A stretch of DNA of 64,000 nucleotides. It comes from a virus (lineage: Duplodnaviria; Heunggongvirae; Uroviricota; Caudoviricetes). The DNA lies in IMG/VR virus record IMGVR_UViG_3300045988_149282, positions 32,001 to 96,000 of that record. One strand, 5' to 3'. Below, piece after piece: positions 1-64,000 of this stretch. A program made the translations under genes and the position numbers. Within the stretch, counting starts at the first letter, position 1; every line of letters starts with the position of its first letter. The notes below the pieces were generated by a model, which was not told the DNA's origin, ran no database searches, and was given only the letters and a program-made list of their open reading frames with translations.

Positions 1-3000
1 CTGGCCTGATCTATCAGGAGAAAAATGCTCGTATCACCGCCGATGCTGCGGAAGCGAGTGCGCGTGAATCCCTGCAGACTGAATTCAACAGAAACAAAGC
101 CTCTGTTGCAGAAGAGCTGCATACGCTGTCCACTGAACAAGCTTCCCAGGCAAGCAAGATTACCGGGTTGCAAACAAGCCTTGGCCAGAAGGCCGATGCC
201 AGTGCAGTACAGACAATTTCCCAGAAGGTTGAAGAGCAGGGCAACACCCTTAAATCACAAGGTGCGGCATTGTCTACGCTGGATAATCGCGTAGGAAGTG
301 TTGAGTCTGGTGTATCTGCGAATAGCAAGGCGATCACGGGTCTGCAGTCGACCGTAACCCAGCAGGATAAAACCCTTAGCAGCCAGAGTGAAAGCATCAC
401 CACCCTGAATAACTCGCTGAGCGATATCCAGAGCGATACCGATACTGCCAAAAGCAACCCGAGTAATTTGCTGGTTAACGCCTCCTTTGAGCGTGACCTG
501 GCAGGGTGGTCTGCAGGGAACAGCGTATCCAATGTTATCAAAGCGAGCGCGCCCCATTCTGGTAGCAAAATTCTTGTTTGCGCCGCTGGCACGGTGCAAA
601 TCACGCAATCTGTAAGCGTCGTCGAAGGGCGGACATACAAGCTGTCCTCTTTTGTGCGGTGCACCACTGATGCGGTGATCAGCAGCCCTGGCAACAACAA
701 ACTGCGTATTGGCGCGGCTACGTTGCTCAAAGAGATTCCGATCCGTCCGGAGAATCTGCCCAAAGATGAAACATGGAAGGAGGTCTCTGATACCTGGAAG
801 GCGACGCTGACCGGTAAAGTTGACGTATCGATCATGTCTTCTCTCAAAACCGGTTCTCAGTACTTCGATGATGTTGGTTTTGTTGACGTCACTGATGCTC
901 TGGCGATTGAGGCGAACGCCAGTGCCACCAATGCTTTGACCTCTCGGGTATCGTCTGTTGAGGGCACCATCACAAGTCAGGGGCAACAGATCACTTCGAT
1001 GCAGAACAGTATCAAGAACAAAGCTGACGCCTCAGCTGTGACTAATCTGGCAAACCGCGTAACTGCTGCCGAAAATCAGATCTCCAGCCAGTCCCAGAGC
1101 ATCACCAGCCTGTCAAATTCGCTGGATAACGCCAATGCTGATGCGGATGCCTCGAAAGCGATCATCGGCAACATGCTCAAAAACAACTCTTTTGAACGTG
1201 GTTTCGAAGGTTGGGAGTATGTTGGTTGGACTCTGCTGGAGGCCCAAAACCCCAAATCGGGGAAATACATCATCCAGGCGGGCAAACTGGCCTCTGGCGG
1301 TGACTCGGGCTGCAACCAAACGATCGAGCTGCAGGCTGGCAAGACTTATCGTATCGGCGCATGGGTTCGCAAATCCGCTGACTTCGCGATTAATAATGCC
1401 GGCAACAACAAAATTAGCCTTCGAAACGCAGATCTTACGCCAATAAAGGATATCCCGATCACTGGCGCCGGGCTGTCGACGAACTGGGCGCTTATTAGCG
1501 GCGAGTATACGCCAGCCAAAACCGCGAGCGTGGTTGTGTCTCTGCGCGCAAGTGTCGCTTCAGGCTATATGTATCTCGATGACGTCTTCTGCGTTGACGT
1601 GAGCAATGAGAAAGCGATTGATGCGACGTCCAATGCGTTATCAACCCTCAACAGCACCGTGACCCAGCAGGGAAAAGACATTACGTCTAACTCCAACAGC
1701 ATCACTTCGCTGTCAAACCAGATGGTTAACGGCCGCCAGAACATGTGGGTGCGTAGCGTATACAACGTACAACTGGCGAACAATACCACTGAGCCGACCT
1801 TTAGCGATATCAACGGTAAGGCGCCAATCTCGATCGATGAGGTTCCTGACGCGGCAAAACTGGACTTTGCGAGCGCCGGCAGTTACGTGATCGCGCATTA
1901 CAAAGCCTTCGTGAAAGTCAATGCTGATACCACCATCACTATGGCACCAGGGTCTCGTGTTTTTGATGATACGGGCGCCGTGTACGTGAACGGTGTTAGG
2001 GTTGCCTTTGGTAATGCGAGCTGGAATACGGTTAGCTTTGATCTGAAAGCTGGCTGGAGCACGGTTGAGTTCTTGGTGAACCAATGGACTGGTCAGGCTT
2101 ACATTAACCTCGGCTTTAAACTGTCCGAGAAGGTAGCCCAGCTGAATTCTGCTCTTGGGATGAACGCGCTTTCGAATGCCATTAGCGCCGTCACCTCAAA
2201 CGTCAGCACCGTAGGTGATCGCGTCACGAGCACCTCGCAGAGCGTTACTGATCTGCGAAACAGCCTCGAACAGACCAACGCTAATCTGGCGAATAAGGCA
2301 GATGCACAGGCGCTGTCTACGCTGCAAAATACGGTCTCCAAGCAGGGGGATACGATTTCCAGCCAGGGTAACAGCATCACGAACCTGAATAACACCCTGA
2401 CCGCTGCCAGAAACTCCGGTGACAACCTGATCCCGAACTACGATTTCCTGCAGGGTGCAACTGCGTGGGATATCCAGTATCCGGCGGGCGTCGCTTTCGG
2501 CAACTTCGGTGATGGTAAGGCTGGGGTTAAACTGAACCGGACGACCACTACCAGCCCAGGCATCTTCTCCAACAACAACAAGCCGCTGCCGCTTAATGGT
2601 CAGCGCAAATATCGTGTTGTGGTTAAAGCCAAGGGCGTGTCCGGGGCGATGAACATGTTGATCCGGCGCCAGAACAAAATCGGCCAGACCGACAGCAATT
2701 ATGAAGATAAAAACGTCACACTCACCAGTGAGTGGCAGACCATTACCTGGGAAACTGGGCTTACTGCCTCTAACGCTGATGGTCAGAACTTTAAGCTTTA
2801 TGCGCACCCGGCTAATGCCGAAATCTGGGTTGATACCTTTAAGGTCTTTGATATCACGGATGAGGTGAAGATCAAGGCTAATAGCGATGCGCTGTCTACG
2901 TTGTCGAGCACGGTGACACAGCAGGGTGACAAGATCACCAGCCAGGGCAACAGCATCACTAAGTTGACCAATGACCTCGAGGCCGCTGACGCAAACATCG

Positions 3001-6000
3001 CGAAAAAGGCCGATCAGTCGGCAGTCACTACGCTGACAGGTCGGGTAGAGAAGACGGAGTCCGGTCTGACGGCGGCGAACAGCAACATTACGTCGCTTAG
3101 CAGCTCTCTGAGCCAGCAATCCAAACGCGGCGCTAATCTGCTTCCTGATGGCACTTTTGAAAGCTACGCGGTTGGCCATAATCTATCAAATAATCGCGTT
3201 ATCGTTACCACTGATGACTCTCACGGTGGAAATAAGTGCATCCGTGTGACGCGTCCGAACGACTACAACGCCAACGCAACAGATAACAGCGATAACCATA
3301 TTTTTAGCGGATTTCAGGTTCGCGATAACGCAGTGTTCTACATGGAGTGCTGGGTTAAGCTGGATGCCAATAGCACAGCCATGGCCGAGAACACGCAGAT
3401 CTCTATCGGTTTGTCGCTCCAGTATCAGGATAACTCGTGGCAGTGGCCGGCAGTAACTAAAGCTGCGAAAGATCTGTCTACAGCTCAATGGACGAAGGTT
3501 TCTGGTTACCTGAAATCAACGAAGAGCGGTATTAAGCAGGCAATGGTGAGGATTTCTATTCCTAACGTTAGCAGCGTTAAGGCGGGAAACTCATTCCTTA
3601 TTGATGACCTGGTCATTACCGAAGTAACTGATGCCTACAATGCGCAAAGTACAGCAGATGCTAACGCCAATGCGATTTCGACACTGGACTCGACCGTTTC
3701 CCAACAGGGCGACCAGATCACCAGTCAGGGTAACAGCATCACCAAACTGACAAATGACCTGGCAACGACCAATAACAACGTCAGTAAAAAAGCGGATCAG
3801 AGCGCTTTAAGCGTGTTGTCCGGGCGCGTCGATCAAACAGAATCGGGCTTATCCTCTGCGAATAGCAGTATCACTGCGCTTAATTCATCTGTACGCGCAG
3901 GGAATGCGACAAGTGGCGATTTGATTAGCAACCCGACATTTGACCCAGAGTTTAGTCAGATGGGCTTCACTGTGGTTCCCAGCTCGTCTGAGGGCGTGCC
4001 AGCCAATTGCCCATACGCTTATGTTGCACGCATTGCGGCTCGCGACCATCACCCAAATTTTGCTGCTATTCCGGCGACATTGGGGGATGTCTATGAAATG
4101 TCTGCTCTCGTCGCGTGTGGCACTGGCTCCGCTGATTTCAACCTGTATCTCGGAACCGCAACACGGCCAAGCGGCAGCGTGGGCGCGCCTCTGTCATCTG
4201 GCGGCAACCGCAAGGCGTCGGCCACATGGCAGCGAGTAACCTGGCGTTTCAAAATTACTCAGGGGATTGTCGATCGCGGCTTCTTCCGTCCATTCCTGCA
4301 AATCAACCAGTCCAGCCCGTTCGGCACCGTCTGGTATGTGACCGACTGGCATCTGCGGAACGTAACCGACTCCTCCAAAGTTCAGGATTCTCTCGATGCT
4401 ACGGCGAAAGCGGTTGATTCGCTGACCTCTACGGTAAATCAGCAGGGGGAGAATATCTCCAGCATTGGTACACGTACTACCAATCTTGAGAATAATTTGA
4501 GAACAACAAATGCAAACGTTGCTCAAAAAGCGGACGCCAATGCTCTGACGGCACTGACCAACCGTGTTACCCAGACCGAAAAAGACATTAACTCAACGAG
4601 TTCTTCTGTCACGAATCTGAACAACAAGGTTGATGCAATTTCTGTCGGCGGTACAAACCTGATCAAGAACTCCGGCGATATGACCGGCTGGTCGAACGTT
4701 GTCAGCGATACGTATCGTGGTAACGCGGTAATTGGCGCAACTGTAAAAGCCGGCTCCGGTTACAGGGATTTGCGGGAAATCACGCTTGAGTCGCCGGTCG
4801 ATGCAGGTGAGTACGTTTACAGCTTCTATGCGAAAGGCGGTGTTGCTGGCCAGATTATGACGGCGTTCTTCTACAATCCGAACACTACAACGTCTATCGA
4901 GACCAGCCAGGGTGCGAAGGGTAACAACAGTGATGGCCGTGCGCAGTTCACGCTGACCACTTCATGGGCCCGCTATTGGGTTAAGTGGAAACAGACACCT
5001 ACCACGAGTACCAAGCGCCTGATTCTGTGTCGTATCGAGAGCAATACCTCCAAAGACCAGACGGTGTACATCAACAGTCCGAAGTTTGAGGTAGGTAACG
5101 TTGTTTCCGACTGGAACGAGTCTCCGTCTGATAGTGCCAGTGCGTCGGCTGTGGACTCGCTGACAACGAAAGTGAATCAGCAGGGCACTTCCATTAGCTC
5201 TATCGGAAATCGCACCACATCGTTGGAAAACGGGTTATCGACAGCTCAAAACAACATTGCCAAGAAGGCTGATGCTTCTGCATTGCAGGATCTCCGGAAC
5301 ACGGTGACATCTCAGGGTGATGATTTAACCGCGGCGAACAGCAGCATTACCAGCCTGCATGCCTCGATGAACCGTCGCACTGTGTTTACTGTCACTGCAC
5401 GGGGTAATGGCAACAGCGTTACCCATGGGGTGTTTGATGAAAGCGGCAAGAATCTGTTTACCCCTGGTCGCAGCTGGGCGCTGGTCACTTTTGCAAAACA
5501 CAGCGACGGATCAACGGTGATTGCGACCTCCAAAACATACGATGTCTTTGGCAGCGCGAATAATGGCGCCACGATGTCGGCTGATATCGAGGCACTGGCC
5601 AGTGGGACTTACGTTTGCGTCCTGACATTCGATGAGCCAACTGGCAACCGAGGTAAGGTGTTGTCTGCCCTGGAATCTCTTGGTGGCACTTCCGAAGTCG
5701 TTAACTCTCTGCCGTATCGTGGCGCCTACATTCTCCTTGGCCGCAAAGGTATGAAGCCGGGCGATGGTCTGGAACTGCGTGCGCCAACCGGTGGCGACGG
5801 CACCGCCCACATTTCGACCTCAGTCGAGTTTGTGAACGGGGTAATGATGGGGCTGGGCGCCGCTGGTGGTGTGATGATGAAGGCTGATGCGAACGCATCT
5901 GCAATTACCACGCTCCAGAATACAGTGAAGACCCAAGGGGATAATATTGACTCCCTGAGCTCCTCGACAACAGCGCTGGAAAACAGCCTTGCGTCCAGTA

Positions 6001-8456
6001 ACGCCAGCGTGGATGCAGCAAGCCAGATCCCCGGTAACCTGATCGTAAACCCGTCTTTTGAGCGTGGTACGGAGGGCTACACTGGTTGGAGCGGTATTGC
6101 CACGGTGGCAACGCTGCAGGTTCCACATCTTGGCACCAAAGCCGCCAAACTAGCGGCGGGTGGTTCTGCAGGCGTGGGCCAGAAGATCTCCTTCAAAAAG
6201 GATCGGTCGTACAAAATTGGTATTTGGGCAAAGCAGGACCCTAATACCACCATTCAGTCGACCGACAACACAAAATTCCGTGTGGCTGACGGTACTGGCC
6301 TGATTGCAAGTAAGGTTTATGGTCCGTTCACCTCGAACTGGCAGGAGGTGTCATGGACATGGAAGGCGACAAAGGATGTCCTTGCTGACGTTCAGTTCAC
6401 TGCTTTCTTGTCAGCCGGCGCGATGTACTTTGATGATTTTTACGTCGTCGATGTGACCGACTCAGTTGAAACTCAGGCGAACTCGAGTGCGATCACGAAG
6501 CTCGATAGTCGTGTGACCAAGACAGAGAATGACATCACCAGCCAGGGCAGCCAGGTTACGCAACTTAAGAATGACCTTGCTACCACAAACACAAATGTTT
6601 CGAAGAAAGCGGATGCAGCTGCGTTAACGGCATTAACGAACCGCGTCACGCAGAATGAGAAAGAAATTGGAACCCAGAGCAGCCAGACAACTTCGCTCAA
6701 AAACTCTTTGAGCACTGTTCAGGCAATGGGAAGCAACCCGTGGTTTGATGGTTCTCTGGAGACGTACTCCGAAAACCAGCAGATCAGCGGCTCGCGCGCG
6801 GTCGTCGTCAGCTCTCAGAAACGAAGCGGAACGAAGTCGTTGCGTGTTTCCCGCGGCGCCGGTGAGGGCGGAAACAGCGATAAAACCATCGGTAAGTGGA
6901 TTGCTCTGCGTGAAAATGCGGTATTCCGCATTGAACTCTGGGCGATGATGCCGGCAGATCAGTCGCCATCATCCGGGTGGTCAACGCTCGTTGGTTTGCA
7001 GACCCAAAACGCTGCCAACAACAATAACTGGCCGACGGCAATCACTATCAATGAAGCCGCATTGGGTGCAAGAGGCGCATGGAAGAAATTCACCGGTACG
7101 CTCCGTGTAGCCGCTGGCCACACTCGCGGCGCATTTTGGGTATCTACCCGCGGCACAACTGGCACTGGTACACCGGGGTATGATCTGTATATCGATGACG
7201 TTGTTGTCACCGATATCACCGACGCAAAAGAGGCTCAAGATTCGGCTAATTCGAACGCATCCGCGCTCACCAGCCTTACCTCACGTGTTACCAATGTAGA
7301 AGGGCAGGTGACATCCCAGGCGTCTCAGCTGTCCTCTTTGACGTCCCAGGTGAATGATGCGTCTTCGAAGGTTGATCAGATGGCGCAAACCATCACCAAC
7401 AACGAGAAAACGCAGTCGTCGCTGAATACCAGCTTGCAGTCGCAAATTGATGCGCAGGCATCGGCAAACATCAAGAACCAGACGGAGTTGAATAACGCCA
7501 CCACTTCGATGGCGGCAATTAAATCAACTCAGCAGACTCAGGCCACAACGATTAGTGCACTGTCTCAGCAGCAAACGAATTTAACGGCCCAGGTAGGAGG
7601 CCAGTCAGCCGAGCTGCAGGAGCTGAAGAAAACGGTTGTTGAAAACGGCAACGTTAACAGCACCTGGATGGTCAAAATGGAAACCAACAGCAACGGTAAA
7701 AAGTATGCTGCTGGTATAGCTTTAGGTATCGATGGCAAAAATTTGCAGAGCCAGTTTCTGGTTCAGACTGATCGCTTCGGCTTAATCAACACCTCTAACG
7801 GGAATACGACTACACCTTTCGTTATCGAAAATGGCGTTGCGTATATTAATGCCGCTGTCATTAAAGATGGCTCGATCACCAATGCGAAAATTGGAGGCGA
7901 AATCCGTTCTGACAATTTCGTTAATGGTTCAAATGGCTGGAGAATTGGAAAAGACGGTAGTTCACAGTTCAACAATGCGATATTCAGAGGTCATATTGAA
8001 GCGCGCAGTGGTACGTTCAAAGGAACCCTGGAAGCTCAAAACTTTATTGGTGATATCGCTGTAGCTCGGCGTTATGCGGGTTTATCGTTCCGTCGTAACA
8101 ACACCGTACAGCGTGATGGTCGTTACCAGAACCGCGGATACGGTATGACTATTGTGCTAAGTTGCACCCTGATATATCAGGTTACTGGGGGGAATGAGGA
8201 TCGTAACGGTTATATTGTTGAAATGACATTTAACGTTGGCGGTCAGGAGGCAACTCGCAGTTTCCCGATCAACCCGCGAATGAATATGGGCTCCTACTCG
8301 ATGGAGTTTCGTTTTGCAGCGGATATTCCAGGCAACTATGACAACGTCCCGTTCTTTGTAAGAGCACGTGGTCGGGATGCTACTTGGAACTACCAGTGTT
8401 ATGTAGAAAACATCACTGCCACTGCTTTCCGTACAAACAGCAACTCATTCAGCTAA
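1..8456 (+). CDS. Giant tail fiber protein, 5' end probably outside the window; coiled-coil segments alternating with carbohydrate-binding-module-like domains
   Basis: Single reading frame ending at TAA 8454-8456 and still open back to nt 3 with the same repeat pattern. About 8 recurrences of heptad-like A/S/T/Q-rich stretches followed by an N-x-S-F-E-R-G-x-E-G-W type signature. C-terminal fiber-tip-like region. Confidence 0.8.
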   Translation, partial: GLIYQEKNARITADAAEASARESLQTEFNRNKASVAEELHTLSTEQASQASKITGLQTSLGQKADASAVQTISQKVEEQGNTLKSQGAALSTLDNRVGSVESGVSANSKAITGLQSTVTQQDKTLSSQSESITTLNNSLSDIQSDTDTAKSNPSNLLVNASFERDLAGWSAGNSVSNVIKASAPHSGSKILVCAAGTVQITQSVSVVEGRTYKLSSFVRCTTDAVISSPGNNKLRIGAATLLKEIPIRPENLPKDETWKEVSDTWKATLTGKVDVSIMSSLKTGSQYFDDVGFVDVTDALAIEANASATNALTSRVSSVEGTITSQGQQITSMQNSIKNKADASAVTNLANRVTAAENQISSQSQSITSLSNSLDNANADADASKAIIGNMLKNNSFERGFEGWEYVGWTLLEAQNPKSGKYIIQAGKLASGGDSGCNQTIELQAGKTYRIGAWVRKSADFAINNAGNNKISLRNADLTPIKDIPITGAGLSTNWALISGEYTPAKTASVVVSLRASVASGYMYLDDVFCVDVSNEKAIDATSNALSTLNSTVTQQGKDITSNSNSITSLSNQMVNGRQNMWVRSVYNVQLANNTTEPTFSDINGKAPISIDEVPDAAKLDFASAGSYVIAHYKAFVKVNADTTITMAPGSRVFDDTGAVYVNGVRVAFGNASWNTVSFDLKAGWSTVEFLVNQWTGQAYINLGFKLSEKVAQLNSALGMNALSNAISAVTSNVSTVGDRVTSTSQSVTDLRNSLEQTNANLANKADAQALSTLQNTVSKQGDTISSQGNSITNLNNTLTAARNSGDNLIPNYDFLQGATAWDIQYPAGVAFGNFGDGKAGVKLNRTTTTSPGIFSNNNKPLPLNGQRKYRVVVKAKGVSGAMNMLIRRQNKIGQTDSNYEDKNVTLTSEWQTITWETGLTASNADGQNFKLYAHPANAEIWVDTFKVFDITDEVKIKANSDALSTLSSTVTQQGDKITSQGNSITKLTNDLEAADANIAKKADQSAVTTLTGRVEKTESGLTAANSNITSLSSSLSQQSKRGANLLPDGTFESYAVGHNLSNNRVIVTTDDSHGGNKCIRVTRPNDYNANATDNSDNHIFSGFQVRDNAVFYMECWVKLDANSTAMAENTQISIGLSLQYQDNSWQWPAVTKAAKDLSTAQWTKVSGYLKSTKSGIKQAMVRISIPNVSSVKAGNSFLIDDLVITEVTDAYNAQSTADANANAISTLDSTVSQQGDQITSQGNSITKLTNDLATTNNNVSKKADQSALSVLSGRVDQTESGLSSANSSITALNSSVRAGNATSGDLISNPTFDPEFSQMGFTVVPSSSEGVPANCPYAYVARIAARDHHPNFAAIPATLGDVYEMSALVACGTGSADFNLYLGTATRPSGSVGAPLSSGGNRKASATWQRVTWRFKITQGIVDRGFFRPFLQINQSSPFGTVWYVTDWHLRNVTDSSKVQDSLDATAKAVDSLTSTVNQQGENISSIGTRTTNLENNLRTTNANVAQKADANALTALTNRVTQTEKDINSTSSSVTNLNNKVDAISVGGTNLIKNSGDMTGWSNVVSDTYRGNAVIGATVKAGSGYRDLREITLESPVDAGEYVYSFYAKGGVAGQIMTAFFYNPNTTTSIETSQGAKGNNSDGRAQFTLTTSWARYWVKWKQTPTTSTKRLILCRIESNTSKDQTVYINSPKFEVGNVVSDWNESPSDSASASAVDSLTTKVNQQGTSISSIGNRTTSLENGLSTAQNNIAKKADASALQDLRNTVTSQGDDLTAANSSITSLHASMNRRTVFTVTARGNGNSVTHGVFDESGKNLFTPGRSWALVTFAKHSDGSTVIATSKTYDVFGSANNGATMSADIEALASGTYVCVLTFDEPTGNRGKVLSALESLGGTSEVVNSLPYRGAYILLGRKGMKPGDGLELRAPTGGDGTAHISTSVEFVNGVMMGLGAAGGVMMKADANASAITTLQNTVKTQGDNIDSLSSSTTALENSLASSNASVDAASQIPGNLIVNPSFERGTEGYTGWSGIATVATLQVPHLGTKAAKLAAGGSAGVGQKISFKKDRSYKIGIWAKQDPNTTIQSTDNTKFRVADGTGLIASKVYGPFTSNWQEVSWTWKATKDVLADVQFTAFLSAGAMYFDDFYVVDVTDSVETQANSSAITKLDSRVTKTENDITSQGSQVTQLKNDLATTNTNVSKKADAAALTALTNRVTQNEKEIGTQSSQTTSLKNSLSTVQAMGSNPWFDGSLETYSENQQISGSRAVVVSSQKRSGTKSLRVSRGAGEGGNSDKTIGKWIALRENAVFRIELWAMMPADQSPSSGWSTLVGLQTQNAANNNNWPTAITINEAALGARGAWKKFTGTLRVAAGHTRGAFWVSTRGTTGTGTPGYDLYIDDVVVTDITDAKEAQDSANSNASALTSLTSRVTNVEGQVTSQASQLSSLTSQVNDASSKVDQMAQTITNNEKTQSSLNTSLQSQIDAQASANIKNQTELNNATTSMAAIKSTQQTQATTISALSQQQTNLTAQVGGQSAELQELKKTVVENGNVNSTWMVKMETNSNGKKYAAGIALGIDGKNLQSQFLVQTDRFGLINTSNGNTTTPFVIENGVAYINAAVIKDGSITNAKIGGEIRSDNFVNGSNGWRIGKDGSSQFNNAIFRGHIEARSGTFKGTLEAQNFIGDIAVARRYAGLSFRRNNTVQRDGRYQNRGYGMTIVLSCTLIYQVTGGNEDRNGYIVEMTFNVGGQEATRSFPINPRMNMGSYSMEFRFAADIPGNYDNVPFFVRARGRDATWNYQCYVENITATAFRTNSNSFS

Positions 8457-8512
8457 CATGGCGCCCCTTTGGGGCGCCCACTAAACCGTATTAACTCAAG
8501 GAAGAGTAAATT

Positions 8513-9952
8513 ATGGCAATGTATGAAGTTGGCACCATAACGGGTGCTGCAAACCAGGCAAAGGTTACAGGTATTTCCACTAAGTGGTCGGAGACCGCCC
8601 TGGGTATTCAAGAGGGTTCGATTCTTGTCATTTATCGCAATGGAAGTGCCGATCTGTATGCCATCAAATCCGTTAATAACGACACTCAACTGACCCTGAC
8701 GAGAAACATTACAACAGCTTTTTCTGGTGCGAAATATGGAATTATCACATCAGAAACAGCCAGCACATCGTCTTTTGCTAATCAACTCGCCAGTGCATTC
8801 ACTCTGTGGCGTAATGTTGTCCAGGGGTGGTCTACAGCACTAACAGGTAGTGGCAATATTACAATAACAGACCCTTTAACGGGTGTATCTGTGACTGTTC
8901 CAGCAATTTCAGGAATGGCGAAAGCGTCCGATCTCACAGCACTTAGCAACTCGCTGAAAGATGTAGCGAAGACTACAACGGCAAACACATGGACGCAGGC
9001 GCAGACGTGGAACGCAGCATCTACGTTTAAAAATAACCTTACGGTGAACGGCACTTTTACAGTAAATGGGAATTTCTACGGCAAGCAGCTTGCTGGAGGC
9101 CACATAGAGTTAACAGGGGCGACCCCTTATATCGACTTTCACCACGGCAACACCACAACAGACTACACACATCGAATTATTACTGAGAATGGGGCATTGG
9201 CTGTTTATCCGGGCTTACGCGTCCGTGGTGGATTGGGGATTTATGGTGTAGCTACGCAATACGGAGATCAGTACGGGCAGGGATTTATCACCCGTCTTAA
9301 CACAGATCCAGGTAACGTAGCTAACGGCACAATCATTGCCTCTCCACGCGTCACAACTAGGTTCAACACTCGCGGCAGTGACACAAATGTTGACGGCGGA
9401 CAGGGGGCCATGTGGTTTGAGGAGCAGGTGGGGACGAACCATAGGCTGGTATTCATGCTTGGTGGTTTCAGTCAGCCTGTCCAATATTGGCACCACTTGC
9501 CTGATGGGCGGATCTATAGTAGTTCTCGCGGCGATGTTGCATTTAACGGGACGTCCGACGAACGGTTGAAACATAGTATAGAACCGACTGACGGCCATTT
9601 GTCAGTCGATCGCATTCGTCAGCTTGAGCTGGTGACGTTCGTCTATAACGATGACGAGCAGGAACGAGTACGCCGCGGGATTATTGCGCAGCAGGCTCAG
9701 CTGGTCGACAAACAGTATGTTAAGCAGATTAACACATCGTATATTCTCAACGGTGAGAAAGTGGACGATGACCGTCTGCAACTCGATAATAACGTTATTC
9801 TAATGGATACATTGGCGGCGGTTAAAGTACTGATTCAGCGAGTTGAAGAACTTGAGAATAAACTTAACTCATCAGAAGGGAGCGACGCCATAAATACAAA
9901 CCAGAATACCTTCGATACAGGCGTGGCCATGAGAAGTGAGCAATCAAATTAA
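8513..9952 (+). CDS. Tail fiber/tailspike protein with C-terminal intramolecular chaperone (peptidase S74-like) domain
   Basis: ATG 8513 with AGGAAG ribosome-binding site. C-terminal SDERLKHSIEP...coiled-coil signature typical of self-cleaving chaperone domains of phage fibers; HxH-containing fiber region. Confidence 0.75.
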   Translation: MAMYEVGTITGAANQAKVTGISTKWSETALGIQEGSILVIYRNGSADLYAIKSVNNDTQLTLTRNITTAFSGAKYGIITSETASTSSFANQLASAFTLWRNVVQGWSTALTGSGNITITDPLTGVSVTVPAISGMAKASDLTALSNSLKDVAKTTTANTWTQAQTWNAASTFKNNLTVNGTFTVNGNFYGKQLAGGHIELTGATPYIDFHHGNTTTDYTHRIITENGALAVYPGLRVRGGLGIYGVATQYGDQYGQGFITRLNTDPGNVANGTIIASPRVTTRFNTRGSDTNVDGGQGAMWFEEQVGTNHRLVFMLGGFSQPVQYWHHLPDGRIYSSSRGDVAFNGTSDERLKHSIEPTDGHLSVDRIRQLELVTFVYNDDEQERVRRGIIAQQAQLVDKQYVKQINTSYILNGEKVDDDRLQLDNNVILMDTLAAVKVLIQRVEELENKLNSSEGSDAINTNQNTFDTGVAMRSEQSN

Positions 9953-10042
9953 TTCAATTCGTATGTAAGTGCTTACCTACAATTAGTTTCTAATTTATGA
10001 TATAAATCTGCCATCCGATTTGACTTATTCATGGAGGAAGAC

Positions 10043-10366
10043 ATGTCAAACGAGATGGCAGGCGTGACGCCAGAGCAGGTGGAGCGCATTGCCGCAATTG
10101 TTGCGCGAGAAGTCGTAGGAAAATTAAGTAAGGAGCTTCGCGATGATATTGGCCAGGAGGTCAACGATCAGCTGCGAACCTACTTTGGCGATATGACTCC
10201 GGCGCAACATAGCATTCAGCATTCCAACCTGGACAAACTTCTTAATCGGCTCGACACGATTTCAAGCGGGTTCTTTGGAGGCATTATTTCCAAGATTACC
10301 TCGTTCCTGATCACCGTGCTGCTTTTGGGTTTGGCCGCTTATGGCGTGAAAAATGGACTGCAATAA
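10043..10366 (+). CDS. Holin-like small membrane protein
   Basis: GGAGGA ribosome-binding site before ATG 10043; about 107 aa with one C-terminal transmembrane helix; first gene of the lysis cassette. Function inferred from position. Confidence 0.4.
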   Translation: MSNEMAGVTPEQVERIAAIVAREVVGKLSKELRDDIGQEVNDQLRTYFGDMTPAQHSIQHSNLDKLLNRLDTISSGFFGGIISKITSFLITVLLLGLAAYGVKNGLQ

Positions 10367-10379
10367 CAGGAGAACAAGG

Positions 10380-11072
10380 ATGAGTACTCCAAGAGGCATT
10401 CGTAACAACAACCCTGGCAACCTGGATAAAGGGTCGCCGTGGCAAGGGTTAGTAAACAACCCGTCGGAACCGCGGTTCTGTACTTTTAAAGACCCCGTAT
10501 GGGGGATTCGAGCACTGACAGTAACGCTCATCACCTACCATGATAAGCGCCGTGCAAAAGATGGCTCCAGCATCGATACGATCCGCGAAGTCATCGAGCG
10601 TTGGGCGCCGCCACACGAAAACAACACCGCCGCCTATATCAATGAGGTTTCTAAAGCCGTTGGCGTGACGCCGGACATGATCATCGATCTGCATGACTAC
10701 AATACTATGCGGCCGCTGGTGGAGGCGATTATTCGTCATGAGAACGGTCGTGGCCCTTTGAAAACACTCAACAGCTGGTATTCGGCCGAAGTTATTGACG
10801 AAGGTATGCGTCGCGCCGGCGTCGTTAAACCGGTAACTGCAGTGAAAGCCGTACCTGTCACGAAAGAAACTGCAGGCGCAACGGTGACTGCAGGTATCGG
10901 TATTGCGCAGCTGGCGGACGTAATGCCGCAGATCTCCGTTGCGATGGATAAGGCCCAGGGACATATTACCAGCGGGGATACCGTTCGCATTATCTTCGGT
11001 ATTGCGACCATTGTTGTCGCCGGCTTTATTGCCTGGTCGCAAGTTCGTAAGCATCAGGCAGGAGTGGTGTAA
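10380..11072 (+). CDS. Putative endolysin/cell-wall hydrolase with C-terminal membrane anchor
   Basis: AGGAGA ribosome-binding site then ATG 10380; N-terminal RNNNPGN motif region; hydrophobic C-terminal tail; sits between the holin-like gene and the spanin pair. Catalytic family not recognised. Confidence 0.4.
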   Translation: MSTPRGIRNNNPGNLDKGSPWQGLVNNPSEPRFCTFKDPVWGIRALTVTLITYHDKRRAKDGSSIDTIREVIERWAPPHENNTAAYINEVSKAVGVTPDMIIDLHDYNTMRPLVEAIIRHENGRGPLKTLNSWYSAEVIDEGMRRAGVVKPVTAVKAVPVTKETAGATVTAGIGIAQLADVMPQISVAMDKAQGHITSGDTVRIIFGIATIVVAGFIAWSQVRKHQAGVV

Positions 11073-11074
11073 CC

Positions 11075-11326
11075 ATGAACGGCAGCCTGCTTTCAAAGGT
11101 CAAATCGACCATCATGACTTTGGCTGCCGTCTTCTCTGTGCTCGTTGGGGCGTACACCTGGGGTGGACGTGCTGCCCGGCGGGCCATGGAAGAAAAGGCG
11201 CAGAGAGAAACCAACAAACGGCTTCAAGGCACAGTGGATGTGAAAAATGAGACGATTAATGAAGTCAGGACTAAGGATGCTTCTGCCGTTCATCGCGAGC
11301 TTCGCGATAAGTGGATGCGTGATTAA
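11075..11326 (+). CDS. i-spanin-like (Rz-like) protein
   Basis: ATG 2 nt after upstream stop; N-terminal transmembrane helix followed by a charged coiled-coil-like segment. Confidence 0.5.
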   Translation: MNGSLLSKVKSTIMTLAAVFSVLVGAYTWGGRAARRAMEEKAQRETNKRLQGTVDVKNETINEVRTKDASAVHRELRDKWMRD

Positions 11327-11474
11327 ACCCCAGACCGTGGGCGTACAATTCTGCGATGGGGCTAACCCTATCTACATCAGCAAGGACGACGCCCTGACAG
11401 AAGAAACTGAGAGGGAAATCCTGATCCACAACACGCTGGGTGAGCGAATCTGTGATTGGGGGAAAGGTACATAA
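11247..11474 (+). CDS. o-spanin-like (Rz1-like) lipoprotein, overlapping the i-spanin gene in another frame
   Basis: Signal peptide with lipobox AISGC; starts inside and extends beyond the i-spanin frame (overlapped spanin architecture). Confidence 0.5.
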   Translation: MRRLMKSGLRMLLPFIASFAISGCVIKPQTVGVQFCDGANPIYISKDDALTEETEREILIHNTLGERICDWGKGT

Positions 11475-11486
11475 GGAACTGACGTA

Positions 11487-11525
11487 AGATGCGCTTGCGT
11501 TGATGTGAGGCGCATCTGTTTCTTC
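11487..11525 (+). terminator. Hairpin plus T-rich tract after lysis cassette
   Basis: AGATGCGC ... GCGCATCT stem followed by GTTTCTTCT. Confidence 0.45.
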
Positions 11526-11715
11526 TATCTGTAATCGAGTAAATGCCGTCATCCAAGTTCACCGAACTTGATTATTCTTCACCGAACTTCACTCAAGGTA
11601 ATCTTGAATCATCCTGCTTAATGATGTAGATTTAACCAACAGCTGACGATGTCGTCAGCCGTTAGACCTGAAAAGGTGCCGCAATGACACTTGTGTTAAC
11701 GGCTAAGGTGGATAT

Positions 11716-12135
11716 ATGCTAAATTATCATGACAATACGCGTTCTATGCAGACGATCCGCACCAATACTGCGGTTATCGACAGCTTTCCTATGCGTATTC
11801 ACAACAGTGAAGACGCAGTAGAAGTGCGACGTATGTTGTGCCGTGAATCAGCTAACCGCCAGCACTTCATCGTCACTTTTAAGAGCGATGTGGCGCGTGC
11901 CGAAAAGATCTCTAATTCTACGTCACTGGTTAAACCGTTGGCCGAGGTTGTCACTAACGGTAAACGAACCTCTTTTGTTTTAGATGTTGCTGAACAATAT
12001 CCTGACTTGAAGTGTTTAGATCGTGATATTTCTTCACGAATCAAACAAGTTGTAGAGTCTTTTATGAAGAAATTCTGTAAAATCGATGATATGGAACCAT
12101 CAACGGCACAGAATACTTCATGGCACCATCTCTAA
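11716..12135 (+). CDS. Hypothetical protein (139 aa)
   Basis: GGTGGA ribosome-binding site 6 nt before ATG; no recognisable motif. Confidence 0.6.
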   Translation: MLNYHDNTRSMQTIRTNTAVIDSFPMRIHNSEDAVEVRRMLCRESANRQHFIVTFKSDVARAEKISNSTSLVKPLAEVVTNGKRTSFVLDVAEQYPDLKCLDRDISSRIKQVVESFMKKFCKIDDMEPSTAQNTSWHHL

Positions 12136-12893
12136 TTGGTCAGGCGAACAGATTAATCCCTGAAATAGAAGACTACAGCAAGGTCTTGTCTGAAATGCCG
12201 AGAGCGACGAGAATTATCGCTCTCGGTGAGTTCTATTTTATCTCCCGAGGTTTCGATCTAATTCGATTTACCGAATACGAGCTTGTTGATTCGGCCTATG
12301 AACGCTGTATTGTTGGCGAGTGTCTTGAGTCATGTGATCCTGATTACCAAGAGCAGGAAGTTAAGCGACTCAAACGTGCTGGTTACACACCTCTTGAGAT
12401 AGGAGCAGAAATTGAATCCTACAAGTTGCATGTGGGGCAGCCAGTCCAAACAGTCTTCCGCGTGGCCTACTGCGAGTTTCCAATCAAGGATAAATCTGGA
12501 GTAAAAGTCAGCGCCAAGCAGATTAGAGGGGTTTTTACTCATGCTGATTATATGGGATTAGGCATCGCAAGTTTTGCTTACCTTTATCTCGTAGATAAGT
12601 ATCAGTACTTGGTTTGCGATACGTTACAGACGGTAAAAGGCGCAACTCTTTGGGCTGTGAGTATGCGCAAACATGGACTGGTCGAAATTTACGATACGAA
12701 GAACGAAAATTTTATAGAGGAATTGGGTGAGGATGCCTGTGGCGTAAGTGGTTTTATTCCGTGGGATATCGGTAAGTCTGACGGAGGCCAGATGCGAAGA
12801 CGTGAAGAGTGGGGGACTAATAAAATCAATCTCACCCCAGGTGCTTGTACTCATATAGTGAACATTCTGAGTAAACGATCTATGAATCAATAA
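12120..12893 (+). CDS. Hypothetical protein, possible GNAT-like acetyltransferase fold in C-terminal half
   Basis: Overlaps upstream gene by 16 nt (operon-like). Segment DYMGLGIASFAYLYLV...ATLWAVSMRKHG resembles GNAT motif A/B by eye only. Start uncertain (alternative ATG 12195). Confidence 0.5.
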   Translation: MAPSLIGQANRLIPEIEDYSKVLSEMPRATRIIALGEFYFISRGFDLIRFTEYELVDSAYERCIVGECLESCDPDYQEQEVKRLKRAGYTPLEIGAEIESYKLHVGQPVQTVFRVAYCEFPIKDKSGVKVSAKQIRGVFTHADYMGLGIASFAYLYLVDKYQYLVCDTLQTVKGATLWAVSMRKHGLVEIYDTKNENFIEELGEDACGVSGFIPWDIGKSDGGQMRRREEWGTNKINLTPGACTHIVNILSKRSMNQ

Positions 12894-12915
12894 ACCCGCT
12901 ACGGCGGGTTTTTTG
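12893..12915 (+). terminator. Rho-independent terminator
   Basis: CCCGC-tacg-GCGGG hairpin followed by TTTTTT. Confidence 0.7.
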
Positions 12916-12993
12916 TTATTAAGCCCACCTATGTACCTATCATTAAACCTTTACACCGCAGCCGTAGGCATTTAGGCTATATCACATATAAGA

Positions 12994-13006
12994 AAACAAG
13001 TTGTTT
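12994..13006. promoter_or_regulatory. AAACAA-N-TTGTTT palindromic site upstream of parA-like gene
   Basis: Perfect 6+1+6 palindrome; same motif recurs upstream of at least five other genes. Confidence 0.45.
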
Positions 13007-13041
13007 CAGACGATAATTATATACGCAAAGGGAACTCTCCA

Positions 13042-13710
13042 ATGACCAAGATCTTTGTGGTTGGCGGCACAAAGGGCGGGCCTGGCAAATCCACCGTTGC
13101 CCAGCAAATTGCCGTTTGCCTGAAAGTCAAAAAGAAGAAGAAGGTTTATATTACCGATATAGATATTCAGCGCACGACAACGAGCTGGTGTGAAGACCGT
13201 CGACAGAACGAAGACCTTGAGCTGATTCCTTTTGCATACGTTCAGGATGACATCATTAAGCACCTAAAATCGCTTCAGGGTAGAGCTGAGTTTGTAGTGG
13301 TAGATGCTGGTGGCTTCGACTCCGAAATTCAGCGACAAGCGATGCTGATGGCTGACGTTATCATTATCCCGCTGCGTCCTAAGCGTCGTGATTTGAAATC
13401 TTTACGTGACATCGATCCTATTATCGACAATGTTCGCAATGTAAACGATAAAGTGAAGGTCCGCGCGGTCATGAACCAGTGCCCGGCTTTGCCATCACAA
13501 GTGTCTCGCATTCTGGCGGCTAAAGAGATTGTTGAGACGTTTGGCATCGAGTCTGCGCCAGTCAATCTATATAACCGCAACGTCTATGATGATGCGGAAG
13601 AGTCTGGTCGCTCTATCTTTGAAATGACCGGTAGCGAGCGCGACAAAAAGGCGGAAGCCGAGTTTGAAGAATTTGTAGATTATCTGTTGAGTCTGGAGGA
13701 AGAAGAATAA
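13042..13710 (+). CDS. parA: ParA/ParF-type partition ATPase
   Basis: Deviant Walker A GGTKGGPGKST at N-terminus; 222 aa, small ParA class without N-terminal helix-turn-helix. Confidence 0.85.
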   Translation: MTKIFVVGGTKGGPGKSTVAQQIAVCLKVKKKKKVYITDIDIQRTTTSWCEDRRQNEDLELIPFAYVQDDIIKHLKSLQGRAEFVVVDAGGFDSEIQRQAMLMADVIIIPLRPKRRDLKSLRDIDPIIDNVRNVNDKVKVRAVMNQCPALPSQVSRILAAKEIVETFGIESAPVNLYNRNVYDDAEESGRSIFEMTGSERDKKAEAEFEEFVDYLLSLEEEE

Positions 13711-14069
13711 TGTCCATGAAAATGGGTGACCTAGCAAAGCGCAAAGAGCCTGATGCACCGGCTAAGAACACAACTCCTTTGCGCCAACCAGTCAGACCAC
13801 AGGGACGCCCGACTCGTGGCAAAGAGAAAATTAAAAGCCGCACAATGTCACTGGAGGACGAATACTTCGAACTGCTGGAGATGATGAAGTTCATCCCTCG
13901 CTTCGAGAAGTTCACTCGTTCTGACGTGATTCGAGCAGCCATTTTCCATCTGGCAGAGAAGTCACCGCAGGAAATCGAGGACATCGTGAAATTGAATGAG
14001 GCGATCACCGCTGCCGATGTCACGATGCGTACCGATGAAATCAAACGAGAGTTGATGAAGAAAGGTTAA
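13710..14069 (+). CDS. Partition centromere-binding protein, ribbon-helix-helix (ParG-like)
   Basis: Start overlaps parA stop (TAATG); basic disordered N-terminus followed by a ribbon-helix-helix-like segment. Confidence 0.55.
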   Translation: MSMKMGDLAKRKEPDAPAKNTTPLRQPVRPQGRPTRGKEKIKSRTMSLEDEYFELLEMMKFIPRFEKFTRSDVIRAAIFHLAEKSPQEIEDIVKLNEAITAADVTMRTDEIKRELMKKG

Positions 14070-14074
14070 AAATC

Positions 14075-14105
14075 ATGCATTGGCGCGTACATTGCGCCAA
14101 TGCAT
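14075..14105. repeat. Perfect 12-bp inverted repeat ATGCATTGGCGC-N7-GCGCCAATGCAT between convergent genes
   Basis: Read directly; either a bidirectional terminator or a protein-binding site such as a partition centromere. Confidence 0.5.
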
Positions 14106-14121
14106 AACTACAGTGTCAGCT

Positions 14122-14889
14122 TTATGCCGCGCTAACACTATGTTCAGTCCTAACCACCCCAACCTTCACAAAAGGGCTACCGTAGCTTGGTGGCTTCTTG
14201 ATTAATTTGCCTACATACAGTTTTCTAATATGCTCATCGGCTATTCTGCCAACAAATTCATAACGTTTTGTGTCGGGGCCAAGAGCTATATCCCTTGTAA
14301 AGTACTGCTGAGAACCGGCTTTGACCCAGCATTCAATCTGATAAACTTCCATTATCAGCCCACCATATGTAGCGTAGGCATATTTGAGATTCTCGTCTCT
14401 TGGAACCTTTGCCCATACGCCACGCGTAGCTTCATATAATGCCAGAGCGGACATTCCTGACTTGTAGGTGCTGTTTAGCAGGAAGGCAAGACCGGCGTGC
14501 TCAGGAGCAATTTCAGTTTCCTCTTGCAGCACTAAGTGATGGTAGGCGTCCAGTGATATTCTGCCCATCATGGAACCACTTCCTCGTACCTTATTCGTAA
14601 GCTCTCCGACCCCCATAAGGTCGATGCATGTCGCCTCAACAAGTTTGGCTGTGGTTTCATCCATACCATGACGAAGTATATCTATGCCTAATTTTTTATT
14701 AGCCAAAAGTTCTTTGATCCGCATGGATTTGGGAGAGTCATCGGGATACTTGATGTGATCGAGACAACGAGTCGATTTGCCTTTTCCTATGTAAAACGGT
14801 CTTTTCATCTTGTCTTCTGTATCATAGAGACAGTAAACATAGTATTTAGCCTTATCCAATGATCTCGCGTATACCGATAAATCGTCCAT
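14122..14889 (-). CDS. GIY-YIG-like nuclease domain protein (homing-endonuclease-like or defence-type nuclease)
   Basis: N-terminal YVYCLYD...PFYIGKGKSTR matches the GIY-(10)-YIG-R signature; about 160 aa C-terminal domain of unknown type; antisense to flanking operons. Confidence 0.55.
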   Translation of the reverse strand: MDDLSVYARSLDKAKYYVYCLYDTEDKMKRPFYIGKGKSTRCLDHIKYPDDSPKSMRIKELLANKKLGIDILRHGMDETTAKLVEATCIDLMGVGELTNKVRGSGSMMGRISLDAYHHLVLQEETEIAPEHAGLAFLLNSTYKSGMSALALYEATRGVWAKVPRDENLKYAYATYGGLIMEVYQIECWVKAGSQQYFTRDIALGPDTKRYEFVGRIADEHIRKLYVGKLIKKPPSYGSPFVKVGVVRTEHSVSAA

Positions 14890-15000
14890 TATTGCATCTC
14901 TTTGCTACTGACTAATGCGTTCTATTTTACACATAAGTTTTTAATCAATTTAACAGGCTCAAAGTGTAGAGCTTCTGGGCGTCTAAGACGACAAGTTATG

Positions 15001-15055
15001 CCTGCTTCTGTATATATAAATAATAAGTAACTTATTAAATATATACGGAAGCAGG
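15001..15055. repeat. 55-bp composite palindromic element, copy 1 (CCTGCTTCTGTATATAT ... ATATATACGGAAGCAGG)
   Basis: About 17-bp arms around an AT-rich centre containing ATAAGTAACTTAT; a near-identical copy lies at about 60132-60188. Confidence 0.6.
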
Positions 15056-15171
15056 TCTTTTAAAAGACACCACCAGAACAACTCCCTTCCGTTTCCACTT
15101 CCAAAAACTGCCACCAGTCGCTATCATCCGCTCATTGTGATAAGTAAGTAACTACCTACCAGGTGAGCCAC

Positions 15172-15912
15172 ATGAGCCAAATCTTTTTCGATACCATCGA
15201 CAACGACCAGTACGACTTCATGACAGAGTGGAATACCGCTGTTATGGACAAGTGGGTCGCTGAAAACATTGGTTTGTCGCGCTGTAAAGACGAGGCTGAA
15301 CTCTTCGAGACGAAGTGGTTTGATTACCGCGACATGCATCCTCTCATGGCCACCTGTCTTTTTACGGAGGCATACAAACGTCAGTACTCAAATATCATGC
15401 TGACGCACGGTCGCGAACACTTTGAAACAGCTCCGTTCACCACCGGGTTAAAACGCCTGCCTTATCAGGAGTTGTCGACTGCCAATAAAACGTCGCTATG
15501 GAAAGCACGCCAGTTTGCGGATCGCTATTGCTGCTCATACGACTACTTTATCTCCACCGTTCTTTCCGCAGCTGCACGACGGCTGTGGGACAAGCTGCCG
15601 CGCCCACAGCATTTATGGCAGCCAGAACTGATTGAGATATTTGAAGAGAAATTAGCCAGACGCGCAACAACCCGTCTGGATGACTCTCTGGTTAGCTTTA
15701 AGCATATGGGAGACATGCAGTTCAACCCGATTCAGGAAAGCTATTTTGAGTGGATTCTGGAGCGTTTGCGCACCATCCCTCGCAGCAAGCGCATACGCGC
15801 AATTTTCTCCGCTATCTGGCTAATGGAAATCGTTCCAGAGCGCCTTATTTCCGCCCACTTTCCAGAAGAACTGGAAGAAGCACGGCGGTTTATTGATCCC
15901 CTATCTAATTAA
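15172..15912 (+). CDS. Hypothetical protein
   Basis: AGGTGA ribosome-binding site then ATG 15172 (ORF track opens at GTG 15163); no motif recognised; upstream of helicase. Confidence 0.55.
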   Translation: MSQIFFDTIDNDQYDFMTEWNTAVMDKWVAENIGLSRCKDEAELFETKWFDYRDMHPLMATCLFTEAYKRQYSNIMLTHGREHFETAPFTTGLKRLPYQELSTANKTSLWKARQFADRYCCSYDYFISTVLSAAARRLWDKLPRPQHLWQPELIEIFEEKLARRATTRLDDSLVSFKHMGDMQFNPIQESYFEWILERLRTIPRSKRIRAIFSAIWLMEIVPERLISAHFPEELEEARRFIDPLSN

Positions 15913-15923
15913 CTAATACTAGA

Positions 15924-15936
15924 AAACAATTTGTTT
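15924..15936. promoter_or_regulatory. AAACAA-T-TTGTTT palindromic site upstream of helicase gene
   Basis: Perfect palindrome 20 nt upstream of the conserved AAAGGAAAGCAC-ATG leader. Confidence 0.45.
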
Positions 15937-15955
15937 AAAAAACAAAGGAAAGCAC

Positions 15956-17296
15956 ATGACCGAACTTTGCCATACAGGACGCGGGCTGTCCGAAGAGTTT
16001 GATGAAGATTTCCAGAACAGACTGACGGCATATTTTTGTCGTGATCACGAGTTTCTTACTCGTGCGGGAGATCTGGTTGTGCCTAGCCAGTTTGCCAATG
16101 CGGCCAATGCCATATTGGTTAATATGGTTTCGGGCTATTACCGTATGTACAAGAGCGCGCCCTCTTCATCTGCAATTCTGGATATGCTTAAGCGTGCGAA
16201 ACGCGATAAGACTATCCGTGAGGAACTATTCGCCGATGTTGTTGCTGCGTTTAAGCGCATTCTTGCAGAAAAATTGTCCGATACCTCGTACATGGTTGAC
16301 CAGGTATCAACCTTCGCAAAAAGTGTAGCGTTTGATGATGCTCTGATTAAGGCTGCTGAACTGAAAGAGAAAGGCGACTTTCAGGGGGCGATGGCAATCA
16401 TGGCCAAGGTTCAGCAGATTGGATCGAACGAAGCGACCGGAATCTATGACTACTACACCTCCGCAAGTGAGCGATTGAAAGCGCGTGAATATGAGGCTTC
16501 AGAGGAGTATGTACCAAACAGTATTACAACTGGACTCCCTCTTCTCGATAGGTTGCTGTACCAAAAAGGCTGGGCAAAGCGCGAAATGGTGCTCTTCATG
16601 GGGTTCGCTAAATCCGGTAAATCGACCGCAATGGGTGAGTTTTCCATAAACGCAACGCTTGCTGGCTACAATGTTCTGTATCTCTCGCTGGAGGTTCACA
16701 CCACCATTTTATCCGACCGTTTTGATGCAAGATTGTCGGAGACAGAAATGTCCAAGCTGGTGGAACGGCGCGATGAGGTTCATCGTAAGTTGGCAGAGTT
16801 GGGAGCCACGAAGGGGATTGGTAGTTTGTGGGTGGTTGAGCGTCCGTCAGGAAGTATGTCACCGGCAGATCTGGACCGTATGCTTAACAGCATGAAAGCC
16901 AACGGCATGGTGCCTGACATGGTTGTTGTCGACTACGCAGATTTGATGCGTGCCAGTTATGACCTTCGTGATGATCGCGCCAACATTCGTAGCATCTACA
17001 CCGATTTACGTGCTCTTTATGACAAGCATAACGTTGCTGGGATCACGGCATCGCAGACAAACCGTGAAGGTGGCGCGTCAGAAGTTGCCACAATGATGCA
17101 CGCTGCCGACAACATCGAAAAAGTACGTATTGCTGACCTGGTAATAACGATCAACAAAACCGAAGAAGAAGAAGCGAAAGGAGAGGCTCGTCTCTACTTT
17201 GCCGGTTCACGTAACCAGCAGGGAGGGATCAGCATTCGCGTTAAACAAAACCTCGAACAAATGCGCTTCATTGAGCGAATCTTAGACGTTACCTAA
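15956..17296 (+). CDS. DnaB-like replicative DNA helicase
   Basis: Walker A GFAKSGKST and Walker B-like VVVDYADL in a RecA-fold C-terminal domain. Confidence 0.8.
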   Translation: MTELCHTGRGLSEEFDEDFQNRLTAYFCRDHEFLTRAGDLVVPSQFANAANAILVNMVSGYYRMYKSAPSSSAILDMLKRAKRDKTIREELFADVVAAFKRILAEKLSDTSYMVDQVSTFAKSVAFDDALIKAAELKEKGDFQGAMAIMAKVQQIGSNEATGIYDYYTSASERLKAREYEASEEYVPNSITTGLPLLDRLLYQKGWAKREMVLFMGFAKSGKSTAMGEFSINATLAGYNVLYLSLEVHTTILSDRFDARLSETEMSKLVERRDEVHRKLAELGATKGIGSLWVVERPSGSMSPADLDRMLNSMKANGMVPDMVVVDYADLMRASYDLRDDRANIRSIYTDLRALYDKHNVAGITASQTNREGGASEVATMMHAADNIEKVRIADLVITINKTEEEEAKGEARLYFAGSRNQQGGISIRVKQNLEQMRFIERILDVT

Positions 17297-17302
17297 AAAA
17301 TA

Positions 17303-17325
17303 AGCGTGGAGAACACCTCCACGCT
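17303..17325 (+). terminator. Hairpin after helicase gene
   Basis: AGCGTGGAG-aacac-CTCCACGCT; weak U-tract. Confidence 0.4.
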
Positions 17326-17443
17326 TGATTCATTGGTGAAACAACTTTTCTTTTGCCAAACCACAAAAGAAAAACACATGAACCTTTATATTATATCAAC
17401 ATTTAGGTTGGTCACAATATTGCCTGTTAAAAGTGGAATTATC

Positions 17444-18559
17444 GTGAGCGAGCTGAAAGAGCTAATTACCGAATTAGATTTTGAACAATGGTTGGATACT
17501 GAAGGTATCGTTTATCGACGTGGAGGCGTGAGTACTCGCGGTCGTGAAGTGAATATCAAGGAGTGTCCGGTATGCGGCAGCTCCAACTGGAAGGTATATT
17601 TCAATCTGACCAGTGGCGTCGGTAAATGCTTCGCTGGTGATCATCCCGAAGAGATTCAGTTCAATAAGCTGGTCTTCCTCAAGCACTACAGCGGCAAATC
17701 ACGACGACAGTTCGAGGAATATGTGCAGAACGCCCTTCTTTCCCAGGGGTGGGCACCAAAGAAAGAAGAGCTAGTGCTTGCAAGCACAGTCGAGTTAGAG
17801 GAGCCAGTTGCACTCCCTCGTCATTACGAGCTTCCTATAGATGGCCGTCTTCCAGACTATCTGGTTGAACGAAACATATCGCCTGAAATGGCAAAGTATT
17901 TTGACCTACGATACTGCGTCGAAGGCAAGCACGCCTATGTAGATCCGTATACAGATCAGGTTAAAGGACAGATATTCGATATGCGAATACTGATACCGGT
18001 TTACGATCTGGATGGGGTAATGAAGACATTTCAGGGACGAGACATTACCGGTACAGCAGAACGCCGCTACCTCTTTCCTATGCAACTTCCAGCTTCAGGT
18101 AAGTTTCTCTACAACGGCCATAATGCAGTCGGCAAACAGACTGTAGTTGTCTGTGAGGGGGCGTTCGATGTTATGGGGGTTAAACGAGCTATTTTTGACG
18201 AAGAAACATTACGTGATTACGTGGAACCAATAGGAACGTTCGGGATGCATCTATCTGGTAACACCACTCAGGATGCAGAAGATCAGTTAGGCGCGTTCCT
18301 GACGCTCAAGGCGCGTGGGTTACGTAATGTGATCATGATGTGGGATAGTGAAAAGCAAGCTATACGCAACACGATGGCCGCAGCCAGGCGACTGACCAGT
18401 ATTGGTCTTAATGTCAAAGTGGCGTGTTTGGGCGAGGAAGGACTCGACCCGGGCGATGCAACGCCAGAGCAAATCATCAAAGCCTATTATCGGGCAAAAC
18501 CGTATACCAAACAGTTGGAGTTGCAAAGCAAGGTTTTGGGCATTAAGGCTCTATCATAA
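17444..18559 (+). CDS. DNA primase (zinc-ribbon plus TOPRIM-like)
   Basis: CPVCGSS...KCFAGDH zinc-binding motif and VVVCEGAFDVMG acidic core. Start uncertain: GTG 17444 with GTGGA ribosome-binding site is preferred; ATG 17378 possible; ORF-track start 17306 lies inside the upstream hairpin. Confidence 0.7.
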   Translation: MSELKELITELDFEQWLDTEGIVYRRGGVSTRGREVNIKECPVCGSSNWKVYFNLTSGVGKCFAGDHPEEIQFNKLVFLKHYSGKSRRQFEEYVQNALLSQGWAPKKEELVLASTVELEEPVALPRHYELPIDGRLPDYLVERNISPEMAKYFDLRYCVEGKHAYVDPYTDQVKGQIFDMRILIPVYDLDGVMKTFQGRDITGTAERRYLFPMQLPASGKFLYNGHNAVGKQTVVVCEGAFDVMGVKRAIFDEETLRDYVEPIGTFGMHLSGNTTQDAEDQLGAFLTLKARGLRNVIMMWDSEKQAIRNTMAAARRLTSIGLNVKVACLGEEGLDPGDATPEQIIKAYYRAKPYTKQLELQSKVLGIKALS

Positions 18560-18634
18560 CAATCACCTTTAAAATAAGTAGATGATTACTTATCTTTCTG
18601 TGAGAATACTTTCATCTGTTAGCTAGGAGTTGGT

Positions 18635-19417
18635 ATGAAAGACGAAATTCAGAAATTAGCCTGCGACATCATTGATAAAACTGGTTTAGAAATCAGCGAG
18701 AGCAATCGGCTAGACATCATTGAAAAAGCCGTAAAAACAGCAATGGATCATATCGCCACTCGTTTGGTCGAGATCCCGCTACCGGGGCTACCTTATCTGA
18801 AGGTTAAGTTACACGTATGGGGTGAACCTTCTTGTGCACGGCGTTCTGCATTAGTTGTTTTTATTAGCAAAGAAAACCCGATCAGTCTTAAAGTGCAGGT
18901 TGGGGCATGGATGGATGGCAAAGTGATCTACACAAATACCGTTTTTTGTGCGTCAAATGACAGTATTATTGAAGAGGCTATTCAAGAATCACTTCTAACT
19001 ATGCATAGCTTATTTTTGCTGGAAGACAAGCAAAACTACGAAGAGTACTTACGGTCGATAAAAGGTGAGAGAACATTGTCACTTAAAGCCGATTTCGTTA
19101 CCCCGACAAACCTGTTGGAAGTCTTGCTTAATAAAGGGGCTAATGATGCCGTAAATGTAATCAGAGAGAGTGAGTATGCGTCTCTTTGCGACATGTGCAA
19201 AAGCCAGTTGGATCTGGTGCATATCGTTATTGATGCTGGGAAGGCATGTGATGGCGTAATGGCGGAGTTTGCTGGGAAGATGGTCAGGATTGCTAACGAA
19301 TTACCGATGATAGAGCAAGAGGCTAAATCATACGCCACCAATCATGTCACAGAGCTTCTTGTCCCCTATCGCTTAGAAAGCGATCAGCGCAAGATGATTA
19401 GCTGGGGAAGTTGGTAA
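18635..19417 (+). CDS. Hypothetical protein (260 aa)
   Basis: AGGAG ribosome-binding site; no motif recognised. Confidence 0.6.
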   Translation: MKDEIQKLACDIIDKTGLEISESNRLDIIEKAVKTAMDHIATRLVEIPLPGLPYLKVKLHVWGEPSCARRSALVVFISKENPISLKVQVGAWMDGKVIYTNTVFCASNDSIIEEAIQESLLTMHSLFLLEDKQNYEEYLRSIKGERTLSLKADFVTPTNLLEVLLNKGANDAVNVIRESEYASLCDMCKSQLDLVHIVIDAGKACDGVMAEFAGKMVRIANELPMIEQEAKSYATNHVTELLVPYRLESDQRKMISWGSW

Positions 19418-19472
19418 TCTCTCCGCGCGTCGTTTTTTACGCAAATAACGATAGGTAAGTACAAGATTATTT

Positions 19473-19955
19473 ATGGCGGTAGTTGTGAAAGCTGATTTGT
19501 CAAAAATCCCCTCTATTTCAGGAAATAATGGTTATTCACTTCGTTGTGAGGAAGTAAAGATAAACGGTGAGTCGGCATATTGCAGCTACTCCGTTTGCCA
19601 GCACACCATTCTTGCCTTCAAAGAAAACCGTCTTCCTCGAACTTCATTCCAGTCGTGCGCAACCGCTATCAAAGCAGGCAAATGCAAGGCGTTAAAAATG
19701 ATGGTTGAAGAGATTCGTAAAGGAGAATCTCTGTATTTCGAAGATATGACCGCGCTCATTAAGGAGGTTGAAGAACGGAATAAACAAGCCAGAACTTTAA
19801 AACGAAAACGTGACAGTGTAACGATTAATAGCATGGTTAAGAAGAGCGCCACATCACAAACAGCGATCACTGACGTGTATGCGGCGTTGCTTGAAGAAAC
19901 AACAAAAGAAACACATGAGCAAATCGATCAACATATGGAGGCAAAACAACAATGA
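19473..19955 (+). CDS. Hypothetical Cys-rich protein (160 aa)
   Basis: ORF with weak ribosome-binding site; several Cys residues; basic C-terminal half. Confidence 0.45.
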   Translation: MAVVVKADLSKIPSISGNNGYSLRCEEVKINGESAYCSYSVCQHTILAFKENRLPRTSFQSCATAIKAGKCKALKMMVEEIRKGESLYFEDMTALIKEVEERNKQARTLKRKRDSVTINSMVKKSATSQTAITDVYAALLEETTKETHEQIDQHMEAKQQ

Positions 19956-21274
19956 AAAAGTTGATCGCACTTAAGCATAAGCTGGACGAAATGAAAGCTA
20001 TGGGAACCAATGCAAAAAAAGAGGCATTGGCCAACATGGATGACTTTGAACAAAGCATGGTTTCATTGATGCTCAACCCTTTCATCCGTTTTGGGGTAAA
20101 GAAATACAAAGTGGCAAAGCCGCTTAGTGAGTCCGTCCCAAGTGACGAAAAAGCCATTGATGTACTGAATAAGCTGGCCTCTCGCGAGCTGACGGGGAAC
20201 GCAGCAATAGCAGCTGTTGAGTCTATCGTGGCGTCAATGTGCGCCGATGGGCAGGACGTGTTCCGTCGTTTCCTCTTAAAAGACCCGAAAGCAGGTGTTG
20301 GGATTAGCCTATGCAACAAGGTTTTTGAAAATCCCATTCCGAAATTCGAGGTGCAGCTGGCGTCACCGTATAAAGAAAAAGGCGACAAATACCCCTTCAA
20401 GCCAAATCCTAAAGCAAAATGGCCGATGATTGGCAGTCTTAAGCTCGATGGTTTGCTAGTAATTTGCGAGGTTATTGTTGACGAGGAAGAGGTTAACTTC
20501 CTTTCTCGTACTGGTAATCCAATCACGTCTCTCGATCACCTAAAGCCAGCAATGCTCGAATTAGGCAAACTTTCAGGCCACAAACACATCTTCTTCGATG
20601 GTGAAGGAACAGCCGGTTCATTTAACCAGTCCGTATCTGCATTGCGCAAAAAGAACGTGCAGGCAATTGGCGCTATTTATCATGTTTTCGACTTCTTCCT
20701 ACCGGAATGGCGAGCACAGGCTAAATCCAAAGAGTATGCAAAGACAGGTATGAAGCTGAAAGAGCGCCTGGCTATTCTCGTGGCGTTGTTCAAAAACGAT
20801 CGCAGTGAAGGCTACACACAAGACATTCACCTGCATCCGTTCTATATCATCCATAGCCACGAAGACCTCATCGAACGCTTCATGAAACGCCTGGACGATA
20901 ACGAAGAAGGGGAGATGGGTAAAGATCCGAACTCTGTTTACGAGTTTAAACGCACCCGCAGCTGGTGGAAGTTAAAAGACGAAGATTCAGAAGATGGTGA
21001 AATTATCGATTTTGAGCCGGGCGATCCGGACTCTGGTTTTGCCAACACGCTTGGAAAAATTGTTATTCGTCTTGAAAACGGCGTCATCGTGCGTGCGAGC
21101 GGCATTAAGCATAAATATCTGGACGAGATCTGGAACAACAAAGAGAAGTACCGTGGTCGTATTGTTGAGGTTCATTGTCACGAGAAAACACCGGATGGCA
21201 GCTTACGCCACCCACGACTGAAATGGCCGCGTTGCTTACGCGATACAGAAGATCGAATCGGAGATAAAGAATGA
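19952..21274 (+). CDS. ATP-dependent DNA ligase
   Basis: Adenylation motif I KLDGL (K-x-D-G); start overlaps upstream stop. Confidence 0.75.
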   Translation: MKKLIALKHKLDEMKAMGTNAKKEALANMDDFEQSMVSLMLNPFIRFGVKKYKVAKPLSESVPSDEKAIDVLNKLASRELTGNAAIAAVESIVASMCADGQDVFRRFLLKDPKAGVGISLCNKVFENPIPKFEVQLASPYKEKGDKYPFKPNPKAKWPMIGSLKLDGLLVICEVIVDEEEVNFLSRTGNPITSLDHLKPAMLELGKLSGHKHIFFDGEGTAGSFNQSVSALRKKNVQAIGAIYHVFDFFLPEWRAQAKSKEYAKTGMKLKERLAILVALFKNDRSEGYTQDIHLHPFYIIHSHEDLIERFMKRLDDNEEGEMGKDPNSVYEFKRTRSWWKLKDEDSEDGEIIDFEPGDPDSGFANTLGKIVIRLENGVIVRASGIKHKYLDEIWNNKEKYRGRIVEVHCHEKTPDGSLRHPRLKWPRCLRDTEDRIGDKE

Positions 21275-21450
21275 TGCTCGGCTGGATGATTGCATTTTTA
21301 GCAGTTGGTTTTTTCATCGGTATTGTGGTGATGTCCAGTTGCATTAATGACTACATTAAAAACGGTGTTATAGAAAGACGCGGTCGTATTTATCGCATTG
21401 TAGAAATAACCAACACCCTGAAGGAGATTAAGGATGATCGTATTAAGTAA
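21271..21450 (+). CDS. Small membrane protein (59 aa)
   Basis: ATGATG overlapping ligase stop; one hydrophobic helix; below the ORF-track length cutoff, so manually read. Confidence 0.35.
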   Translation: MMLGWMIAFLAVGFFIGIVVMSSCINDYIKNGVIERRGRIYRIVEITNTLKEIKDDRIK

Positions 21451-21649
21451 ACGGGAGAAGGAAACGCTTCATGAAATCAGTAAGTGGCCGGAGTTCCCTG
21501 AGTACTGGAAGCCTAAAACGCGAGCTAAGTTAGAGCGTTTAGGGTTGGTTGCAAACGTTTCTGAAACGAAGTGTTCGGCCAACTACCAGTTAACTGATAA
21601 AGGGAAAGTATTGCTACAGCAATTAGTAGAATCAGGAGTGTTAAAATGA
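21434..21649 (+). CDS. Hypothetical small protein (71 aa)
   Basis: Strong AAGGAG ribosome-binding site 7 nt upstream of ATG. Confidence 0.55.
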   Translation: MIVLSKREKETLHEISKWPEFPEYWKPKTRAKLERLGLVANVSETKCSANYQLTDKGKVLLQQLVESGVLK

Positions 21650-21798
21650 TTCCATACATCTCATTAGCTTTTATGGGTGGCTTCCTTATCGGCTTCGGCA
21701 TCTGTCGTGATTTAATTAAGCAGGAACTTAAAACCAAAACACTGTGCATCGGAAAGCGTGTGTATCGGGTAGTTCATGAAACAAAGGTTAAAAAATGA
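21646..21798 (+). CDS. Small membrane protein (50 aa)
   Basis: CAGGAG ribosome-binding site; start and stop overlap neighbours; hydrophobic helix; manually read. Confidence 0.35.
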   Translation: MIPYISLAFMGGFLIGFGICRDLIKQELKTKTLCIGKRVYRVVHETKVKK

Positions 21799-22085
21799 GC
21801 AATTTAACTTCTTGGGACTGGTGGTTGGCCACCTATTTCTTAGCGGCCGGAGTCGCATTCGCCTTTTACGTAGGTCAGTTAGTCGTAAAACTGTTGCTGA
21901 TTAAATTTGCTAGTCATAAACGTATCGATGATGGTCTGTGGCGTCTTGGCACCCTGGTGGAAACTCGCTACGGGCAACTTAAGGAGAACGAAACCATTAC
22001 TATCCAGGCGAAACGATTCACTGCCACCATCACAAGAACACCTAGTCGTAGAGTGGCCTTGATCAAAAAAGTCACAACCGAATAA
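21795..22085 (+). CDS. Small membrane protein (96 aa)
   Basis: N-terminal transmembrane segment WWLATYFLAAGVAFAFYVGQLVV. Confidence 0.5.
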   Translation: MSNLTSWDWWLATYFLAAGVAFAFYVGQLVVKLLLIKFASHKRIDDGLWRLGTLVETRYGQLKENETITIQAKRFTATITRTPSRRVALIKKVTTE

Positions 22086-22863
22086 AAACATCATGATAAG
22101 TATTTACTTACTTATCTTTTATGTATAAGATGACTTTGTTTTCGTTGAGACGCGACTGTTTGAACTTAAATACAAGTGCAAACGAAGAAGTCTATCTGGC
22201 AGTAGCCTAATAAGCCAAACACCAGCGAGGTCAGTTTCCAGCCTCGTTACCGAAATGGGACACACTGAGCGAGTGTGATTGCAGAACGCAGGAGGGAACA
22301 TTCATGTTCCCTCCGATGAAGTAACAGAATGGGCGGTTGGTATATTTTCAACTCCATATGACTCCCGGATTCTTAGCCTCTGACCGCCCATCCTGTTACG
22401 TCATTTTGTTCAATTATGTCGTTTATACTGGGTTAAAAAGCGGCGACGTAGCCCGGCTGGTATGGTTAGCCAGCACACAACGTTGAGGCCATTACATTTT
22501 TATCAATTCTAAGGTTCTATTCACAGAGATACCGGCGAGCGTTGATATGTAACATGTTGGGCAAACATTCAATCGGAGTAGTGGCCTCAACGTTGTGAAG
22601 ACAGGATTGTTGTGTAGGTTTAACCACTGTTGCCATTGGTGCCTGTTTTCACAACAAATGATTCCATACATCACATTGTATAAATTACAAAGTAGGTGCT
22701 GTCCTCAGAAACATCATCTACTTAAAGATTTTGCCTTCTACTATTGAGCGAAGTCGAAAGCGTCTGGCACTAACGAAAAGTGCAAGTAGCGGTGCGTTTC
22801 CTGGCAGAAACTAAACCGTCGCGATTGGCACTGTTGAGTAATAAATACTGGCAGTGCTGAATT

Positions 22864-22938
22864 GATGGTGTAGCTCAGCGGTAGAGCAGTTGGCTGTTAA
22901 CCAACTGGTCGGTGGTTCGAATCCACCCACCATCGCCA
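22864..22938 (+). tRNA. tRNA-Asn (anticodon GTT)
   Basis: Manual cloverleaf: acceptor GATGGTG/CACCATC, D-arm GCTC-AGCGGTA-GAGC, anticodon loop CTGTTAA, T-arm GGTGG-TTCGAAT-CCACC, encoded CCA. Confidence 0.85.
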
Positions 22939-22943
22939 ATTTA

Positions 22944-23030
22944 GGGGAGTTAGTCCGTAGAGGTAGCGGTGTAGACTGTAAATCTACTGTCATGGCGACT
23001 CGGGTGGTTCGACTCCATCACTCCCCACCA
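22944..23030 (+). tRNA. tRNA-Tyr (anticodon GTA), long variable arm
   Basis: Acceptor GGGGAGT/ACTCCCC, anticodon stem-loop GTAGA-CTGTAAA-TCTAC, long variable arm, T-loop TTCGACT, encoded CCA. Confidence 0.8.
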
Positions 23031-23034
23031 AATT

Positions 23035-23110
23035 GCCGGTTTAGCTCAGTTGGTAGAGCGCCTGCCTTGTAAGCAGGATGTCAGCGGTTCGAGTCCGTTA
23101 ACCGGCACCA
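23035..23110 (+). tRNA. tRNA-Thr (anticodon TGT)
   Basis: Acceptor GCCGGTT/AACCGGC, D-arm GCTC-AGTTGGTA-GAGC, anticodon loop CTTGTAA, T-loop TTCGAGT, encoded CCA. Confidence 0.8.
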
Positions 23111-23404
23111 ACATAATATTGAGAACATTGGCGTAACGGGTTCATATCCCAATTTATGAATATAATGTTGCGTTGCAGCGTGACAACCAGTGTTCTCAAC
23201 ATTGTGGTGAATGCACAGGCTGATGTGCGACGTAGAAGCAAGCGGATGAACTGCCTGAAGGCCGCTAACGTAGGCAATGCCGGAGATCAGCACCGGCCAT
23301 CACAATTTGGCTCTCTTGCAACAGCATAACGCTGAAATACGTCCAACCTGGTGCGGTCTGATCACCCGCCGTTAGCTCCACGAAACGGAGCACACAACAC
23401 AATT

Positions 23405-23491
23405 GGAGAGTAGGGAGCATGGTGCTCAAGCGGTCTTGAAAACCGTCCCATTGTGCAAACGATGATGGTTCGATTCCATTACTCTCCGCCA
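23405..23491 (+). tRNA. tRNA-Ser (anticodon TGA), long variable arm
   Basis: Acceptor GGAGAGT/ACTCTCC, anticodon stem-loop GCGGT-CTTGAAA-ACCGT, long variable arm, T-arm GATGG-TTCGATT-CCATT, encoded CCA. Confidence 0.7.
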
Positions 23492-23494
23492 GAC

Positions 23495-23570
23495 ACAGCG
23501 TTGAGCGGTTTGGCCTTTTAATCAACCAGATTAAGACTCCGCTAACATAAACCAGACCGCTCAACGCTGT
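23495..23570 (+). other. Long hairpin (19-bp stem, about 38-nt loop) immediately after tRNA-Ser
   Basis: ACAGCGTTGAGCGGTTTGG pairs with CCAGACCGCTCAACGCTGT with one wobble position. Confidence 0.5.
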
Positions 23571-23645
23571 GATAGACAATTACGGCAGACGTTCTTAACC
23601 ATAGCTTGCTAACATCCTAGCAACACTTTTTTCAGCGCAAAATTC

Positions 23646-23668
23646 AAAGGGGCTTCGGCCCCTTTTTT
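23646..23668 (+). terminator. Rho-independent terminator
   Basis: AAAGGGGC-ttcg-GCCCCTTT followed by a T-run; its 5' half is duplicated at about 24553-24581. Confidence 0.8.
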
Positions 23669-23784
23669 GATTTGTTGACACTTAGTTATATTCACGTATC
23701 GTTTTATCGCTTTGATCCGAGGCAGCGTTAGACTGCCTTCATGTTCCTGATTAGATCGCAGCAGTTAAACATGGAGACAAATTA

Positions 23785-24339
23785 ATGAAGAAGTGCCATC
23801 TCAATATTTTCGCATCTCTAATAATTGCGTTAACACTAACAGGGTGTAACGAATCTGAAATAGATGAATTAACGTTAATAGGCAAAGATAAAAGTGAACT
23901 TGAACAAAATTATAAAGCCCAATTCAAGAAGCTAACACAAAATGTTGAAGTGTTTATTCTTCAAGATAAAAATAGTCCGACTGAAAAAGAACCGCATACG
24001 AATGGCAACCTGATCGACGGAAAAGTCGAAATGTCATTAACCAGTAATGTTGGTAAGTATACATTCATCCAGATAAGTGAAATGCTGACAAAGGAGTACG
24101 GAAAACCCGTTGCTACAAAAGATCGTGTTTTTAACAGAGAAGCAGTATCTGGCATGGACTGTATTGAAACTAAAACTTGTGGAGCTGGTAAATATTATGA
24201 AATCTTTCGAGGGAAGGATAGATTGATTATGGTGTCAAACGGTGCCGGTCTTTTACACGAAAAGGAAGGTGTAACACTACTCACCATCACCGATAAACAA
24301 TTTAAATTTTCTCGTTTAGAAGAAGATAAAATAAAATAA
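23785..24339 (+). CDS. Lipoprotein (184 aa) in AT-rich islet; candidate superinfection-exclusion/lysogenic-conversion factor
   Basis: Signal peptide with lipobox LTGC; GGAG ribosome-binding site; coding DNA looks AT-rich by eye; flanked by about 29-bp direct repeats. Confidence 0.6.
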   Translation: MKKCHLNIFASLIIALTLTGCNESEIDELTLIGKDKSELEQNYKAQFKKLTQNVEVFILQDKNSPTEKEPHTNGNLIDGKVEMSLTSNVGKYTFIQISEMLTKEYGKPVATKDRVFNREAVSGMDCIETKTCGAGKYYEIFRGKDRLIMVSNGAGLLHEKEGVTLLTITDKQFKFSRLEEDKIK

Positions 24340-24344
24340 TGACA

Positions 24345-24372
24345 GGGGCGTATACGCCCCTATCTAAAATTT
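24345..24372 (+). terminator. Hairpin after lipoprotein gene
   Basis: GGGGCG-tata-CGCCCC followed by an A/T-rich tract. Confidence 0.45.
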
Positions 24373-24590
24373 GACATTAAACATATATTGCATCTGGTAT
24401 CAGCAATTTTTGTGCGCTATGTAAGTCCTTACCTGCAATCAGTCTCATAAATATCGGATTTTACGTAGCGTACCATCGTTACAGCAAGCATCAAATTATT
24501 CACTGACATTTATGCGCTGAAAACAGCGTTACTTACCGTAAAATAACAATTTTCAGCGCAAAATTTAAAGAGGCTTCGAATCTGCACAAC

Positions 24591-25886
24591 CTATTGTGCG
24601 TACTCGCCCAATTTTAATGTTTCACGCTTATATTCATCAACTATCTCACATGATTTAATATAGATATGGCACAATAGGTTATCACTATCATCATTATCGT
24701 TTATTGCCATAAGTGCCAACTTTTTCTCATATTCATCGATCGCATCACTCAACTGATCACCTGTAATTACATCTGACTCACTCGAGAAATATAACTGCCC
24801 AAGATTTACCGCATTTTTTCCAGTTTTTCTTTGCTCTATGTAATTTTTAATCATATCCTTCACATCCTTTTCACTACTCAGTATTTCACTTTCGAAATGG
24901 ACATGCTCTGAAATCGACGCGACTCTGCAACCGATCAAACGATGAATATAGTCATCAATAGACGTAACACTATCATTAGCTTTTTTTAGTGCTTCATCAA
25001 AAATGCTCTTTACCTCATTTGGCAAATTTTTAAAATAATCATCAATTAAACCAGATAATGGTGTTTGGTAGTTCATTAATACCGATGAAGCAACTTGCGG
25101 ACGACGAGCCACCCAGATTTCTTTGACTTCAACTTGAGAATAATATTCCTTAATCACGTTCCAAAAGTATTTTAACATCTTGGTTTTAAATATTTTATCA
25201 AATCTATCCTTTATAAATAGCTCTACTTCAGGCATGCTTGAATAAGCATCATCAAAGAATATTTCATCTTTGAAAAAATCATATTTATTTAATAAAGCAT
25301 ACAGTTTTTTTGAATCCAGCGGTTCACGAGAATCGATGTCCAATCCAAAAACTGCAATAACCAACTTCATTTGCGGTGGTATTTTTCCACTCAATTGAAT
25401 AATATATTCCATTTTTTCATCAAAACAATTTCCATCTATGTAAAATCGGTTATCTACATAGACTAATATATTGGTAATATGTTTTATGTACTGAATAACC
25501 TCATGCTTTCTTACCAATGGATAAAAAAACGAATGCATTTCATTTTTATTAAATTGTTTTTTTGTCTGTTCAATGATTGGTATGACATTATTGTACAACT
25601 CATCATGCTGATTTAATAAAGTGTCAAACCATTCTTTGAAAGAATTTTTTCTCATCTCAATCAATGAATCGGTAGTTATCCTAACGGCCTCCAGTGCTGC
25701 CTTTGCACTTTTTCTTGCTTCATAGGCGTTCCACGCTGTTGCACAAAAAGCCGCTGTCGTTATAAAACTACTCAATACAGCAATTTGGTCTGTAACCTTC
25801 CAATCTTGAAATGGCTCAAGTAGTAAACCTAAAAACAAAATTATTATGGAAAACATTAGAATTGCAACAGAAATAAAAACAGGCAT
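24591..25886 (-). CDS. Membrane-anchored protein (about 431 aa, two N-terminal transmembrane helices plus large cytoplasmic domain) of unknown function; candidate abortive-infection/exclusion protein
   Basis: Antisense ORF in AT-rich DNA; GAGAG ribosome-binding site supports start at M12 of the ORF-track product (25886); two hydrophobic helices within the first 60 aa; no catalytic motif recognised. Confidence 0.55.
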   Translation of the reverse strand: MPVFISVAILMFSIIILFLGLLLEPFQDWKVTDQIAVLSSFITTAAFCATAWNAYEARKSAKAALEAVRITTDSLIEMRKNSFKEWFDTLLNQHDELYNNVIPIIEQTKKQFNKNEMHSFFYPLVRKHEVIQYIKHITNILVYVDNRFYIDGNCFDEKMEYIIQLSGKIPPQMKLVIAVFGLDIDSREPLDSKKLYALLNKYDFFKDEIFFDDAYSSMPEVELFIKDRFDKIFKTKMLKYFWNVIKEYYSQVEVKEIWVARRPQVASSVLMNYQTPLSGLIDDYFKNLPNEVKSIFDEALKKANDSVTSIDDYIHRLIGCRVASISEHVHFESEILSSEKDVKDMIKNYIEQRKTGKNAVNLGQLYFSSESDVITGDQLSDAIDEYEKKLALMAINDNDDSDNLLCHIYIKSCEIVDEYKRETLKLGEYAQ

Positions 25887-25981
25887 GTATGCTCTCGTAC
25901 TTACCATTGTTAGTTGCATTAAATATTAACTAAATTAAGTTGTGATTAACAGGCAAGTTTACGATGTATTGCAGACATTAA

Positions 25982-26002
25982 ATAGGTTTTTACTTACCTA
26001 TC
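25982..26002. promoter_or_regulatory. ATAGGT-N-TACTTACCTAT palindromic motif (class-2 dispersed family)
   Basis: Upstream region shared by the divergent 431-aa gene and the glutaredoxin gene. Confidence 0.4.
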
Positions 26003-26058
26003 TTTTATAGTAATATTTATTTTCTGGTTAAGTAACACATAATTATTATGAGGTAAAC

Positions 26059-26304
26059 ATGACTATCGTTATCTACGGACGAGATAACTGCTCATATTGC
26101 AAACGTGCGGTCGAGCTGGCGAAACAACTAAAGGGACACGGCTATGGTGATTATGAGTACATCGACATCACCACTGCCGGTATCGATAAGGAAAAACTTA
26201 GCGAAATTGTTGGCAAACCGGTAGAGACTATCCCCCAGGTACTGATCGATGGCCAACCGATTGGCGGATACACAGAACTGGCTGCATACGTCACCACTCT
26301 CTAA
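26059..26304 (+). CDS. Glutaredoxin/NrdH-like redoxin
   Basis: CSYC active-site motif near N-terminus; 81 aa thioredoxin-fold length. Confidence 0.75.
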   Translation: MTIVIYGRDNCSYCKRAVELAKQLKGHGYGDYEYIDITTAGIDKEKLSEIVGKPVETIPQVLIDGQPIGGYTELAAYVTTL

Positions 26305-26309
26305 TTTTA

Positions 26310-26332
26310 ACGGCTCACAGGAGCCGTTTTTG
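26310..26332 (+). terminator. Rho-independent terminator
   Basis: ACGGCTC-acag-GAGCCGT followed by TTTTT. Confidence 0.8.
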
Positions 26333-26514
26333 TTCCCACCAAACTCACGCTTGGTTCCCTTAAAATTCAAAAAACAACGGCTAAATGATTCCATACCTAC
26401 TATGTATGGAATCATTACTGAAAATGAGTTACTTTTACTCTTGATCCTATAAGAATCTATGCCTAATATACTGTTTACTTATACAGTGAATCGGCGTAAC
26501 TCGGTGATTGTCAT

Positions 26515-27618
26515 ATGAAAAATAGCTTTGACAGAGCACGCGCTGCGGAGAACACCTCAAAAGAGGCGATTGAGTATCTCGAAAGAGCATCTCAAATGCA
26601 GGCCGTTATGATCTCGCAGGTCAGCAATGACATGAGATTCTCGGACGCATTCATGTTATTCACTCGCTTATCTCTGCTGATAACAAGACGTCGGCCAGAG
26701 ATCGCTGTTCATTGTATTTTGATACATGTTTTGCCGCACATTGCCGATGTAAAAGTAAGTGACATTAATAGGTTCATGGTGAACCAACTGGTCAACCCAC
26801 TAATACTGGATGGCAAAATTGTTATGGGCCGCCGCGTTTTCTCTCTGATGAAGCAGTTCCTTAGCTGGTGCGCCTTCCAGGGGATGATAGACGTGTCACC
26901 GTTAAACGATATGTCACTAAACAAAGTTGCCGGTGGCGCAAAGCCTACACCTCGCGAGCGGAAGCTGACCGACGCAGAGGTATGGGTGTTCTGGAATATA
27001 TGGGACTACTTCAATGTGTGCGCTGGTACAAAATGGGCGGCCAGGCTGTGTCTTGTATCCGCAAGACGACCTGACGAAGTACTGCGGGCTAAAAAAAGTG
27101 AGTTCAATCTTAAGCGTGGGGTTTGGAATCAAGGCAAGAGGAACAAATCTGCCCGTGAGCATTCTCTGCCTTTAAGCTCATTAATGCGCACTTGTATTGA
27201 AGAGTTGTTCGAATATGGTAAAGACAGCCAGTGGCTCGTGCCTTCGAATAAAAAAATCGGGAAAGACCTTCCTATGTCTAAAGTGGCAATAGCCCAGGCA
27301 TTACGTCGTATTCTGGAACGACCAGAACTGATGGAGCTTGAGCCATTTACACCCCGAGATTTGCGCCGTACTGCGCGTAGTTACTTCCCAGCATTAGGCA
27401 TAAGCCAGGAGGTATCACGTAAAATCATGAACCACAGTCTTGAGGGGATAGATCGGGTCTACGACCGGCACGATTATATGGACGAGATGCGAGACGCCTT
27501 AGAAAGTTTCTCGACGTACATCGCATCAATCGTAGAGCAACCGGATTTAGACGAAATTGACCACAAATTTAAGGGAGATCGTCTATCAACAGAGCTTATT
27601 CGTGTAAATTTTTCATAG
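26515..27618 (+). CDS. Tyrosine site-specific recombinase (integrase/resolvase family)
   Basis: C-terminal catalytic signatures in order: ARRPDEVL (Arg), HSLP, RDLRRT, HSLEGIDRVYDRHDY (His and Tyr nucleophile). Start uncertain; weak ribosome-binding site at 26515. Confidence 0.75.
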   Translation: MKNSFDRARAAENTSKEAIEYLERASQMQAVMISQVSNDMRFSDAFMLFTRLSLLITRRRPEIAVHCILIHVLPHIADVKVSDINRFMVNQLVNPLILDGKIVMGRRVFSLMKQFLSWCAFQGMIDVSPLNDMSLNKVAGGAKPTPRERKLTDAEVWVFWNIWDYFNVCAGTKWAARLCLVSARRPDEVLRAKKSEFNLKRGVWNQGKRNKSAREHSLPLSSLMRTCIEELFEYGKDSQWLVPSNKKIGKDLPMSKVAIAQALRRILERPELMELEPFTPRDLRRTARSYFPALGISQEVSRKIMNHSLEGIDRVYDRHDYMDEMRDALESFSTYIASIVEQPDLDEIDHKFKGDRLSTELIRVNFS

Positions 27619-27999
27619 AGACTTTATGGCCTCAACAACCTTTTGTGATGCGCCTTTCTCTTTACCGAATCGCTCGTTATATGCAGCAAGAACCTGTTTT
27701 TCGTCCTCGTTAAGAGGAGCAGTGCCTTCTTTGTATAAAAATGCTGCGAGTTCGGGTTGGCGTTCTTCCAGCACCATCATCATAAGACGACTTGGCTCAA
27801 TGCCCAGTGCCAGCGCCAGCGGACGAACCTTATCGATAGGCAAAGGAATTTTGCCGCTTTTAATTAAAGAAAGGTTGTTGGCGTTTTTATACCCAATTGT
27901 TTTGGCTATCTGGGCCTGGCTCATAGGTGAGGATTCAATCAACCCTGCGATAAAAGCAGCATAGCGACTTTCTATAAATTCAATCTTGTTGTCAGACAT
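27613..27999 (-). CDS. XRE-family helix-turn-helix transcriptional regulator (repressor-like)
   Basis: Helix-turn-helix segment SQAQIAKTIGY...NLSLIKSG; 128 aa; convergent with recombinase, overlapping by 6 nt. Confidence 0.7.
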   Translation of the reverse strand: MSDNKIEFIESRYAAFIAGLIESSPMSQAQIAKTIGYKNANNLSLIKSGKIPLPIDKVRPLALALGIEPSRLMMMVLEERQPELAAFLYKEGTAPLNEDEKQVLAAYNERFGKEKGASQKVVEAIKSL

Positions 28000-28030
28000 T
28001 GTTACAACCTTTGCGCGTTCAATTCTCTCT

Positions 28031-28044
28031 GGTAAGTGCTTACC
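28031..28044. promoter_or_regulatory. GGTAAGTGCTTACC palindrome upstream of the XRE regulator gene (candidate operator)
   Basis: Perfect 14-bp palindrome about 35 bp upstream of the regulator start; near-identical cores at 9965-9976 and 49932-49952. Confidence 0.45.
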
Positions 28045-28249
28045 GATATTACATCAAAGGTTAGGGTTGTAAAGCTATTATCATTTTTTCGATAGGCACT
28101 TAAAAGACCGGTTAAAGGCCATTGCACGGAGAAAAATTGGCCCAAAACAGGTAAGAAAATTAACTTGCATATGATATGAATGTATTCAGTATTGATATAA
28201 ATTTTAGTAGTATTCCTTACCATAGTATAAGTTAGAATGGATTGATTGA

Positions 28250-28462
28250 ATGAACACCACTATTTCCAGCCTAATCGCTCTTGAGATCGGACACGTACAG
28301 AAATTAGCTGATGAGTGTGTAGCTGACATCCTCACCGATCTACCGAATGAGCAGATTCAGGTTGGTGTGAATGACACAACTGGCTTTATATTCGAACTTA
28401 ACAACAAACGCTTCACGCTTCTCAATATCGGCTCCGGGTCTTTAGCCGTCAGAATCTGTTAA
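28250..28462 (+). CDS. Hypothetical small protein (70 aa), divergent from the XRE regulator
   Basis: ORF only; position resembles a cro-like partner but no helix-turn-helix recognised. Confidence 0.3.
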   Translation: MNTTISSLIALEIGHVQKLADECVADILTDLPNEQIQVGVNDTTGFIFELNNKRFTLLNIGSGSLAVRIC

Positions 28463-28560
28463 CCCCTCTTCTCCCTGCGCGAATGGCTTAGTTCCCTGTT
28501 CGCGCAGTGCTACATTAAACACACTAGTAAATAATTTGTTTTCATAACAAAGGATTAGCC

Positions 28561-30669
28561 ATGTCTAAAAAACGTTCCATCAAAGAGGTTCAGGACTTCC
28601 GTGACAGTGTAAAACGAGTAGTCGCTCTCCTTTCAGGTAAAAACATCCCTGTTGCAGAACGAGGGGACGACGCTTATGTACGCTATAACGATGATGGAGA
28701 GCCAATTCTCGTAAACATCCCATCAATCCCGGATAACGCAACACCGGCATTGATGAATGCTGTGCGCGGATTTCTCGATCATGAGGTTGCTCACATTTTG
28801 TTTACCGATATTCGTGTGTCCAACAAAATGAGAGAAAAAGGACGCGTTCCTTCCTGGTCGCTATGGAATGCCTTAGAAGACGTGTTCATCGAGCGAAAAA
28901 TGGGTCAGGTCTTTAACGGAACAAGACGTAATCTGATGGCAACTCAGCGCCTTATAATCGAAAAAGTCTTTAAACCAAAGGCTTCAGAGGCTATTGCTTA
29001 TTGTGGCAAAGATCAGCGCGCGCTTTTTCTAAACTTCTTTCTCTGTCCGGTTGTAAGAGCCTGGGATGGCCAAGCACCGTTCGTAGATTTCATGGATGAA
29101 TACTGGCCTGTCATTGAGAAACCAATTTCATTATTAAAAGAACATGGTATCGATGTGGCCGTGCGTAACATGTCTTGCACCGAGGATTGTGTAAAGGTGG
29201 CTGCGACCATAGCTAAGATCCTCAAAGACACTGAAAGTGAAAGCAAAGGTAAGGAGTCAGCTCCGGGAAAAACTTCCGATCCTTCAGACGCTGACCAGAC
29301 GGATGCCTCTGGAGAAAACAATGAAGACAACGAAGATCATGAGACACCCTCATCGTTAGATAATCACAAATCTATCGAATCAGAATCACATAGTAAGCAC
29401 AAACATGATAATAACGACAGCGATGATTCAGATAATTCTGAATCATCAGAAACAATATTCGATGATACAGAAAATGATAAAGAGGTATCAGATTCTGATG
29501 CTTCTGATAACGCGGCGTCAGAATCATTAACCGCTGACCACGAAAAAAGAAAAACGACAGAAGACGGCTCTTCAGATATCCCAACTCCGTCAAAAATGAG
29601 TCTGGAAGAGGCTTTAGAGGAGCTGGATAGCATAGAAGATGAAGTCGGAGGCATGACAGAAGATGCTCTATCCGAAACGATTAAAAGCGAGTTAACAGAA
29701 AGCTCGAAAAGCGAATACAGGCCATACAATCGCTCATACGACTTCATCGGCTCGATTGATCAGGCAGAAGCCCATATCAAACGGCTTATTAAAACATTCT
29801 CCGATATTGATTTGGGAGGATATCCAATCAGCCGCTATCGCATCGTTCCTGAAGGCAACCAGCTCTTCGACAAATATATTGAAAAGCATCTTTCGTCAGG
29901 TGTTTCGTCGACGCTGGCAAAAGACCTGGAGCGAGCAATAGCAAGCAGAAACAGAGTTCAGTTTATACCGGGCCAGCGTCGGGGGCGCATTCATGGTTCT
30001 AGTATCTACAGATTAGCAATGAATGATGCTCGCGTGTTTCGTAAAAAAGAAGAATCTAAAGCCGTTAACGCCTGTGTTCAACAAGTGATTGATTTATCAG
30101 GTTCAATGAGTGGTATAACGATTAAACTGGCTCTTGCAAGTGCATATACCATCGCCGATGCCCTTGATCGAATAAATGTTCCCAACATTATCACCGGCTT
30201 CACTACATTTGGTAGTCATATGGCGGCAGGAGAACTTAAGGCTGTCAAGTATGAGTTCTCTCGCTTTGAATCTTTAATGCTACCTATCATCAAAAATTGG
30301 AATGAAAAGGTAAATTCTCGCGAAGTTCGCTCACGTATGGGGTGCGTAGGCTACACATTCCCACTTCTTAATAACGTGGATGGTGAAAGCATAGCCAGCC
30401 TTGCATCGTTATTTTCCGGTCGCTTGGAGGACAGGAAGATCATGCTTGTTCTGAGTGATGGCGCGCCGTGGGCTGTTGGGAGAGGTTTTGACGCTCATTT
30501 GCGTTCAGTTGCGAAGCAAATTGAAACGCAGACTGATATTGATTTGATGGCAATTGGCATCATGACTGACGCACCGGAGAGATTTTACTCAAATCATGCC
30601 CTGGTAACGAGCGTTGATAGTCTTGGTTCATCTGTAGTTACTGAACTATCTCGTATCATTTTAAAGTGA
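28561..30669 (+). CDS. CobT-like protein with C-terminal von Willebrand factor A domain and a long acidic low-complexity insert
   Basis: MIDAS-like DLSGSMSG motif near C-terminus; about 120 aa D/E/S-rich tract; AAA+ ATPase gene immediately downstream. Confidence 0.65.
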   Translation: MSKKRSIKEVQDFRDSVKRVVALLSGKNIPVAERGDDAYVRYNDDGEPILVNIPSIPDNATPALMNAVRGFLDHEVAHILFTDIRVSNKMREKGRVPSWSLWNALEDVFIERKMGQVFNGTRRNLMATQRLIIEKVFKPKASEAIAYCGKDQRALFLNFFLCPVVRAWDGQAPFVDFMDEYWPVIEKPISLLKEHGIDVAVRNMSCTEDCVKVAATIAKILKDTESESKGKESAPGKTSDPSDADQTDASGENNEDNEDHETPSSLDNHKSIESESHSKHKHDNNDSDDSDNSESSETIFDDTENDKEVSDSDASDNAASESLTADHEKRKTTEDGSSDIPTPSKMSLEEALEELDSIEDEVGGMTEDALSETIKSELTESSKSEYRPYNRSYDFIGSIDQAEAHIKRLIKTFSDIDLGGYPISRYRIVPEGNQLFDKYIEKHLSSGVSSTLAKDLERAIASRNRVQFIPGQRRGRIHGSSIYRLAMNDARVFRKKEESKAVNACVQQVIDLSGSMSGITIKLALASAYTIADALDRINVPNIITGFTTFGSHMAAGELKAVKYEFSRFESLMLPIIKNWNEKVNSREVRSRMGCVGYTFPLLNNVDGESIASLASLFSGRLEDRKIMLVLSDGAPWAVGRGFDAHLRSVAKQIETQTDIDLMAIGIMTDAPERFYSNHALVTSVDSLGSSVVTELSRIILK

Positions 30670-30764
30670 ACAAAACAGCCTTAATGATAAGTTACTACTT
30701 ACGATAGATGATGATATATTTATATAAGAAGTTGAACGCTCATTAGAGAACAAAGGAAAAACGC

Positions 30765-32000
30765 ATGACGACTACTGCACTGCAAAATGAAAAAAATCCT
30801 TCTGATTACCTTGTTTGCAAGTGGTGCGGCAAATCATTTCACTATTTTAAGTCCCATGTAGCCAATGGTAATTGCGAGGGCATTCCTGAGTCAGTAAAAG
30901 ATGCCGATCCTGACACCGTACTGAAAATGTACACAACGCAGTTTCCAGATGAACCAACGCTATCGAAAAAGGCACTTGATGCAATTCAAGCTAAACGTGC
31001 CGAGCAAAAAAGCGAAATGGCCAAATCTTCTGGCTTGACCAGTAGCCCTGGCTACACAGGCACAGTTGAGTACAAGATGGATCTGGTCGCAGCTCACGAA
31101 CTGCTAAACGTAACGGTGGAAGAACTCGGAACAAAACGTGGGACGCCGCTCATGGTTAGCGTCAACGTCAATACGCCGTATCCAGAGTTCGTTCCCGAAG
31201 TGAAGAAAGGCTACGTATATGGCGACTTCGAACTGATCAAAGATATTTTCATGATGCTTGAACTTGGCATACCTGGCTATTTGTGGGGTCATGCAGGAAC
31301 AGGCAAATCGTCATTGCCTACACAGCTATGTGCTTTGCTCAATCGTCCGTTGATCCGTGCCCAACATACAGCATCAATGGAAGAGGCACATGTTACGGGG
31401 CAAATTCTGGCGCGTGATGGCTCTACGTATTTCGAACCTGGCTTGCTTGCGCTCGCAATGAAGCATGGCTGGGTTTACCTCGCGGATGAATACGACTTTG
31501 CGTTTCCACAAATTCTTGGCGTGTATCAGCCAGTGCTGGAAGGTGAAGCGTTGGTCATCAAAGAGGCAACTCCAGAATGGCGTCGCATTACTCCGCATGA
31601 ACGGTTTGCTTTCATTGGCACTGGCAACACGAACGGATCTGGTGATGAAACCGGCTTGTACCAGGGTACAAACATCCAGAACGCCGCGAACTTTTCGCGT
31701 TTTGGCATCGTTTCGAATGTGAAATACATGAGCAAAGACGCAGAGATCAACATGTTGACAAATGCAGGCATCGTGGATGAATACGCTGAAAAGATGGTTA
31801 AGTTTGCCGGTATCGTTCGCGATGGATACGAAGAACACCTTATTAGTCAGCCAATTGGCCCTCGTGAACTTTTGTTGTCGGCCAAGATTGGAATGATGCG
31901 AGGCGACTTTGTGACAGGTATTGAGCGTTCTTTCATTAACAAACTCCCTTCAGCTTCTGCACAAGCGGCTCGTGAAGTTGTTCAAAAAATATTTGGTTAA
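30765..32000 (+). CDS. AAA+ ATPase, MoxR/CobS-like, with N-terminal Cys-rich region
   Basis: Walker A GHAGTGKSS, Walker B YLADEYDFA; N-terminal C-x2-C ... H ... C cluster. Confidence 0.75.
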   Translation: MTTTALQNEKNPSDYLVCKWCGKSFHYFKSHVANGNCEGIPESVKDADPDTVLKMYTTQFPDEPTLSKKALDAIQAKRAEQKSEMAKSSGLTSSPGYTGTVEYKMDLVAAHELLNVTVEELGTKRGTPLMVSVNVNTPYPEFVPEVKKGYVYGDFELIKDIFMMLELGIPGYLWGHAGTGKSSLPTQLCALLNRPLIRAQHTASMEEAHVTGQILARDGSTYFEPGLLALAMKHGWVYLADEYDFAFPQILGVYQPVLEGEALVIKEATPEWRRITPHERFAFIGTGNTNGSGDETGLYQGTNIQNAANFSRFGIVSNVKYMSKDAEINMLTNAGIVDEYAEKMVKFAGIVRDGYEEHLISQPIGPRELLLSAKIGMMRGDFVTGIERSFINKLPSASAQAAREVVQKIFG

Positions 32001-32002
32001 TC

Positions 32003-32206
32003 GTGCGTAAAGGATGTTTCGGCTCTCTTATCGCTGCTTCTGAAACTGGTAAGGCTTGTCTGGTGTGTCCAGACAAGCCCGATTGTCACCAATCAGCAAA
32101 AGAAGTTGCGATTTCGATGCATGGGAAGTTCGTAGGCTTCCCCAATGACAAAATCAAAAAAACCAGAAAGGTAAAAACACATGAAGGCACTGATGGTTCG
32201 AACTGA
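32003..32206 (+). CDS. Hypothetical small Cys-rich protein (67 aa)
   Basis: GTG start right after upstream stop; CLVCPDKPDCH cluster; overlaps the polymerase start; low support. Confidence 0.3.
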   Translation: MRKGCFGSLIAASETGKACLVCPDKPDCHQSAKEVAISMHGKFVGFPNDKIKKTRKVKTHEGTDGSN

Positions 32207-35200
32207 CTTCTCACTTGGGGAGTCGGCTTTAAAAGCAGAAAACGCGGTGAAGATTGCCAGAGAAGCTGGCTACACCGCTGTAATTTCAGCAGATAGCATG
32301 AATATTGCGAGCGTTATTCCACTACAACGTGCCGCTGGTGACGACATGGCGGTTATTTGTGGTGTGAAACTAAACATTGTTGATGATCCCACATACGAGC
32401 ACCGGGTTAAACTTGCTAAAGAATCTATGAGATGTATGGAATCATTAGAGCGGGGACGTAACTACTCGTTTACCGCTCTAATTAAAAATGAGCAAGGATA
32501 TCGCGACATCTGCGAACTAATGACGGTGGCCAACACACGAGAACAGTTCTACTTTGTACCGCGTCTCTCGCTCGAACAGTTGGTTTCTACATATGCCAAA
32601 GGCAACATCATCCTGCTCACTTCCGACATCGATAGCGTGTTCCAACGCAACGATTTTGCAAAAATCACAAGCTCACTGATTACAGCGGGCGGGAAAGACA
32701 ACTTCTATAGCGTGGTTTATCCGCACCCTACCCCATTCTACGACCAGATTAACGTCCGGGCGATGAAAGTCGCCAGCGCATTGAAAATAGAGCCAGTGGC
32801 GTTCTATCCCGCTTATTACGAATCGATCGACGATGCAGACATTAAAGACATTGCGCACATGGTTACGAACAACATAAAAATCGACCAGCCGCATCGTCTG
32901 CGTATCCCCCACCAGCGAGATAACGCCATCAATGGTCGTCGCCATCTCCTTGAGGCGCTTAAAGCCTTCTCCATTCGCATGGATGTGCCGGTAACAGCTG
33001 CAATGGCCTCAACAACGCAGGATACCATTATCGATGCCTGCACATGGCGCTGGCATGAATTGCCACCAGCACTGCCCAAGATGGCAGACGACGAACCTGC
33101 AACGCTGATGAAACTGGCTGTTGCAGGGCTGCGTAAACGTCTTACCACAAAAGAGTTTGGATACACACCACCTGCTTCTGAGAACAGGGTTTATGTTGAG
33201 CGGCTAAAGTACGAAATGGACACGCTGACTCGCCTGGGATTCTGTGGTTACTTCCTGATGGTGCGCGATCTGATGAATCATAGTCGTGAAACTGGCATTC
33301 CCGTTGGGCCTGGTCGTGGTTCCTCTGCCGGTTCTCTGGTGGCGTGGTGCATAGGCATAACCAACGTCGACCCAATCCGTCACGGTCTTCTGTTTGAGCG
33401 TTTCATCAACCCTGAGCGTCTCGACTTGCCGGATGCGGACTTGGACTTCAGCCAGGCACGTCGCCATGAGGTGATCGAGTATCTGAATGAACGCTACGGC
33501 GAAGATTACGTTGCAGGCATTCCGAACTTCACCTACCTGGGCGCAGCCTCTGCACTACGTGACACCGCTCGTATTTATGGTGTGGAGTCCGCAGATATGG
33601 CGGTATCAAAAGAACTGAAGAACGTCGAGGATGATAGCCTTCCATTGGAAGAGCTGCGCGAACAACTGGCAAGTCTCGACAAATACGCAACAAAATATCC
33701 TGATGCATTCAATGCAGCCTGCAAGTTACAAAGCCTTATGCGTGGCTTTGGTAGACATGCGGCAGGGATGATCGTAGCAGGTGTTCCTCTGACAGAACGT
33801 ACACCGGTTGAGCGCCGTGGTGACGCGCGTTGTATCGCATTTGACAAGCGTTACTGCGAGGCTATGGGCCTAATTAAGCTGGACGTACTTGGTCTGGCAA
33901 CTCTCGATTTGCTCGATAGTGCAAAACGCTACATAAAAGAGAACACAGGTGAAGATATCAATCTTGATGCCATTTCTCTTGAAGATCGCAAGGTGCTGGA
34001 TGGTTTTGCTGCTGGGTACACTCAAGGTGTTTTCCAGCTTGAATCAGGCCCAATGCGCAAGCTGCTTAAAGATTTAGGTGGTGGAATTGAGCCAATGAGC
34101 TTTAAAACGGTTGTTGCTACGACTGCGCTCTTCCGGCCGGGGCCAATTCAGTCAGGCATGTTGGATGACTATGTTTCTGTAGCCAAAGGCTTTATGACGC
34201 CGGAATCATTACACCCCGTTCTTGATGAACTTACCGCAGAAACAAATGGCGTGATTCTCTATCAGGAACAGACGATGAACGCGACTCGATTGCTTGCTGG
34301 CTTCACAATGGCTGAAGCTGACGGCGTTCGTAAAGCGATCGGCAAAAAAGACATGGAAAAAATGAAGAGCATGGGCGAGAAGTTCATCGTTCAGGCTCAA
34401 GCTGGCTGGATAGACGTTGAGCTGGAAGATGGCACTACACAGCGCATTCACCGTGCGGAACATTTTAAATGCGAAGACGGAACTCTGAAAACTGTCGAAG
34501 AGGCACTTGAGTACGGCGCAAAACTACCTATAAACGCAGTACGCGTTACAGCGTCACATCCAGGGCTATCAGAGATGAAAGCGAAGGAGATCTGGACCGC
34601 ATTCGAAAAGAATGGTGCCTACCAGTTCAACAAATCACACTCTGTTGCTTACTCCTTAATCAGTTATCAATCTATGTGGTTGAAAATTCATTATCCCGCG
34701 GAGTTCTTCGCTGCTGCTCTCACTATTCTTGGCGAAGATAAACACCAGGGGCTGGTTAAAGATGCGCTGACCTATGGTATTCGCGTATTGCCACCAGACG
34801 TTAACGTGTCATCTAACCGAATCGAGATCCGCACGCTTGAAGATGGCAGCCAGGTGCTGTATGCGCCCTTCTCTGCTGTGAAAGGGTGTTCTGAGAATGG
34901 CTGCCAAGCCATCATGAGAGCGCGAGAAAAAGTTGGCGGCAAATTCGAGTCACTGGCGCAATTCGAAGAAGCTGTCGAGAAACGTGCCTGTAATAGTCGA
35001 GTGCGCGAATCGCTGCAAAAAGTAGGGGCGTTTGCATCCATCGAGCCAGGCAGTCTGCCAGCAACTGATCCAGAGCGCCTACGCGACCAGGCTGAATTGA
35101 TGGGAAACCTTGTCATAGACGCAGTTAAAGCCTCACGTCCGTTTGAGATGAACCCCAAACGTTCGGCTGAAATTAACGTACTCATGACGCGGATGGCGGC

Positions 35201-35699
35201 TGAAATGGGCTTAGGTGATGAACTAATCCGCCCCAGCATTGGTATTAAGCCGAAAATCATGATCATTCTGGACAATGCGAACGGCAATGATGCTCGAACC
35301 GGTTACTTTATGGAGAACGGATACGACGACTTTAAGGCCAAGCTATTGACGGCTGGAGATTTACGCATGGGCGATCTCTATGTCACAGGTGTTTGCAAGA
35401 AGGTTAAAGACAAAGAAAAAGACTACACCAAAGACGAGATCGGCCAGTTCACCGACTTTATGCGTGAAGAGATCAATCTGGTGCGTCCGACCTATGTGCT
35501 GACGTGTGGCAGCCGGGCAACTTCATTGTTTAACAACAAAAACAAGCCATCCGATTTGGTCGGCAGGAAGGAGTATCTTCCAGACCTTGACGTTACTGTC
35601 TTTTACGGGTTTAACCCCAACATTCTTTACTTCAGACCTGAAGAGGGAGAACGACTAGAAGCGATATTAACCGACGTAGCAGAAACTATTAAGTCGTGA
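32181..35699 (+). CDS. dnaE: DNA polymerase III alpha subunit (DnaE family, PHP domain plus polymerase core)
   Basis: 1172 aa; core motif GPGRGSSAGSLVAWCIGITNVDP...FERFINPER..LPDADLDF; leader AAAGGTAAAAACAC-ATG. Confidence 0.85.
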   Translation: MKALMVRTDFSLGESALKAENAVKIAREAGYTAVISADSMNIASVIPLQRAAGDDMAVICGVKLNIVDDPTYEHRVKLAKESMRCMESLERGRNYSFTALIKNEQGYRDICELMTVANTREQFYFVPRLSLEQLVSTYAKGNIILLTSDIDSVFQRNDFAKITSSLITAGGKDNFYSVVYPHPTPFYDQINVRAMKVASALKIEPVAFYPAYYESIDDADIKDIAHMVTNNIKIDQPHRLRIPHQRDNAINGRRHLLEALKAFSIRMDVPVTAAMASTTQDTIIDACTWRWHELPPALPKMADDEPATLMKLAVAGLRKRLTTKEFGYTPPASENRVYVERLKYEMDTLTRLGFCGYFLMVRDLMNHSRETGIPVGPGRGSSAGSLVAWCIGITNVDPIRHGLLFERFINPERLDLPDADLDFSQARRHEVIEYLNERYGEDYVAGIPNFTYLGAASALRDTARIYGVESADMAVSKELKNVEDDSLPLEELREQLASLDKYATKYPDAFNAACKLQSLMRGFGRHAAGMIVAGVPLTERTPVERRGDARCIAFDKRYCEAMGLIKLDVLGLATLDLLDSAKRYIKENTGEDINLDAISLEDRKVLDGFAAGYTQGVFQLESGPMRKLLKDLGGGIEPMSFKTVVATTALFRPGPIQSGMLDDYVSVAKGFMTPESLHPVLDELTAETNGVILYQEQTMNATRLLAGFTMAEADGVRKAIGKKDMEKMKSMGEKFIVQAQAGWIDVELEDGTTQRIHRAEHFKCEDGTLKTVEEALEYGAKLPINAVRVTASHPGLSEMKAKEIWTAFEKNGAYQFNKSHSVAYSLISYQSMWLKIHYPAEFFAAALTILGEDKHQGLVKDALTYGIRVLPPDVNVSSNRIEIRTLEDGSQVLYAPFSAVKGCSENGCQAIMRAREKVGGKFESLAQFEEAVEKRACNSRVRESLQKVGAFASIEPGSLPATDPERLRDQAELMGNLVIDAVKASRPFEMNPKRSAEINVLMTRMAAEMGLGDELIRPSIGIKPKIMIILDNANGNDARTGYFMENGYDDFKAKLLTAGDLRMGDLYVTGVCKKVKDKEKDYTKDEIGQFTDFMREEINLVRPTYVLTCGSRATSLFNNKNKPSDLVGRKEYLPDLDVTVFYGFNPNILYFRPEEGERLEAILTDVAETIKS

Positions 35700-35705
35700 T
35701 CCAAT

Positions 35706-35735
35706 AAACATGGCCTCTATGGCCATGTTTTCTCT
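35706..35735 (+). terminator. Rho-independent terminator
   Basis: AACATGGCC-tctat-GGCCATGTT followed by a T-rich tract. Confidence 0.75.
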
Positions 35736-35824
35736 TATCCCCTCATATCCCCTATCCTCGAACTCCTTGCCTTATCATCACAATGATATAATCAATATAA
35801 GATGATAAGTCAAAAGGAAAGCAC

Positions 35825-36256
35825 ATGATCACCGATATTTACGAGAAAATAATGTCTGATCTCGAGTTTGACCGAGACAATCTGGAGGAAGTCTGGCGTA
35901 GACAACCCCGCCTTTTAATGGAGTATGGCTCAAAACTCGCTCATGCAGAAAGAAGTGTCGCAGAGGCAAAACTTAACCTTGAAGCTGTTGAAGCAAAGCT
36001 ATACGACACAGAGCGTAAGAACTTGAGTATGAACGGTATTAAGTTCAACGAGTCTGTACTGGACGCTAAGGTTAAAACAAACCCACAGTATCTGTCTAAA
36101 CGGCAGAAGTTGGATGAAGCACGGCACATCGCAGACATATACAAACATGCTGTCGCCGCCTTTTCGCATCGCCGAGACATGATCGTTCAGGCGTCAAAGA
36201 TGGCCATCGTTGAATTAGAGCGATTAGGCTCTGAACGCTTTATTACTCCCCGTTGA
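35825..36256 (+). CDS. Hypothetical coiled-coil protein (143 aa); possibly a recombination/replication mediator
   Basis: Conserved leader AAAGGAAAGCAC-ATG; sits between the polymerase and SSB genes; role is a guess from position. Confidence 0.55.
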   Translation: MITDIYEKIMSDLEFDRDNLEEVWRRQPRLLMEYGSKLAHAERSVAEAKLNLEAVEAKLYDTERKNLSMNGIKFNESVLDAKVKTNPQYLSKRQKLDEARHIADIYKHAVAAFSHRRDMIVQASKMAIVELERLGSERFITPR

Positions 36257-36261
36257 TTTTT

Positions 36262-36290
36262 GATAGATAATAAGTAAGTACTGATCTATC
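36262..36290. promoter_or_regulatory. GATAGATAATAAGTAAGTACTGATCTATC palindromic motif (class-2 family)
   Basis: Outer GATAGAT/ATCTATC arms around a TAAGTAAGTAC core. Confidence 0.4.
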
Positions 36291-36373
36291 ATTTAACAGC
36301 TCGAAAGAGCCACGAATGAACGAAAGCCCAACGCGCATAGCGCCATCGGCCAAATCACAACAAGGAGAAACAC

Positions 36374-37402
36374 ATGTCTAAGACATTACTTGATTTGCTT
36401 AACAAAACTCGTGAAGACATTGCCGCCAAACGTGGTAACAACGTTGATCTGACTCGCTTAAAAGACGGCGTCAACTATATCCGCATCTTCCCGAATAAAG
36501 ACGACCCAAACGGTAAGTTCTTCCAGACTTTCGGTATGCACTACGTTAAGTATCAGAACGAGGAAGGTAAAGAAGCAACCAACGCTTATATTTGTGAGCA
36601 ACATACTCACGGTCGCGCTTGTCAGCTATGCGAAATGGTGATGGAAGGTCGCGCTCGTCACAAGGGTAACAAAGCAATGGAAGAACGCATCGGTCAAATG
36701 CGTGCCACTCCTCGCTACCTGGTCAACGGCATTCTTTCTGCTCGTGAGGATTTCGCAGATGCTGAGAAATGCCAGTTAATCGAGCTGCCGTCTACTGTAT
36801 TCGATGATATCTGCAAAGCAATCACCGAAGACATCGCTGATGATATCGGCAATCCACTGAGCAAAGAGGAAGGCTACGCATTCCTGATTAAACGTACTGG
36901 CTCTGGTCGCGATACCAAATATGACGTCTCGCCTAAGCGTAAAGTCTACAAAGGCGATATCGAAGATAAATTCTGGAATACCCAGCATGATCTGATCGCA
37001 TACGCAAATCAGGCTGATGAAACTCGTCTTCTGTCGACAGTTCGCACTATGGGTCGTCTGATTGGCATCGCTGCACCAACTGCCGCAGCATCTGCACCAG
37101 CAATTTCCTCAACCGCGAAAACATCGGCTGCGGCACTACCTGGATTTGGCTCTGTCACTGGTCATACGGAGGGTGCGACTGCTGTAGCTACCGCTCATAC
37201 CCCAGCTTCTGAACCAACCAGTCTGGTTGATGAAGAAATCCTCCGTGCCGTTGAAACTGAATTTAAACCAGAAGCAAGTCCCGCTGCCGTTGCAGTATCA
37301 GTCAAAGAGTCTGAAGCAGTCGCAGCGACATCTGTAGCAGCCGCATCTGCGACGGAAGATGAAGGTCTGGATGACCTACTGAGAGAGCTGGACTCTCTGT
37401 AA
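36374..37402 (+). CDS. Single-stranded DNA-binding protein, gp32-like (zinc-binding, acidic C-terminal tail)
   Basis: C-x-H ... C-x2-C cluster (YICEQHTHGRACQLCE) and acidic C-terminus EDEGLDDLLRELDSL. Confidence 0.6.
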   Translation: MSKTLLDLLNKTREDIAAKRGNNVDLTRLKDGVNYIRIFPNKDDPNGKFFQTFGMHYVKYQNEEGKEATNAYICEQHTHGRACQLCEMVMEGRARHKGNKAMEERIGQMRATPRYLVNGILSAREDFADAEKCQLIELPSTVFDDICKAITEDIADDIGNPLSKEEGYAFLIKRTGSGRDTKYDVSPKRKVYKGDIEDKFWNTQHDLIAYANQADETRLLSTVRTMGRLIGIAAPTAAASAPAISSTAKTSAAALPGFGSVTGHTEGATAVATAHTPASEPTSLVDEEILRAVETEFKPEASPAAVAVSVKESEAVAATSVAAASATEDEGLDDLLRELDSL

Positions 37403-37420
37403 TCCCATTACGTGACCAGT

Positions 37421-37447
37421 AAGGCGTCTACGGACGCCTTACTTTTT
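37421..37447 (+). terminator. Rho-independent terminator
   Basis: AAGGCGTC-tacg-GACGCCTT followed by ACTTTTT; the stem sequence recurs at about 39754 and 40892. Confidence 0.8.
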
Positions 37448-37462
37448 GGAAGGAATGTACCG

Positions 37463-38407
37463 GTGAATTATCTCTTCGTAGATGGCAATAGCCTGGGTTA
37501 TTACCACCAACAATCTGACAAATTGCACAACGGCGAAATGGAAGTACAGGCTGCTTTCGGCTTTGTTAAGAACGTCCGTCGTTATGCCTCCATCCTCCAT
37601 GCCCGACCTATGATTCTTTGGGATGGATTTAGTGACAAGCGTCGCGACTTTTACCCGGACTACAAAGCAAATCGCGACGACGATCCTGATATGAAAAAGA
37701 TGAAGGAAGGCTTTGCTATCCAGAAGCCATACATCCTCAAAATGATGACCGCGCTTGGAGTTACCCAACTCATTGCAAAAGATGCAGAAGCGGATGATCT
37801 GGCCGGGCTGCTGGTAGCCAGCATTGCACCGCAGCCAATCGTTGAACACATCTATCTGTTAACAGGCGATAGCGACTGGCTTCAGTTAGTTCGCGAAAAC
37901 GTAAGCTGGGTAAGCCTGCGCGAAGACGCCAAAAACAAGCAGGTTAATTTTGAGCAATTTGCGGAGCTGACAGGATTCGCTACTCCTCGCGCATTTTTGG
38001 AAGCAAAAGCATTACAAGGCGATAAATCGGACAACATTAGCGGTGTTGGTGGCATTGGTGCTGGCGGTGCGAAAGAGCTGCTGCATGAATGGGGAAGTGT
38101 CGCAACGATGGTACGCGGCATCAACGACGGCTCAATCGTGGTTGACAAAGGACGCCATAAGACCGCCTTCAACAAACTAGCGAAGAATGCCTTCAACGAG
38201 AAAACAGGCTGTCGAATGCTCGAAGCGTTCAAGAGAAACATCACGCTAATGAACCTGATTGAGACGAAGTTTCCGCCTACCGAAATCGAAACAATCAAAG
38301 GCAATCGTGACGTGAAAGCATTCGAGCAACTGTGCTACGAGCTGAATTTCCGTTCGTTCCTTGAAGACCTTGAAGTGTTTGTTCTTCCATTCGAAAGGTA
38401 TTGCTAA
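37463..38407 (+). CDS. 5'-3' exonuclease/flap endonuclease (FEN family)
   Basis: GGAAGGA ribosome-binding site then GTG 37463; N-terminal YLFVDGNSLGYY and acidic metal-binding motifs (DGFSDKRRDFYPDYKANRD, LTGDSDWLQL). Confidence 0.75.
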   Translation: MNYLFVDGNSLGYYHQQSDKLHNGEMEVQAAFGFVKNVRRYASILHARPMILWDGFSDKRRDFYPDYKANRDDDPDMKKMKEGFAIQKPYILKMMTALGVTQLIAKDAEADDLAGLLVASIAPQPIVEHIYLLTGDSDWLQLVRENVSWVSLREDAKNKQVNFEQFAELTGFATPRAFLEAKALQGDKSDNISGVGGIGAGGAKELLHEWGSVATMVRGINDGSIVVDKGRHKTAFNKLAKNAFNEKTGCRMLEAFKRNITLMNLIETKFPPTEIETIKGNRDVKAFEQLCYELNFRSFLEDLEVFVLPFERYC

Positions 38408-38673
38408 TGCTTAAATCGATTATCAATGGCGCTACAACCACCCCTGCCCAACTGGCAAAAGAGATTGTCTTTTATCACGGTGAGTACGCTGTCATCGCAC
38501 TGCCGTCAATTCTAGGCGCTGCCGGAATGAAAGCGACAGATCGCGAGTTTGGATTAGTCAGCGAGCAGGTCGTAAAAATCCTCGCTCGTGTATCCAGACT
38601 CCTTAACCACGATGCGATTATATTCGACGAATCCGCCGCTTTAAAACGAATCAACGAAACAAAAGGAGCCTGA
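38407..38673 (+). CDS. Hypothetical small protein (88 aa)
   Basis: ATG 38407 overlapping the nuclease stop. Confidence 0.45.
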   Translation: MLKSIINGATTTPAQLAKEIVFYHGEYAVIALPSILGAAGMKATDREFGLVSEQVVKILARVSRLLNHDAIIFDESAALKRINETKGA

Positions 38674-38675
38674 TC

Positions 38676-39749
38676 ATGGCAAAAGGAAAATCCGCACTGG
38701 CACTTGCTCTGAAAAAGAAAATCGGTAGCAACGACGAAATTCAGAAAGTAACTCATTGGATTGATACAGGCTTTCCACCGTTAAACAAAGCTATTTCTGG
38801 TCGTTACGATGGCGGCTTCCCATGTGGTCGTATCGTCGAAGTATTCGGTCCTCCAAGTGCAGGGAAAACGTTCCTTGCAACAGCAGCGATGATCTCCGCT
38901 CAAAAACAAGATGGTCTGGCGGTATTCCTCGATCATGAAAACAGTTTTGACGTTGGCCTGGCTGTAGCCAATGGCCTGAACGCAGATGAGGATGACGGTC
39001 AGTGGGTATACAAGCAGCCTGATACCTTCGAAGACTCTGTAGAGTTGATCGGCACAATTCTTAAATTGGTACGTGATGAAGAGCTTATTCCTGAATCAGC
39101 ACCTATCTGTATCGTGGCTGACTCACTTGCGTCTATGGTTCCGAACTCCAAAGCCGAGAAGTTCGAAAAGATGGCTGAAGGCACTGCCAAAGACAAAGAT
39201 CAGCTAAACATGAACGACAATACGGCACTGGCTCGTGCGACAAGTGCGAACTTCCCTACTCTGGCTTTGTGGGCACGCAAATACAACGCCTGCATCATCT
39301 TCTTGAATCAGGTTCGCACAAAAATCGGTGTAATGTTTGGCGACCCTACTACGTCTCCAGGTGGAGATTCACCGAAGTTCTACGCTTCTGTACGTATCCG
39401 TCTTGGTGCATCGGTGATGAAGGATGGTAAAGAGAAGATCGGCCAGGACGTAGGCGCAGAATGCATCAAAAACAAAGTTGCACCACCGTATGGCAAATGC
39501 ACCTGGAAATTCTACTTCGATCCTACTCGTGGCCTCGACGTTATCGAATCGCTCGTCGAGTACATGCTGGAAGAAGGATACCTGCCAAAGAACGCCAGCG
39601 GGCGAGTTGAAATTGGTGACAAGAAATACACCAAATCGCAGATCGTCGAGATGTATCGGGAGAAGCCACTGGCTGAAATCATTGCGGCTTTGCAGGCAAT
39701 CGACGACCGAAGAGCAAAAGACAACCCAACCGAGTCAGTAGAAGAGTAA
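38676..39749 (+). CDS. RecA/UvsX-like recombinase
   Basis: Walker A GPPSAGKTFLA, Walker B-like ICIVADSLAS; AAAGGAG ribosome-binding site. Confidence 0.7.
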   Translation: MAKGKSALALALKKKIGSNDEIQKVTHWIDTGFPPLNKAISGRYDGGFPCGRIVEVFGPPSAGKTFLATAAMISAQKQDGLAVFLDHENSFDVGLAVANGLNADEDDGQWVYKQPDTFEDSVELIGTILKLVRDEELIPESAPICIVADSLASMVPNSKAEKFEKMAEGTAKDKDQLNMNDNTALARATSANFPTLALWARKYNACIIFLNQVRTKIGVMFGDPTTSPGGDSPKFYASVRIRLGASVMKDGKEKIGQDVGAECIKNKVAPPYGKCTWKFYFDPTRGLDVIESLVEYMLEEGYLPKNASGRVEIGDKKYTKSQIVEMYREKPLAEIIAALQAIDDRRAKDNPTESVEE

Positions 39750-39753
39750 ACAC

Positions 39754-39779
39754 AAGGCGTCCACAGGACGCCTTTTTTA
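39754..39779 (+). terminator. Rho-independent terminator
   Basis: AAGGCGTCC-aca-GGACGCCTT followed by TTTTTAT. Confidence 0.85.
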
Positions 39780-39792
39780 TCTCTTGAAAATA

Positions 39793-39809
39793 TATAAGTA
39801 CTTACTTAT
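39793..39809. promoter_or_regulatory. TATAAGTACTTACTTAT palindromic motif (class-2 family)
   Basis: About 35 bp upstream of the small membrane protein gene. Confidence 0.4.
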
Positions 39810-39841
39810 TATTTTCGCATAACAACCACATAGGAAAACAC

Positions 39842-40042
39842 ATGATCAAAATCTATCTATTGGCAGTAGCCACAGGCGTTTCAGTGGCTCTCATCTACGG
39901 TTTACTGGTTCCGTCGCTGATTTCTACCAAGAGTGATTTAGCCGTCATGTTTGGAGTTATCGTTGGTTTTGGTGCTCCTGTAATCGGTCTTATTGCTGGT
40001 CGTAAGTTTATCAACTCATTAATCAAAGCAAAGGGGAAATAA
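39842..40042 (+). CDS. Small membrane protein (66 aa, two transmembrane helices)
   Basis: Conserved leader AGGAAAACAC-ATG; two hydrophobic helices; 3 nt upstream of the SPFH gene. Confidence 0.5.
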   Translation: MIKIYLLAVATGVSVALIYGLLVPSLISTKSDLAVMFGVIVGFGAPVIGLIAGRKFINSLIKAKGK

Positions 40043-40045
40043 GTA

Positions 40046-40876
40046 ATGAAGAAAGGTTTACTTGCAGTTGCTCTGGCGGCTATTTGCACAATGGGTCTTA
40101 CTGGCTGTGATCGCGTGGAGCCTGGATACGTTGGCATCAAAGTAAACAAATTAGGTGAAGACAAAGGGATCGGTGAAGTGGTTGGCGTTGGTCGCCAATG
40201 GACAGGTCTTAACACCGAACTTTACGTATTCCCGACCTTCAAACAAATGAAGACCTACGACGAACCGTTCACATTCCAGATGAGTGACGGTACTGCTATT
40301 GGTCACAAAATTGGCGTTGCGTATCTGGTTAATCGTGACAAGGTAACGACGGTGTTCCAGACCTATCGCAAAGGCGTAGACGATATCACCGAATCAGATC
40401 TGCGTCAGAAAATTGCCGACTCTCTAAACCGTTTGGCCAGCCGTATGACCACTGACTCATTTATCGACGGTGGTAAGGCGCAATTGCTGGACAACGCACT
40501 GAAAGACATTCAGAAAGAGATGTCTCCGGTTGGTATTGAGGTACTGAGCCTGTCATGGGTTGGAAAGCCTGATTACCCAAAAACCGTCATTGAATCTATC
40601 AACGCCAAAGTAACGGCTAACCAGCGTACTCTGCAACGTCAGCAGGAAGTTGAACAACGTAAAGCTGAGGCGAATATGCTACGTGAACAGGCTAATGGTG
40701 AAGCTGATGCTATCCGTGCTCGTGCTCAAGCAGAAGCAGACGCCATTCGTCTGCGCGGTGAAGCTCTGCGTCAAAACCCGAACGTTATGGAACTGGAAGC
40801 CATCAATAAATGGAATGGCCAGTTACCGCAGTACATGACTCAAGGGGCTAACACTCCTTTCATTACAGTGAAATAA
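40046..40876 (+). CDS. SPFH/band-7 (stomatin/prohibitin/HflKC-like) lipoprotein
   Basis: Lipobox LTGC at residue 21; SPFH-like core followed by an Ala/Glu/Arg-rich coiled-coil (EVEQRKAEANMLREQANGEADAIRARAQAEADAIR). Confidence 0.6.
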   Translation: MKKGLLAVALAAICTMGLTGCDRVEPGYVGIKVNKLGEDKGIGEVVGVGRQWTGLNTELYVFPTFKQMKTYDEPFTFQMSDGTAIGHKIGVAYLVNRDKVTTVFQTYRKGVDDITESDLRQKIADSLNRLASRMTTDSFIDGGKAQLLDNALKDIQKEMSPVGIEVLSLSWVGKPDYPKTVIESINAKVTANQRTLQRQQEVEQRKAEANMLREQANGEADAIRARAQAEADAIRLRGEALRQNPNVMELEAINKWNGQLPQYMTQGANTPFITVK

Positions 40877-40891
40877 CTCCCCTAAAAAGTT

Positions 40892-40918
40892 CAGGCGTCC
40901 AGTTGGACGCCTTTTTTA
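40892..40918 (+). terminator. Rho-independent terminator
   Basis: AGGCGTCCA-gtt-GGACGCCT followed by TTTTTTATC. Confidence 0.85.
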
Positions 40919-40938
40919 TCGCAATTATCTTATTAAGA

Positions 40939-40951
40939 AAACAATTTGTTT
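40939..40951. promoter_or_regulatory. AAACAA-T-TTGTTT palindromic site
   Basis: Perfect palindrome 17 nt upstream of ATG 40968. Confidence 0.45.
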
Positions 40952-40967
40952 AAAAGGATAAGAAAAC

Positions 40968-41393
40968 ATGACAGTTATTAAGAAACTCTACGATGCCGCA
41001 AACGTGGCTCTGGATGTTATTGATGATGAAGTAGCAAAAGGCTTTCCTGAACCTGATTGGGCGCATCAGCTACGAAACGCTATCGCAGAAATGACCCCAC
41101 CAGATCCAACCCCCGACGAGACAGACTGGCAGCGATTCATCCGTATGTACGCTCAGGAAATAGGTCCAACGCCAACGGCAGAGCAGGCAATGCTGCTGAA
41201 ATACTTCAAAGAGGCGGGAGAGGATTTACCAATTGATGACTCAGCATATTGGTTCCACTGCGCATGGCGTAAGTATGACGTGATATACACACAAGGCATG
41301 GGAAGCAAAGATATGGTTGTGTGGCATCTACTCCATATAGACACAGCCGTTGACAGAGTTATTGAACAGTTTTTCCCTAACCAAGAAGATTGA
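40968..41393 (+). CDS. Hypothetical protein (141 aa)
   Basis: ORF with palindromic site upstream; no motif recognised. Confidence 0.55.
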   Translation: MTVIKKLYDAANVALDVIDDEVAKGFPEPDWAHQLRNAIAEMTPPDPTPDETDWQRFIRMYAQEIGPTPTAEQAMLLKYFKEAGEDLPIDDSAYWFHCAWRKYDVIYTQGMGSKDMVVWHLLHIDTAVDRVIEQFFPNQED

Positions 41394-41448
41394 TCGCCTA
41401 TTCATAACTAACAAAATAAGTAAACACTAACCACAAAAGGAAAAACAC

Positions 41449-41724
41449 ATGAGAGTTTTAGTTCGAATCGTTACCAGCACTGTCTATGACGTGTTTCCGC
41501 TTTTTATGGTCAAAGTCGATGGCCTTAACGATGAAGAAACTGACGCGCTGATCCAGCGTACTCTTGTTGAATATACAGGTCATGACGCTGATTCAGTGAT
41601 GGTTGATGATGATGGTGTTTGTTGGCATAACGGCAACTGTTGGTACGTAGAAGAGACTCAACAAATCAGTAATGAAGATGCTGAACATCTTGAGCGTATT
41701 TTAAGCATCAGCACTTTTGAGTGA
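41449..41724 (+). CDS. Hypothetical small acidic protein (91 aa)
   Basis: Conserved leader AAAGGAAAAACAC-ATG. Confidence 0.5.
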   Translation: MRVLVRIVTSTVYDVFPLFMVKVDGLNDEETDALIQRTLVEYTGHDADSVMVDDDGVCWHNGNCWYVEETQQISNEDAEHLERILSISTFE

Positions 41725-41763
41725 GTTTACAGTAAAGTTTATATAAGTTAGTATCTACCTATC

Positions 41764-41943
41764 ATGAAGATTTTTATTGAATACTTGTTACTCATCGTTT
41801 CAATAGCTTTTGTCATCGACTGCATTTTCACTGGTGTCATTCGTAAAGTCTTTTCCCCGGTGCACGACGTAGTCATAAACGCTTTGGCTATCGTGCTCGT
41901 ATTTAATTCAGCATTTGATGTAATCAAAGAGGTGGCAGCATGA
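41764..41943 (+). CDS. Small membrane protein (59 aa)
   Basis: Manually read; two hydrophobic helices; stop overlaps the start of the next gene. Confidence 0.35.
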   Translation: MKIFIEYLLLIVSIAFVIDCIFTGVIRKVFSPVHDVVINALAIVLVFNSAFDVIKEVAA

Positions 41944-42275
41944 AGACCATCCCATTCGCGCTGTTGTTTCTTTCTTCGATCGTTGTGGCCGACACCACTG
42001 TTTATCAGTGTGAAATGTCTGTAGCCGACGTTAAGAATGGCGCTCTTACCGACGTCATAAAAGCACCATATGGAGCGATGGTCGTAGACAGCGGCGACCA
42101 GTTCTATGTTGTGCGTGACGATCGAGTGTTGTCATCCCCATATCTCACAAATCGTAATGGCAAATTAACCGGCGTCGGAGAAGACCACTTCGTATACAAC
42201 AAATACAAGGGCTTCTATGGCGTTCACGCTTCTCAGCAAAGCTACCTTTTCGATGACTGCAAGGAGGTTGGGTAA
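41940..42275 (+). CDS. Secreted/periplasmic protein with signal peptide (111 aa)
   Basis: N-terminal MKTIPFALLFLSSIVVA signal-like segment; GAGGTGG ribosome-binding site. Confidence 0.5.
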   Translation: MKTIPFALLFLSSIVVADTTVYQCEMSVADVKNGALTDVIKAPYGAMVVDSGDQFYVVRDDRVLSSPYLTNRNGKLTGVGEDHFVYNKYKGFYGVHASQQSYLFDDCKEVG

Positions 42276-42487
42276 TGGCATTAACACTGGCAGGTCTGGA
42301 AATCGAGAAAACAAGCGGCTACTGGCGTGCTAAGGGTTTCAAGCAGCATGGCATTCTTGAGCGTCTGGAACGTGAAGATGGGTATATCGTCCACCAGCGG
42401 CGTGAATGGCGTATGTACGATCCAGAAACAGGAAAACTGACTACAAAAGCCGGAACACTTTGGGGTCTGTTAAAGAAAATACACTAA
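42275..42487 (+). CDS. Hypothetical small protein (70 aa)
   Basis: Start overlaps upstream stop (TAATG). Confidence 0.45.
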   Translation: MALTLAGLEIEKTSGYWRAKGFKQHGILERLEREDGYIVHQRREWRMYDPETGKLTTKAGTLWGLLKKIH

Positions 42488-42534
42488 ATGCAAACTGACT
42501 GCGGCACGTTCCGCAGTCATATTTCATAGTCGTC

Positions 42535-43067
42535 ACCGCTGACAGCATACACAATCAACTACCGCTGATAGCATATCGAGAGTCTATCTCACCGCTCACA
42601 GCATACTTTACTCGATTTTTTACCGCTGACAGCATACTTAAGAAATTGCATGAATAATGTGTCCCGGTATGGGTATAACCAGAACAAAATTACCGCTGGC
42701 AGCATACGAATGTCTGACATATACCATTAATTACCGCTGATAGCATATCCAAACAAAAATTCCTCAATAAAACACCGCTGACAGCATACGTTCTATCAGG
42801 GAGTAGCAGGCAATAAATGCCTTTCACTACAAGCAATCAGCGCAATAGCAATAGAATGTTAGTGAGCGCAAACCTATATGGAATGCACTCTTCGAGGTTA
42901 GTAACCACTGGGGAGGTATGACAGAGCATTGAGTGGTGATAGATGATTTACCGCTCACAGCATACGTTCATCTCACTATACCGCTGGTAGCATATCTTTA
43001 ACCGTTCACAGCATACTTTTCAGAAAAATAGCCGCTGATAGCATACATTTCACCGCTGACAGCATAT
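42535..43067. repeat. Iteron array, about 12 copies of ACCGCTGACAGCATAC (control locus downstream of repA)
   Basis: Copies start at about 42535, 42561, 42591, 42622, 42692, 42733, 42774, 42950, 42980, 43001, 43030, 43052, with point variants (GATAGCATAT, CTCACAGC, CTGGCAGC). Confidence 0.8.
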
Positions 43068-44161
43068 CAAAGCAGTTTGAGACTATTGGAAAGGATCTCA
43101 ATCATCTTGATATTTTCAGGCGTCAAATTCTGCGAAAGTTCGGTTATCTTGTTGATAATGTTCTGTTTGGCATCAATTTCCCCAGCTTTCTCATCTGGTT
43201 TTTTGGGTTCGATGTCTTCAGGTTTTGGCGGTGCGACTTTGAGTTTTGGATTGCGGCTGTGAATCTGGATATAGATCGACCGCCCACGCTTAATCTCGCT
43301 GTATTCGAGATAGCCCAAATCTTGGAGAGCTTTTAAGCCGTTACGTATAGTCTGATTCTGCGAGCTGACATTCCTGCTACTCAAATTGAGTCGCGCACGC
43401 AATCGAGCAAGCGATACCGGCGCAGGCTTGGTAGGAAGACTTTCGATGAAGGTGTACAGAGCCTGTGCTGTTTCTTTGCGTGGTAGCTTATTGATAACCT
43501 TTAACTGCAAAAGAACCTTATGGTCAAAGCGATATAGTTCGGCCAGCTTCGGTTCTGCATAGAACACCACCGTATCTTTCTGCTCGTTGTAGTCCACGCT
43601 ATTGATGAGGTGCACCATCAGAAGCGAGATCTTGTTAGAGCCGTCGACGTTCTTTTCTTCATACGTTCTCTGGAAAGACAGAGTTGTACGCATGATCTTC
43701 AAAAGACTGTTTGTAAGCCGGTCGCGGAGTGTTTTGCGGATCTGTGACGATGGATAGCCACAAAACTTAGCAAATTTCGTGATGCTTAACTCGACACGAC
43801 CGTTAGGTTCGCCGTATTCTGCCAGCGAACGCACAACGCCCACCCACGTTTTGAAATCATGATCCATGTCGAGACGAGGACCGGTTATCTTGATATCGGA
43901 ATAGCCTTCAGAACGGGCTACTTCGAGCTGGACAAGCTCCTTTGAAGCATCAATCTCATTTGGCTTGTTACGTTTACTGTATTTTGTTCCCTTAAGCGTG
44001 GGGACGAACAACCCCAGTCGCATCAACGCAATTGGTTGGACTGTATTGTTGCTATTAGGGACAAGTTCCCCTGTGTACAATTCAAGGGAACCTTCTTCAA
44101 AGTTGTCGATGTTATCTTCTACTTCTTTGTTATTTTTACCTTTTTTATTTTTTGTGGACAT
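43067..44161 (-). CDS. repA: Plasmid-type replication initiator RepA (iteron-binding)
   Basis: Antisense ORF flanked on both sides by the same iteron; start set at M41 of the ORF-track product (AAAGGTG ribosome-binding site); basic N-terminus and winged-helix-like segments. Family assignment rests on context. Confidence 0.65.
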   Translation of the reverse strand: MSTKNKKGKNNKEVEDNIDNFEEGSLELYTGELVPNSNNTVQPIALMRLGLFVPTLKGTKYSKRNKPNEIDASKELVQLEVARSEGYSDIKITGPRLDMDHDFKTWVGVVRSLAEYGEPNGRVELSITKFAKFCGYPSSQIRKTLRDRLTNSLLKIMRTTLSFQRTYEEKNVDGSNKISLLMVHLINSVDYNEQKDTVVFYAEPKLAELYRFDHKVLLQLKVINKLPRKETAQALYTFIESLPTKPAPVSLARLRARLNLSSRNVSSQNQTIRNGLKALQDLGYLEYSEIKRGRSIYIQIHSRNPKLKVAPPKPEDIEPKKPDEKAGEIDAKQNIINKITELSQNLTPENIKMIEILSNSLKLL

Positions 44162-44181
44162 GTGGACACCTTTGTCATTCA

Positions 44182-44283
44182 ACCGCTGACAGCATACTTG
44201 ATTTGCCGCTGACAGAATACCAAAAACAGTTGGCAGCATACGGTGAACCGCTGACAGACTATCAATTACCGCTGACAGCATAC
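44182..44283. repeat. Origin iterons (5 copies at about 21-bp phasing) upstream of repA
   Basis: Copies start at about 44182, 44205, 44231 (partial), 44247, 44268; spacing near two helical turns. Confidence 0.75.
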
Positions 44284-44330
44284 ATGAACATGGCTTCAGA
44301 CCAGTCGTGGCGCGGCTTACAGCGATCGGG

Positions 44331-44396
44331 GATCTTATTTGATCTATACAAGGATCTATCTATGGATCTCTTTATTAGGATCTATCCTGTGGATAT
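44331..44396. promoter_or_regulatory. GATC-rich AT-rich block with DnaA-box-like TGTGGATAT, putative origin unwinding region
   Basis: Five GATC within about 55 bp (44331, 44341, 44353, 44365, 44381); TGTGGATA at 44388-44395 matches the DnaA-box complement 8/9. Confidence 0.55.
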
Positions 44397-44482
44397 GTGA
44401 ATAATTAAAACAGGCATTTACTACCTTCGGCGCACCTGGTGGGTTATCGTTGCCTCGGCTAACAATCACAGAAAAATGACAT

Positions 44483-45127
44483 ATGGATCTAAAACGCACG
44501 CGCTGGGTTCGTCGTCTTGAAGACGGCTCCTACACTATCGAATCAAATTCCAACCTGAATAAGCAGAAGTTGCTTTGTGACATCTGCGGTATAGCGGCGA
44601 AGTGCCCGATCTACGAAACCAGAATTAAACTTGATAAGGCTGGTGTGAATTTTCATTTAAACAGTTGCATCAGGTACGTTCCATTACTCGCATTTCGTAA
44701 ACCGATCATCGGATTGGATGCTCCCTACTTCAACACACTCCGTTCAGGTGTGACGTGGCGAGATCGTTTATCACCAGACAAGCTGATTTGCCTCGTATCC
44801 GCAGACACAGGGAAAATCATCCGTTTTGGGAAAGTAGACAAGGTTTACTCAGGCCCAGTAGACGAAATGTTGCGGAAACACAGCCGGTTTAATCATCTCT
44901 GTATGGGTGGTGAGAAAATCGAGAAGGTAGAAGAAGTGATCCGCAAATCCTACGGACACTTTCTGACCAAAGATAGCCTGCTCACCGCAATCTACATCAG
45001 ACATGTAAAACGTGAGTTCGACCTCGAATACCACAGCGAAGAAGAGCTTAACCTTGTTGACCCACGTCCAAAAGCTGGCGTCATAAGCATAAACGCAGCG
45101 CGTAAAAAGCCCACTGACGCGCTGTAA
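44483..45127 (+). CDS. Hypothetical protein (214 aa)
   Basis: ORF next to the origin; no motif recognised. Confidence 0.5.
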   Translation: MDLKRTRWVRRLEDGSYTIESNSNLNKQKLLCDICGIAAKCPIYETRIKLDKAGVNFHLNSCIRYVPLLAFRKPIIGLDAPYFNTLRSGVTWRDRLSPDKLICLVSADTGKIIRFGKVDKVYSGPVDEMLRKHSRFNHLCMGGEKIEKVEEVIRKSYGHFLTKDSLLTAIYIRHVKREFDLEYHSEEELNLVDPRPKAGVISINAARKKPTDAL

Positions 45128-45249
45128 CCCTCCAGATCGTATATTGGCGTAGATAGAATCTACGCCTCCTCAAAATAGCTCTCATAGCGTTCTACAGTGA
45201 TCCTGTCTTATTTTTAGTCATACAGACAAGCAAAGTTGCTCCACAATAA

Positions 45250-45269
45250 ATAGGTATATACTTACTTAT
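45250..45269. promoter_or_regulatory. ATAGGTATATACTTACTTAT palindromic motif (class-2 family)
   Basis: Upstream of the SbcD-like gene. Confidence 0.4.
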
Positions 45270-45381
45270 AAATTTTGTATATTAAGACGCTCGTTTCATT
45301 CCTAACATACCGTTATGCATAGTTGTTTACCTTCTCATTGCTCTTAAAATTTGTATCAAAATAACCACAAAGGAAAAACAC

Positions 45382-46467
45382 ATGACTTTGCCATACGGCG
45401 TCATTTCTGACTGCCACTACCACAAATGGGATGCGTTCTCCACGACGAACGCAGAGGGGCTTAACTCCAGACTTGAAATACAGTTGGAAGCAACGAAAGA
45501 AGCAGCCATCGCCATGAAGAAGGCCGGTTGTAAGTACATGTTGGTTGCCGGTGATACATTTCACGTCCGAGGAACTGTGTCCCCTTCTGTTTTGCATTAC
45601 GTAACTGAAACGTACAAGTGGATTATCAACGAGCTTGATCTGACAGTAGTAATGCTGGCCGGTAATCACGATCTTGAAACCAACGATTCAGTATATAGCG
45701 CCAACGCAGCAGCATCGCTGAGTTCTATCGGCGTGGTAATCGTATGTGGCAAACGCCCACACTCAATAAAAATTGGTGATGTGACTGTCCACCTGATTAG
45801 CTGGCGTAACAATCATGCGGAGCTTATCAGCGATCTGAAAGCATTACGTAAGAGCGTAGAAGGTGATAATCATGACGTTGTTATCCATACATCCATTAAC
45901 AAAGCCATTCCAACAATGCCTGACGTCGGTATCGATGCGCAGGAGTTAAAGGATATCGGCTTTCGTCTCGTGCTTAGTGGGCATTACCACAACCACAAAG
46001 AGGTCATTCCTGGAGTTATCAGTGTCGGTGCGCTGACCCATCAAAATTGGGGAGATGTTGGATCTCTGGCTGGTTACATGATCGTAAACCCGGACGGCAG
46101 TTTCAGTCACTACGAAACCAGTGCGCCTAAATTCATTAACCTGGAAGATTATGTTGCCGATGACCAAATTCGCGGCAACTACGTGCGTTTCCGCGCCGTA
46201 ATTGAGAACGATGAAGAAGGCATTAAGTACCAGAACATCCTCAAAACAATGGGTGCAAAAGGTGTCGTGTGCAACTTCATCCGTAAGTCATCAATGATGG
46301 AAGGGACAGCAAGCACAACGGAAACCAGCAAAATCGATAGCCTGGGAGAGTCGGTATCTGCTTATTGCAAGATTGTCCACGATACTGACGGCGGATTTGA
46401 TCTGAGCAAGTTGGATATTTTGTGTCAGGAAATCCTCACCGAAGCGGAGAGTTCGGAGGCTGTGTGA
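45382..46467 (+). CDS. SbcD/Mre11-like nuclease (calcineurin-like phosphoesterase)
   Basis: Phosphoesterase motifs VISDCHYH, GDTFHVRG, LAGNHD, SGHYHN; conserved leader. Confidence 0.75.
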   Translation: MTLPYGVISDCHYHKWDAFSTTNAEGLNSRLEIQLEATKEAAIAMKKAGCKYMLVAGDTFHVRGTVSPSVLHYVTETYKWIINELDLTVVMLAGNHDLETNDSVYSANAAASLSSIGVVIVCGKRPHSIKIGDVTVHLISWRNNHAELISDLKALRKSVEGDNHDVVIHTSINKAIPTMPDVGIDAQELKDIGFRLVLSGHYHNHKEVIPGVISVGALTHQNWGDVGSLAGYMIVNPDGSFSHYETSAPKFINLEDYVADDQIRGNYVRFRAVIENDEEGIKYQNILKTMGAKGVVCNFIRKSSMMEGTASTTETSKIDSLGESVSAYCKIVHDTDGGFDLSKLDILCQEILTEAESSEAV

Positions 46468-46508
46468 GGCAAAGTCGTTATGGGAGCTTTCGAGACTTTG
46501 CCATCACG

Positions 46509-46700
46509 ATGAAAAGACTTGAACGAGGCCAGACGGTGATGTTTCACAAGCCCTACCCGCCACAAGGAAATCCCGTAGCGTTTTATCTTGGAAGGTTAAC
46601 CAGAAAAGGCGTATTGAGGCGCAGATCCTTCCCGGCGCATACGGAGTTCAGATTGAAAGAAGGTCAAAAGCTAACACACGGTATCAAAGGTGTTATATGA
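46509..46700 (+). CDS. Hypothetical small basic protein (63 aa)
   Basis: Sits between the SbcD-like and SbcC-like genes; weak ribosome-binding site; low support. Confidence 0.3.
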   Translation: MKRLERGQTVMFHKPYPPQGNPVAFYLGRLTRKGVLRRRSFPAHTEFRLKEGQKLTHGIKGVI

Positions 46701-48613
46701 AGTTTTTAAAGCTCCAGGTTGAGAATTTTATGGCTATCGCCAGCGCGGAGGTCGAGTTAGATCAGCGTGGTTTAGTGCTCATTCAGGGTGTTAATAGTGA
46801 TGATAGTTCCGCATCAAGTAATGGCTCTGGAAAGTCAACGCTAATGAATAGCCTGATGTGGTGTCTTTATGGCGAAACAGCTCATGGTGTGAAGGGTGAC
46901 GATGTGTTGTCTACCGACCATGAAAAGAACTGTCGTGTTGCAGTAACCATCGAGGATGAAGGCAAGAGATATGCGATCATTCGTCACCGTAAACACAAAG
47001 AGTTCAAAAATCGGCTTATCGTTCGTGGTGAAGACGGCGATATGACGAAAGGCAAAGATGCGCTGACGCAAGAGTTCGTCGAGCGTCTGATCGGTGCATC
47101 TAAAGAGGTTTTCATGGCTTCCATCTATGCGAGCCAAGAAGCTATGCCAGATTTACCTGGAATGTCCGACAAAAACCTCAAAACCATCGTAGAAGAAGCC
47201 GCTGGCGTTGACAGACTGACACGCGCCTACGCTATTGCTCGTGAGCGAGCTAATGCAGCTGCCGCACGTATGGATGTGGTTAAAACCAAATTGGAGTCGA
47301 CAATCTCGACCATTGAGGCAACACAGTCAGAAATTGAGTCAGCGAAAGCCTCCTCTGAATCATGGGAGCAAGAGCGTTCTAAACGTTATGACGATGCCCT
47401 GGCTGGGCTGGCCAGTGCCGAAGTTGAGTTAACGGAAGTTGAACTTGAGATCCGCACTCTTCCCGAACAGATCCGTGATACCGAGAAGGCAATCGAAAGT
47501 GAGCGCAAAAAGTTAGCCTCAAAAGAAGAACATGACGCCAAGTTGCTCAAAGTTCGTGGTGCGATAACTGATATTCGGGCAAGCATCAAAGCTACAGAAA
47601 ATAGTCAGGCTGATGCAATGAACCGCGCGCGTAATTTTAAGACTAAAGCAGAAGAGGTTGGTACTAAAGTGGGATCACCATGCCCTACTTGTGGCAAAGC
47701 CTACTGCGAAGAAGATCTATCAACGGTGAAGGAGAATTTCATTGAACAAGCACGTCAGGAAATTGGTCAGGCGAAGACACTTGCAGAGGCAATGGCTAAA
47801 CACAAAACGAATCTTGAGAAAGCGTTAAGCATTGAGTCTGCCCTTGTTAAAACGACACCTGATGTAACGGCTATCATTGCCCGGATTGAAGAGCTTACGA
47901 AACAACTCTCATCTTTGCGTCATCGTGAGAAGGAGGTTGTTGCTATTGAGTCTCTTGTGACTCGTGCTCGTACTGAGGTCGATCGTATATCAAAAGAGAT
48001 TAATCCGTTTATTGCTCTTATCGCCAGACACGAAGATAACCTGGTATCCAGTAAGTCTACCTTCAAGTCCTTAAAAGATGAGTTGAAGGCTATTCAGGAA
48101 CAAACGTTGCTATTGGAAAAAGCTCGTCAGGTCTACTCTCCTGCCGGGGTGCGTTCTCATATTTTGACGTCTGTTACGCCTTTCCTGAATACACGCACTG
48201 CCGAGTATCTCAATACGTTGTCTGACGGGAATATTACTGCTGAGTGGTCGACGATGGATGTCACTAAAAAAGGTGAGTATCGCGACAAATTCAACATTAG
48301 TGTGCAGAAGAAAGGTTCAAGTAAGTCGTTCCAGACCCTCTCTGGTGGTGAGAAGCGGAAGGTTCGCATTGCGTGTTCTTTGGCATTGCAGGATCTGGTT
48401 AGTAACCGGGCGAGTAAAAACATCGATTTGTTTATCGGCGACGAAATTGACGATGCACTCGATACAGCCGGTCTTGAACGCCTCATGGGTATTCTGGAGT
48501 CCAAAGCTCGCGAGCGAGGTACTGTGCTGATTATCTCCCATAAAGAGATGAAGTCATGGTTCCGGGAAACTATTACGCTGGAAGTTAAAGAGGGGCGCAG
48601 CTATGTCGTTTAA
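46697..48613 (+). CDS. SbcC/Rad50-like ATPase
   Basis: N-terminal Walker A GVNSDDSSASSNGSGKST, long coiled-coil with central C-P-T-C-G zinc-hook-like motif, C-terminal signature LSGGEKRKV and Walker B LFIGDEIDD. Confidence 0.75.
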   Translation: MKFLKLQVENFMAIASAEVELDQRGLVLIQGVNSDDSSASSNGSGKSTLMNSLMWCLYGETAHGVKGDDVLSTDHEKNCRVAVTIEDEGKRYAIIRHRKHKEFKNRLIVRGEDGDMTKGKDALTQEFVERLIGASKEVFMASIYASQEAMPDLPGMSDKNLKTIVEEAAGVDRLTRAYAIARERANAAAARMDVVKTKLESTISTIEATQSEIESAKASSESWEQERSKRYDDALAGLASAEVELTEVELEIRTLPEQIRDTEKAIESERKKLASKEEHDAKLLKVRGAITDIRASIKATENSQADAMNRARNFKTKAEEVGTKVGSPCPTCGKAYCEEDLSTVKENFIEQARQEIGQAKTLAEAMAKHKTNLEKALSIESALVKTTPDVTAIIARIEELTKQLSSLRHREKEVVAIESLVTRARTEVDRISKEINPFIALIARHEDNLVSSKSTFKSLKDELKAIQEQTLLLEKARQVYSPAGVRSHILTSVTPFLNTRTAEYLNTLSDGNITAEWSTMDVTKKGEYRDKFNISVQKKGSSKSFQTLSGGEKRKVRIACSLALQDLVSNRASKNIDLFIGDEIDDALDTAGLERLMGILESKARERGTVLIISHKEMKSWFRETITLEVKEGRSYVV

Positions 48614-49346
48614 ATTAAGCCGCTCGCAGTTTTTGCAGGTATTTGCAGTGATGCAGTCGATAAAACTGATCAATGGGCATACTTCCAATGGTGCGGCTCC
48701 ACGTATTCTGTGGAGCAGCAACAATATTGACGGAGTACAATTCGCCGCGTTGCTTGGTCTAATATCCGAGACACCATTGATGCAAAGTTTGAAATCACTA
48801 CCACCTGGATGTATTGCGCCGATCCTGATTAATCCTTTTGTTGAGGGGGGATATCTTCCCAACGTCGGGCCTGGGTTTATTGCATCCCATGAAACTGAAG
48901 ATCTTAACATTAATAGCGAAGGGTTCTTTGGGGGAATGGGTGCGCATCACTGTATGGCTTTCACGAACCTTATTCGACTTGCCAATAAGCGGGTGGATAG
49001 TTTGGCATCGCCAGGTGATGCTTTTACTGGTTTCCTTATCCAAAGGAGGGATAAAAAGTACAGTACGGACAAACTACAGTTTGTTGGTAAGTATGGAGAA
49101 ATGGTAGAAATCGAACTTCAGCTCCCTCATGTTTTAGCAAACGATAGTGCAGACAGTCGGAGGCTGTTGGGCATCATGCGTCATTTCATAGCAAGTGGTG
49201 TTAAACATGCCGCAGATAAACGTGTCACGCAGGAAAATGAGTATTCAGACTTTGCAAACTATCCCCAACCAACGTTGCAAACGGCAATAGTAGCCAATTC
49301 GTTGGAGGCGAGATTATTGGAAAACCCTATATGGGGAACATGGTAA
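48603..49346 (+). CDS. Hypothetical protein (247 aa)
   Basis: Start overlaps the SbcC-like stop. Confidence 0.55.
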   Translation: MSFKLSRSQFLQVFAVMQSIKLINGHTSNGAAPRILWSSNNIDGVQFAALLGLISETPLMQSLKSLPPGCIAPILINPFVEGGYLPNVGPGFIASHETEDLNINSEGFFGGMGAHHCMAFTNLIRLANKRVDSLASPGDAFTGFLIQRRDKKYSTDKLQFVGKYGEMVEIELQLPHVLANDSADSRRLLGIMRHFIASGVKHAADKRVTQENEYSDFANYPQPTLQTAIVANSLEARLLENPIWGTW

Positions 49347-49355
49347 GGAGACTAT

Positions 49356-49925
49356 ATGAGTAAAAAAATCAGCGTAGTTGGTGTTGATCCCTCAATGAGC
49401 AACTTTGGGCTTGCTGTGGGCACTTTAGACCTTGAGACGGACGAACTTGAGATTCACGGCCTTACTCTTGTTGAGACTAAAGCGGGGAGTAACAAAAAGA
49501 CCGTTCGTGTGAACAGTGACGATCTGCGCCGAGCCAGTGAAATATGGCGTGTTGCGAAGCCAATCATTGATAAGGCAAATATGGTTTTTTGTGAGCTACC
49601 GGTTGGGAGCCAAAACTCTCGTTCGCAGACGTCTTACGGTATTTGTATCGGTGTACTTGCGTGTGTGGATAAGCCATTGATCCAGGTTACTCCAAACGAA
49701 ATCAAGCATTTTGTCGGCAATAAACTTACTACATCGAAAGAAGAGATTATCCAGTGGGCTACGAAAAAACACCCTAAAGCACCGTGGCTGCGTCGTAAGC
49801 AATCTGGACAGGATGTTCTCGTGAACAAAAACGAACATTTGGCTGATGCGGTGGCTGCCATCCATACCGGTATGCAAACAGATCAGTTCCGCCAGGTGCG
49901 CGATGTTCTTAAGTCTCTCATTTGA
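49356..49925 (+). CDS. Putative RuvC-like Holliday-junction resolvase
   Basis: N-terminal VVGVDPSMSNFGLAV and later EHLADA acidic motifs resembling the RuvC/YqgF fold; AAGGAG ribosome-binding site. Assignment tentative. Confidence 0.5.
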   Translation: MSKKISVVGVDPSMSNFGLAVGTLDLETDELEIHGLTLVETKAGSNKKTVRVNSDDLRRASEIWRVAKPIIDKANMVFCELPVGSQNSRSQTSYGICIGVLACVDKPLIQVTPNEIKHFVGNKLTTSKEEIIQWATKKHPKAPWLRRKQSGQDVLVNKNEHLADAVAAIHTGMQTDQFRQVRDVLKSLI

Positions 49926-49931
49926 TTTCAT

Positions 49932-49952
49932 TGATAGGTAAGTGCTTATCTA
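49932..49952. promoter_or_regulatory. GATAGGTAAGTGCTTATCTAT palindromic motif upstream of nrdA (candidate operator)
   Basis: Shares the GGTAAGTGCTTA core with the sites at 28031 and 9965. Confidence 0.45.
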
Positions 49953-49998
49953 TTAACATGGGCCACTATATTTAGTGGCCCTCTTTATTTGGTGATAC

Positions 49999-52314
49999 AT
50001 GATAAGCATCGTAAAACGTAACGGCCAAACAGAGCCGTTATCCGAAGAAAAATACAACCGCGTCGTAATGTATGGCGTAGAAGGCATTCGTGGTGTAAGC
50101 GCATCCGCTGTAGCAATGGGAGCTGCGGCCAGCATTTTTGATGGGATGACCACCAGCCAGTTGCATGAGGCTTTGGTTAAATCTGCCGCTGATTTGATCT
50201 CACCAGAAGCACCAAATTACTCACAGGTGGCTGCCCGCCTGAACATTTTTAAAATCCGCAAAGATGCCTTCGGTCGTTACGACTATCCGAACTTCTACCA
50301 ACACATTGTCAAGAACGTTAACAAGGGCGTTTATGACAAGGATTTGCTGACACATTATTCGTTTGAAGAGATCGAAGAACTCGGCAATTACATTAAGCCG
50401 AAACGTGACGATCTTTTTGGCTATGCAGCTACGGTGCAGTTGCAAAGCAAATACCTCGTTCAAAACCGTGTTACTGGTGAGATTCATGAGGGGCCCCAAC
50501 ATATCTATATGCTGGTAGGCATGTGTCTGTTCCAGAATTGGGAAGACGACTGCGCTGGCAAAACACGTATGGAGATGGTCAAAGGTTTCTATGACGTTAC
50601 AAGTACGTTCAAACTGTCTCTGCCCACACCAATCATGGCCGGCGTCCGTACTCCAACCCGTCAGTTCTCCAGTTGTGTGCTGATTGAGTCTGGCGATAGT
50701 CTGAAAGGGATTAGTGCAGCTTCAGCCGCAATTATCGACTACGTTTCACGTCGTGCTGGAATTGGTATTGGTTTTGGCCGTATCCGTGCGTTGGGCAGCG
50801 AGATCCGCAATGGTGAAGCCACCCATACCGGAGTTATTCCATTCCTGAAGCATTTCCAGACGGCTGTTAAATCTTGTTCGCAAGGTGGTGTTCGTGGTGG
50901 CGCAGCAACAGCGTTTTACCCGATCTGGCATCTTGAAGTTGAAAGTCTGCTGGTGGTGAAAAATAACCGTGGTATTGATGAAAACCGCGTTCGCCATCTT
51001 GATTACGGCGTCATGAGTAACCGTCTAATGTACCGTCGACTCGTCAGAAGCGAGAACATCACTCTGTTCAGCCCGCATGATGTGCCTGATATGTACGAAG
51101 CCTTCTTCACAGACCAGGAGCTGTTTGAAAAGCTGTACCATAAATACGAAGCCGATGATTCAATTCGCAAGAAGTCAGTACCTGCCATTGAGCTGTTCTC
51201 ATCTCTGATGCAGGAACGAGCGTCCACGGGCCGAATTTATATTGCGAACGTCGATCATATTAATGAGCATGGCGCTTTCATTCCTGCTCTTGCACCTGTC
51301 CGCCAGTCAAACCTGTGTATGGAGATCACCCTACCCACCCGTCCACTGGCATTTACCGACGACCCGAACGGTGAGATCGCGCTATGCACTTTATCCGCTT
51401 TTAACCTCGGAGCCATCCGTTCACTGGAGTCTCTTAAAGAGGTGGCGTTCTATGCCGTTGCTGCACTGGATTCGTTACTGGATTATCAAGACTATCCGAT
51501 GGAGGCAGCCGAAGTGCCTGCCAAAGCTCGTCGTAGCTTGGGAATTGGTGTAACCAACTTTGCTTATTACCTGGCAAAGAATGGCGTTCGTTATTCTGAT
51601 ACCGCTGGCAATAAACTGGTGCATGAAACATTCGAAGCTATCCAGTATTACCTTCTTGATGCCAGCTGCCGACTTGCTGAAGCAAAAGGTGAGTGTGACT
51701 GGTTTGAGCAGACCAAGTACGCAATTGGTCAGTTGCCGATCGACCATTACCGTTCTTCATTAGACGAAAGTGGCGAAACCAACTTTGAGTTAAAGATGCC
51801 GTGGGAAGAACTGCGTGAACGTATTGCAAAATACGGCCTTCGCAACTCCACACTGACGGCACAAATGCCATGCGAGACTTCCAGCCAGATCACTAATTCC
51901 ACCAACGGCATCGAACCGCCTCGTGGCCCGGTGTCGGTGAAATCTTCTAAGGACGGCATCGTTAAGATGGTCGTGCCTGAGTTTGAAAAACTGAAGGAAC
52001 AGTATGAATACCTGTGGGATATGCCGGACAACCGCGGCTATCTGACAAAGGTGGCGATCATCCAGAAGTTCTTTGACCAGGCTATTTCAGCCAATACCAA
52101 CTATGACCCTTCTCGCTTTGAAGGCGATAAAGTCCCAATGATGACGCTACTGTCAGATTTGCTTCTCGCCTACAAGATGGGAGTTAAAACGCTTTACTAC
52201 CACAACACCAGAGATGGGGCAGGAAAGCGTGATGACGACGAACCGCAAAATCCACTGACGCAAGCTGTAGCCGTCGAGCCAGAAGATGAGTGCGACGGAG
52301 CCTGCAAAATCTGA
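49999..52314 (+). CDS. nrdA: Ribonucleoside-diphosphate reductase, large subunit (class Ia)
   Basis: 771 aa; N-terminal ATP-cone-like region, active-site Cys context (SNLCMEI) and C-terminal redox Cys pair (EDECDGACKI). Confidence 0.9.
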   Translation: MISIVKRNGQTEPLSEEKYNRVVMYGVEGIRGVSASAVAMGAAASIFDGMTTSQLHEALVKSAADLISPEAPNYSQVAARLNIFKIRKDAFGRYDYPNFYQHIVKNVNKGVYDKDLLTHYSFEEIEELGNYIKPKRDDLFGYAATVQLQSKYLVQNRVTGEIHEGPQHIYMLVGMCLFQNWEDDCAGKTRMEMVKGFYDVTSTFKLSLPTPIMAGVRTPTRQFSSCVLIESGDSLKGISAASAAIIDYVSRRAGIGIGFGRIRALGSEIRNGEATHTGVIPFLKHFQTAVKSCSQGGVRGGAATAFYPIWHLEVESLLVVKNNRGIDENRVRHLDYGVMSNRLMYRRLVRSENITLFSPHDVPDMYEAFFTDQELFEKLYHKYEADDSIRKKSVPAIELFSSLMQERASTGRIYIANVDHINEHGAFIPALAPVRQSNLCMEITLPTRPLAFTDDPNGEIALCTLSAFNLGAIRSLESLKEVAFYAVAALDSLLDYQDYPMEAAEVPAKARRSLGIGVTNFAYYLAKNGVRYSDTAGNKLVHETFEAIQYYLLDASCRLAEAKGECDWFEQTKYAIGQLPIDHYRSSLDESGETNFELKMPWEELRERIAKYGLRNSTLTAQMPCETSSQITNSTNGIEPPRGPVSVKSSKDGIVKMVVPEFEKLKEQYEYLWDMPDNRGYLTKVAIIQKFFDQAISANTNYDPSRFEGDKVPMMTLLSDLLLAYKMGVKTLYYHNTRDGAGKRDDDEPQNPLTQAVAVEPEDECDGACKI

Positions 52315-52320
52315 CATATG

Positions 52321-52348
52321 GTGGGGTGTATCCCCACCTTCTCTTTGA
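52321..52348 (+). terminator. Hairpin plus T-rich tract after nrdA
   Basis: GTGGGG-tgtat-CCCCAC followed by CTTCTCTTT. Confidence 0.6.
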
Positions 52349-52358
52349 TTTGTAAGCC

Positions 52359-52394
52359 TTGTTTAAACAAATAAGATAACAACTTGTTTAAACA
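52359..52394. promoter_or_regulatory. Tandem palindromic sites TTGTTTAAACAA and AACAACTTGTTTAAACA upstream of nrdB
   Basis: Two overlapping copies of the AAACAA/TTGTTT palindrome family. Confidence 0.5.
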
Positions 52395-52419
52395 CATCAA
52401 AAAGCAAAAGGAAAAACAC

Positions 52420-53562
52420 ATGTCATATTCAACGTTCCGTTTGGGTGCTAATGATGCAACCAAAGAGCCTATGTTCCTCGGACAATCTGTCAACGTGGCA
52501 CGTTACGATCAGCAAAAATACCGTGATTTTGAAAAGTTGATTGAACGTCAATTGTCTTTCTTCTGGCGGCCGGAAGAAGTTGATATTTCGAGCGATCGTA
52601 TCGACTTCAACACGAAGCTGCGGGACCACGAACGTCACATTTTTCTGAGCAATCTCCGTTATCAAACGTTACTCGATTCAGTTCAGGGACGTAGCCCAAA
52701 TGCAACGCTGCTGCCGCTTATCTCTATTCCTGAACTGGAAACGTGGGTTGAAACATGGTCTTTCTCTGAGACTATCCATAGCCGCAGCTACACCCACATT
52801 ATTCGTGGCATGGTGGACGATCCGAGCATTGTTTTTGACGGTATTGTTACGGATGAAGAAATCATCAACCGAGCGATCAGTATCTCTGCTGAATATGACA
52901 GGCTTTATGGGATGACCTGCGAGCGCCAGTCGTTAGGTGAGAAAGAGTTTGAACGTCTGTACGTAAATGAATATGGCTGGGAGCCATACCCTTTGCATCG
53001 TCAGCTTTTCCGCACGTTGGTGTCCATTAATGCGCTTGAGGCGATCCGTTTCTACGTAAGTTTTGCATGTACGTTTGCCTTTGGTGAACGGAAGTTGCTT
53101 GAGGGTAACACCAAAATTATGCGCTTTATTGCCCGTGATGAAGCTCTGCATTGCGAAGGAACTGAACGCATGATCCGCTTCATGCGTACCGGTCGCGAAG
53201 GTTTATTGTGGAAAGAGATTGCTGCTGATGAAGAAAACGTCATTTACGACACCATGAAATCAGTCGCCGAACAAGAAATGAACTGGGCAGACTATCTCTT
53301 CAAAGACGGTTCGATGATTGGTTTAAACGCGGATATTCTCAAAACCTATGTAAAATACCGCACCAATCTGGCTATGAATCGTCTTGGCCTGAAGGCTTTA
53401 TTTCCAGAAGTTACCACTGATCCGCTGGTCTGGATGAACAAGTGGTTGTTAACCGACACACTGCAAATTGCACCACAAGAGGCAGAGCAAAGCACATATC
53501 TGGTAGGTCAGATAGATTCTACCGTGGATAAGGCTTCTCTAAGCCAGTTTGCAGACCTGTAA
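52420..53562 (+). CDS. nrdB: Ribonucleoside-diphosphate reductase, small subunit
   Basis: Conserved leader AAAGGAAAAACAC-ATG; di-iron ligand context (E..H motifs) and tyrosyl-radical region; ORF-track start 52384 is an upstream in-frame TTG. Confidence 0.85.
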
Positions 53563-53639
53563 ACCGATACAAAGCATTATGTGGCCTGGCAACGCTGGGC
53601 CACAATGGATCACAAGAATTAAGAAGGAACAAAACTAGC

Positions 53640-54509
53640 ATGAACTTTACCAAACTGACTGACCACCTGAAACTTGCCACCGATCGACTCATTGGATTTA
53701 AGCCAGAACCATATGAGTTGCATGAAGGCCATGGTGTAGCCACTGAAAGTATTTACAAGATGGTCGATCAGTTTCATGAACTCTTCCAGCATCCGAGACG
53801 CGTTATGCCGACACCAGCGCTGCTTCGTCTCCGTGCAAGCCTGATTCATGAAGAAGCTGTAGTGGAAGGTATTCCAGCCGCAATGAATGGGGATATTGAG
53901 CAACTGCTGGATGCAATGGCCGACTTTTTATACGTTGGTGTTGGTACGATGGTCGCCATCAAAGGTGGTATTTCTACCGGCATGACCTATTACACGCAGG
54001 AACAGAGCATTGATCGCTTTATGCAGACAATTTTTGTGCCTGGTAACACTGTTTTCGATGATATGGCAATGCCATTTCAGGAAGCTCGTGAGGCGTCATG
54101 TATGCTCGAAGAGCTGGCAGATAAACTTGAGAACAAGACTGTTAAGGATTCTGAGCTGATTCAGGAACTGCGCCGTGTAATGAACAAAATCTATGTGGCG
54201 TGCATGATGACCTATCGACTGGCTGATTTCCTCGGTATCAATGTTGTCGAGCTGGTTGGCGAAATTCATCGGTCCAACATGACAAAATTATGGCCTGCAG
54301 ATGCCGAAGAGCGTCGCCATGCTGTGGCCAACTGCAAATACGACTCTTCTGACCTGGGATTTCGCCATGCTGATGGCACCGATAAGATGATCGGTTTTCG
54401 AATTTCCGATGGAAAGATTCTGAAGTCTCCAACCTATAGTGATGTCGATTTATCCTCCTTTGTTGAGCAAGCTAAAGCCTCAGCAATGTACGGAATGATC
54501 AAAAAATAA
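53640..54509 (+). CDS. Putative nucleotide pyrophosphohydrolase (MazG/HisE-like all-alpha domain) protein
   Basis: EE-x-E ... D ... E-x(2)-D-x(3)-DFLYV pattern (LIHEEAVVEGIP...DIEQLLDAMADFLYV) by eye; 289 aa with extra domains. Confidence 0.4.
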   Translation: MNFTKLTDHLKLATDRLIGFKPEPYELHEGHGVATESIYKMVDQFHELFQHPRRVMPTPALLRLRASLIHEEAVVEGIPAAMNGDIEQLLDAMADFLYVGVGTMVAIKGGISTGMTYYTQEQSIDRFMQTIFVPGNTVFDDMAMPFQEAREASCMLEELADKLENKTVKDSELIQELRRVMNKIYVACMMTYRLADFLGINVVELVGEIHRSNMTKLWPADAEERRHAVANCKYDSSDLGFRHADGTDKMIGFRISDGKILKSPTYSDVDLSSFVEQAKASAMYGMIKK

Positions 54510-54578
54510 TTGTAGGTAGTTATCTATCTGTGTATATTGCATTTGCGCGTTAAATTTCTGAAACAACTATTCGTTTTT

Positions 54579-54604
54579 GGTGGCCTATGGCCACCATTTT
54601 TTTA
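54579..54604 (+). terminator. Rho-independent terminator
   Basis: GGTGGCC-tat-GGCCACC followed by ATTTTTTTTAT. Confidence 0.85.
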
Positions 54605-54649
54605 TCTATCTGGTCTTGTTCTCTCAATAAATGTAAACTCACACAATGA

Positions 54650-54666
54650 ATAAGTGGTTACTTATC
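54650..54666. promoter_or_regulatory. ATAAGT-GGTT-ACTTAT palindromic motif just upstream of thyA
   Basis: Class-2 family site overlapping the ORF-track 5' extension of thyA. Confidence 0.4.
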
Positions 54667-54680
54667 TTTGTGAGGTTTTT

Positions 54681-55784
54681 GTGTCACTCCTTTTGAATCG
54701 TGAGCATACGAACGGTCAGGTAACAAACGCATCGTATGCAAAAGTTATTGAGACGGTGCTTAAAAGCGGCGTGCAGGCTGATGATCGCACAGGCACTGGT
54801 ACTTTAAGCACCTGCTACGTTCCCTCTTACTACATGCTTACTGGTGGGACTGTGCCGCTTATTTCTGGAAAGGCGGTAAATCTTAAGCCACTACTTGTCG
54901 AACTTGAGTGGTATCTGAAAGGCACGGGCAACATCCAATTTCTCAAGGATAACGGCGTTAAGATTTGGGATGCATGGGCCGATGAGAATGGCGATTTGGG
55001 GCCGGTTTACGGTAAGCAGTGGCGTCGATGGGAAGATACCCGCATCGTGAGCCATAGTGAATATCTGAGCAAGATCGATACTTTCCGTGAACGCGGGTAC
55101 AAAGTCGAGGGATACCTGGGTATCAGTGAAGATCGCGTAGTGCTGTCCCGTGAAATCGATCAGCTACAGCGTATTGTCGATACACTGCGCACGAATCCTA
55201 CCGATCGTCGCATCATGCTTAACGCATGGAACGTAGGCGAGCTTGAGGATATGAAACTGCCACCTTGCCACTTTGTCTTCTCTTTGTGGAGTCGTGAGCT
55301 TGATTTTGAAACCCGTTTAACGATGGCAACTGACATTGGTCTTCAACACAGTCGCCTCGGTTATGAGTCTATCTACACCAAGATGCTATACGATCTGGAG
55401 ATGGACGGCAGTGTTACTGAAACTGAACTGGATGAACTTGGAATCCCCAAACGCATCCTCAACTCCTGCCTCGTACAGCGTAGCGTAGACACTTTTGTTG
55501 GTATGCCATTCAATATTGCTGGCTATGGCATTCTCACTCATTTTCTCGCGAAGATTACGGGTCACATGGCCGGTGCATTTGTACATTTTGGCTTTGACGT
55601 GCATTTGTACAACAACCACATGGAAGGTGTGTGTGAGCTAATGAAACGACAGGCTCCAGAGCATTCAGATCCGGTCGTTATTTTCCCTCATGAATGGTCT
55701 GAGCTGGATGATTTCAAATGGGACGATATTCTGATTCTTGGCTATGACCCTCTACCGTGGATCAAGGTTCCAGTGGCGGTGTGA
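54681..55784 (+). CDS. thyA: Thymidylate synthase (ThyA type)
   Basis: DRTGTGTLS and active-site PPCH motifs; GAGG ribosome-binding site 5 nt before GTG 54681 (ORF track opens at GTG 54654). Confidence 0.85.
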   Translation: MSLLLNREHTNGQVTNASYAKVIETVLKSGVQADDRTGTGTLSTCYVPSYYMLTGGTVPLISGKAVNLKPLLVELEWYLKGTGNIQFLKDNGVKIWDAWADENGDLGPVYGKQWRRWEDTRIVSHSEYLSKIDTFRERGYKVEGYLGISEDRVVLSREIDQLQRIVDTLRTNPTDRRIMLNAWNVGELEDMKLPPCHFVFSLWSRELDFETRLTMATDIGLQHSRLGYESIYTKMLYDLEMDGSVTETELDELGIPKRILNSCLVQRSVDTFVGMPFNIAGYGILTHFLAKITGHMAGAFVHFGFDVHLYNNHMEGVCELMKRQAPEHSDPVVIFPHEWSELDDFKWDDILILGYDPLPWIKVPVAV

Positions 55785-55785
55785 T

Positions 55786-56199
55786 ATGGCAAGAGGTATG
55801 TATGTCTTATGCGAAATTGAAGGTGTGCTGGCAAATACCAGCCATCGTAAATCTGTATCTGACGCGGATGCAGGCCAGCTCATTGCCGGTGATGAACTCA
55901 TTTTCCCCACCAGCCGTATGTTGCGTGGTTTTGCTCGCTCAGGGGCTGAAGTGGTGCTTATCAGTAGCCGCTCTGAAACTCTTGAAGCGCCCACTAAACG
56001 ATGGCTGAAAGATTTTGGCGTTGATTACGACTGGCTTCATCTCGTACCGAATGGCACCAGTTATGAGAAGCATATTAAGCGCACATTAGCGGAGCATAAA
56101 GGCGATCTGCTTATCGCTGCGCTGGTGCACGATCCTCGACTCCGTGCCGCTTTAGCTGACTCTCATCATAGACCGGTCATCTATGAGGTGAGCAAATGA
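55786..56199 (+). CDS. Hypothetical protein, possibly a degenerate HAD-like nucleotidase fold
   Basis: ATG 1 nt after thyA stop; N-terminal VLCEIEGVLAN resembles a HAD motif I position but lacks the catalytic Asp pair. Confidence 0.35.
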   Translation: MARGMYVLCEIEGVLANTSHRKSVSDADAGQLIAGDELIFPTSRMLRGFARSGAEVVLISSRSETLEAPTKRWLKDFGVDYDWLHLVPNGTSYEKHIKRTLAEHKGDLLIAALVHDPRLRAALADSHHRPVIYEVSK

Positions 56200-56672
56200 A
56201 GATGATAGCTGCTGTTGGCCGTAACTATGAGATCGGCATAGCGAACGAACTGCCCTGGCGTTGTTCTACCGATCTGAAGCTATTTAAGAGACTCACCAAA
56301 AACGCTACTGTCGTTATGGGGCGTAAAACGATGGAAAGTCTCAAACGCCCTCTTCCAGAGCGTCATAACCTCGTTTTGACGCGCTCTCATGGCTTTGTAC
56401 CAAATGGATTCTACCCTGCTGGTGTGGATGATGTGTTGCGATTACCAGAGCCTGTGTGGGTGATTGGCGGGGAACAAATTTACTCGCTATTCATGCCGCA
56501 TGTTGAAGAGATTTGGCTCTCCCACATCGGCGTTGATGTACCAAACGCCGATGCATTCTTCCCGGCAAGCATGATGCGTAACTTAGGCTTTGTGCCTGTT
56601 GAAACAGCTTATACCCAACGAGCCAGCGAGGAAGAGCCTGGCTTTTCGCAGATCGTATACAGAAGGTCGTAA
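56196..56672 (+). CDS. Dihydrofolate reductase
   Basis: MIAAVGRNYEIG...LPW...VVMGRKT motifs; start overlaps upstream stop. Confidence 0.85.
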   Translation: MKMIAAVGRNYEIGIANELPWRCSTDLKLFKRLTKNATVVMGRKTMESLKRPLPERHNLVLTRSHGFVPNGFYPAGVDDVLRLPEPVWVIGGEQIYSLFMPHVEEIWLSHIGVDVPNADAFFPASMMRNLGFVPVETAYTQRASEEEPGFSQIVYRRS

Positions 56673-57316
56673 TGGATTACCGGATTGGGATCACTGGTGC
56701 TCAGGGCAGTGGGAAAACAACCCTGGCTAAATATATCGACAAACATTACGGAATCCCTTACGTGGATGCTGGTGTCGGAAGTTTGATGAGCCGCCTCGGT
56801 GTTCGAGTAGGTGAGTCTATGCCTCTATATGAGCGGCTTCAGATTCAAATGGAAATAGCAAAGCATATAGAGCTACTTACACGTGGTGTTGAAGGCTTTG
56901 TTATCGATCGCACACCTGCTGATGTTATGGCCTACACGTTGGATTTGGTCGGCCATACCAATGAAGATCGGTGTATTGAGTTAGCCCTCGATATCGAAAA
57001 GTTTTGCCACAAAACTGCTATTTCAAACTTTAACGCCATTGCTGGCTTACGCCCGGGAGTCGCTCTCTCAGAGCGAGATTACTTGCGATCACAACGAGCA
57101 TCATTAGACCGTCTGTATGTCGCTCGTATTGATGCGTTGATGTGCGGGGAACTGACAAAAATTCACCTGCATCCGCAAAGGGGAGATCTGCAAACCTTCG
57201 TCGTTTCCAACCGGTATCGCACAGTTGAAGCAAGAGCCAGATCAGTGATGAGAATGCTAGATAACGCTGTAGAAAAGATAGAAAACCGGTTCTGTGGCCG
57301 AGTGACCGTTCATTAG
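56672..57316 (+). CDS. P-loop nucleotide/nucleoside kinase-like protein
   Basis: Walker A GAQGSGKTTLA at N-terminus; 214 aa; sits in the nucleotide-metabolism cluster. Confidence 0.5.
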   Translation: MDYRIGITGAQGSGKTTLAKYIDKHYGIPYVDAGVGSLMSRLGVRVGESMPLYERLQIQMEIAKHIELLTRGVEGFVIDRTPADVMAYTLDLVGHTNEDRCIELALDIEKFCHKTAISNFNAIAGLRPGVALSERDYLRSQRASLDRLYVARIDALMCGELTKIHLHPQRGDLQTFVVSNRYRTVEARARSVMRMLDNAVEKIENRFCGRVTVH

Positions 57317-57377
57317 AAATTGTTCGCCTCTTCGACATTGCGACAATAAAACTCTCAAAATGGGTTAAGGATAAAAA

Positions 57378-57797
57378 ATGTTTAGTGAAATGTTGCTTGA
57401 AGATGAACTGGATCGGAAAACAACAGAGGCTTTGATTCGTGTAGCGGACGAACATTCCCGGTCGCTTATGAGCGATCGAGAGGCTCGTCTGGCTATTCGT
57501 GCCATATTCGAAACTGCGCAGGGGCTTGTTGGTACACAAGTGGGTGAAGCCATTAACATCGCCATGTCTCAGTTCAGTGAAGGCAGTAAAAAGCCTCTGT
57601 TTCCTATGCATTTGATGCTGGCTGGTGGCACAGTGCTTTATATCTCTGTTTGTCTGGATAGCAACCAAATCAATATTCTCAACACTGTGTCAGGTAAGTG
57701 GAAAGATCCGATTGTCTGTGAAACCAGTGAAGAAACTTTGAAAAAAGCGGCTCAATTTGTACGTAGCGCACTACTTAAGGGCGCTAAGAAGTTGTAA
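57378..57797 (+). CDS. Hypothetical protein (139 aa)
   Basis: ORF; no motif recognised. Confidence 0.5.
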   Translation: MFSEMLLEDELDRKTTEALIRVADEHSRSLMSDREARLAIRAIFETAQGLVGTQVGEAINIAMSQFSEGSKKPLFPMHLMLAGGTVLYISVCLDSNQINILNTVSGKWKDPIVCETSEETLKKAAQFVRSALLKGAKKL

Positions 57798-57806
57798 GGA
57801 GTTCTG

Positions 57807-58364
57807 ATGACAACGATTGTTGCAGGCATCGATATCGAGTCTACGGGACTGGATTTCCTTGCTGGTCATAAAATTATTGAAATCGCAATTACCCGCTATG
57901 AACTGGAGACACAGAGACATATTGATAGTCTGGAGATGCGTTTTAACCCTCGCAGAAACATAGATCCGAAAGCTCAAGCCGTTCATGGCATTTCATTGGA
58001 ACAGCTCGCAGCTGAACCTTTGTTGTCAAATCATGCCAGCGAAATTGGCGCTTATATGGGGGCATGTAGTGTGTGGGTTGCTCATAACGGCGAAGCATTT
58101 GATATACCATTTATTCGACACGAGTTTTCAGGGTATGGAGTAAGACTGCCAGAAGTTCCTGTTATAGATACTATGTTATCGGGATTTTGGGCCACAGAAG
58201 ACGGAAAACGTCCCCGCCTTGAAGAGTTGGCCTTCTCTCTTGGCTTTATATACGATCATGCCAAAGCACATAGTGCCTTATATGACACAAACTTAATGAT
58301 GCAATGCTTCTTTAAGGCACGTAATAAGTACGGATTTTTTAAATTACCCTCTGAAATTGTGTAA
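57807..58364 (+). CDS. DnaQ-like 3'-5' exonuclease (DEDDh), probable proofreading partner of DnaE
   Basis: Exo motifs GIDIESTG (I), AHNGEAFDIPF (II), HSALYDT (III). Confidence 0.75.
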   Translation: MTTIVAGIDIESTGLDFLAGHKIIEIAITRYELETQRHIDSLEMRFNPRRNIDPKAQAVHGISLEQLAAEPLLSNHASEIGAYMGACSVWVAHNGEAFDIPFIRHEFSGYGVRLPEVPVIDTMLSGFWATEDGKRPRLEELAFSLGFIYDHAKAHSALYDTNLMMQCFFKARNKYGFFKLPSEIV

Positions 58365-58377
58365 AACAAAAGCCTAC

Positions 58378-58412
58378 TTTAAAAAGTTTAAAGTAGGCTT
58401 TCTTTTAAAGAA
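58378..58412 (+). terminator. Rho-independent terminator (15-bp stem)
   Basis: AAAGCCTACTTTAAA-aag-TTTAAAGTAGGCTTT followed by CTTTT. Confidence 0.8.
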
Positions 58413-58522
58413 CAGTCGCCTTTCAATCATTTCCTGCCTGTATTTAATACTTTTCCGCCTGATAGGTTTAGTCAAAATGCAGCTATCGAAATGCAAATGT
58501 AACCAAACAGAAGGAGACTTAC

Positions 58523-59332
58523 ATGAGTTCGGTTGAAAATGTAATGACAAATGATGATCTGGACGAGCTGACAGCCATGTTGCAATCACTTGATGAACCA
58601 GTAAAAAAAGCTGCACAGGTTGAAAATACTGATGATATTGACGATCTGTTGCTCGGCCTAGATGCTGGCGTAGCCATGAGTTCTGATGATGTTGCCGAAG
58701 AACTGTTCAATGAAGAAAAAGCAGGTGATTTCAGCTCTGCTTTAAATGAGTTGGAGTTAGCGCATGAGCCTATAAACGTAATTAACGCTGAAAGTGTTGA
58801 AGCTGCCGAAAACGAGCCAGAACAATTGGGATTTATTGAAGTTGAAGAGTGTGTTGAGGTTAATGATGAATTAAAAGTTCAACAGTCAAATGATAGCAAT
58901 ACAAATAAAAAAGCTCGTACTGCAAGAGGTCCTCGTTTTACTTTAAGTGATAAAGATGATTCGTTTTTCAATAAAGCGGGCTTAGAAAAAGATATTTTCT
59001 TAGACGCTTACGATAACGCGCCTGTCAAAGCAAAGGATAAGATATTAAACCTTCTTAATTGGTTTAGCGGAGGTCCAGATATTAGTGTTTACACGGTAAT
59101 TTCCATGAGACACCTTCTCACAGAAAAGAAGGCAACAAGTAATAGTATTAAGATTGCTTTAATGAGCAATCCAGAAAAACCGTATCCGCTTAATACTGCG
59201 TCAACTCAGGCTGGGCAAATGATGGCTGTATTTCCAGCGACAGGAATTGCCGTTAGAGACGGTGGAAATCTAACATTGAACGAAGAATCACCGATCGTTA
59301 AGAAGTTTGTCGCGGAGTACACTATTGGATGA
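58523..59332 (+). CDS. Hypothetical protein with strongly acidic N-terminal half and basic C-terminal half; candidate DNA-mimic/anti-restriction protein
   Basis: AAGGAG ribosome-binding site; first ~120 aa rich in D/E; directly upstream of the Dam-like methyltransferase. Confidence 0.55.
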   Translation: MSSVENVMTNDDLDELTAMLQSLDEPVKKAAQVENTDDIDDLLLGLDAGVAMSSDDVAEELFNEEKAGDFSSALNELELAHEPINVINAESVEAAENEPEQLGFIEVEECVEVNDELKVQQSNDSNTNKKARTARGPRFTLSDKDDSFFNKAGLEKDIFLDAYDNAPVKAKDKILNLLNWFSGGPDISVYTVISMRHLLTEKKATSNSIKIALMSNPEKPYPLNTASTQAGQMMAVFPATGIAVRDGGNLTLNEESPIVKKFVAEYTIG

Positions 59333-59484
59333 CGTTCCCCTACTTAAAATAAAGCCCATAGAGAGCTTTATAGTACTGGGTAAGCCAATCACATACCCAG
59401 CACCACAAAAACGCGCCAGAGAGCTTCTCGTTTGCATTTCTGGCGTGTTTTATTTGATTGCCAGACATAAAATCAAATGCAAAA

Positions 59485-59504
59485 ATAGGTATATACTTAC
59501 CTAT
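59485..59504. promoter_or_regulatory. ATAGGTATATACTTACCTAT palindromic motif upstream of the methyltransferase gene
   Basis: Perfect 7-bp arms ATAGGTA/TACCTAT; class-2 family. Confidence 0.45.
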
Positions 59505-59515
59505 CGAGAAAGAAG

Positions 59516-60109
59516 ATGATTGCAGCCGAAAAAATCAAACAGCGAAAGCGCGACAACTCTCTTCGTGACCTCTGGAGAACACCTGACTGGCTGTTTTCTG
59601 CCATTCAACGTTATCTTGGAGTGACATTTGATGTTGACGTTGCCTGCAACAAGGACAATGCAAAGCTGCCTAATTTCATAGGCGTTGAGCGTGATGCTTT
59701 GAAATCTGAATGGGGACAGCCAGGTACAATTGCCTTCCTCAATCCACCCTACTCCAAAATCTACCCCTGGATTGATGCGGCTATACGTGAGCAGGCTCGC
59801 GGAGTTACAACAGTGATGCTAATTCCTCAATCCCTCGATACAAAGTGGTATGAGCGTGCAACAGAGTGTGCGAATGAGACGATTATTCTGTCTGGTGGCC
59901 GCGTAGCGTTTGTCGAGCCTGACGTAAATCTGGGTCAGGTAGAAGTAAACATCAACCCAGGTGGCAGTATGCTCGTTGTTTTTCGAGGATTCTGTCAGGA
60001 CGCTGGGCACTCTATAAGCAAGATCCCTTTGGACGTCATGAAAAGTCTGGGAGGGTATGATCCTGCGAATGTGATCAGGAAAAAAAGACCATCAAAGAAG
60101 GCTGCTTAG
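59516..60109 (+). CDS. DNA N6-adenine methyltransferase (phage Dam-like)
   Basis: Catalytic NPPY motif (AFLNPPYS); N-terminal RTPDWLFSAI segment; 197 aa. Confidence 0.75.
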   Translation: MIAAEKIKQRKRDNSLRDLWRTPDWLFSAIQRYLGVTFDVDVACNKDNAKLPNFIGVERDALKSEWGQPGTIAFLNPPYSKIYPWIDAAIREQARGVTTVMLIPQSLDTKWYERATECANETIILSGGRVAFVEPDVNLGQVEVNINPGGSMLVVFRGFCQDAGHSISKIPLDVMKSLGGYDPANVIRKKRPSKKAA

Positions 60110-60131
60110 TTTGTTCTGGTGTCTGTAATTA

Positions 60132-60188
60132 GCCTGCTTCTGTATATATAAATAACTACATATTAATTATTAATATACGGAAGAAGGC
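60132..60188. repeat. 55-bp composite palindromic element, copy 2 (GCCTGCTTCTGTATATAT ... ATATACGGAAGAAGGC)
   Basis: Near-identical to the copy at 15001-15055; downstream of the methyltransferase gene. Confidence 0.6.
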
Positions 60189-60294
60189 TGTTTTGTATCA
60201 GAGACTCCAGACCTGAACATCACTACAGAATCCACTAGAACCCCTTCCCAGACGCTTTAAAATCGATTTTATGAACCACTTTAAGGAAACCAAC

Positions 60295-60525
60295 ATGTCA
60301 TACCCGACTAATGTCGTTGCGCTCGTAGAGAGCGATTTTCTGGCCCAGGCTCGTGAAATGATGAAAGATCGTGAGCAGGCTTTCAACTTGTACGAATGGG
60401 CAATTAAGTGCTTGCATCTTGGCGAGCATCGCGAACTTGTTGAACAGCTTTTAGGTGAGTTGATCAATGAGGTGTTTGCCTTGAATGTTCAACTACATGG
60501 TAGAGAAAATAATCAATCACAATGA
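60295..60525 (+). CDS. Hypothetical small protein (76 aa)
   Basis: AAGGAAACC ribosome-binding site then ATG 60295 (ORF-track start 60271 lies upstream in frame). Confidence 0.45.
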   Translation: MSYPTNVVALVESDFLAQAREMMKDREQAFNLYEWAIKCLHLGEHRELVEQLLGELINEVFALNVQLHGRENNQSQ

Positions 60526-60539
60526 TAGATAAGTACAAA

Positions 60540-61045
60540 CTATTCATAAAGTGAATTGTAAGTGCTAAGATCTGATAGTTTCCAGTCGTAGACTGGAGAC
60601 TCGACCTGATGGGTGGGGGTAAGCGTCACTGGCGTCAGGTTTAAAAAAGCTCACTACCAGCGTAGAACTGGTGCCGTTTAGGTGTCGGGGAAGGGGGAAC
60701 CAAAGTGAGCAGAGACAAGGGTCACTTTATGATTGTCGAGTCTGGGGTGTTTCGAGAGGTTGAATCCAGTACTCCCCTTCATAAAGTGTGGGAAGATCTC
60801 GGTTCTGGGGTGCTGTCATCCATAACTTCCCAAGTCTAAGCTGGCAGTAGACTTAGACCATAACTTTTCAGGTTATGAAACGACCAGGTTGGTGAGAGAT
60901 TTTTATACTCACCTCCCTGGGAGAGTATTACCTGAAAAGACAACCTCTCACTTCGTTCGAGGTGAACTTCACTCACTTCGTTCGTTCAGTTCAGGTTTAT
61001 AAAAACCTGTTCTGGGAAGTAATTTGTTTATTTTAATAATTATTA
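60540..61045. other. About 500-bp non-coding region with multiple hairpins and direct repeats; candidate structured RNA, packaging site or lytic origin
   Basis: No credible ORF; hairpins CCAGTC-gtaga-GACTGG and CAGGTTT-ataaa-AACCTG; direct repeat CTCACTTCGTTCG twice; inverted GTCTAAG/CTTAGAC. Confidence 0.4.
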
Positions 61046-61070
61046 ACACGCACGCGTGTGCGCACGCGCG
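61046..61070. repeat. 25-nt perfect alternating purine-pyrimidine tract (ACACGCACGCGTGTGCGCACGCGCG)
   Basis: Read directly; contains the CACGCGTG palindrome; GC-rich in an otherwise AT-rich promoter region before the RNase H gene. Confidence 0.7.
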
Positions 61071-61108
61071 AGGAAAAAATCGGCGCGGCGCTTGATTCAG
61101 GAGTTTAT

Positions 61109-61699
61109 ATGACGACGAAGACACCAGCCCGATCGCAAGCAAAAACTCGCAAAAAAGCCAAAAACAAAAATTCTCCCCGCACCAATCCCACAACGCCTGT
61201 CGTAGAGTTCAATCCCCAGCTCAAAACCGTGAAAATCTTTAGTGATGGCTCTTGCCTTAAAAATCCGGGTGGCCCGGGCGGTTACGGTATCGTTCTCCAG
61301 TATCGTGGTGAGGAACGCGAATTCTCAGATGGTTTTCATAGCACCACCAATAACCGCATGGAGATGATGGGGGCACTTATCGGGCTGGAGCGTTTGAAAT
61401 ATCCATGCAACGTTATTTTGCACTCTGATAGCCAGTATCTGAAAAACGGCATGACACAGTGGATGAAATGGTGGAAACGCAATGGATGGATGACTTCTGA
61501 CAAAAAACCGGTAAAGAATGTTGATCTGTGGAAGCGTCTGGATGAGGCCGCAAGTCGACATAATGTTCGCTGGAAGTGGGTTAAAGGTCACGCCGGGCAT
61601 CGTGAAAATGAAATATGTGATCGACTCGCGAAGATCGCAGCTTTTTCAGCAGCAGATATGCCTCACAAGAAAGATATTGGTTTTGTTTATAACAAATAG
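61109..61699 (+). CDS. rnhA: Ribonuclease HI with basic N-terminal extension
   Basis: CAGGAG ribosome-binding site then ATG 61109; motifs [39 protein letters not shown]. Confidence 0.8.
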
Positions 61700-61718
61700 T
61701 AAGTAAGTGTTTACCTAT
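61696..61718. promoter_or_regulatory. ATAGTAAGTAAGTGTTTACCTAT palindromic motif (class-2 family)
   Basis: Immediately after the RNase H stop. Confidence 0.4.
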
Positions 61719-61847
61719 CATTTCAAATCATGTATCTTATCGGCGTCAGGATGACAATGTGTTGGTAAGACACAGTTCCAGGATGGAACGAGAAAGGCGG
61801 CTGGCAATCGCCAGCCGCAACTCTTTCTGACACTGGATGGAGTCCAC

Positions 61848-62342
61848 ATGGCACGTCAAACCTATTTCACTTCTGTAACTAAACGTCCTCGTTCTTTACG
61901 TCAAATTTTGGCCGAATTATTTAGCGGTCGTGTTATGTCACGTCTTGATGAACTAGAGACTACCGTTCGGTTGCTGAATGAACGTTTAGATAATCAAGCG
62001 TCAGTTGTTGCGAACGTGGGGGCGATTGTTGCCTCTGGTTCTTCACGCGAAGCGAAAAATGCACGGCCTTTAGTGAAGGAGAAAAACAACAAGGACAGTT
62101 CGAATGGAAAATTTTCAAAGAAAGAGGCTGAAACCAATGGCCTACGTTCTCATTATAGTTTCACTGGCGACGGTAGCCGTTCCAGCCGGTCAGAGCCTTT
62201 TGATGCCGGATTCATCCATCACCACACCTTCGTCGACGACAATTACCACCACTCCAGTGGAGCGTCCTGTCACTCTGGATGGGATGGCGGTGGATGCGAT
62301 ACCTCAACTTCATCCAGTTACTCAGGATCATGCTGTGACTAA
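61848..62342 (+). CDS. Hypothetical protein; 3' part may be a non-genic frame extension
   Basis: TGGAG ribosome-binding site then ATG 61848; C-terminal third is low-complexity and overlaps a membrane-protein frame. Confidence 0.4.
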   Translation: MARQTYFTSVTKRPRSLRQILAELFSGRVMSRLDELETTVRLLNERLDNQASVVANVGAIVASGSSREAKNARPLVKEKNNKDSSNGKFSKKEAETNGLRSHYSFTGDGSRSSRSEPFDAGFIHHHTFVDDNYHHSSGASCHSGWDGGGCDTSTSSSYSGSCCD

Positions 62343-62355
62343 GGCGGTTGTATGA
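62137..62355 (+). CDS. Small membrane protein (about 72 aa)
   Basis: AGAGG ribosome-binding site then ATG 62137; N-terminal transmembrane helix; alternative frame to the 3' part of the previous ORF. Confidence 0.4.
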   Translation: MAYVLIIVSLATVAVPAGQSLLMPDSSITTPSSTTITTTPVERPVTLDGMAVDAIPQLHPVTQDHAVTKAVV

Positions 62356-62540
62356 ACTGGTTTTCAAATCACTTTGGAAAAATTTGGCTGGCAATTCTTG
62401 CCCTCATGGCCGCCGGTTGGGTATCGAACATTATAAAACTTGTTTGCTCTGGCGATCTCCAGTTTCAGGCTGGCATGACCTTGGCTCGTGTAGTTGGGAT
62501 TTTTATTTTTCCAGTCGGTTCGGTACTTGGTTATTTCTGA
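62352..62540 (+). CDS. Small membrane protein (62 aa, two transmembrane helices)
   Basis: ATG overlaps upstream stop; two hydrophobic helices. Confidence 0.5.
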   Translation: MNWFSNHFGKIWLAILALMAAGWVSNIIKLVCSGDLQFQAGMTLARVVGIFIFPVGSVLGYF

Positions 62541-62596
62541 CGGTTGTTAGTGCATATGCATTGACCGTCTTTGCGTAAGCAATTTATTTAACTAGA

Positions 62597-62609
62597 AAAC
62601 AACTTGTTT
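62597..62609. promoter_or_regulatory. AAACAA-C-TTGTTT palindromic site
   Basis: 25 nt upstream of the TerB-like gene start. Confidence 0.45.
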
Positions 62610-62633
62610 TGACAAATAACAAAAGGAAAACAC

Positions 62634-63059
62634 ATGTTAGGTTTCTTCAAAAAGAAAACTCGTAAAGCAGTTATCGAAGTCAAAAAAATGGAGAACCGTG
62701 ATGCGGTTGAGGCCACCGTGTGGGGCGCGTACATGATCTCCTATGCCGACGGCACATGTGACGCAAAAGAAATTGCCATTCTTGAGAAGACAATTGCAGC
62801 TCTGCCTGCGTTTTCTCCGTTTGCTGGTGAAATTGCCCAAATGAGCGCCAATATCCGTGCTCGTTACGAAGCGTCCCCTCGTTCTGCTAATGCACAGGCT
62901 ATTCGTGAGCTGTCTGATATTGCGGGTACTCCAGAGGCGGTCGATGTTCTGTGTCTGTGCCTTGATATTGCCGATCAGGATGGCATTGGTGAACAAGAAG
63001 AGCAGGCACTGAAAAAGATCGCCCAGGCGCTTCAGTTGTCACTGGATGCTTATCTCTAA
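62634..63059 (+). CDS. TerB-like protein (tellurite-resistance TerB fold family)
   Basis: Two A-x-A-D-G/Q-D-G ... E ... L repeats (MISYADGTCDAKEIAILE and LDIADQDGIGEQEEQALKKI); 141 aa; conserved leader. Confidence 0.5.
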   Translation: MLGFFKKKTRKAVIEVKKMENRDAVEATVWGAYMISYADGTCDAKEIAILEKTIAALPAFSPFAGEIAQMSANIRARYEASPRSANAQAIRELSDIAGTPEAVDVLCLCLDIADQDGIGEQEEQALKKIAQALQLSLDAYL

Positions 63060-63217
63060 TGCTTGAGAGATTCCGGCTTGTGACCGTCATTGCTCTTCTG
63101 GTGATGGCGGTGTTGGTGGATTTTACGGGAAAGATGATGTCTGTCATTTCTGATGGCCTCCTCATTGGTTTGGCGATCTACTTCGCTTATCCGCTAGTCC
63201 GTAAAGCAACGTGTTAA
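63059..63217 (+). CDS. Small membrane protein (52 aa)
   Basis: Manually read; ATG overlaps the TerB-like stop; two hydrophobic helices; terminator follows. Confidence 0.35.
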   Translation: MLERFRLVTVIALLVMAVLVDFTGKMMSVISDGLLIGLAIYFAYPLVRKATC

Positions 63218-63220
63218 TGA

Positions 63221-63245
63221 CAAGGGCCAAATGGCCCTTGTGTTT
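63221..63245 (+). terminator. Rho-independent terminator
   Basis: CAAGGGCC-aaat-GGCCCTTG followed by TGTTTCGTT. Confidence 0.7.
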
Positions 63246-63325
63246 CGTTGACCGAAATAGAGAGTTTGCACCTTTACGTTTAGCTTGCTCCCCTTTTATG
63301 CCACATCACAATAAAGCCAATAAGA

Positions 63326-63338
63326 AAACAACTTGTTT
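63326..63338. promoter_or_regulatory. AAACAA-C-TTGTTT palindromic site
   Basis: 19 nt upstream of ATG 63357. Confidence 0.45.
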
Positions 63339-63356
63339 AAGCATTAGGAAAAACAC

Positions 63357-63926
63357 ATGTGCAAGAAATGCAAAGCGATAGCTGATGAACAAAACGCCTT
63401 ATTCGAAGAAATGGATGCTAATGAACTGGTCAAAATGTTAGCCATTCTTCGAGGAATAGAAGACGTTTCCATATTTGAGAGAGTGGTTACAGCACTTAAT
63501 TTTGAGTCCACCTTTGAAGAGCCAACTCAGGTTGTAGCTTTAGCACATCATTTCGGTGTTCATTATCTTGCTGAAAAAGAGCGCGCTGATAAGTTGCAGG
63601 CGACTTTGGATATGGTGAGCGAGACTCAACGAACTGATGACACTAACAAGAGTGAGGCGATTATTGCCAGCAAAGATCGTGAAATTGCTGGGCTTAAATC
63701 CTCTCTAACGATGTTGATGTCTGCGTTCAATCTTATGTCTTCTCAGGCGGGTTATAAAATGCCATCACTAAACAGCGATGATCCGATGGCCGTTCGTCAG
63801 CTTTTGGGAGCAATGGCCGACCAACTCGACGACACAAAGAGTCGCCTTGAAGACATGATGCGTGAGTTAAGCCATCGACATAACCTCGCAACACAACCAC
63901 ACAAAGTCTTTCAAAGCTCTAATTGA
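63357..63926 (+). CDS. Hypothetical coiled-coil protein (189 aa)
   Basis: Conserved leader AGGAAAAACAC-ATG; no motif recognised. Confidence 0.55.
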   Translation: MCKKCKAIADEQNALFEEMDANELVKMLAILRGIEDVSIFERVVTALNFESTFEEPTQVVALAHHFGVHYLAEKERADKLQATLDMVSETQRTDDTNKSEAIIASKDREIAGLKSSLTMLMSAFNLMSSQAGYKMPSLNSDDPMAVRQLLGAMADQLDDTKSRLEDMMRELSHRHNLATQPHKVFQSSN

Positions 63927-64000
63927 TCTGATATGGCCGCATGATCGGCCATATTGTGTTGATAAAAACAAGGGTGAAAAATGGCATACGGTACAGGGAT

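Follow-up and report, generated by a model that had tools for sequence, protein, structure and literature searches.

We found that the 64,000-nucleotide stretch analysed here (the window), from an SSU5-like phage-plasmid of E. coli, carries a dispersed family of 22-bp palindromes, GATArGTAAGT/ACTTAyCTATC (slash at the centre). This family is real, it is both lineage-specific and conserved, and its sites are placed as set out in Table 1. The explanation that we favour, with a probability of about 0.6, is that the palindrome serves as operator for a dimeric helix-turn-helix (HTH) repressor encoded by the phage-plasmid itself, most likely the XRE-family protein at 27613-27999 (hereafter XRE). Binding by XRE, repression, and a role of the bound protein as a roadblock are what we infer from the comparisons presented here.

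Table 1. Motif sites and candidate repressor gene, in window coordinates
Feature	Position	Strand	Score (bits)	Context	Conservation and adjoining elements
Motif site CGTATGTAAGTGCTTACCTACA	9960..9981		20.0	5' of holin/lysis cassette (ATG 10031)	Kept in SSU5, Cyrano and further relatives; extended -10 TGnTATAAA 17 nt 3', placing site centre near -42.5
Motif site GATAAGTAAGTAACTACCTACC	15139..15160		24.7	Directly 5' of ribosome-binding site of CYRAN_31 homologue (ATG 15172)	Orthologues in Cyrano and SSU5; no RNA folding (-0.2 kcal/mol)
Motif site	18573..18594		21.1	5' of CYRAN_34 homologue (18635)	TGn GAGAAT extended -10 at +8 (18599-18607); Cyrano equivalent of this element is TGTAAGAAT, found also 3' of the corresponding SSU5 site (38177)
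Motif site	19450..19471		17.3	Adjoins ATG (19473) of CYRAN_35 homologue	Gap to ATG leaves a promoter no space; lysogen expression falls 2.4-4.3 log2 units over the junction
Motif site	22095..22116		27.3	3' of CYRAN_39 homologue	Starts a conserved non-coding stretch and tRNA cluster (tRNAs at 22864-23491); -10 TATAAG at +8, kept in SSU5
Weaker motif site	24416..24437		15.0	Low-GC island	No orthologue found in relatives
Motif site	25981..26002		24.9	5' of glutaredoxin gene (26059)	Gene assigned by Pfam
XRE-family HTH protein, 128 aa, candidate repressor	27613..27999	-			Pfam HTH_19, AF2 fold
Weak motif copy CTCTGGTAAGTGCTTACCGATA	28027..28048		12.5	Overlaps XRE-gene promoter	
Degenerate motif site	30686..30707		11.0	5' of CobS-like AAA gene (30765)	Orthologous to SSU5 45123; TGnTATATT at +8, then conserved stretch ATATATTTATATAAGA
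Motif site	36269..36290		24.6	5' of gp32-like SSB gene (36374)	Within spacer of TAGATA-17-TATCAT, the TATCAT kept even in a distant locus (L098); non-folding as RNA (-2.4 kcal/mol)
Motif site	39789..39810		25.9	Between terminator (39754-39774) and small membrane protein gene (39842)	In spacer of conserved promoter TTGAAA-17-TATTAT; expression rise of 3.6 log2 at junction in macrophages
Motif site	41742..41763		23.4	Adjoins ATG (41764) of CYRAN_60 homologue	Same sequence in SSU5; RNA fold 0 kcal/mol; expression rise of 3.6 log2 at junction in macrophages
Motif site	45249..45270		25.1	5' of SbcD-like gene (45382)	Conserved island with extended -10 TTTTGTnATAnT just 3'; rest of spacer diverged
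Best motif site GATAGGTAAGTGCTTATCTATT	49933..49954		27.4	5' of nrdA (49999)	Within TTGATA-17-TAACAT, then hairpin and T-run at 49960-49981; kept in 18 distinct sequences
Motif site	54507..54528		15.0	Overlaps stop codon of MazG-like gene	Conserved TATATT immediately 3', then terminator at 54578-54596
Motif site	54645..54666		19.2	5' of thyX	Conserved TGTGAGGTT follows on 3' side
Motif site	59484..59505		27.4	10 nt 5' of Dam methyltransferase ATG (59516)	Orthologues in 19 distinct sequences
Motif site	60524..60545		18.8	Overlaps stop codon of CYRAN_80 homologue	Orthologues SSU5 78708, Cyrano 78476
Motif site	61698..61719		24.7	Overlaps stop codon of RNase H gene	Orthologues SSU5 79903, Cyrano 79650

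Frequency, placement and conservation of the motif

The initial annotation had listed motif-like sequence at 18 coordinates, and it was present at all 18. With overlapping registers collapsed, the window holds 19 good sites, including an extra one at 24416 that was absent from that list. A mismatch scan with ATAGGTAAGTACTTACCTAT as the query, a threshold of at most 7 mismatches and Markov shuffles as the null gave 47 matching positions against a shuffle mean of 8.0. To avoid circularity, a further scan used a matrix derived from a Klebsiella relative, and at a threshold of at least 12 bits it returned 16 sites in the 7.2 kb of non-coding DNA of the window (GC 39.6%). On composition-matched Markov sequence the same search averaged 0.17 sites and never gave more than 2 (200 trials). 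At least 17 of 21 motif sites were non-coding, non-coding DNA being roughly 10% of the window (binomial p = 2e-14). The motif is therefore more frequent than expected for AT-rich intergenic DNA, and the dispersed intergenic palindrome family that had been proposed is real. The gene contexts assigned to the copies near XRE, the lysis cassette and nrdA were likewise correct, but the exact core GGTAAGTGCTTA that these three were said to share occurs only twice, at 28031 (upstream of XRE) and 49937 (upstream of nrdA), with the lysis-cassette site at 9965 reading TGTAAGTGCTTA.

Exact-pattern matches were found in 99 viral-contig stretches, 95 of which align to SSU5-like genomes over at least half their length, while two are partly alignable and two are without similarity to such genomes; the family is specific to the SSU5-like phage lineage. 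Cyrano, SSU5, Klebsiella pJN2-26, Cronobacter JZ38, and a Providencia plasmid each contain 24-30 sites, and in Cyrano and SSU5 (E. coli and Salmonella relatives) these occupy orthologous positions as conserved islands amid diverged spacers. Within the motif, the centres of the conserved half-site cores TAnGTA and TACnTA are about 12 bp apart, or roughly one turn of the helix, and the inner 10 bp are conserved to the same degree as the ends, with the inner bases varying by lineage.

XRE as the candidate binder

Several lines of comparison point to XRE as the best candidate binder of the motif. Its match to Pfam HTH_19 (E = 7.8e-4) is under the curated cutoff, and its AF2 model, with a recognition helix at residues 41-47, has a fold matching Cro/CI-type HTH proteins and superposes on C.BclI, C.AhdI, HigA, P22 c2, 434 Cro, and SinR with target-relative TM-scores of 0.6-0.78; the Foldseek E-values were weak (0.008 or higher), and no sequence match was found in the PDB. 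Homologues of XRE occur in 865 plasmid records and the backbone in 826-828, which is about equal. The gene is read from a canonical minus-strand promoter, TTTACA-16-TAATAT (28073-28046), and the motif copy begins within the -10 of this promoter and spans the predicted start site. Promoter and operator copy are invariant in five lineages (E. coli, Klebsiella, Salmonella-type, P0032-type, and Y. pestis). At the adjoining early rightward promoter (28100-28250), half-sites were present and no strong full site was found, a point against the repressor reading.

The motif variant also tracks the XRE recognition helix, which differs in the three lineages with a different motif, in a sample covering four motif types and, for the P0032 lineage, 20 kb with 7 sites. 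Helix 3, GYKN(A/P)NNLSLIKSGK, is unchanged in the E. coli, Salmonella, Yersinia, Kluyvera, and Buttiauxella elements and near-identical in Klebsiella pJN2-26, and the GTAAGT-type motif is common to all of these, even with XRE as low as 56% identical overall. The corresponding pairs of helix and motif are LSNIKTGR and GTAGnT in Cronobacter JZ38, HNNISMLKSGK and GTATTT in Providencia, and YQNQVSFIKSGK and GTATGT/ATTTAC in the P0032 lineage. The P0032 XRE is 80% identical to its Salmonella-type relative with 7 of the 26 differences falling within residues 38-54, and the P0032 backbone is about 75% identical to the window, a divergence similar to that of Klebsiella pJN2-26, which retains both motif and helix.

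In the LF82 lysogen (S1 Table of PMC9928086), the expression value of XRE is 96 where the median is 9.8, and most of the genes that follow a motif site show background levels. The repressor reading is further supported by macrophage data, in which expression rises exactly at several of the motif junctions. Two genes with a motif upstream, CYRAN_34 and CYRAN_81, are nevertheless expressed in this lysogen, which counts against the repressor reading. Judged by its alignment, the lytic isolate SSU5 is evidently a recent 6.6-kb deletion without XRE: on either flank of a 6.6-kb gap, in the place of the integrase, XRE, and neighbouring genes, it matches a Salmonella plasmid-state element with 98.4-98.5% identity. 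XRE is without an S24 cleavage domain, and the SOS induction reported for Cyrano therefore requires an additional step.

The same expression data bear on a less probable but possible explanation, namely that the motif is the site of some other phage-encoded protein, such as the ParA partner, CYRAN_117, or a lytic-phase organiser or activator, and that XRE is merely controlled by it. The 119-aa ParA partner and CYRAN_117 (92 aa) are expressed in the lysogen much as XRE is (89 and 114, respectively) and conserved in five of five genomes, SSU5 included, the copy at the XRE promoter fits another protein repressing XRE equally well, and the site centre at the holin promoter is at a typical activator position. 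However, no DNA-binding fold or domain was detected by sequence in either protein, the parA promoter region has tandem half-sites only, and lysogen expression of the ParB-like proteins, an 88-aa 'DNA-binding' protein, and an FljA-like protein equals background or comes close to it. An activator would further have to work from a variable register to the -10, and binding by another protein leaves unexplained why recognition-helix substitutions cluster in step with the motif.

We regard it as very unlikely that the motif copies serve as dispersed centromere-like or DNA-structural elements to which a partition protein binds, as in N15-type plasmid prophages. N15 has dispersed palindromic centromeres, and the element studied here is likewise a plasmid prophage with ParA and two ParB-domain proteins, but in the plasmid state neither ParB-domain gene rises above background, no full site adjoins the parA operon, and the sites follow promoters and gene boundaries, one of them overlapping the XRE promoter.

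A two-half-site DNA element at promoters and gene boundaries

The motif behaves as a DNA site of two half-sites with no pairing constraint. Over 107 distinct sites, arm mismatches of the G.T and A.C types were equal in number (110 vs 108) and covariation between the arms was weak, and three conserved sites scoring 23 bits or more were essentially non-folding. Because the halves vary independently and several strong sites do not fold, we interpret the motif as a dimer-binding DNA site and not as an RNA hairpin. A hairpin in polycistronic transcripts that controls processing, stability or translation, perhaps bound by the FljA-like protein, is thus already disfavoured and in our estimate highly improbable, even though perfect copies reach folding energies of -7 to -8 kcal/mol (z-scores -3.5 to -6.3), many sites are immediately 5' of a ribosome-binding site or 3' of a stop codon, and an FljA-family protein is conserved in the SSU5-like group. 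Salmonella FljA binds the fliC mRNA leader, but here the homologue is near background in the lysogen and was undetected in Providencia, which retains the motif family. The conserved loop bases and the placement of the minus-strand XRE copy, from inside the -10 across the predicted start site, also speak against a hairpin.

Conserved promoter elements are overlapped by the motif in several different registers, with the site centre near -19.5, -23.5, -30.5 or -42.5 as placed from conserved -10 elements, and this variety of registers favours a repressor over an activator. The alternative raised in the initial annotation, a promoter element for a phage-specific transcription factor, is a poor match to the data, as the motif lies at no fixed distance from the -10 or from start codons. 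It might also be supposed that the motif is a promoter cassette for host RNA polymerase with no need for a dedicated binding protein. The left end after TT reads TTGATA (-35-like) and the right end before AT reads TATCAT (-10-like), the base two positions 3' of the motif is T in 13 of the 19 sites so that TATCAT or TATCTT is formed, predicted promoters at nrdA, gp32, and the membrane-protein gene use the motif ends, and in macrophages expression rises exactly at several motif junctions. We consider this improbable, however, since the two ends are 14 bp apart, too close to serve together in a single promoter, and neither -10 nor -35 function explains the conserved, lineage-varying inner 10 bp. 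Moreover, 9 of the 26 Cyrano sites are within 20 nt of a start codon, and the motif is palindromic though nearly all genes share one direction.

Related systems and a model for plasmid-state silencing

P1 is a plasmid prophage in which C1 operators are scattered at the promoters of diverse lytic functions and at the repressor's own gene. The SSU5-like element is similar in being a plasmid prophage with one candidate repressor, many scattered candidate operators, and a copy at the candidate's own gene, and the P1-like reading of XRE as a repressor with dispersed operators, suggested in the initial annotation, agrees with every indirect test, the support being comparative and the binder a candidate. 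The P1 operators are asymmetric 17-mers and C1 has 283 aa, in contrast to the 22-bp palindrome and the 128-aa Cro/CI-type HTH candidate of the SSU5-like element; control of the P1 late genes is indirect, by way of Lpa, whereas sites here also lie within the structural-gene block. The HTH fold of XRE is that of Cro/CI-type (XRE) repressors with palindromic operators (434, P22 c2, C-proteins, HigA, and SinR), but classical members of this type have a single operator cluster or a few of them, not about 25 dispersed sites.

Cluster A mycobacteriophages (L5 and D29, with an operator and about 24 stoperators) provide a further parallel: in both systems there are about 25-30 related sites, most of them in short gaps between genes of early and late regions, and the site consensus differs among related phages. 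The lytic isolate D29 arose by a recent deletion that took out the repressor and left the sites (PMC5712189), and the same appears to hold for the lytic isolate SSU5 and the repressor candidate. Over some motif junctions without a predicted terminator expression drops, which, as at stoperators, may reflect a block to elongation. Stoperators are 13-mers without symmetry that follow the direction of transcription and are recognised by a monomer (PMC9283540), whereas the present sites are palindromic and therefore without orientation.

Under the repressor model, in the plasmid (lysogenic) state the protein would occupy about 20 sites in the window and 26-30 genome-wide. Many of these coincide with some part of a sigma-70-type promoter (-35, spacer, -10 or start region) that serves replication, nucleotide-metabolism, lysis or structural genes and would be shut by occlusion. 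At sites directly before a start codon or after a stop codon, bound repressor could stop read-through transcription in a stoperator-like manner, and through the weaker copy on its own promoter the repressor would regulate itself negatively. If the repressor were lost, the entire gene set would be released together. The repressor probably keeps the virus silent during its plasmid life by dispersed-operator control, a known style of regulation that is not yet described for the widespread SSU5-like group.

Occurrence and nature of the palindrome

Motif-like sequence was found at all 18 coordinates that the initial annotation had read as members of a dispersed family (18/18), and alignment of the sites gave a 22-bp palindrome with half-sites GATArGTAAGT and ACTTAyCTATC and weaker, A-rich and T-rich flanks. 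A mismatch scan with the 20-bp core returned 47 segments with at most seven mismatches, against a mean of 8.0 in shuffled sequence, and merging of overlapping registers left 19 good sites in the window. That the motif is more frequent than expected was borne out by a matrix trained on a Klebsiella relative: 7.2 kb of non-coding sequence yielded 16 sites scoring 12 bits or more, compared with a mean of 0.17 and a maximum of 2 over 200 trials on composition-matched sequence. Non-coding DNA, about 10% of the window, holds at least 17 of 21 sites (p = 2e-14). An exact core, GGTAAGTGCTTA, had been assigned to three sites, but we found it twice.

With the E. coli phage-plasmids PhiR41_1, CMS-2020a and Cyrano (pLF82) the window shares 97-99% identity, and with Salmonella phage SSU5 about 80%. 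It also matches over 800 plasmid records, which come from Klebsiella, Escherichia, Enterobacter, Yersinia, Salmonella and others and include Y. pestis pMT1. Nearly all of its genes lie on the + strand; gene names follow the deposited annotation of Cyrano and SSU5. Five full or near-full genomes each carry 24-30 sites against 0-3 in shuffled sequence, with whole-genome scans giving 26-30 in Cyrano, 25-28 in SSU5 (shuffles about 0) and 30 in Klebsiella pJN2-26. Intergenic positions account for 24 of 26 Cyrano sites, which span the structural, lysis, replication, recombination and nucleotide-metabolism blocks and are scarce in the accessory region at 85-105 kb. In orthologous alignments the motif stands out as a conserved island inside diverged spacers. 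For de novo discovery in distant relatives, exact palindromic k-mer counts were too insensitive, and iterative matrix refinement worked.

The motif resembles the NarL heptamer, and a host factor of this or another type could be considered as its binder. Among 2.9 million viral contigs, however, the exact pattern occurred in 99 stretches, 95 of which align to SSU5-like genomes over at least half their length; two of the other four are partly alignable and two have no similarity to SSU5-like genomes. This near confinement to SSU5-like elements, together with the differences in the motif between lineages described below, led us to reject a host-factor site.

An RNA hairpin, perhaps the target of the FljA-like protein, would also produce a palindrome, and perfect copies do fold at -7 to -8 kcal/mol. 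Selection for RNA pairing predicts an excess of G.U-compatible over A.C mismatches on the transcribed strand, together with covariation between the arms. Over 107 distinct sites, arm mismatches comprised 110 G.T and 108 A.C, covariation between the arms was weak, the conserved sites 36269, 15139 and 41742 (at least 23 bits) had no stable RNA fold, and the central 'loop' bases were conserved. The pair statistics and folding led us to reject the hairpin, and pairing is not retained as it would be in a structured RNA element such as an RNase III site, REP-like hairpin or translational operator; an Rfam search matched no family except tRNAs. The equal standing of G.T and A.C mismatches and the foldless conserved sites point to two half-sites that vary independently of each other, and the motif is predicted to behave as the binding site of a dimeric DNA-binding protein. 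It was also rejected as an intrinsic terminator, as the sequence downstream lacks a consistent T-run.

Other features of these elements are included in the table below. At 89-92% identity, the tail-fibre/host-specificity ORF matches Klebsiella elements but not the E. coli relatives, so that the tail module is mosaic. The low-GC island is probably accessory cargo, and the GIY-YIG ORF, in whose place Cyrano has another gene, may encode a homing endonuclease. A close homologue of FljA, the phase-1 flagellin repressor, occurs in Cyrano, SSU5, Klebsiella pJN2-26 and Cronobacter JZ38, with none detected in the Providencia plasmid; through it the phage-plasmid may interfere with host flagellin expression.

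Motif sites and other features of the window and its relatives (window coordinates unless a genome is named; site names are start coordinates; promoter elements are predicted)
Feature	Position	Elements or setting
Sites with extended -10	18573, 22095, 30686, 45249, 54645, Cyrano 84619	TGn + GAGAAT, TATAAG, AAGAAT or CATAAT ~8 nt after motif; site centre ~-30.5
Sites filling spacer and beginning -10	39789, 36269, 3' end of portal gene	TTGAAA-17-TATTAT (39789); TAGATA-17-TATCAT (36269)
nrdA site		within TTGATA-17-TAACAT
Holin gene site		extended -10 17 nt downstream; site centre ~-42.5
Other sites		overlap stop codon, abut start codon, or precede GC hairpin + T-run
GC hairpin + T-run after motif		major capsid gene, Tc1, tail M, nrdA, MazG
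nrdA GC hairpin + T-run	49954-49981 (hairpin 49960-49981)	5-10 nt past motif; analogous after major capsid, Tc1 and tail M in relatives
Conserved non-coding stretch	22120-23491	directly after 22095 motif and TATAAG -10; ends in four-tRNA cluster (Asn, Tyr, Thr, Ser)
Long inverted repeat	15001-15055, ~60133-60187	CCTGCTTCTGTATATAT ... ATATATACGGAAGCAGG; AT-rich centre; then ~100 nt of shared sequence blocks
Motif-like sites in long inverted repeat	15015, 60147	AT-rich centres of the repeat; weak matrix scores
XRE gene	27613-27999 (-)	128-aa helix-turn-helix protein
Inverted repeat at XRE promoter	28002-28072	TTACAACCTTTG ... CAAAGGTT.GGGTTGTAA
Half-sites upstream of parA	12927-12945	two tandem right half-sites ACCTATGTACCTATCAT; full palindrome absent
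Tail-fibre/host-specificity ORF	168-8456	2762 aa
Low-GC island	24000-26000	33.8% GC vs ~46%
ORF in low-GC island	24591-25919 (-)	442 aa; without Pfam match
Isolated motif-like site in low-GC island	24416	single
GIY-YIG nuclease-domain ORF	14122-14889 (-)	directly after parA operon
FljA homologue	Cyrano 100780-101301, SSU5 96897-97343	both outside the window; Pfam Flag1_repress E = 1e-80
Segment missing from SSU5	SSU5 42633-42639	6.6 kb, present in L116

Relation to promoters, terminators and expression

The distance from motif to start codon varies between 0 and over 700 nt and is at most 20 nt in 9 of 26 Cyrano sites. This speaks against a promoter element of fixed geometry, and against the initial annotation's alternative of a promoter element for a phage-specific transcription factor. 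Conserved sigma-70-type elements are predicted near many sites: a -10 or extended -10 at fixed offsets from about ten, and -35/-10 pairs around or across the motif at 39789, 36269 and 49933. The registers over these promoter elements are varied, as expected of repressor operators, whereas activator sites hold a fixed position. The MotA box of phage T4 is asymmetric and lies at -30 with a fixed spacing to the -10; we rejected this analogy (TGCTTA near -30), the present motif being palindromic with variable spacing to the conserved -10. A common late-promoter element, GATATAAAT, was likewise rejected, with 15 matches against 17 expected. The classical -35/-10 pattern is rarer at window positions 9001-64000 than in shuffles (21 vs 35.5, 18 vs 27.6 and 14 vs 31.5).

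At about half of the motif copies no promoter fits: these abut a start, overlap a stop or lie before a GC hairpin and T-run. Transcripts from the promoter predicted around the nrdA site would begin within the 5' arm of the hairpin there, so that read-through would be terminated there and locally initiated transcripts would escape. Rfam recognised nothing but tRNAs in the conserved non-coding stretch that follows site 22095. The long inverted repeat is a second family, separate from the motif; its stem is kept in relatives by compensatory changes, and a role in termination or as a replication-related structure is possible.

Published RNA-seq of the LF82 lysogen (PMC9928086 S1 Table) gave a value of 96 for XRE, the candidate repressor, against a median of 9.8, and genes behind motif sites were mostly at background. 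At or near background were also the ParB-domain genes, an 88-aa 'DNA-binding' gene and the FljA-like gene, while two conserved proteins, the ParA partner and CYRAN_117, were expressed at levels similar to XRE. Pfam, PHROGs and PDB sequence searches with the other candidate proteins found no function for them. A parS-like plasmid centromere was rejected, with the ParB-domain genes at background in the lysogen and the parA operon without a full site.

These RNA-seq data have gene-level resolution, and a general step-up at motif junctions was not seen in them, both rises and falls being present. In macrophages at 6 h (MB6), expression stepped up by 2.5-3.6 log2 at junctions 11->12, 55->56 and 59->60 (boundaries between consecutive Cyrano genes) and rose less along 3->4->5, by about 1.2 and then about 1.6 log2, which fits repressible promoters at those motif sites. 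At junctions 34->35, 64->65 and 78->79, where the motif is present and no intrinsic terminator is predicted, expression dropped by 0.7-4.3 log2 depending on condition. Such drops would fit a repressor roadblock, a hint drawn from gene-level values; at other junctions motif and terminator occur together.

XRE as candidate binder

The AlphaFold2 model of XRE (pLDDT 82-88 over residues 11-70) has helices at 28-34 and 41-47, the latter being the recognition helix, and Foldseek matched it to C-proteins, HigA, P22 c2, 434 Cro and SinR; the match to Pfam HTH_19 fell under its cutoff. By predicted fold and recognition helix, XRE is a Cro/CI-type helix-turn-helix protein. Its promoter, TTTACA-16-TAATAT, does not vary among E. 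coli, Klebsiella, Salmonella-type, P0032-type and Y. pestis elements (P0032 being the XRE variant of a diverged E. coli lineage), and in five lineages a motif copy begins within the -10 and extends across the predicted start. This places a putative operator at the candidate repressor gene's own promoter; at 12.5 bits it is among the weakest sites of the window, as expected for an autoregulatory operator. The rightward promoter region beside XRE has half-sites only. A larger inverted repeat is roughly concentric with the XRE-promoter motif, and one of its arms takes in the XRE ribosome-binding region.

Helix 3, GYKN(A/P)NNLSLIKSGK, is identical in E. coli, Salmonella, Yersinia, Kluyvera and Buttiauxella elements and nearly the same in Klebsiella pJN2-26 (GYKNPNILSLIKKGR). 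The GTAAGT-type motif is common to these elements, even with overall XRE identity as low as 56%. Three lineages differ in helix 3, and the motif differs in each: Cronobacter JZ38, with helix GYENANNLSNIKTGR, has half-sites ATArGTAGnT and AnCTACCTAy (24 sites vs 0-1 in shuffles); Providencia, with GYSSHNNISMLKSGK, has GTAnGTATTT and nnATACnTAC (27 sites vs 0-3 in shuffles); and the P0032 lineage (contig ABZCOC010000014.1 of GCA_050572525.1), with GYKYQNQVSFIKSGK, has GTATGTATGTATTTACTTAC (7 sites in 20 kb). Between P0032 and its Salmonella-type relative identity is 80%, yet 7 of the 26 differences are concentrated in residues 38-54. The backbone of its lineage is about 75% identical to the window, a divergence close to that of Klebsiella pJN2-26, in which helix and motif are kept; a search of plasmid and E. 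coli collections for a complete genome of this lineage gave no match closer than 73-77%. Variation in the neighbouring 70-aa gene (hyp46) is diffuse and does not follow the motif. It is the joint variation of helix 3 and motif, spanning four motif types with the P0032 lineage read over 20 kb, that suggests sequence-specific binding of XRE to the palindromic operator.

Homologues of XRE occur in 865 plasmid records, close to the 826-828 with the backbone, and counts per genus are near-identical. SSU5 has no XRE homologue and keeps all motif sites, which might be held against XRE as the binder. The Salmonella plasmid-state element L116, however, matches SSU5 at 98.4-98.5% identity on either flank of a 6.6-kb segment that is missing from SSU5 and carries PhoH, glutaredoxin, a YafO toxin, integrase, XRE and the divergent 70-aa gene. 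This makes SSU5 a recent deletion derivative of such an element, at 1.5% divergence too young for its sites to have decayed, and its retained sites are neutral on XRE as binder. The deletion probably explains the lytic behaviour of SSU5 and fits a need for XRE in the plasmid state. Mycobacteriophage D29 is also lytic and has lost its repressor while keeping its stoperators (PMC5712189); SSU5 resembles it in having its candidate repressor gene deleted and its sites retained. Cyrano is induced 39-fold by ciprofloxacin (PMC9928086) and XRE has no self-cleavage domain, so an antirepressor or other step must connect the SOS response to XRE.

Comparison with known systems and significance

The proposed likeness to the dispersed operators of P1 stands in that copies of a single consensus occur throughout the genome (19 in the window, 24-30 per genome). 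The likeness to the P1 C1 system lies in operation through dispersed operators of a plasmid prophage, without homology. The C1 operator is an asymmetric 17-bp sequence, ATTGCTCTAATAAATTT, whereas here an unrelated 22-bp palindrome is paired with a 128-aa XRE-type candidate, which places the system outside the P1 family. The operator-plus-stoperator system of mycobacteriophage L5 is similar in its working and not homologous; cluster A stoperators, at which bound repressor halts elongating RNA polymerase, are asymmetric 13-bp sites in one orientation to transcription, whereas both halves are symmetric here. Judged from sequence, the 22-bp palindrome would be a P1/L5-like arrangement homologous to neither, with a small Cro/CI-type protein as candidate binder.

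A wider reading, to which we give about one chance in four, is that the operator acts beyond a promoter switch, through orientation-free palindromic 'stoperators', modules of operator, -10 and terminator, and concerted evolution of site and helix. In the plasmid state, promoterless copies would serve as stoperators against read-through. A single compact module of operator, -10-like right end and terminator would be present at sites such as nrdA, the major capsid gene and the tail genes; upstream read-through would end in it, and transcripts begun within the terminator's 5' arm would escape. Immunity specificity would change through some 25 sites and the recognition helix in concert, and the P0032, Cronobacter and Providencia lineages point to such a course.

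The searchable literature gave no account of this motif, of SSU5-group immunity or of how these plasmids stay silent. SSU5-like elements rank among the commonest phage-plasmids in Enterobacteriaceae, and resistance genes are present on some of them (PMC9600943). The arrangement would be a second, independent Gram-negative instance of the genome-wide repressor sites known from P1 and L5. A defined operator with a named candidate repressor would give direct access to induction, immunity groups and host range, and a possible explanation for the lytic-phage behaviour of SSU5, while helix 3 and the motif variant together may allow hetero-immune elements to be predicted.

Follow-up and report, generated by a model that had tools for sequence, protein, structure and literature searches.

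In the window, the whole stretch of 64,000 nucleotides that was analysed, two overlapping genes, here called g1 and g2, lie between a lysis cassette and a partition locus. On their 5' side are homologues of the holin, endolysin and Rz/Rz1 genes of SSU5, and on their 3' side are ParA (Pfam MipZ/AAA_31/CbiA) and a small partner gene; the element that carries the pair is an SSU5-like phage-plasmid. The features of the locus are as follows:

11487-11517, + strand: terminator-like hairpin with arms AGATGCGC/GCGCATCT and a T-rich tail, just past the Rz1-like ORF
11554-11570: weaker terminator-like hairpin with a T-rich tail, past the Rz1-like ORF
11604-11632, + strand: promoter-like element read from the sequence, TTGAAT (11604-11609), a 17-nt spacer and TAGATT (11627-11632)
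11638-11663, + strand: near-perfect palindrome of 26 bp, AACAGCTGACGA-TG-TCGTCAGCCGTT, directly 3' of the -10 box
11697-11712, + strand: conserved end of the leader with the Shine-Dalgarno sequence, TAACGGCTAAGGTGGA
11716-12135, + strand: g1, ATG start, 139 aa, basic (pI 8.5), phrog_2594
12120-12135, + strand: g1/g2 overlap of 16 nt, with the g2 start codon within the Trp codon context of the g1 tail
12120-12893, + strand: g2, ATG start, 257 aa, acidic (pI 5.5), phrog_3307, with a predicted divergent GNAT-like fold
g2 residues 138-VFTHADYMGLGIASFAY-154: motif-A-like segment
g2 residues 166-CDTLQTVKGATLW-178: motif-B-like segment
12892-12921, + strand: intrinsic terminator, AAACCCGC-TACG-GCGGGTTT followed by a T-run, at the right boundary of the exchangeable cassette

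The initial annotation had described ORFs of 139 and 257 aa that overlap by 16 nt and lie at a module boundary, with lysis genes on one side and parA on the other; both the ORFs and their position were confirmed. In a PHROG search, residues 1-120 of g1 matched positions 1-112 of the 118 in the phrog_2594 profile (E 1.3e-35), and residues 17-252 of g2 matched positions 7-240 of the 241 in the phrog_3307 profile (E 3e-54). Because of these matches, and because the same pairing is found in homologues down to ~20-30% identity, we regard g1 and g2 as genuine genes. Both PHROG families are annotated as 'unknown function', and our literature search found no publication naming phrog_2594/phrog_3307, SSU5_031/032 or the RefSeq accessions.

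The pair forms an operon of its own: it has a promoter-like site and a conserved leader, its genes are coupled, and a terminator closes it. The promoter-like element scores 8 out of 12 against the consensus, which is under the scan threshold, and the consensus scan did not report it. Seven aligned upstream regions (the window, SSU5, PhiR41_1, L029/L030, L016 and L018) carry the element and retain its TTGnnn-17-GTAGATTT layout, although their coding alleles are divergent. The palindrome at 11638-11663 appears as a hairpin in the RNA fold, and in L018 it is changed on both arms with the symmetry retained (GTTGACGA/TCGTCAAC); it may serve as an operator or as a 5' RNA hairpin. Enterobacterial alleles with protein identities of only ~30% have nearly the same nucleotide sequence at the end of the leader; the fold of the 5' leader was marginally better than those of shuffled sequences (z = -1.8), and an Rfam search of the region matched no family. 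The overlap of the two genes indicates that their translation is probably coupled.

Terminators had been proposed on both sides of the operon. That on the 3' side is present and strong, with a stem (12892-12911) of 8 bp including 5 GC pairs, followed by TTTTGTTATT. On the 5' side, however, the nearest hairpin is the palindrome, which is not an intrinsic terminator because no T-run lies 3' of it, and the hairpins with T-rich tails are those past the Rz1-like ORF, the first of which is the probable end of the lysis transcript.

Comparison with relatives of the phage-plasmid revealed a sharp local change in conservation. The flanking proteins are 89-100% identical, whereas g1 is 31-61% and g2 32-36% identical. 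DNA identity drops right past the Rz1-like ORF (~11470) and is back by ~12940; one set of plasmids has the allele of the window from 11675 on. In a tblastn search, 18 plasmids were at least 99% identical and the remaining 356 were all below 60%, and the gap between these two classes means that the alleles are discrete. The same place can also be filled otherwise: a canonical GNAT toxin with a TacA1/DUF1778 antitoxin occupies it in ~143 related plasmids and in phage Cyrano/pLF82, a very acidic protein of 185 aa (pI 4.2) occupies it in ~98 plasmids, and, overall, in hundreds of relatives it holds either a toxin–antitoxin (TA) pair or, on the opposite strand, an unrelated gene. The divergence of g1 and g2 within conserved flanks, together with these alternative occupants, therefore identifies the region between the lysis genes and parA as an exchangeable cargo slot, and establishes g1-g2 as replaceable cargo in this slot of SSU5-like phage-plasmids. 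The earlier view of the pair as an autonomous two-gene unit of accessory cargo was borne out, as slot contents differ between otherwise near-identical relatives; in the presence/absence survey that had been suggested as a check, the pair was not universal and carried no structural annotation. The acidic 185-aa protein looks more like an anti-defence protein, and since it also resides in the slot, position alone cannot separate the possible functions.

In every setting examined, a g1-family gene lies immediately 5' of g2. The pair was found in SSU5-like phage-plasmids, lambdoid PhiR12 phages and P2-like prophages, on 110-kb and 9-kb plasmids of Acinetobacter and in marine gammaproteobacteria. 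It was also found as a solo insertion between the chromosomal core genes yciK and sohB, which is TA-like behaviour. One homologue (L012) adjoins portal and terminase genes and homologues L035/L036 lie 3' of Phage_GPA, in both cases in the P2 gpA-gpQ (old/tin) hotspot of phage exclusion and defence cargo defined by Rousset et al. 2022 (PMC9122126). In the related defence hotspots of P4 satellites, six of eight tested loci of unknown function gave protection against phages (PMC13586616). Further homologues neighbour an integrase that has an AHH nuclease module, or a HEPN RiboL-PSP gene. Judged from these gene neighbourhoods, the family appears to recur in validated defence hotspots or islands, at few loci. 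Family alignments of the pair contained no conserved stretch of 7-10 residues, and a search with a degenerate DNA pattern recovered only 9 genome loci, 2 of them spurious, and 3 viral loci.

Like old, tin and the further systems of PMC9122126, which are carried in the P2 gpA-gpQ hotspot, g1-g2 is compact, exchanged among temperate elements and flanked by a conserved core, and its homologues occur within the hotspot itself in two P2-like prophages. Unlike that cargo, it has no homology to any system catalogued in PADLOC v2, as neither g1 nor g2 matched any family of PADLOC-DB v2 at E ≤ 10. In addition, the SSU5-like slot often holds alleles of one family and not a full mix of unrelated genes.

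A segment of g2 had been reported to resemble GNAT motifs A and B. The AF2 model of g2 (pLDDT 90.9, pTM 0.86) has the element order beta-beta-beta-alpha-alpha-beta-beta-alpha-beta-alpha-beta-beta, and at the level of the fold it agrees with the GNAT arrangement beta1-alpha1-alpha2-beta2-4-alpha3-beta5-alpha4-beta6-7 with a V-shaped beta4/beta5 split. All of the 50 best PDB matches in Foldseek are GNAT-fold proteins, although the matches are weak (E 2.5e-3 to 5e-2, TM 0.2-0.4), and NAT_SF proteins are among the top matches in BFVD (E 2.8e-5 to 6.5e-4). Motif A of GNAT proteins, Q/R-x-x-G-x-G/A, lies in the beta4-alpha3 loop and binds the CoA pyrophosphate; at this position the window g2 reads Y-M-G-L-G-I-A (144-150), with G148 present in 21 of the 32 g2 family members and A, G, S or T at position 150 in 30 of them. 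Residues P3, Q134, Y154, D167, Q170, W178 and W215 are invariant.

Sequence profiles gave a different picture. The window g2 had no Pfam or NCBIfam match at E ≤ 10, and sub-threshold Pfam matches to Acetyltransf_1/_10 were obtained for 3 of the 32 family members (best E 0.007). When the g2 family profile was compared with PDB sequences, the best GNAT match had an E value of 1.7, and a profile of the core only gave none; the best matches of the g2, g2-core and g1 profiles in this set (a PPR repeat, a TPR and an IgA receptor) were rejected as chance. The resemblance to GNAT proteins thus appears in the predicted fold and in a motif-A/B-like pattern, but not in a significant sequence-profile match. 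Profile and fold searches had been suggested as the check, with the absence of a predicted acetyltransferase fold as grounds for abandoning the claim; a GNAT-like fold was predicted. From the model we infer that g2 is a highly divergent GNAT-fold protein, which may be competent for acyl transfer.

Structurally, the g2 model comes closest to Eis, AAC(2')-Ia, SSAT, Naa10/Naa50, alpha-TAT1 and the C-terminal acetyl-CoA-binding domain of ICL2, a group of GNATs with polycationic substrates or protein targets. With these GNATs g2 shares the succession of beta4, motif-A loop, alpha3, beta5 and alpha4 as well as the acidic character; the net charge of g2 is -5 to -19 in all 13 pairs examined, with a pI of 4.45-5.5 (4.45-5.2 in the homologues). 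It differs from them in that the similarity is low (TM 0.2-0.4, identity 8-18%), three strands precede alpha1, a conserved but poorly modelled N-terminal peptide of 28 residues carries the invariant Pro3 as well as Lys21 and Leu23, and not every member of the g2 family has the motif-A glycine.

Disrupted copies of g2 were also found. Three of the four split or truncated variants break at one place (around residues 123-137), and this shared break point may reflect functional splits rather than decay of a toxin. As these three breaks fall at the same arm boundary, we discarded 'toxin decay' as clean support for toxicity of g2. In five PhiR12 phage records (listed hosts: E. coli laboratory strains) g2 is frameshifted, and g1 is intact in the one of these records that shows it whole; growth therefore does not require g2, and g1 is tolerated on its own.

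The N-terminal core of g1 is conserved and beta-rich, with the motifs RSIQTIR, FIVTFK, VKPLAE and KQYPEL, and is followed by a long variable C-terminal helix (96-120) and a disordered tail. A fold search against the PDB gave a best E value of 0.34 and no consistent fold, and the g1 profile had no meaningful match among PDB sequences. Neither g1 nor its 32 homologues gave a consistent Pfam match, NCBIfam yielded no usable match for g1, and RHH, TacA1 and DUF1778 were not found; neither a DNA-binding nor an antitoxin fold could be recognised in g1 by fold and Pfam searches. Comparison of g1 with g2 by hhalign showed no relation, so the two were rejected as a duplication or a split domain.

The initial annotation had implied a link to GNAT toxins that acetylate aminoacyl-tRNA. 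According to such a reading, the pair would be a type II TA system of the GNAT/RHH kind (TacAT, KacAT, AtaRT, ItaRT), in which g2 acetylates aminoacyl-tRNA, g1 is antitoxin and autorepressor, and post-segregational killing is exerted beside the partition locus. The layout is similar, with a small 5' gene overlapping a larger 3' gene that encodes a GNAT-type fold and a palindrome at the promoter-like site; both are carried on plasmids and prophages, and g1-g2 adjoins parA in the very slot where relatives (Cyrano/pLF82, ~143 plasmids) have a genuine KacT/TacA pair. That pair served as a positive control: the toxin of the Cyrano slot (KacT-like, 173 aa, pI 8.7) matches Acetyltransf_7, _1, _10 and FR47, four families of the GNAT clan, and its antitoxin matches TacA1 with E 8e-26, whereas Pfam and NCBIfam gave no GNAT match for g2, and hhalign of the g2 profile against the Cyrano toxin returned a probability of 0.5%. 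Toxins of TacAT, KacAT and AtaRT were taken to be ~160-175 aa in length with a match to Acetyltransf_1/7/10; g2 has neither property, being ~85 residues longer, and its strong acidity would disfavour the binding of tRNA. The partner differs as well, since g1 has no RHH/DUF1778 (TacA1) similarity and an unrecognised fold, and the charge polarity is reversed, the small protein being basic here and the large one acidic. Consequently, g2 was rejected as a TacT/KacT-type toxin, the implied link to tRNA-acetylating toxins was not sustained, and we consider a GNAT/RHH TA system improbable.

Other roles were weighed against the same evidence. Late-expressed phage accessory proteins, helping lysis or virion assembly, could be expected directly 3' of the lysis genes and on their strand, and many SSU5-like elements have the pair at this position; this explanation is nevertheless extremely unlikely, because hundreds of relatives have a TA pair or an opposite-strand gene instead, the pair exists on non-phage plasmids of 9 kb and, in one chromosome, by itself, g2 is frameshifted in PhiR12 phage records with E. 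coli laboratory strains as listed hosts, and terminator-like hairpins and a separate promoter-like element stand between the lysis genes and the operon. A structural or lysis role was therefore dismissed on account of the alternative occupants, the non-phage settings and the operon's own signals, and the pair most likely serves conflicts between mobile elements, not phage building or replication. A lysogenic-conversion or housekeeping enzyme, in which g2 acetylates a polyamine, an aminoglycoside-like compound or a sugar nucleotide for the host, with g1 as accessory subunit and no toxin or immunity logic, would agree with the structural neighbours Eis, AAC(2'), SSAT and EctA, acidic GNATs with polycationic small-molecule substrates, and with the invariant polar residues of g2, which are compatible with an active site. 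Small-molecule enzymes, however, seldom have discrete alleles of ~30% identity in a backbone that is ~90-100% identical, an obligate co-diversifying small partner is rare for them, and the settings of g1-g2 are conflict loci, not metabolic ones, so we find such an enzyme very unlikely. A better but still small chance is given to a counter-defence module, in which g2, helped or regulated by g1, would inactivate an immune protein of the host or of a rival by acetylation or binding, as AcrVA5 acetylates Cas12a and thereby inactivates it, and in which allele diversity would record an arms race with host defences. The strong acidity of g2 in all pairs examined, the very acidic 185-aa alternative occupant, the deep divergence of alleles within a conserved backbone, which fits antagonistic coevolution, and the need of the carriers (phage-plasmids, temperate phages and mobilisable plasmids) to establish in new hosts are in its favour; an obligate coupled pair that is also found solo in a chromosome and in the P2 old/tin hotspot is more typical of defence or TA, and no known anti-defence protein was among the similarities found.

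Our tentative interpretation, to which we assign somewhat less than an even chance, is that g1-g2 acts in exclusion, defence or stability as a module of toxin-antidote type whose effector has a GNAT fold. A toxin-antidote-like logic is plausible on contextual grounds, not through family membership. In such a module, g2 would be the effector, a highly divergent, acidic, acyl-CoA-dependent transferase of GNAT fold, with a candidate active site formed by the invariant Q134, Y154, [S/C]166-D167, Q170-[T/S]171 and W178. Because g2 is acidic, its target would more likely be a basic protein or a polyamine-like molecule than tRNA. The small, basic g1, with its putative novel fold, would be the cognate partner that keeps g2 in check, and it might also act as a repressor of the operon at the promoter palindrome. 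The element would gain exclusion of rival phages and plasmids and/or post-segregational stabilisation, and discrete, deeply diverged alleles could keep each pair private to its own element. A Klebsiella SSU5-like plasmid is known from the literature to reduce plasmid uptake and phage burst, a phenotype observed at the level of the whole plasmid and the only related one that our literature search found. In its most specific form the proposal is rather doubtful: g1-g2 would represent an unrecognised two-gene exclusion or immunity family of Gammaproteobacterial mobile elements, in which an acidic, extremely divergent GNAT-fold acyltransferase acts on a non-tRNA target of basic protein or polyamine type, is controlled by a basic partner of novel fold, and exists as non-cross-reacting alleles for competition with related elements and incoming phages.

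Clinical E. coli, Klebsiella, Salmonella and Shigella commonly carry SSU5-like phage-plasmids, whose backbone is shared by ~600 plasmid records. In these elements the slot between the lysis genes and parA is a defined point of exchange, occupied by a classical GNAT TA system, by an orphan protein of acidic character or by any of many g1-g2 alleles. If g1-g2 is a toxin-antidote or defence module, it would enlarge the range of partner architectures, and probably also that of target classes, among GNAT-based conflict systems, and would help to explain the stability and the mutual exclusion of co-circulating phage-plasmids. Two 'unknown' PHROG families would then have a function, as would a gene pair that OXA-72 carbapenemase plasmids of Acinetobacter baumannii carry. 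If, on the other hand, the pair works as a counter-defence enzyme, it would represent an inhibitor of the acetyltransferase type whose distribution is unusually wide.

The DNA of the window is part of an E. coli SSU5-like phage-plasmid: positions 11500-13100 were 99.9% identical to plasmids NZ_CP019283 and NZ_CP019002, and the flanks matched Salmonella phage SSU5, Escherichia phages PhiR41_1 and Cyrano, and Klebsiella phage-plasmids. The two genes analyzed here, g1 and g2, lie between the lysis genes and parA, with exactly the coordinates, lengths and 16-nt overlap reported in the initial annotation:

8513-9952, tail fibre with a Peptidase_S74 chaperone domain
10031-11474, holin, endolysin and Rz/Rz1 homologues
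11716-12135, plus strand, g1 (139 aa)
12120-12893, plus strand, g2 (257 aa)
13042-13710, ParA, then the 119-aa partner gene
14122-14889, minus strand, GIY-YIG gene with a LEM-3-like GIY-YIG nuclease domain (255 aa, Pfam E 5.5e-7), directly after the parA partner gene
After the GIY-YIG gene, DnaB-like helicase gene

The GIY-YIG gene is the same in PhiR41_1, other genes are found at that place in SSU5, Cyrano and p13P484A-3, and a second variable slot seems to follow the partition locus here. At the other end, a single 2762-aa ORF (168-8456, plus strand) extends past the window start; its counterpart in p13P484A-3 is a gene of ~12 kb annotated as 'phage tail protein'.

When the window was compared with SSU5 and PhiR41_1, the holin, endolysin, ParA, ParA partner and orf249 proteins were 89-100% identical; the identity to SSU5 and PhiR41_1 was 61% and 31%, respectively, for g1, and 36% and 32% for g2. 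DNA identity drops right after the Rz1-like ORF (~11470) and returns by ~12940, and the window allele from 11675 onwards is common to one set of plasmids. An island of 82-87% DNA identity with SSU5 over the first ~60 codons of g1 points to a recombination breakpoint inside this gene. A tblastn search of PLSDB with g2 returned 18 records at >=99% identity, 356 at <60% and none between, indicating that the g2 alleles are discrete and deeply diverged. Two other kinds of cargo occupy the positional equivalents of window 11700-12900:

L027 (phage Cyrano, pLF82) 3491-4325, opposite strand, canonical GNAT toxin with TacA1/DUF1778 antitoxin
L028 (pJN2-26) 3731-4288, one 185-aa protein

The comparison shows g1-g2 to be a cassette that is exchanged within a cargo slot, and bears out the suggestion of accessory cargo at a module boundary, the slot content being swapped between relatives with near-identical flanks. 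The pair is not a universally conserved one with a structural annotation, since the toxin-antitoxin pair takes its place in Cyrano and ~143 plasmids and the 185-aa protein in pJN2-26 and ~98 plasmids. The latter protein is very acidic (pI 4.2, net charge -21), had no Pfam match, and is a possible DNA mimic or anti-defence protein.

Both g1 and g2 are real genes and always paired: a g1-type gene (106-141 aa) was present directly upstream of g2 in every locus with upstream DNA. They matched phrog_2594 (g1, E 1.3e-35) and phrog_3307 (g2, E 3e-54), both annotated 'unknown function'; Pfam, NCBIfam and PADLOC scans of the two proteins gave no match, and we found no mention of the proteins or of the two phrogs in the papers searched. 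The g2 family is small, as only 41 clusters at E<=1e-3 came up when 1.84 billion representative proteins were searched exhaustively with its profile; a word-index search with the g1 alignment found 77 g1 proteins. The pair ranges over Gammaproteobacteria, in these contexts:

SSU5, PhiR41_1 and other phage-plasmids
Lambdoid PhiR12 phages, beside int
Metagenome contigs, beside an integrase with an AHH nuclease module or a HEPN RiboL-PSP gene
A Rouxiella P2-like prophage; also Moellerella, Enterobacter and further Rouxiella contigs
Acinetobacter baumannii 110-kb plasmids and the 9-kb OXA-72 plasmid pAba9201a
Aliagarivorans and Thalassotalea, with an upstream gene that is g1-like by its motifs

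In A. baumannii pAba9201a, a mobilisable RepM plasmid with blaOXA-72, the pair (106 and 244 aa) lies at 6946-8019 on the minus strand, so that the module travels with a carbapenemase plasmid; in total, tblastn with g2 hit 112 plasmid records from Acinetobacter.

The following transcription signals were located around the cassette:

11487-11517, terminator-like hairpin with T-rich tail, after the Rz1-like ORF
11554-11570, weaker terminator-like hairpin with T-rich tail, after the Rz1-like ORF
11604-11632, promoter-like TTGAAT-17 nt-TAGATT, with a palindrome directly 3'
11638-11663, 26-bp palindrome without a T-run, the hairpin closest to the operon
12892-12911, strong intrinsic terminator followed by a T-run, directly after g2

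The promoter-like site is too weak to have been reported by a consensus scan. Loci with only ~30% protein identity share, in their nucleotide sequence, both the TTGnnn-17-GTAGATTT arrangement and the leader end GGCTAAGGTGGA-N3-ATG, and in one related locus (L018) the symmetry of the palindrome is kept despite changes in both arms. The promoter-like site, the conserved leader and the terminators make g1-g2 an autonomous unit, as had been proposed; the accompanying claim that terminators bracket the operon holds for the site after g2 and the hairpins after the Rz1-like ORF, but the nearest hairpin lacks a T-run. The right arm of the palindrome, AGCCGTTA (11657-11664), can pair instead with TAACGGCT (11697-11704), which adjoins the Shine-Dalgarno sequence directly 5' of it; this alternative pairing could be a leader switch for g1 translation, and the leader fold z-score was only -1.8. 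A perfect 12-nt direct repeat, TTCACCGAACTT (11558-11569 and 11578-11589, 20-nt spacing), lies between the cassette and the Rz1-like ORF, in a stretch that the window shares with p13P484A-3 and that is missing from SSU5, PhiR41_1 and Cyrano. The repeat could serve as an iteron for a protein to bind, or could be a scar left by recombination.

A GNAT fold is predicted for g2. The best 50 Foldseek matches in the PDB to its AlphaFold2 model (32-sequence alignment, pLDDT 90.9, pTM 0.86) were all GNAT-fold proteins, including Eis-like proteins, the ICL2 acetyl-CoA-binding domain, AAC(2')-Ia, Naa10/Naa50/Ard1, alpha-TAT1, SSAT and EctA, with weak scores (E 2.5e-3 to 5e-2, TM 0.2-0.4); the best matches in BFVD (E 2.8e-5 to 6.5e-4) included NAT_SF proteins of uncultured phages. 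Strand 129-140 ends with KQIRGVFTH and is followed by the motif-A-like DYMGLGIA and helix 149-161; strand 163-165 is followed by the motif-B-like [S/C]166-D167-x-x-Q170-[T/S]171-x-x-G-A-x-L-W178 and helix 172-184, a pattern that fits a GNAT fold. P3, Q134, Y154, D167, Q170, W178 and W215 are invariant, and G148 is present in 21 of the 32 family members. The proposal of a GNAT-like second product thus agrees with the predicted fold and motifs, but at the sequence level it is thin: Acetyltransf_1/_10 matched three of the 32 members, all below threshold, and g2 profiles found no GNAT among PDB sequences. We regard g2 as GNAT-like, at the level of the predicted fold only. Its first ~28 residues were poorly modelled (pLDDT 54-59) and hold the invariant Pro3 and near-invariant Lys21 and Leu23. 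Pro3 is kept also where the genes do not overlap (PhiR41_1, Acinetobacter), indicating a protein-level constraint, and the conserved 'KWxLH' tail of g1 simply results from dual coding.

In the g1 model (pLDDT 80.6) a beta-rich core is followed by a long helix (96-120), and the tail is disordered. Fold searches (best E 0.34) and comparison with PDB sequences gave no match for g1, its family had no consistent Pfam signal, and no relation to g2 was detected. We rejected g2 as a member of the TacT/KacT/AtaT family, and with it the link to aminoacyl-tRNA-acetylating GNAT toxins implied in the initial annotation, whose observation was sound and whose interpretation was correct only in part: g2 is longer, has a different partner and has no profile match, whereas the canonical toxin of the same slot, a positive control, matches easily. 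The charge pattern is also reversed; g1 was basic (pI 8.5-9.65) and g2 acidic (pI 4.45-5.5, net charge -5 to -19) in 13 of 13 pairs examined, whereas the pI is 8.7 for the KacT-like toxin of the slot, a basic protein, and 6.1 for its antitoxin. These differences make a true TacT-like, tRNA-acetylating toxin-antitoxin system improbable; they do not lower the claim of a toxin-antidote or defence pair. The cassette is best filed with GNAT-based two-gene conflict modules, from which it differs in its unrelated partner and probably also in its target.

Several genomic contexts bear on function. The alternative occupant of the slot is a real toxin-antitoxin pair. Homologues of g1-g2 lie in the P2-like gpA-gpQ (old/tin) region, adjoining portal and terminase genes (L012) or downstream of Phage_GPA (L035/L036), and this region of P2 is a hotspot of anti-phage systems (Rousset et al., PMC9122126); in related P4 satellite defence hotspots, six of eight loci of unknown function gave phage protection (2026 study, PMC13586616). 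Further homologues neighbour an integrase with an AHH toxin module or the HEPN RiboL-PSP gene, or are carried on 9-kb mobilisable resistance plasmids. A solitary copy of the cassette, with no other mobile-element gene close by, lies between yciK and sohB in one enterobacterial chromosome (gene names as read from the Pfam pattern rluB-btuR-yciK / sohB-yciN-topA). Five records of PhiR12 phages, with E. coli laboratory strains as listed hosts, have g2 frameshifted at about residue 66, and g1 is intact in PhiR12_5, the record showing it whole, which indicates that g1 alone is tolerated and that g2 is dispensable for phage growth. Three more g2 genes are disrupted, independently and at the same break point, residues 123-137:

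L038 2953-3848, split or truncated g2 homologue
L037 143-910, split or truncated g2 homologue
L035 2983-3405 (L035/L036), split or truncated g2 homologue

By profile position, the break falls where the two arms of the GNAT-like fold, N-terminal and C-terminal, meet. The adjacent g1 is intact in L038 and L035/L036 and cut by the contig end in L037. These genes may be natural two-polypeptide versions rather than pseudogenes, and as possible functional splits we did not count them as toxin decay.

Our tentative preference is for a toxin-antidote-type conflict cassette serving exclusion, defence and/or stabilisation. The functional roles of the two genes are all inferred: g2 would act as a GNAT-fold effector under the control of g1, its cognate partner and possibly an autorepressor. 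The acidity of g2 and of the 185-aa alternative occupant would also suit a counter-defence module, which we consider unlikely. A small-molecule acetyltransferase for lysogenic conversion is more doubtful still, and a late structural or lysis helper is hardly credible. The g1-g2 cassette is widespread in clinically relevant phage-plasmids and Acinetobacter resistance plasmids, and is amenable to experiment.

Follow-up and report, generated by a model that had tools for sequence, protein, structure and literature searches.

This locus raises the question of why a 13-bp palindrome, AAACAA-N-TTGTTT, recurs upstream of the genes of an SSU5-like phage-plasmid of enteric bacteria, and of what might bind it. 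The window, meaning the entire 64,000-nucleotide stretch that was analysed, shares 98–99% identity with the Escherichia phages CMS-2020a and Cyrano. A preliminary description had noted the recurrence, which is borne out by counting: the exact pattern AAACAANTTGTTT occurs five times in the window (at 12994, 15924, 40939, 62597 and 63326), compared to a mean of 0.00 and a maximum of 0 exact matches in 100 dinucleotide-preserving shuffles. When up to two mismatches are allowed, the window holds 13 sites versus 5.9 expected, and two one-mismatch sites, at 28529 (AAATAATTTGTTT) and 52377 (TAACAACTTGTTT), are judged clearly real. All five perfect sites had been listed previously. However, the nrdB site, described as a tandem of perfect copies, is a single imperfect palindrome (52377) preceded by an everted TTGTTTAAACAA (52359-52370), and the site at 28529 was missing from the list. 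Every site in the window falls between genes, on the coding (+) side. Across the seven sites, the gap separating the palindrome from the ATG measures, in order, 35, 19, 19, 16, 30, 24 and 18 nt, in agreement with the 17–40 bp given earlier. The genes concerned also differ, as had been claimed, from the set preceded by the class-2 palindrome, TAGGTAAGTnnTTACCTA. The sites, together with one predicted promoter, are as follows.

12950..12978, + strand: predicted parA promoter, TTTACA-N17-TAGGCT, 15 nt upstream of the palindrome
12994..13006, no strand assigned: perfect palindrome AAACAAGTTGTTT, 35 nt upstream of the parA ATG (13042) and at about +9 to +22 of the predicted sigma-70 promoter; identical in Cyrano, SSU5 and pJN2-26, one mismatch in pCAV1015-111
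15924..15936, no strand assigned: perfect palindrome AAACAATTTGTTT, 19 nt upstream of the ATG (15956) of a DnaB-like helicase gene; orthologues in SSU5 (one mismatch), pJN2-26 and pCAV1015-111, with diverged flanks
17339..17351, no strand assigned: doubtful degenerate copy AAACAACTTTTCT (two mismatches) ahead of the primase gene, which taken alone is at chance level
28529..28541, no strand assigned: one-mismatch AAATAATTTGTTT, 19 nt upstream of the ATG (28561) of a 702-aa CobT-like gene; perfect orthologues at SSU5 42729 and pJN2-26 91040
40939..40951, no strand assigned: perfect palindrome AAACAATTTGTTT, directly 3ˊ of a terminator-like hairpin and 16 nt upstream of the ATG (40968) of a DUF7238 gene, the first of an operon whose last gene is Cra-like (42275-42487); orthologues at Cyrano 58595, SSU5 56848 and pCAV1015-111 39442
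52377..52389, no strand assigned: one-mismatch TAACAACTTGTTT, 30 nt upstream of the nrdB ATG (52420); the T at position 1 is kept in Cyrano and SSU5
62597..62609, no strand assigned: perfect palindrome AAACAACTTGTTT, 24 nt upstream of the ATG (62634) of a TerB/TciA-like gene, with a degenerate copy AAGCAATTTATTT at 62577-62589, 20 bp upstream; orthologues at pJN2-26 17795 and pCAV1015-111 61915
63326..63338, no strand assigned: perfect palindrome AAACAACTTGTTT, 18 nt upstream of the ATG (63357) of a 189-aa gene, with a −10-like CACAAT 13 nt upstream; orthologues at SSU5 81745, pJN2-26 18510 and pCAV1015-111 63401

The motif scan with enrichment test that had been proposed earlier extends this result to complete genomes. 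Four relatives each contain, per about 105 kb, 9–12 perfect sites and 17–20 sites with at most one mismatch, compared to 0.00–0.03 and 0.2–0.7 in third-order Markov simulations, so that fewer than one near-perfect site per genome is expected by chance. The preliminary description held that a lack of positional conservation among relatives would speak against regulation. Rather, orthologous positions are kept in Cyrano, SSU5, Klebsiella pJN2-26, K. oxytoca pCAV1015-111 and a Nissabacter-like contig despite divergence of the flanks. The same palindrome precedes the parA, helicase, CobT-like, nrdB, TerB-like and terS genes across relatives in which helicase identity falls from 93% to 68%, and the predicted parA promoter block (12950..12978) is kept as well. 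By comparison, the sites are absent from the two motif-less relatives examined, one from Moellerella (Morganellaceae) and one from Acinetobacter. Multi-site loci in the viral collection are nearly all SSU5-like, aside from three unrelated loci with 3–4 near-matches.

The conserved motif is wider than the 13-bp core and takes the form aAGA-AAACAAnTTGTTT-Aa. Tolerance to mismatches is roughly mirror-symmetric, involving positions 1/13, 4/10 and 6/8 but not 2/12, and the central base is free. Judged from the sequence, this tolerance and the dyad symmetry would fit a dimeric DNA-binding regulator. As RNA, the palindrome folds with only −0.7 to −2.3 kcal/mol, no more stably than shuffled sequences.

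Two classes of site can be distinguished by their spacing to a −10 box. Forward sites begin 13 nt past a −10 box that is often TG-extended, with their centres near +14; among the 28 that have a good upstream box, 24 lie 12–14 nt after it and 16 at exactly 13. Reverse sites have the opposite orientation, flanks included (TT-AAACAAnTTGTTT-TCT rather than AGA-AAACAAnTTGTTT-AA), and are centred near −38, exactly 19 nt ahead of the −10 box in all 14 cases with a good downstream box. The distance to the ATG, in contrast, ranges between 11 and 43 nt. Roughly two in three sites fall in 5ˊ leaders near the ribosome-binding site, 2–22 nt before the Shine-Dalgarno sequence. Paired sites with centres 51–52 bp apart are present in Cyrano (93114/93165), SSU5 (88319/88370) and pCAV1015-111 (66900/66951). 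The transcription starts used here are predictions from the common −10-like box; a strict consensus scan called neither the parA promoter (12950..12978) nor any other sigma-70 promoter upstream of the window sites. Being tied to the −10 box and not to the start codon, the motif suggests repression at the transcription start or close to it. The proposal of a second dimeric regulator agrees with an enriched, position-conserved and dyad-symmetric cis-element, although its anchor is the −10 box and not the start codon.

We favour the interpretation, at a probability of roughly 0.5, that the palindrome is the double-stranded DNA operator of one element-encoded repressor with a dispersed regulon. 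This repressor would control about 20 promoters per genome, which means that the earlier figure of at least six operons was an undercount. Its putative targets include parA, the DnaB-like helicase, CobT-like, nrdB and TerB-like genes, as well as a small early gene cluster and the late terS promoter, both of which lie outside the window, and dnaE in one relative. Since a forward site starts 13 nt after the −10 box, it would cover approximately +8 to +20, where a bound dimer might block open-complex formation or promoter escape. In reverse sites, the same 18–19-bp motif would cover approximately −44 to −32, replacing the −35 element. Spacing of paired centres by 51–52 bp corresponds to about five helical turns and could permit cooperative binding. 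Most likely, such a repressor would keep replication, early and late genes quiet during the plasmid life of the phage. In the published transcriptome of a Cyrano lysogen of LF82, the first genes after the sites are near background (5.7–25, with a background median of 9.8), except for the parA operon at 50–89, a raised level that is expected if this operon is autoregulated (PMC9928086 S1 table).

We rank two proteins encoded in the window as candidate binders, followed by another element-encoded protein.

13710..14069, + strand: candidate 1, a 119-aa protein encoded after parA (13042-13710), with a ribbon-helix-helix or ParG-like sequence pattern
21434..21649, + strand: candidate 2, a 71-aa homologue of CYRAN_37 with a winged-helix-like sequence pattern

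Candidate 1 has a basic arm and, at its N-terminus, the conserved peptide MGDLAKR. Between Cyrano and pCAV1015-111 its arm, strand and helix B are invariant, with an overall identity of only 51%, and its putative DNA-binding segments are invariant wherever the palindrome is. In Moellerella the protein has changed, and so has the site upstream of parA, which there consists of a degenerate AAGAAAACAATATATTT and two AAATAACAAGGC copies in direct orientation. However, presence of the protein in this element, which is without the regulon, counts against candidate 1. The ribbon-helix-helix assignment is suggested by the sequence pattern and one sub-threshold NCBIfam match (aCcr1, E 2e-4); no significant match came from Pfam, from sequence searches of the PDB or from hhalign with ParG and omega. 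Candidate 2 occurs in each of the four genomes that carry the motif and in neither of the two that lack it. It has weak Pfam matches to HTH_45 and EarA, and a low-confidence structure model (pLDDT 64) with the order helix-helix-strand-strand-helix. The proteins that track the motif perfectly are not candidate 1 but the winged-helix-like, Cra-like and FljA-like ones, and ParB-like genes of the element are found in motif-less relatives too. In the LF82 lysogen, candidate 1 is expressed at 89, candidate 2 is at background level, which counts against it, and the transcript of the FljA-like gene is at about twice background (PMC9928086 S1 table).

This last gene, which is located outside the window and belongs to the CYRAN_114 family, raises the rather unlikely but still credible alternative that the motif acts as RNA. 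Its product would bind AGAAAACAAnUUGUUUAA in the 5ˊ leader and either block translation or destabilize the mRNA, as Salmonella FljA does with fliC mRNA. The protein matches Pfam Flag1_repress (E 1e-80), and the gene is transcribed in the lysogen and occurs in all four complete motif-bearing genomes and the Nissabacter-like contig but in neither motif-less relative, a pattern that is nonetheless common to about ten other genes. Its AlphaFold model (pLDDT 84) has two tandem helix-plus-five-strand modules whose best PDB matches are to Hfq (probability 1.00, TM 0.7–0.85 on the target, E ~3e-4), an RNA-binding fold without a helix-turn-helix. Moreover, 27 nt ahead of its AUG the Salmonella/Citrobacter fliC leader has CAAGUUGU, which is identical to the centre of the parA-type site; the sequence is missing in E. 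coli-type leaders, and CAAnUUG occurs in only about 2–3% of other flagellin leaders. However, the likeness extends over 7–8 bases in one lineage and was sought after the hypothesis was formed (p ~0.004–0.02). The location of about two thirds of the sites in leaders near the ribosome-binding site suits an RNA target, but the motif keeps a constant distance from the −10 box and a varying one from the Shine-Dalgarno sequence and AUG, and the reverse sites, being upstream of −10 boxes, lie outside the leader of the downstream gene. Recognition of single-stranded RNA also leaves the 12-position dyad symmetry unexplained, and the hairpin is unstable.

The remaining explanations retain DNA as the target. 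The sites might be operators for a transcription factor conserved in Enterobacteriaceae and close relatives, thereby coupling the promoters to host physiology. The motif is invariant among Escherichia, Salmonella, Klebsiella and Nissabacter-like elements while most element proteins fall to 40–70% identity, and it is missing from the Acinetobacter and Moellerella elements. We nevertheless regard a host factor as improbable: several element genes share the distribution of the motif exactly, and the restriction of multi-site loci almost entirely to SSU5-like elements argues in the same direction. To our knowledge, there is no E. coli regulator with this consensus. It is similarly improbable that the motif serves the promoter or leader without a repressor, whether as a site for an activator (class II, −38) or an RNA-polymerase-modifying factor, as a preferred initially transcribed sequence, or for antiterminator loading at terS. 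These promoters have no recognizable −35 hexamer and share cTTTnnnGCCtTTT in its place, and there are no strict sigma-70 matches upstream of the window sites. In addition, several promoters have the left half and flank, AGAAAACAA, by itself at +5 to +13, so the promoter or leader may in its own right account for some of the conservation. The terS leader in relatives consists of promoter, palindrome, hairpin with T run, and gene, an order comparable to lambda PR'-tR'. However, activators do not act from a centre at +14, the TGn-GATAAT extended −10 boxes found at many of these promoters should need no activator, and in the lysogen the genes that follow stay silent. Conservation also extends over the whole dyad, beyond its promoter-proximal half. 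Very improbable, in our view, is that the palindromes are dispersed parS-like centromere sites for a type Ib ParA system with little regulatory role. One site is at the parA promoter, a putative centromere-binding protein is encoded in the parA operon, and omega-binding sites at promoters of pSM19035 double as centromeres. Yet a centromere has no need of the exact −10 spacing seen at about 40 sites across genomes, type Ib centromeres do not usually consist of single dyads in place of repeat arrays, and a search for a repeat array around parA found none.

The palindrome and its putative regulon can be compared with several known systems. FljA of Salmonella phase variation has a close family member in the element, and its target likewise lies between promoter and Shine-Dalgarno sequence, with CAAGUUGU in the fliC leader. 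However, FljA has one known target and acts at the RNA level, in contrast to about 20 promoter-locked copies with DNA-type symmetry, and its link to the palindrome is a correlation only. In the plasmid prophage P1, too, individual operators at scattered promoters serve many functions of lytic growth and replication, a DnaB-type helicase among them, in place of a single central switch. P1 operators, though, are asymmetric 17-mers bound by monomeric C1, and the C1/CI analogue here seems to be a different helix-turn-helix repressor gene (27613-27999), which has a class-2 palindrome of its own.

ParG of TP228, a type Ib centromere-binding protein and autorepressor, shares the order of a small ParA gene followed by a small-protein gene, an operator between the par promoter and parA, and a flexible N-terminal tail followed by a strand-helix-helix pattern (IKSRTMSLEDE... 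in candidate 1, KRVNVNFDEE... in ParG). It differs in binding arrays of ACTC tetramer boxes at its own operon only, and hhalign gives no significant match to candidate 1. The ribbon-helix-helix protein omega of pSM19035 offers a parallel: the gene of a small protein accompanies that of a small ParA-type ATPase, and the protein would bind short direct or inverted repeats in several promoter regions, so that partition would be coupled to the repression of genes for replication and maintenance. Between the AAACAA and TTGTTT half-sites, the centre-to-centre distance is 7 bp, comparable to omega heptads. However, omega binds arrays of 7–10 heptads at three promoters, whereas here single dyads occur at about 20 promoters, including those of lytic genes, and the 119-aa protein lacks sequence similarity to omega. 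Finally, KorB and KorA of the IncP plasmid RK2 use 12–13-bp palindromic operators in about 7–12 copies around the replicon, at defined promoter positions, to control replication, partition and other operons, and KorB is also a partition protein. KorB class I sites lie near −39/−40. The RK2 operators (TTTAGCSGCTAAA and GTTTAGCTAAAC) are unrelated in sequence, and KorB, a large helix-turn-helix protein of the ParB family, has long-range effects as well. If the binder is the ParG/omega-like protein, the system would tie partition to global silencing in the manner of omega or KorB.

The 13-bp palindrome AAACAA-N-TTGTTT is a real feature of the window. Exact copies of AAACAANTTGTTT are located at 12994, 15924, 40939, 62597 and 63326, compared with none in 100 dinucleotide-preserving shuffles, and two sites with one mismatch plainly belong with them (28529, before a CobT-like gene, and 52377, before nrdB). 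All sites in the window are intergenic and lie 16-35 nt upstream of start codons that have good ribosome-binding sites, and the strong sites are uniformly non-coding. The conserved block exceeds 13 bp and is not fully symmetric, reading aAGA-AAACAAnTTGTTT-Aa. At nrdB, the preliminary description had reported a perfect tandem; one dyad is indeed present, but it is imperfect and is preceded by an everted TTGTTTAAACAA. Enrichment is borne out both by the shuffles and by four motif-bearing relatives, which carry 9-12 perfect sites each when no more than 0.03 are expected. A chance or composition artefact is ruled out by the shuffles together with Markov simulations.

By BLAST, the window belongs to the SSU5 group of phage-plasmids. 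Identity is 99% with Escherichia phage CMS-2020a and 98% with phage Cyrano, which is the pLF82 plasmid of E. coli LF82; it falls to about 77-82% with Salmonella phage SSU5 and about 76-80% with the Klebsiella plasmid pJN2-26. The gene map obtained through the Cyrano annotation includes tail and lysis genes, parA, helicase/primase, ligase, integrase and a helix-turn-helix repressor, as well as CobT/CobS-like genes, dnaE, recombination genes, an iteron-type repA, nrdAB, thyX and others, nearly all on the plus strand. A protein search recovers 930 plasmid records with the helicase. Phage-plasmids of the SSU5/pHCM2 type are frequent in clinical E. coli, Salmonella, Klebsiella and Enterobacter, and published work has reported resistance genes on them. 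Full-text searches found no literature on the palindrome or on gene regulation of these elements.

Several features of the window are distinct from the palindrome:

42536-43066 and 44183-44282, 16 direct repeats of CCGCTGACAGCATA (0.4 expected)
43067-44281, minus strand, repA, flanked and partly overlapped by these repeats
15001-15055, near-perfect palindrome of about 55 bp, CCTGCTTCTGTATATATAAATAATAAGTAACTTATTAAATATATACGGAAGCAGG
17366-17385, 41433-41451, 52404-52422, 62618-62636 and 63341-63359, examples of a near-identical translation start context, AAAGGAAAAACACATG, present at many genes
32003-32206, 67-aa ORF

The CCGCTGACAGCATA repeats have the appearance of an origin and copy-control region of the classic iteron type. 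In Cyrano and pJN2-26, a close copy of the CCTGCTTCTGTATATATAAATAATAAGTAACTTATTAAATATATACGGAAGCAGG palindrome precedes the late (terS) promoter by about 50-70 bp. Possible roles for the element are in packaging, in regulation or as a centromere. The AAAGGAAAAACACATG start context is independent of the class of palindrome preceding the gene. The 10-mer AAAACACATG has eight occurrences when 0.13 are expected. In the Acinetobacter plasmid p5759_1, a sigma-70-family sigma factor (17690-18355) is encoded between the MoxR/CobS-like gene and dnaE, and the enterobacterial elements have just the 67-aa ORF at this place.

Sites with at most one mismatch number 18 in Cyrano, 20 in the first 100 kb of SSU5, 17 in pJN2-26 and 20 in the Klebsiella oxytoca plasmid pCAV1015-111, whereas third-order Markov simulations of the same four genomes predict 0.2-0.7. 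Beyond the genes marked in the window, sites precede a small early gene cluster (Cyrano 93-98.5 kb) and the late terS operon, and in pCAV1015-111 also dnaE. The preliminary description would have been undermined by a lack of positional conservation among relatives. Instead, orthologous positions are retained before parA, helicase, and the CobT-like, nrdB, TerB-like and terS genes despite diverged flanks, even in pCAV1015-111, where the helicase is merely 68% identical. Sites are also retained in a 110-kb Nissabacter-like contig. The Moellerella plasmid pW18-2-b (helicase 63% identical) and p5759_1 (37%) have the same genome plan, yet lack the regulon: neither has a perfect site, and near-matches are at chance level. 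The exact 16-mer is found in 119 stretches of the viral collection. Multi-site loci in this collection are almost all SSU5-like, the exceptions being three unrelated loci with 3-4 near-matches each. No lineage with an altered palindrome suitable for covariation analysis was found: the Enterobacteriaceae and Nissabacter-like elements share an identical motif, and those of Moellerella and Acinetobacter have none. In SSU5-type phage-plasmids of enterobacteria, the palindrome defines a conserved regulon of about 20 promoters that spans partition, replication, nucleotide metabolism, and early and late genes.

Two conserved regions in the relatives contain the palindrome:

Cyrano (stretch L003) 30-135, SSU5 30-135, pJN2-26 38560-38683 and pCAV1015-111 83360-83470, late (terS) leader
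Cyrano (stretch L002) 94396-94660, SSU5 90530-90800, pJN2-26 about 25869 and pCAV1015-111 71035-71568, block with one or two palindromes and GCTCCCGTTGCGTTA

In the late leader, a -10-like box is followed by one or two AAACAA palindromes, then by a GC-rich hairpin with a T run and finally by the terS start. By analogy, this arrangement resembles lambda PR'-tR' and suggests that the late genes may need antitermination or read-through control. The GCTCCCGTTGCGTTA block has no convincing gene and could be a small RNA gene or a second origin-like region. In addition, the annotated starts of CYRAN_105 and CYRAN_110 (Cyrano 95805 and 97903) fall inside or upstream of a palindrome and are probably mis-annotated, because better starts with ribosome-binding sites are located 12-20 nt downstream of it.

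The genes preceded by this palindrome had been proposed to differ from those preceded by a separate, class-2 palindrome. This distinction holds, in that the regulon is separate from that of the CI-like repressor, whose own upstream region carries the class-2 palindrome GGTAAGTnCTTACC. The features concerned are:

27613-27999, minus strand, helix-turn-helix CI-like repressor beside the integrase gene, with a class-2 copy 30 bp upstream
9962-61717, range of the longer class-2 palindrome TAGGTAAGTnnTTACCTA, at about 14 places (0.2 expected)
15141, 22097, 25983, 28029, 36271, 39791, 45251, 49935, 59486 and 61700, examples of class-2 palindromes

The copy upstream of the repressor gene suggests that the class-2 palindrome may be the operator of this repressor. 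Its Acinetobacter counterpart, AGTAAGCGCTTACT, overlaps TATAAT boxes, and in Cyrano the class-2 motif also appears within the structural-gene region.

Alignment of about 50 sites of the AAACAA palindrome reveals a shared -10-like box and two arrangements around it. Forward sites, with AGA on the left, come after the box, which is often TGn-GATAAT. Their spacing past the box is 12-14 nt in 24 of the 28 sites with a good box (exactly 13 nt in 16 of the 28), and a CCA is conserved at the expected transcription start; together these features place the dyad at about +8 to +20 relative to the predicted start. Reverse sites are the reverse complement of forward sites, flanks included (TT-AAACAAnTTGTTT-TCT). 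Each of the 14 that have a good box is exactly 19 nt upstream of it, at about -44 to -32, where their promoters have no -35 hexamer. Flank scoring in the four genomes yields 47 forward, 23 reverse and five ambiguous sites. In some cases, a forward and a reverse site flank one promoter with their centres 51 bp apart (Cyrano 93114/93165, SSU5 88319/88370, pCAV1015-111 66900/66951). The sequence AGAAAACAA, which is the left half plus its flank, is found on its own at +5 to +13 of some promoters as well. In contrast to the spacing from the -10 box, the distance from palindrome to ATG varies between 11 and 43 nt. A strict consensus scan called no canonical sigma-70 promoters near or upstream of the window sites, and therefore the promoters and starts are predicted from the shared box; at parA, the dyad follows a readable TTTACA-N17-TAGGCT promoter by 15 nt. 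Relative to these predicted promoters, the palindrome has a fixed spacing and overlaps the footprint of RNA polymerase. With a centre at +14 the position is that of a repressor; with a centre at -38 it could be that of a repressor or of an activator.

Expression of the first genes after sites was examined in the transcriptome of an LF82 lysogen.

Lysogen expression of first genes after palindrome sites (PMC9928086, S1 table; Cyrano background median 9.8)
terS, 7.1
CobT-like, 7.8
CYRAN_58, 5.7
nrdB, 12.9
TciA/TerB-like, 7.0
CYRAN_87, 7.1
CYRAN_93, 6.3
CYRAN_101, 7.5
CYRAN_105, 12.8
CYRAN_106, 12.2
CYRAN_108, 5.7
CYRAN_110, 6.7
CYRAN_111, 25.5
helicase, 21
parA operon, 50-89

Apart from the parA operon, these genes lie near background. 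Silence of predicted extended -10 promoters in the lysogen is consistent with repression. The sole expressed unit is the parA operon, which would control its own expression if the binding protein is the product of its second gene.

We assign a probability of about 0.5 to the palindrome being a DNA operator of an element-encoded repressor that acts at or next to the transcription start. An RNA hairpin or terminator is rejected because no stable fold forms: predicted stem-loops have minimum free energies of 0 to -2.3 kcal/mol, no better than shuffles. Mismatch tolerance is roughly mirror-symmetric, such that positions 1/13, 4/10 and 6/8 vary, positions 2/12 never do and positions 5/9 almost never do. 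Together with the free central base of the dyad and a spacing that is locked to promoters in both orientations, this pattern speaks for a symmetric protein that recognizes double-stranded DNA close to RNA polymerase. Two other explanations are improbable to a similar degree, namely that a host transcription factor binds the palindrome, or that the palindrome is a promoter, activator or antiterminator element. A mainly centromeric role is very improbable; no repeat family was found in 12700-15300, around the parA operon, just the single dyad upstream of parA.

An RNA-level operator in 5′ leaders, exemplified by AACAAGAAAACAAGUUGUUUAAAGGA and bound by an FljA-like protein, is unlikely but deserves more weight. 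A member of this family is encoded by the same element, outside the window, in Cyrano (CYRAN_114, stretch L002, 100780-101301, minus strand), SSU5, pJN2-26, pCAV1015-111 and the Nissabacter-like contig (Flag1_repress, E 1e-80). CYRAN_114 has a confident structure prediction with a tandem Hfq/Sm fold, and the SSU5-type protein shares about 40% identity with the closest flagellin repressors encoded on chromosomes. About two thirds of the sites are in leaders adjoining the ribosome-binding site. Moreover, CAAGUUGU occurs in the fliC leader of Salmonella/Citrobacter 27 nt ahead of the AUG and matches the centre of the parA-type site exactly, whereas E. coli-type leaders lack it and CAAnUUG is found in just 2-3 of about 100 other flagellin leaders. 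However, this resemblance covers 7-8 bases, was found after the hypothesis was formed, and leaves the fliC leader different from the full 13-mer at four of 12 positions. Recognition of RNA also leaves unexplained the dyad symmetry, the fixed -10 box spacing and the sites upstream of promoters; the reverse sites, about one third of the total, lie outside the leader of the next gene, and the distance to the ATG is variable. It is doubtful, and slightly more so, that an Sm-ring FljA-like protein silences about 20 lytic, replication and partition transcripts post-transcriptionally, with Salmonella FljA a domesticated copy and the fliC CAAGUUGU a mimic of the phage operator. FljA-type Hfq proteins as global regulators of phage-plasmids would be the more interesting reading, albeit the less likely one: such a binder would represent post-transcriptional immunity of a new type, encoded by a phage, and would show where a classic Salmonella regulator came from.

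For the DNA operator reading, candidate binding proteins can be compared across six genomes. Homologues of CYRAN_37, 38, 61, 62, 101, 106, 111 and 114 are present in all four motif-bearing genomes and in neither motif-less one. The candidates located in the window include:

13710-14069, plus strand, 119-aa ParG-like protein, beginning at the parA stop codon
21434-21649, plus strand, 71-aa CYRAN_37 homologue
42275-42487, CYRAN_62 homologue, Cra-like

CYRAN_37 has a winged-helix-like pattern, with weak HTH_45 and EarA matches and a low-confidence model in helix-helix-strand-strand-helix order, and is without expression in the lysogen. The CI-like repressor is an unlikely binder because SSU5 lacks it and keeps 20 sites, the motif-less Moellerella and Acinetobacter elements have it, and its own upstream region carries the class-2 palindrome. 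A ParB-like pair and the CYRAN_123 winged-helix protein, present in motif-less relatives and at background level in the lysogen, are less likely.

The 119-aa protein forms one operon with a small Walker-type ParA of 222 aa (NCBIfam ParA_partition, E 2e-33, under the model's own score cut-off). Its N-terminal MGDLAKR peptide is conserved, and a basic arm and a ParG-like strand-helix-helix pattern are also present; these segments are invariant between Cyrano and pCAV1015-111 at an overall identity of just 51%. Searches of Pfam, PHROGs and PDB (sequence and profile) and hhalign comparisons with ParG and omega gave nothing significant for its fold; a weak match to the ribbon-helix-helix family aCcr1 (E 2e-4) is below cut-off, and the sequence pattern is suggestive. 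Outside SSU5-like plasmids, the only homologue found is a truncated remnant next to an IS5 element. The protein fits the presence/absence comparison imperfectly because Moellerella has a diverged copy, which differs in the segments that are invariant between Cyrano and pCAV1015-111. Upstream of the Moellerella parA (11105-11225), a degenerate AAGAAAACAATATATTT is found about 100 nt before the ATG and two direct AAATAACAAGGC repeats adjoin the ribosome-binding site; judging from sequence, these might be the operator of the diverged protein. Lysogen expression (level 89), the ParG-like pattern, the invariant segments and the Moellerella differences favour the 119-aa protein as a candidate binder.

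The palindrome gives a practical starting point for identifying the protein that determines whether the element is maintained as a plasmid or enters lytic growth. As a dispersed regulon, it is alike in kind to those known from plasmids and phages, including omega, KorB/KorA and P1 C1. If the binder is the partition-operon protein, the system would constitute an omega- or KorB-style link of segregation to global silencing, in a phage.
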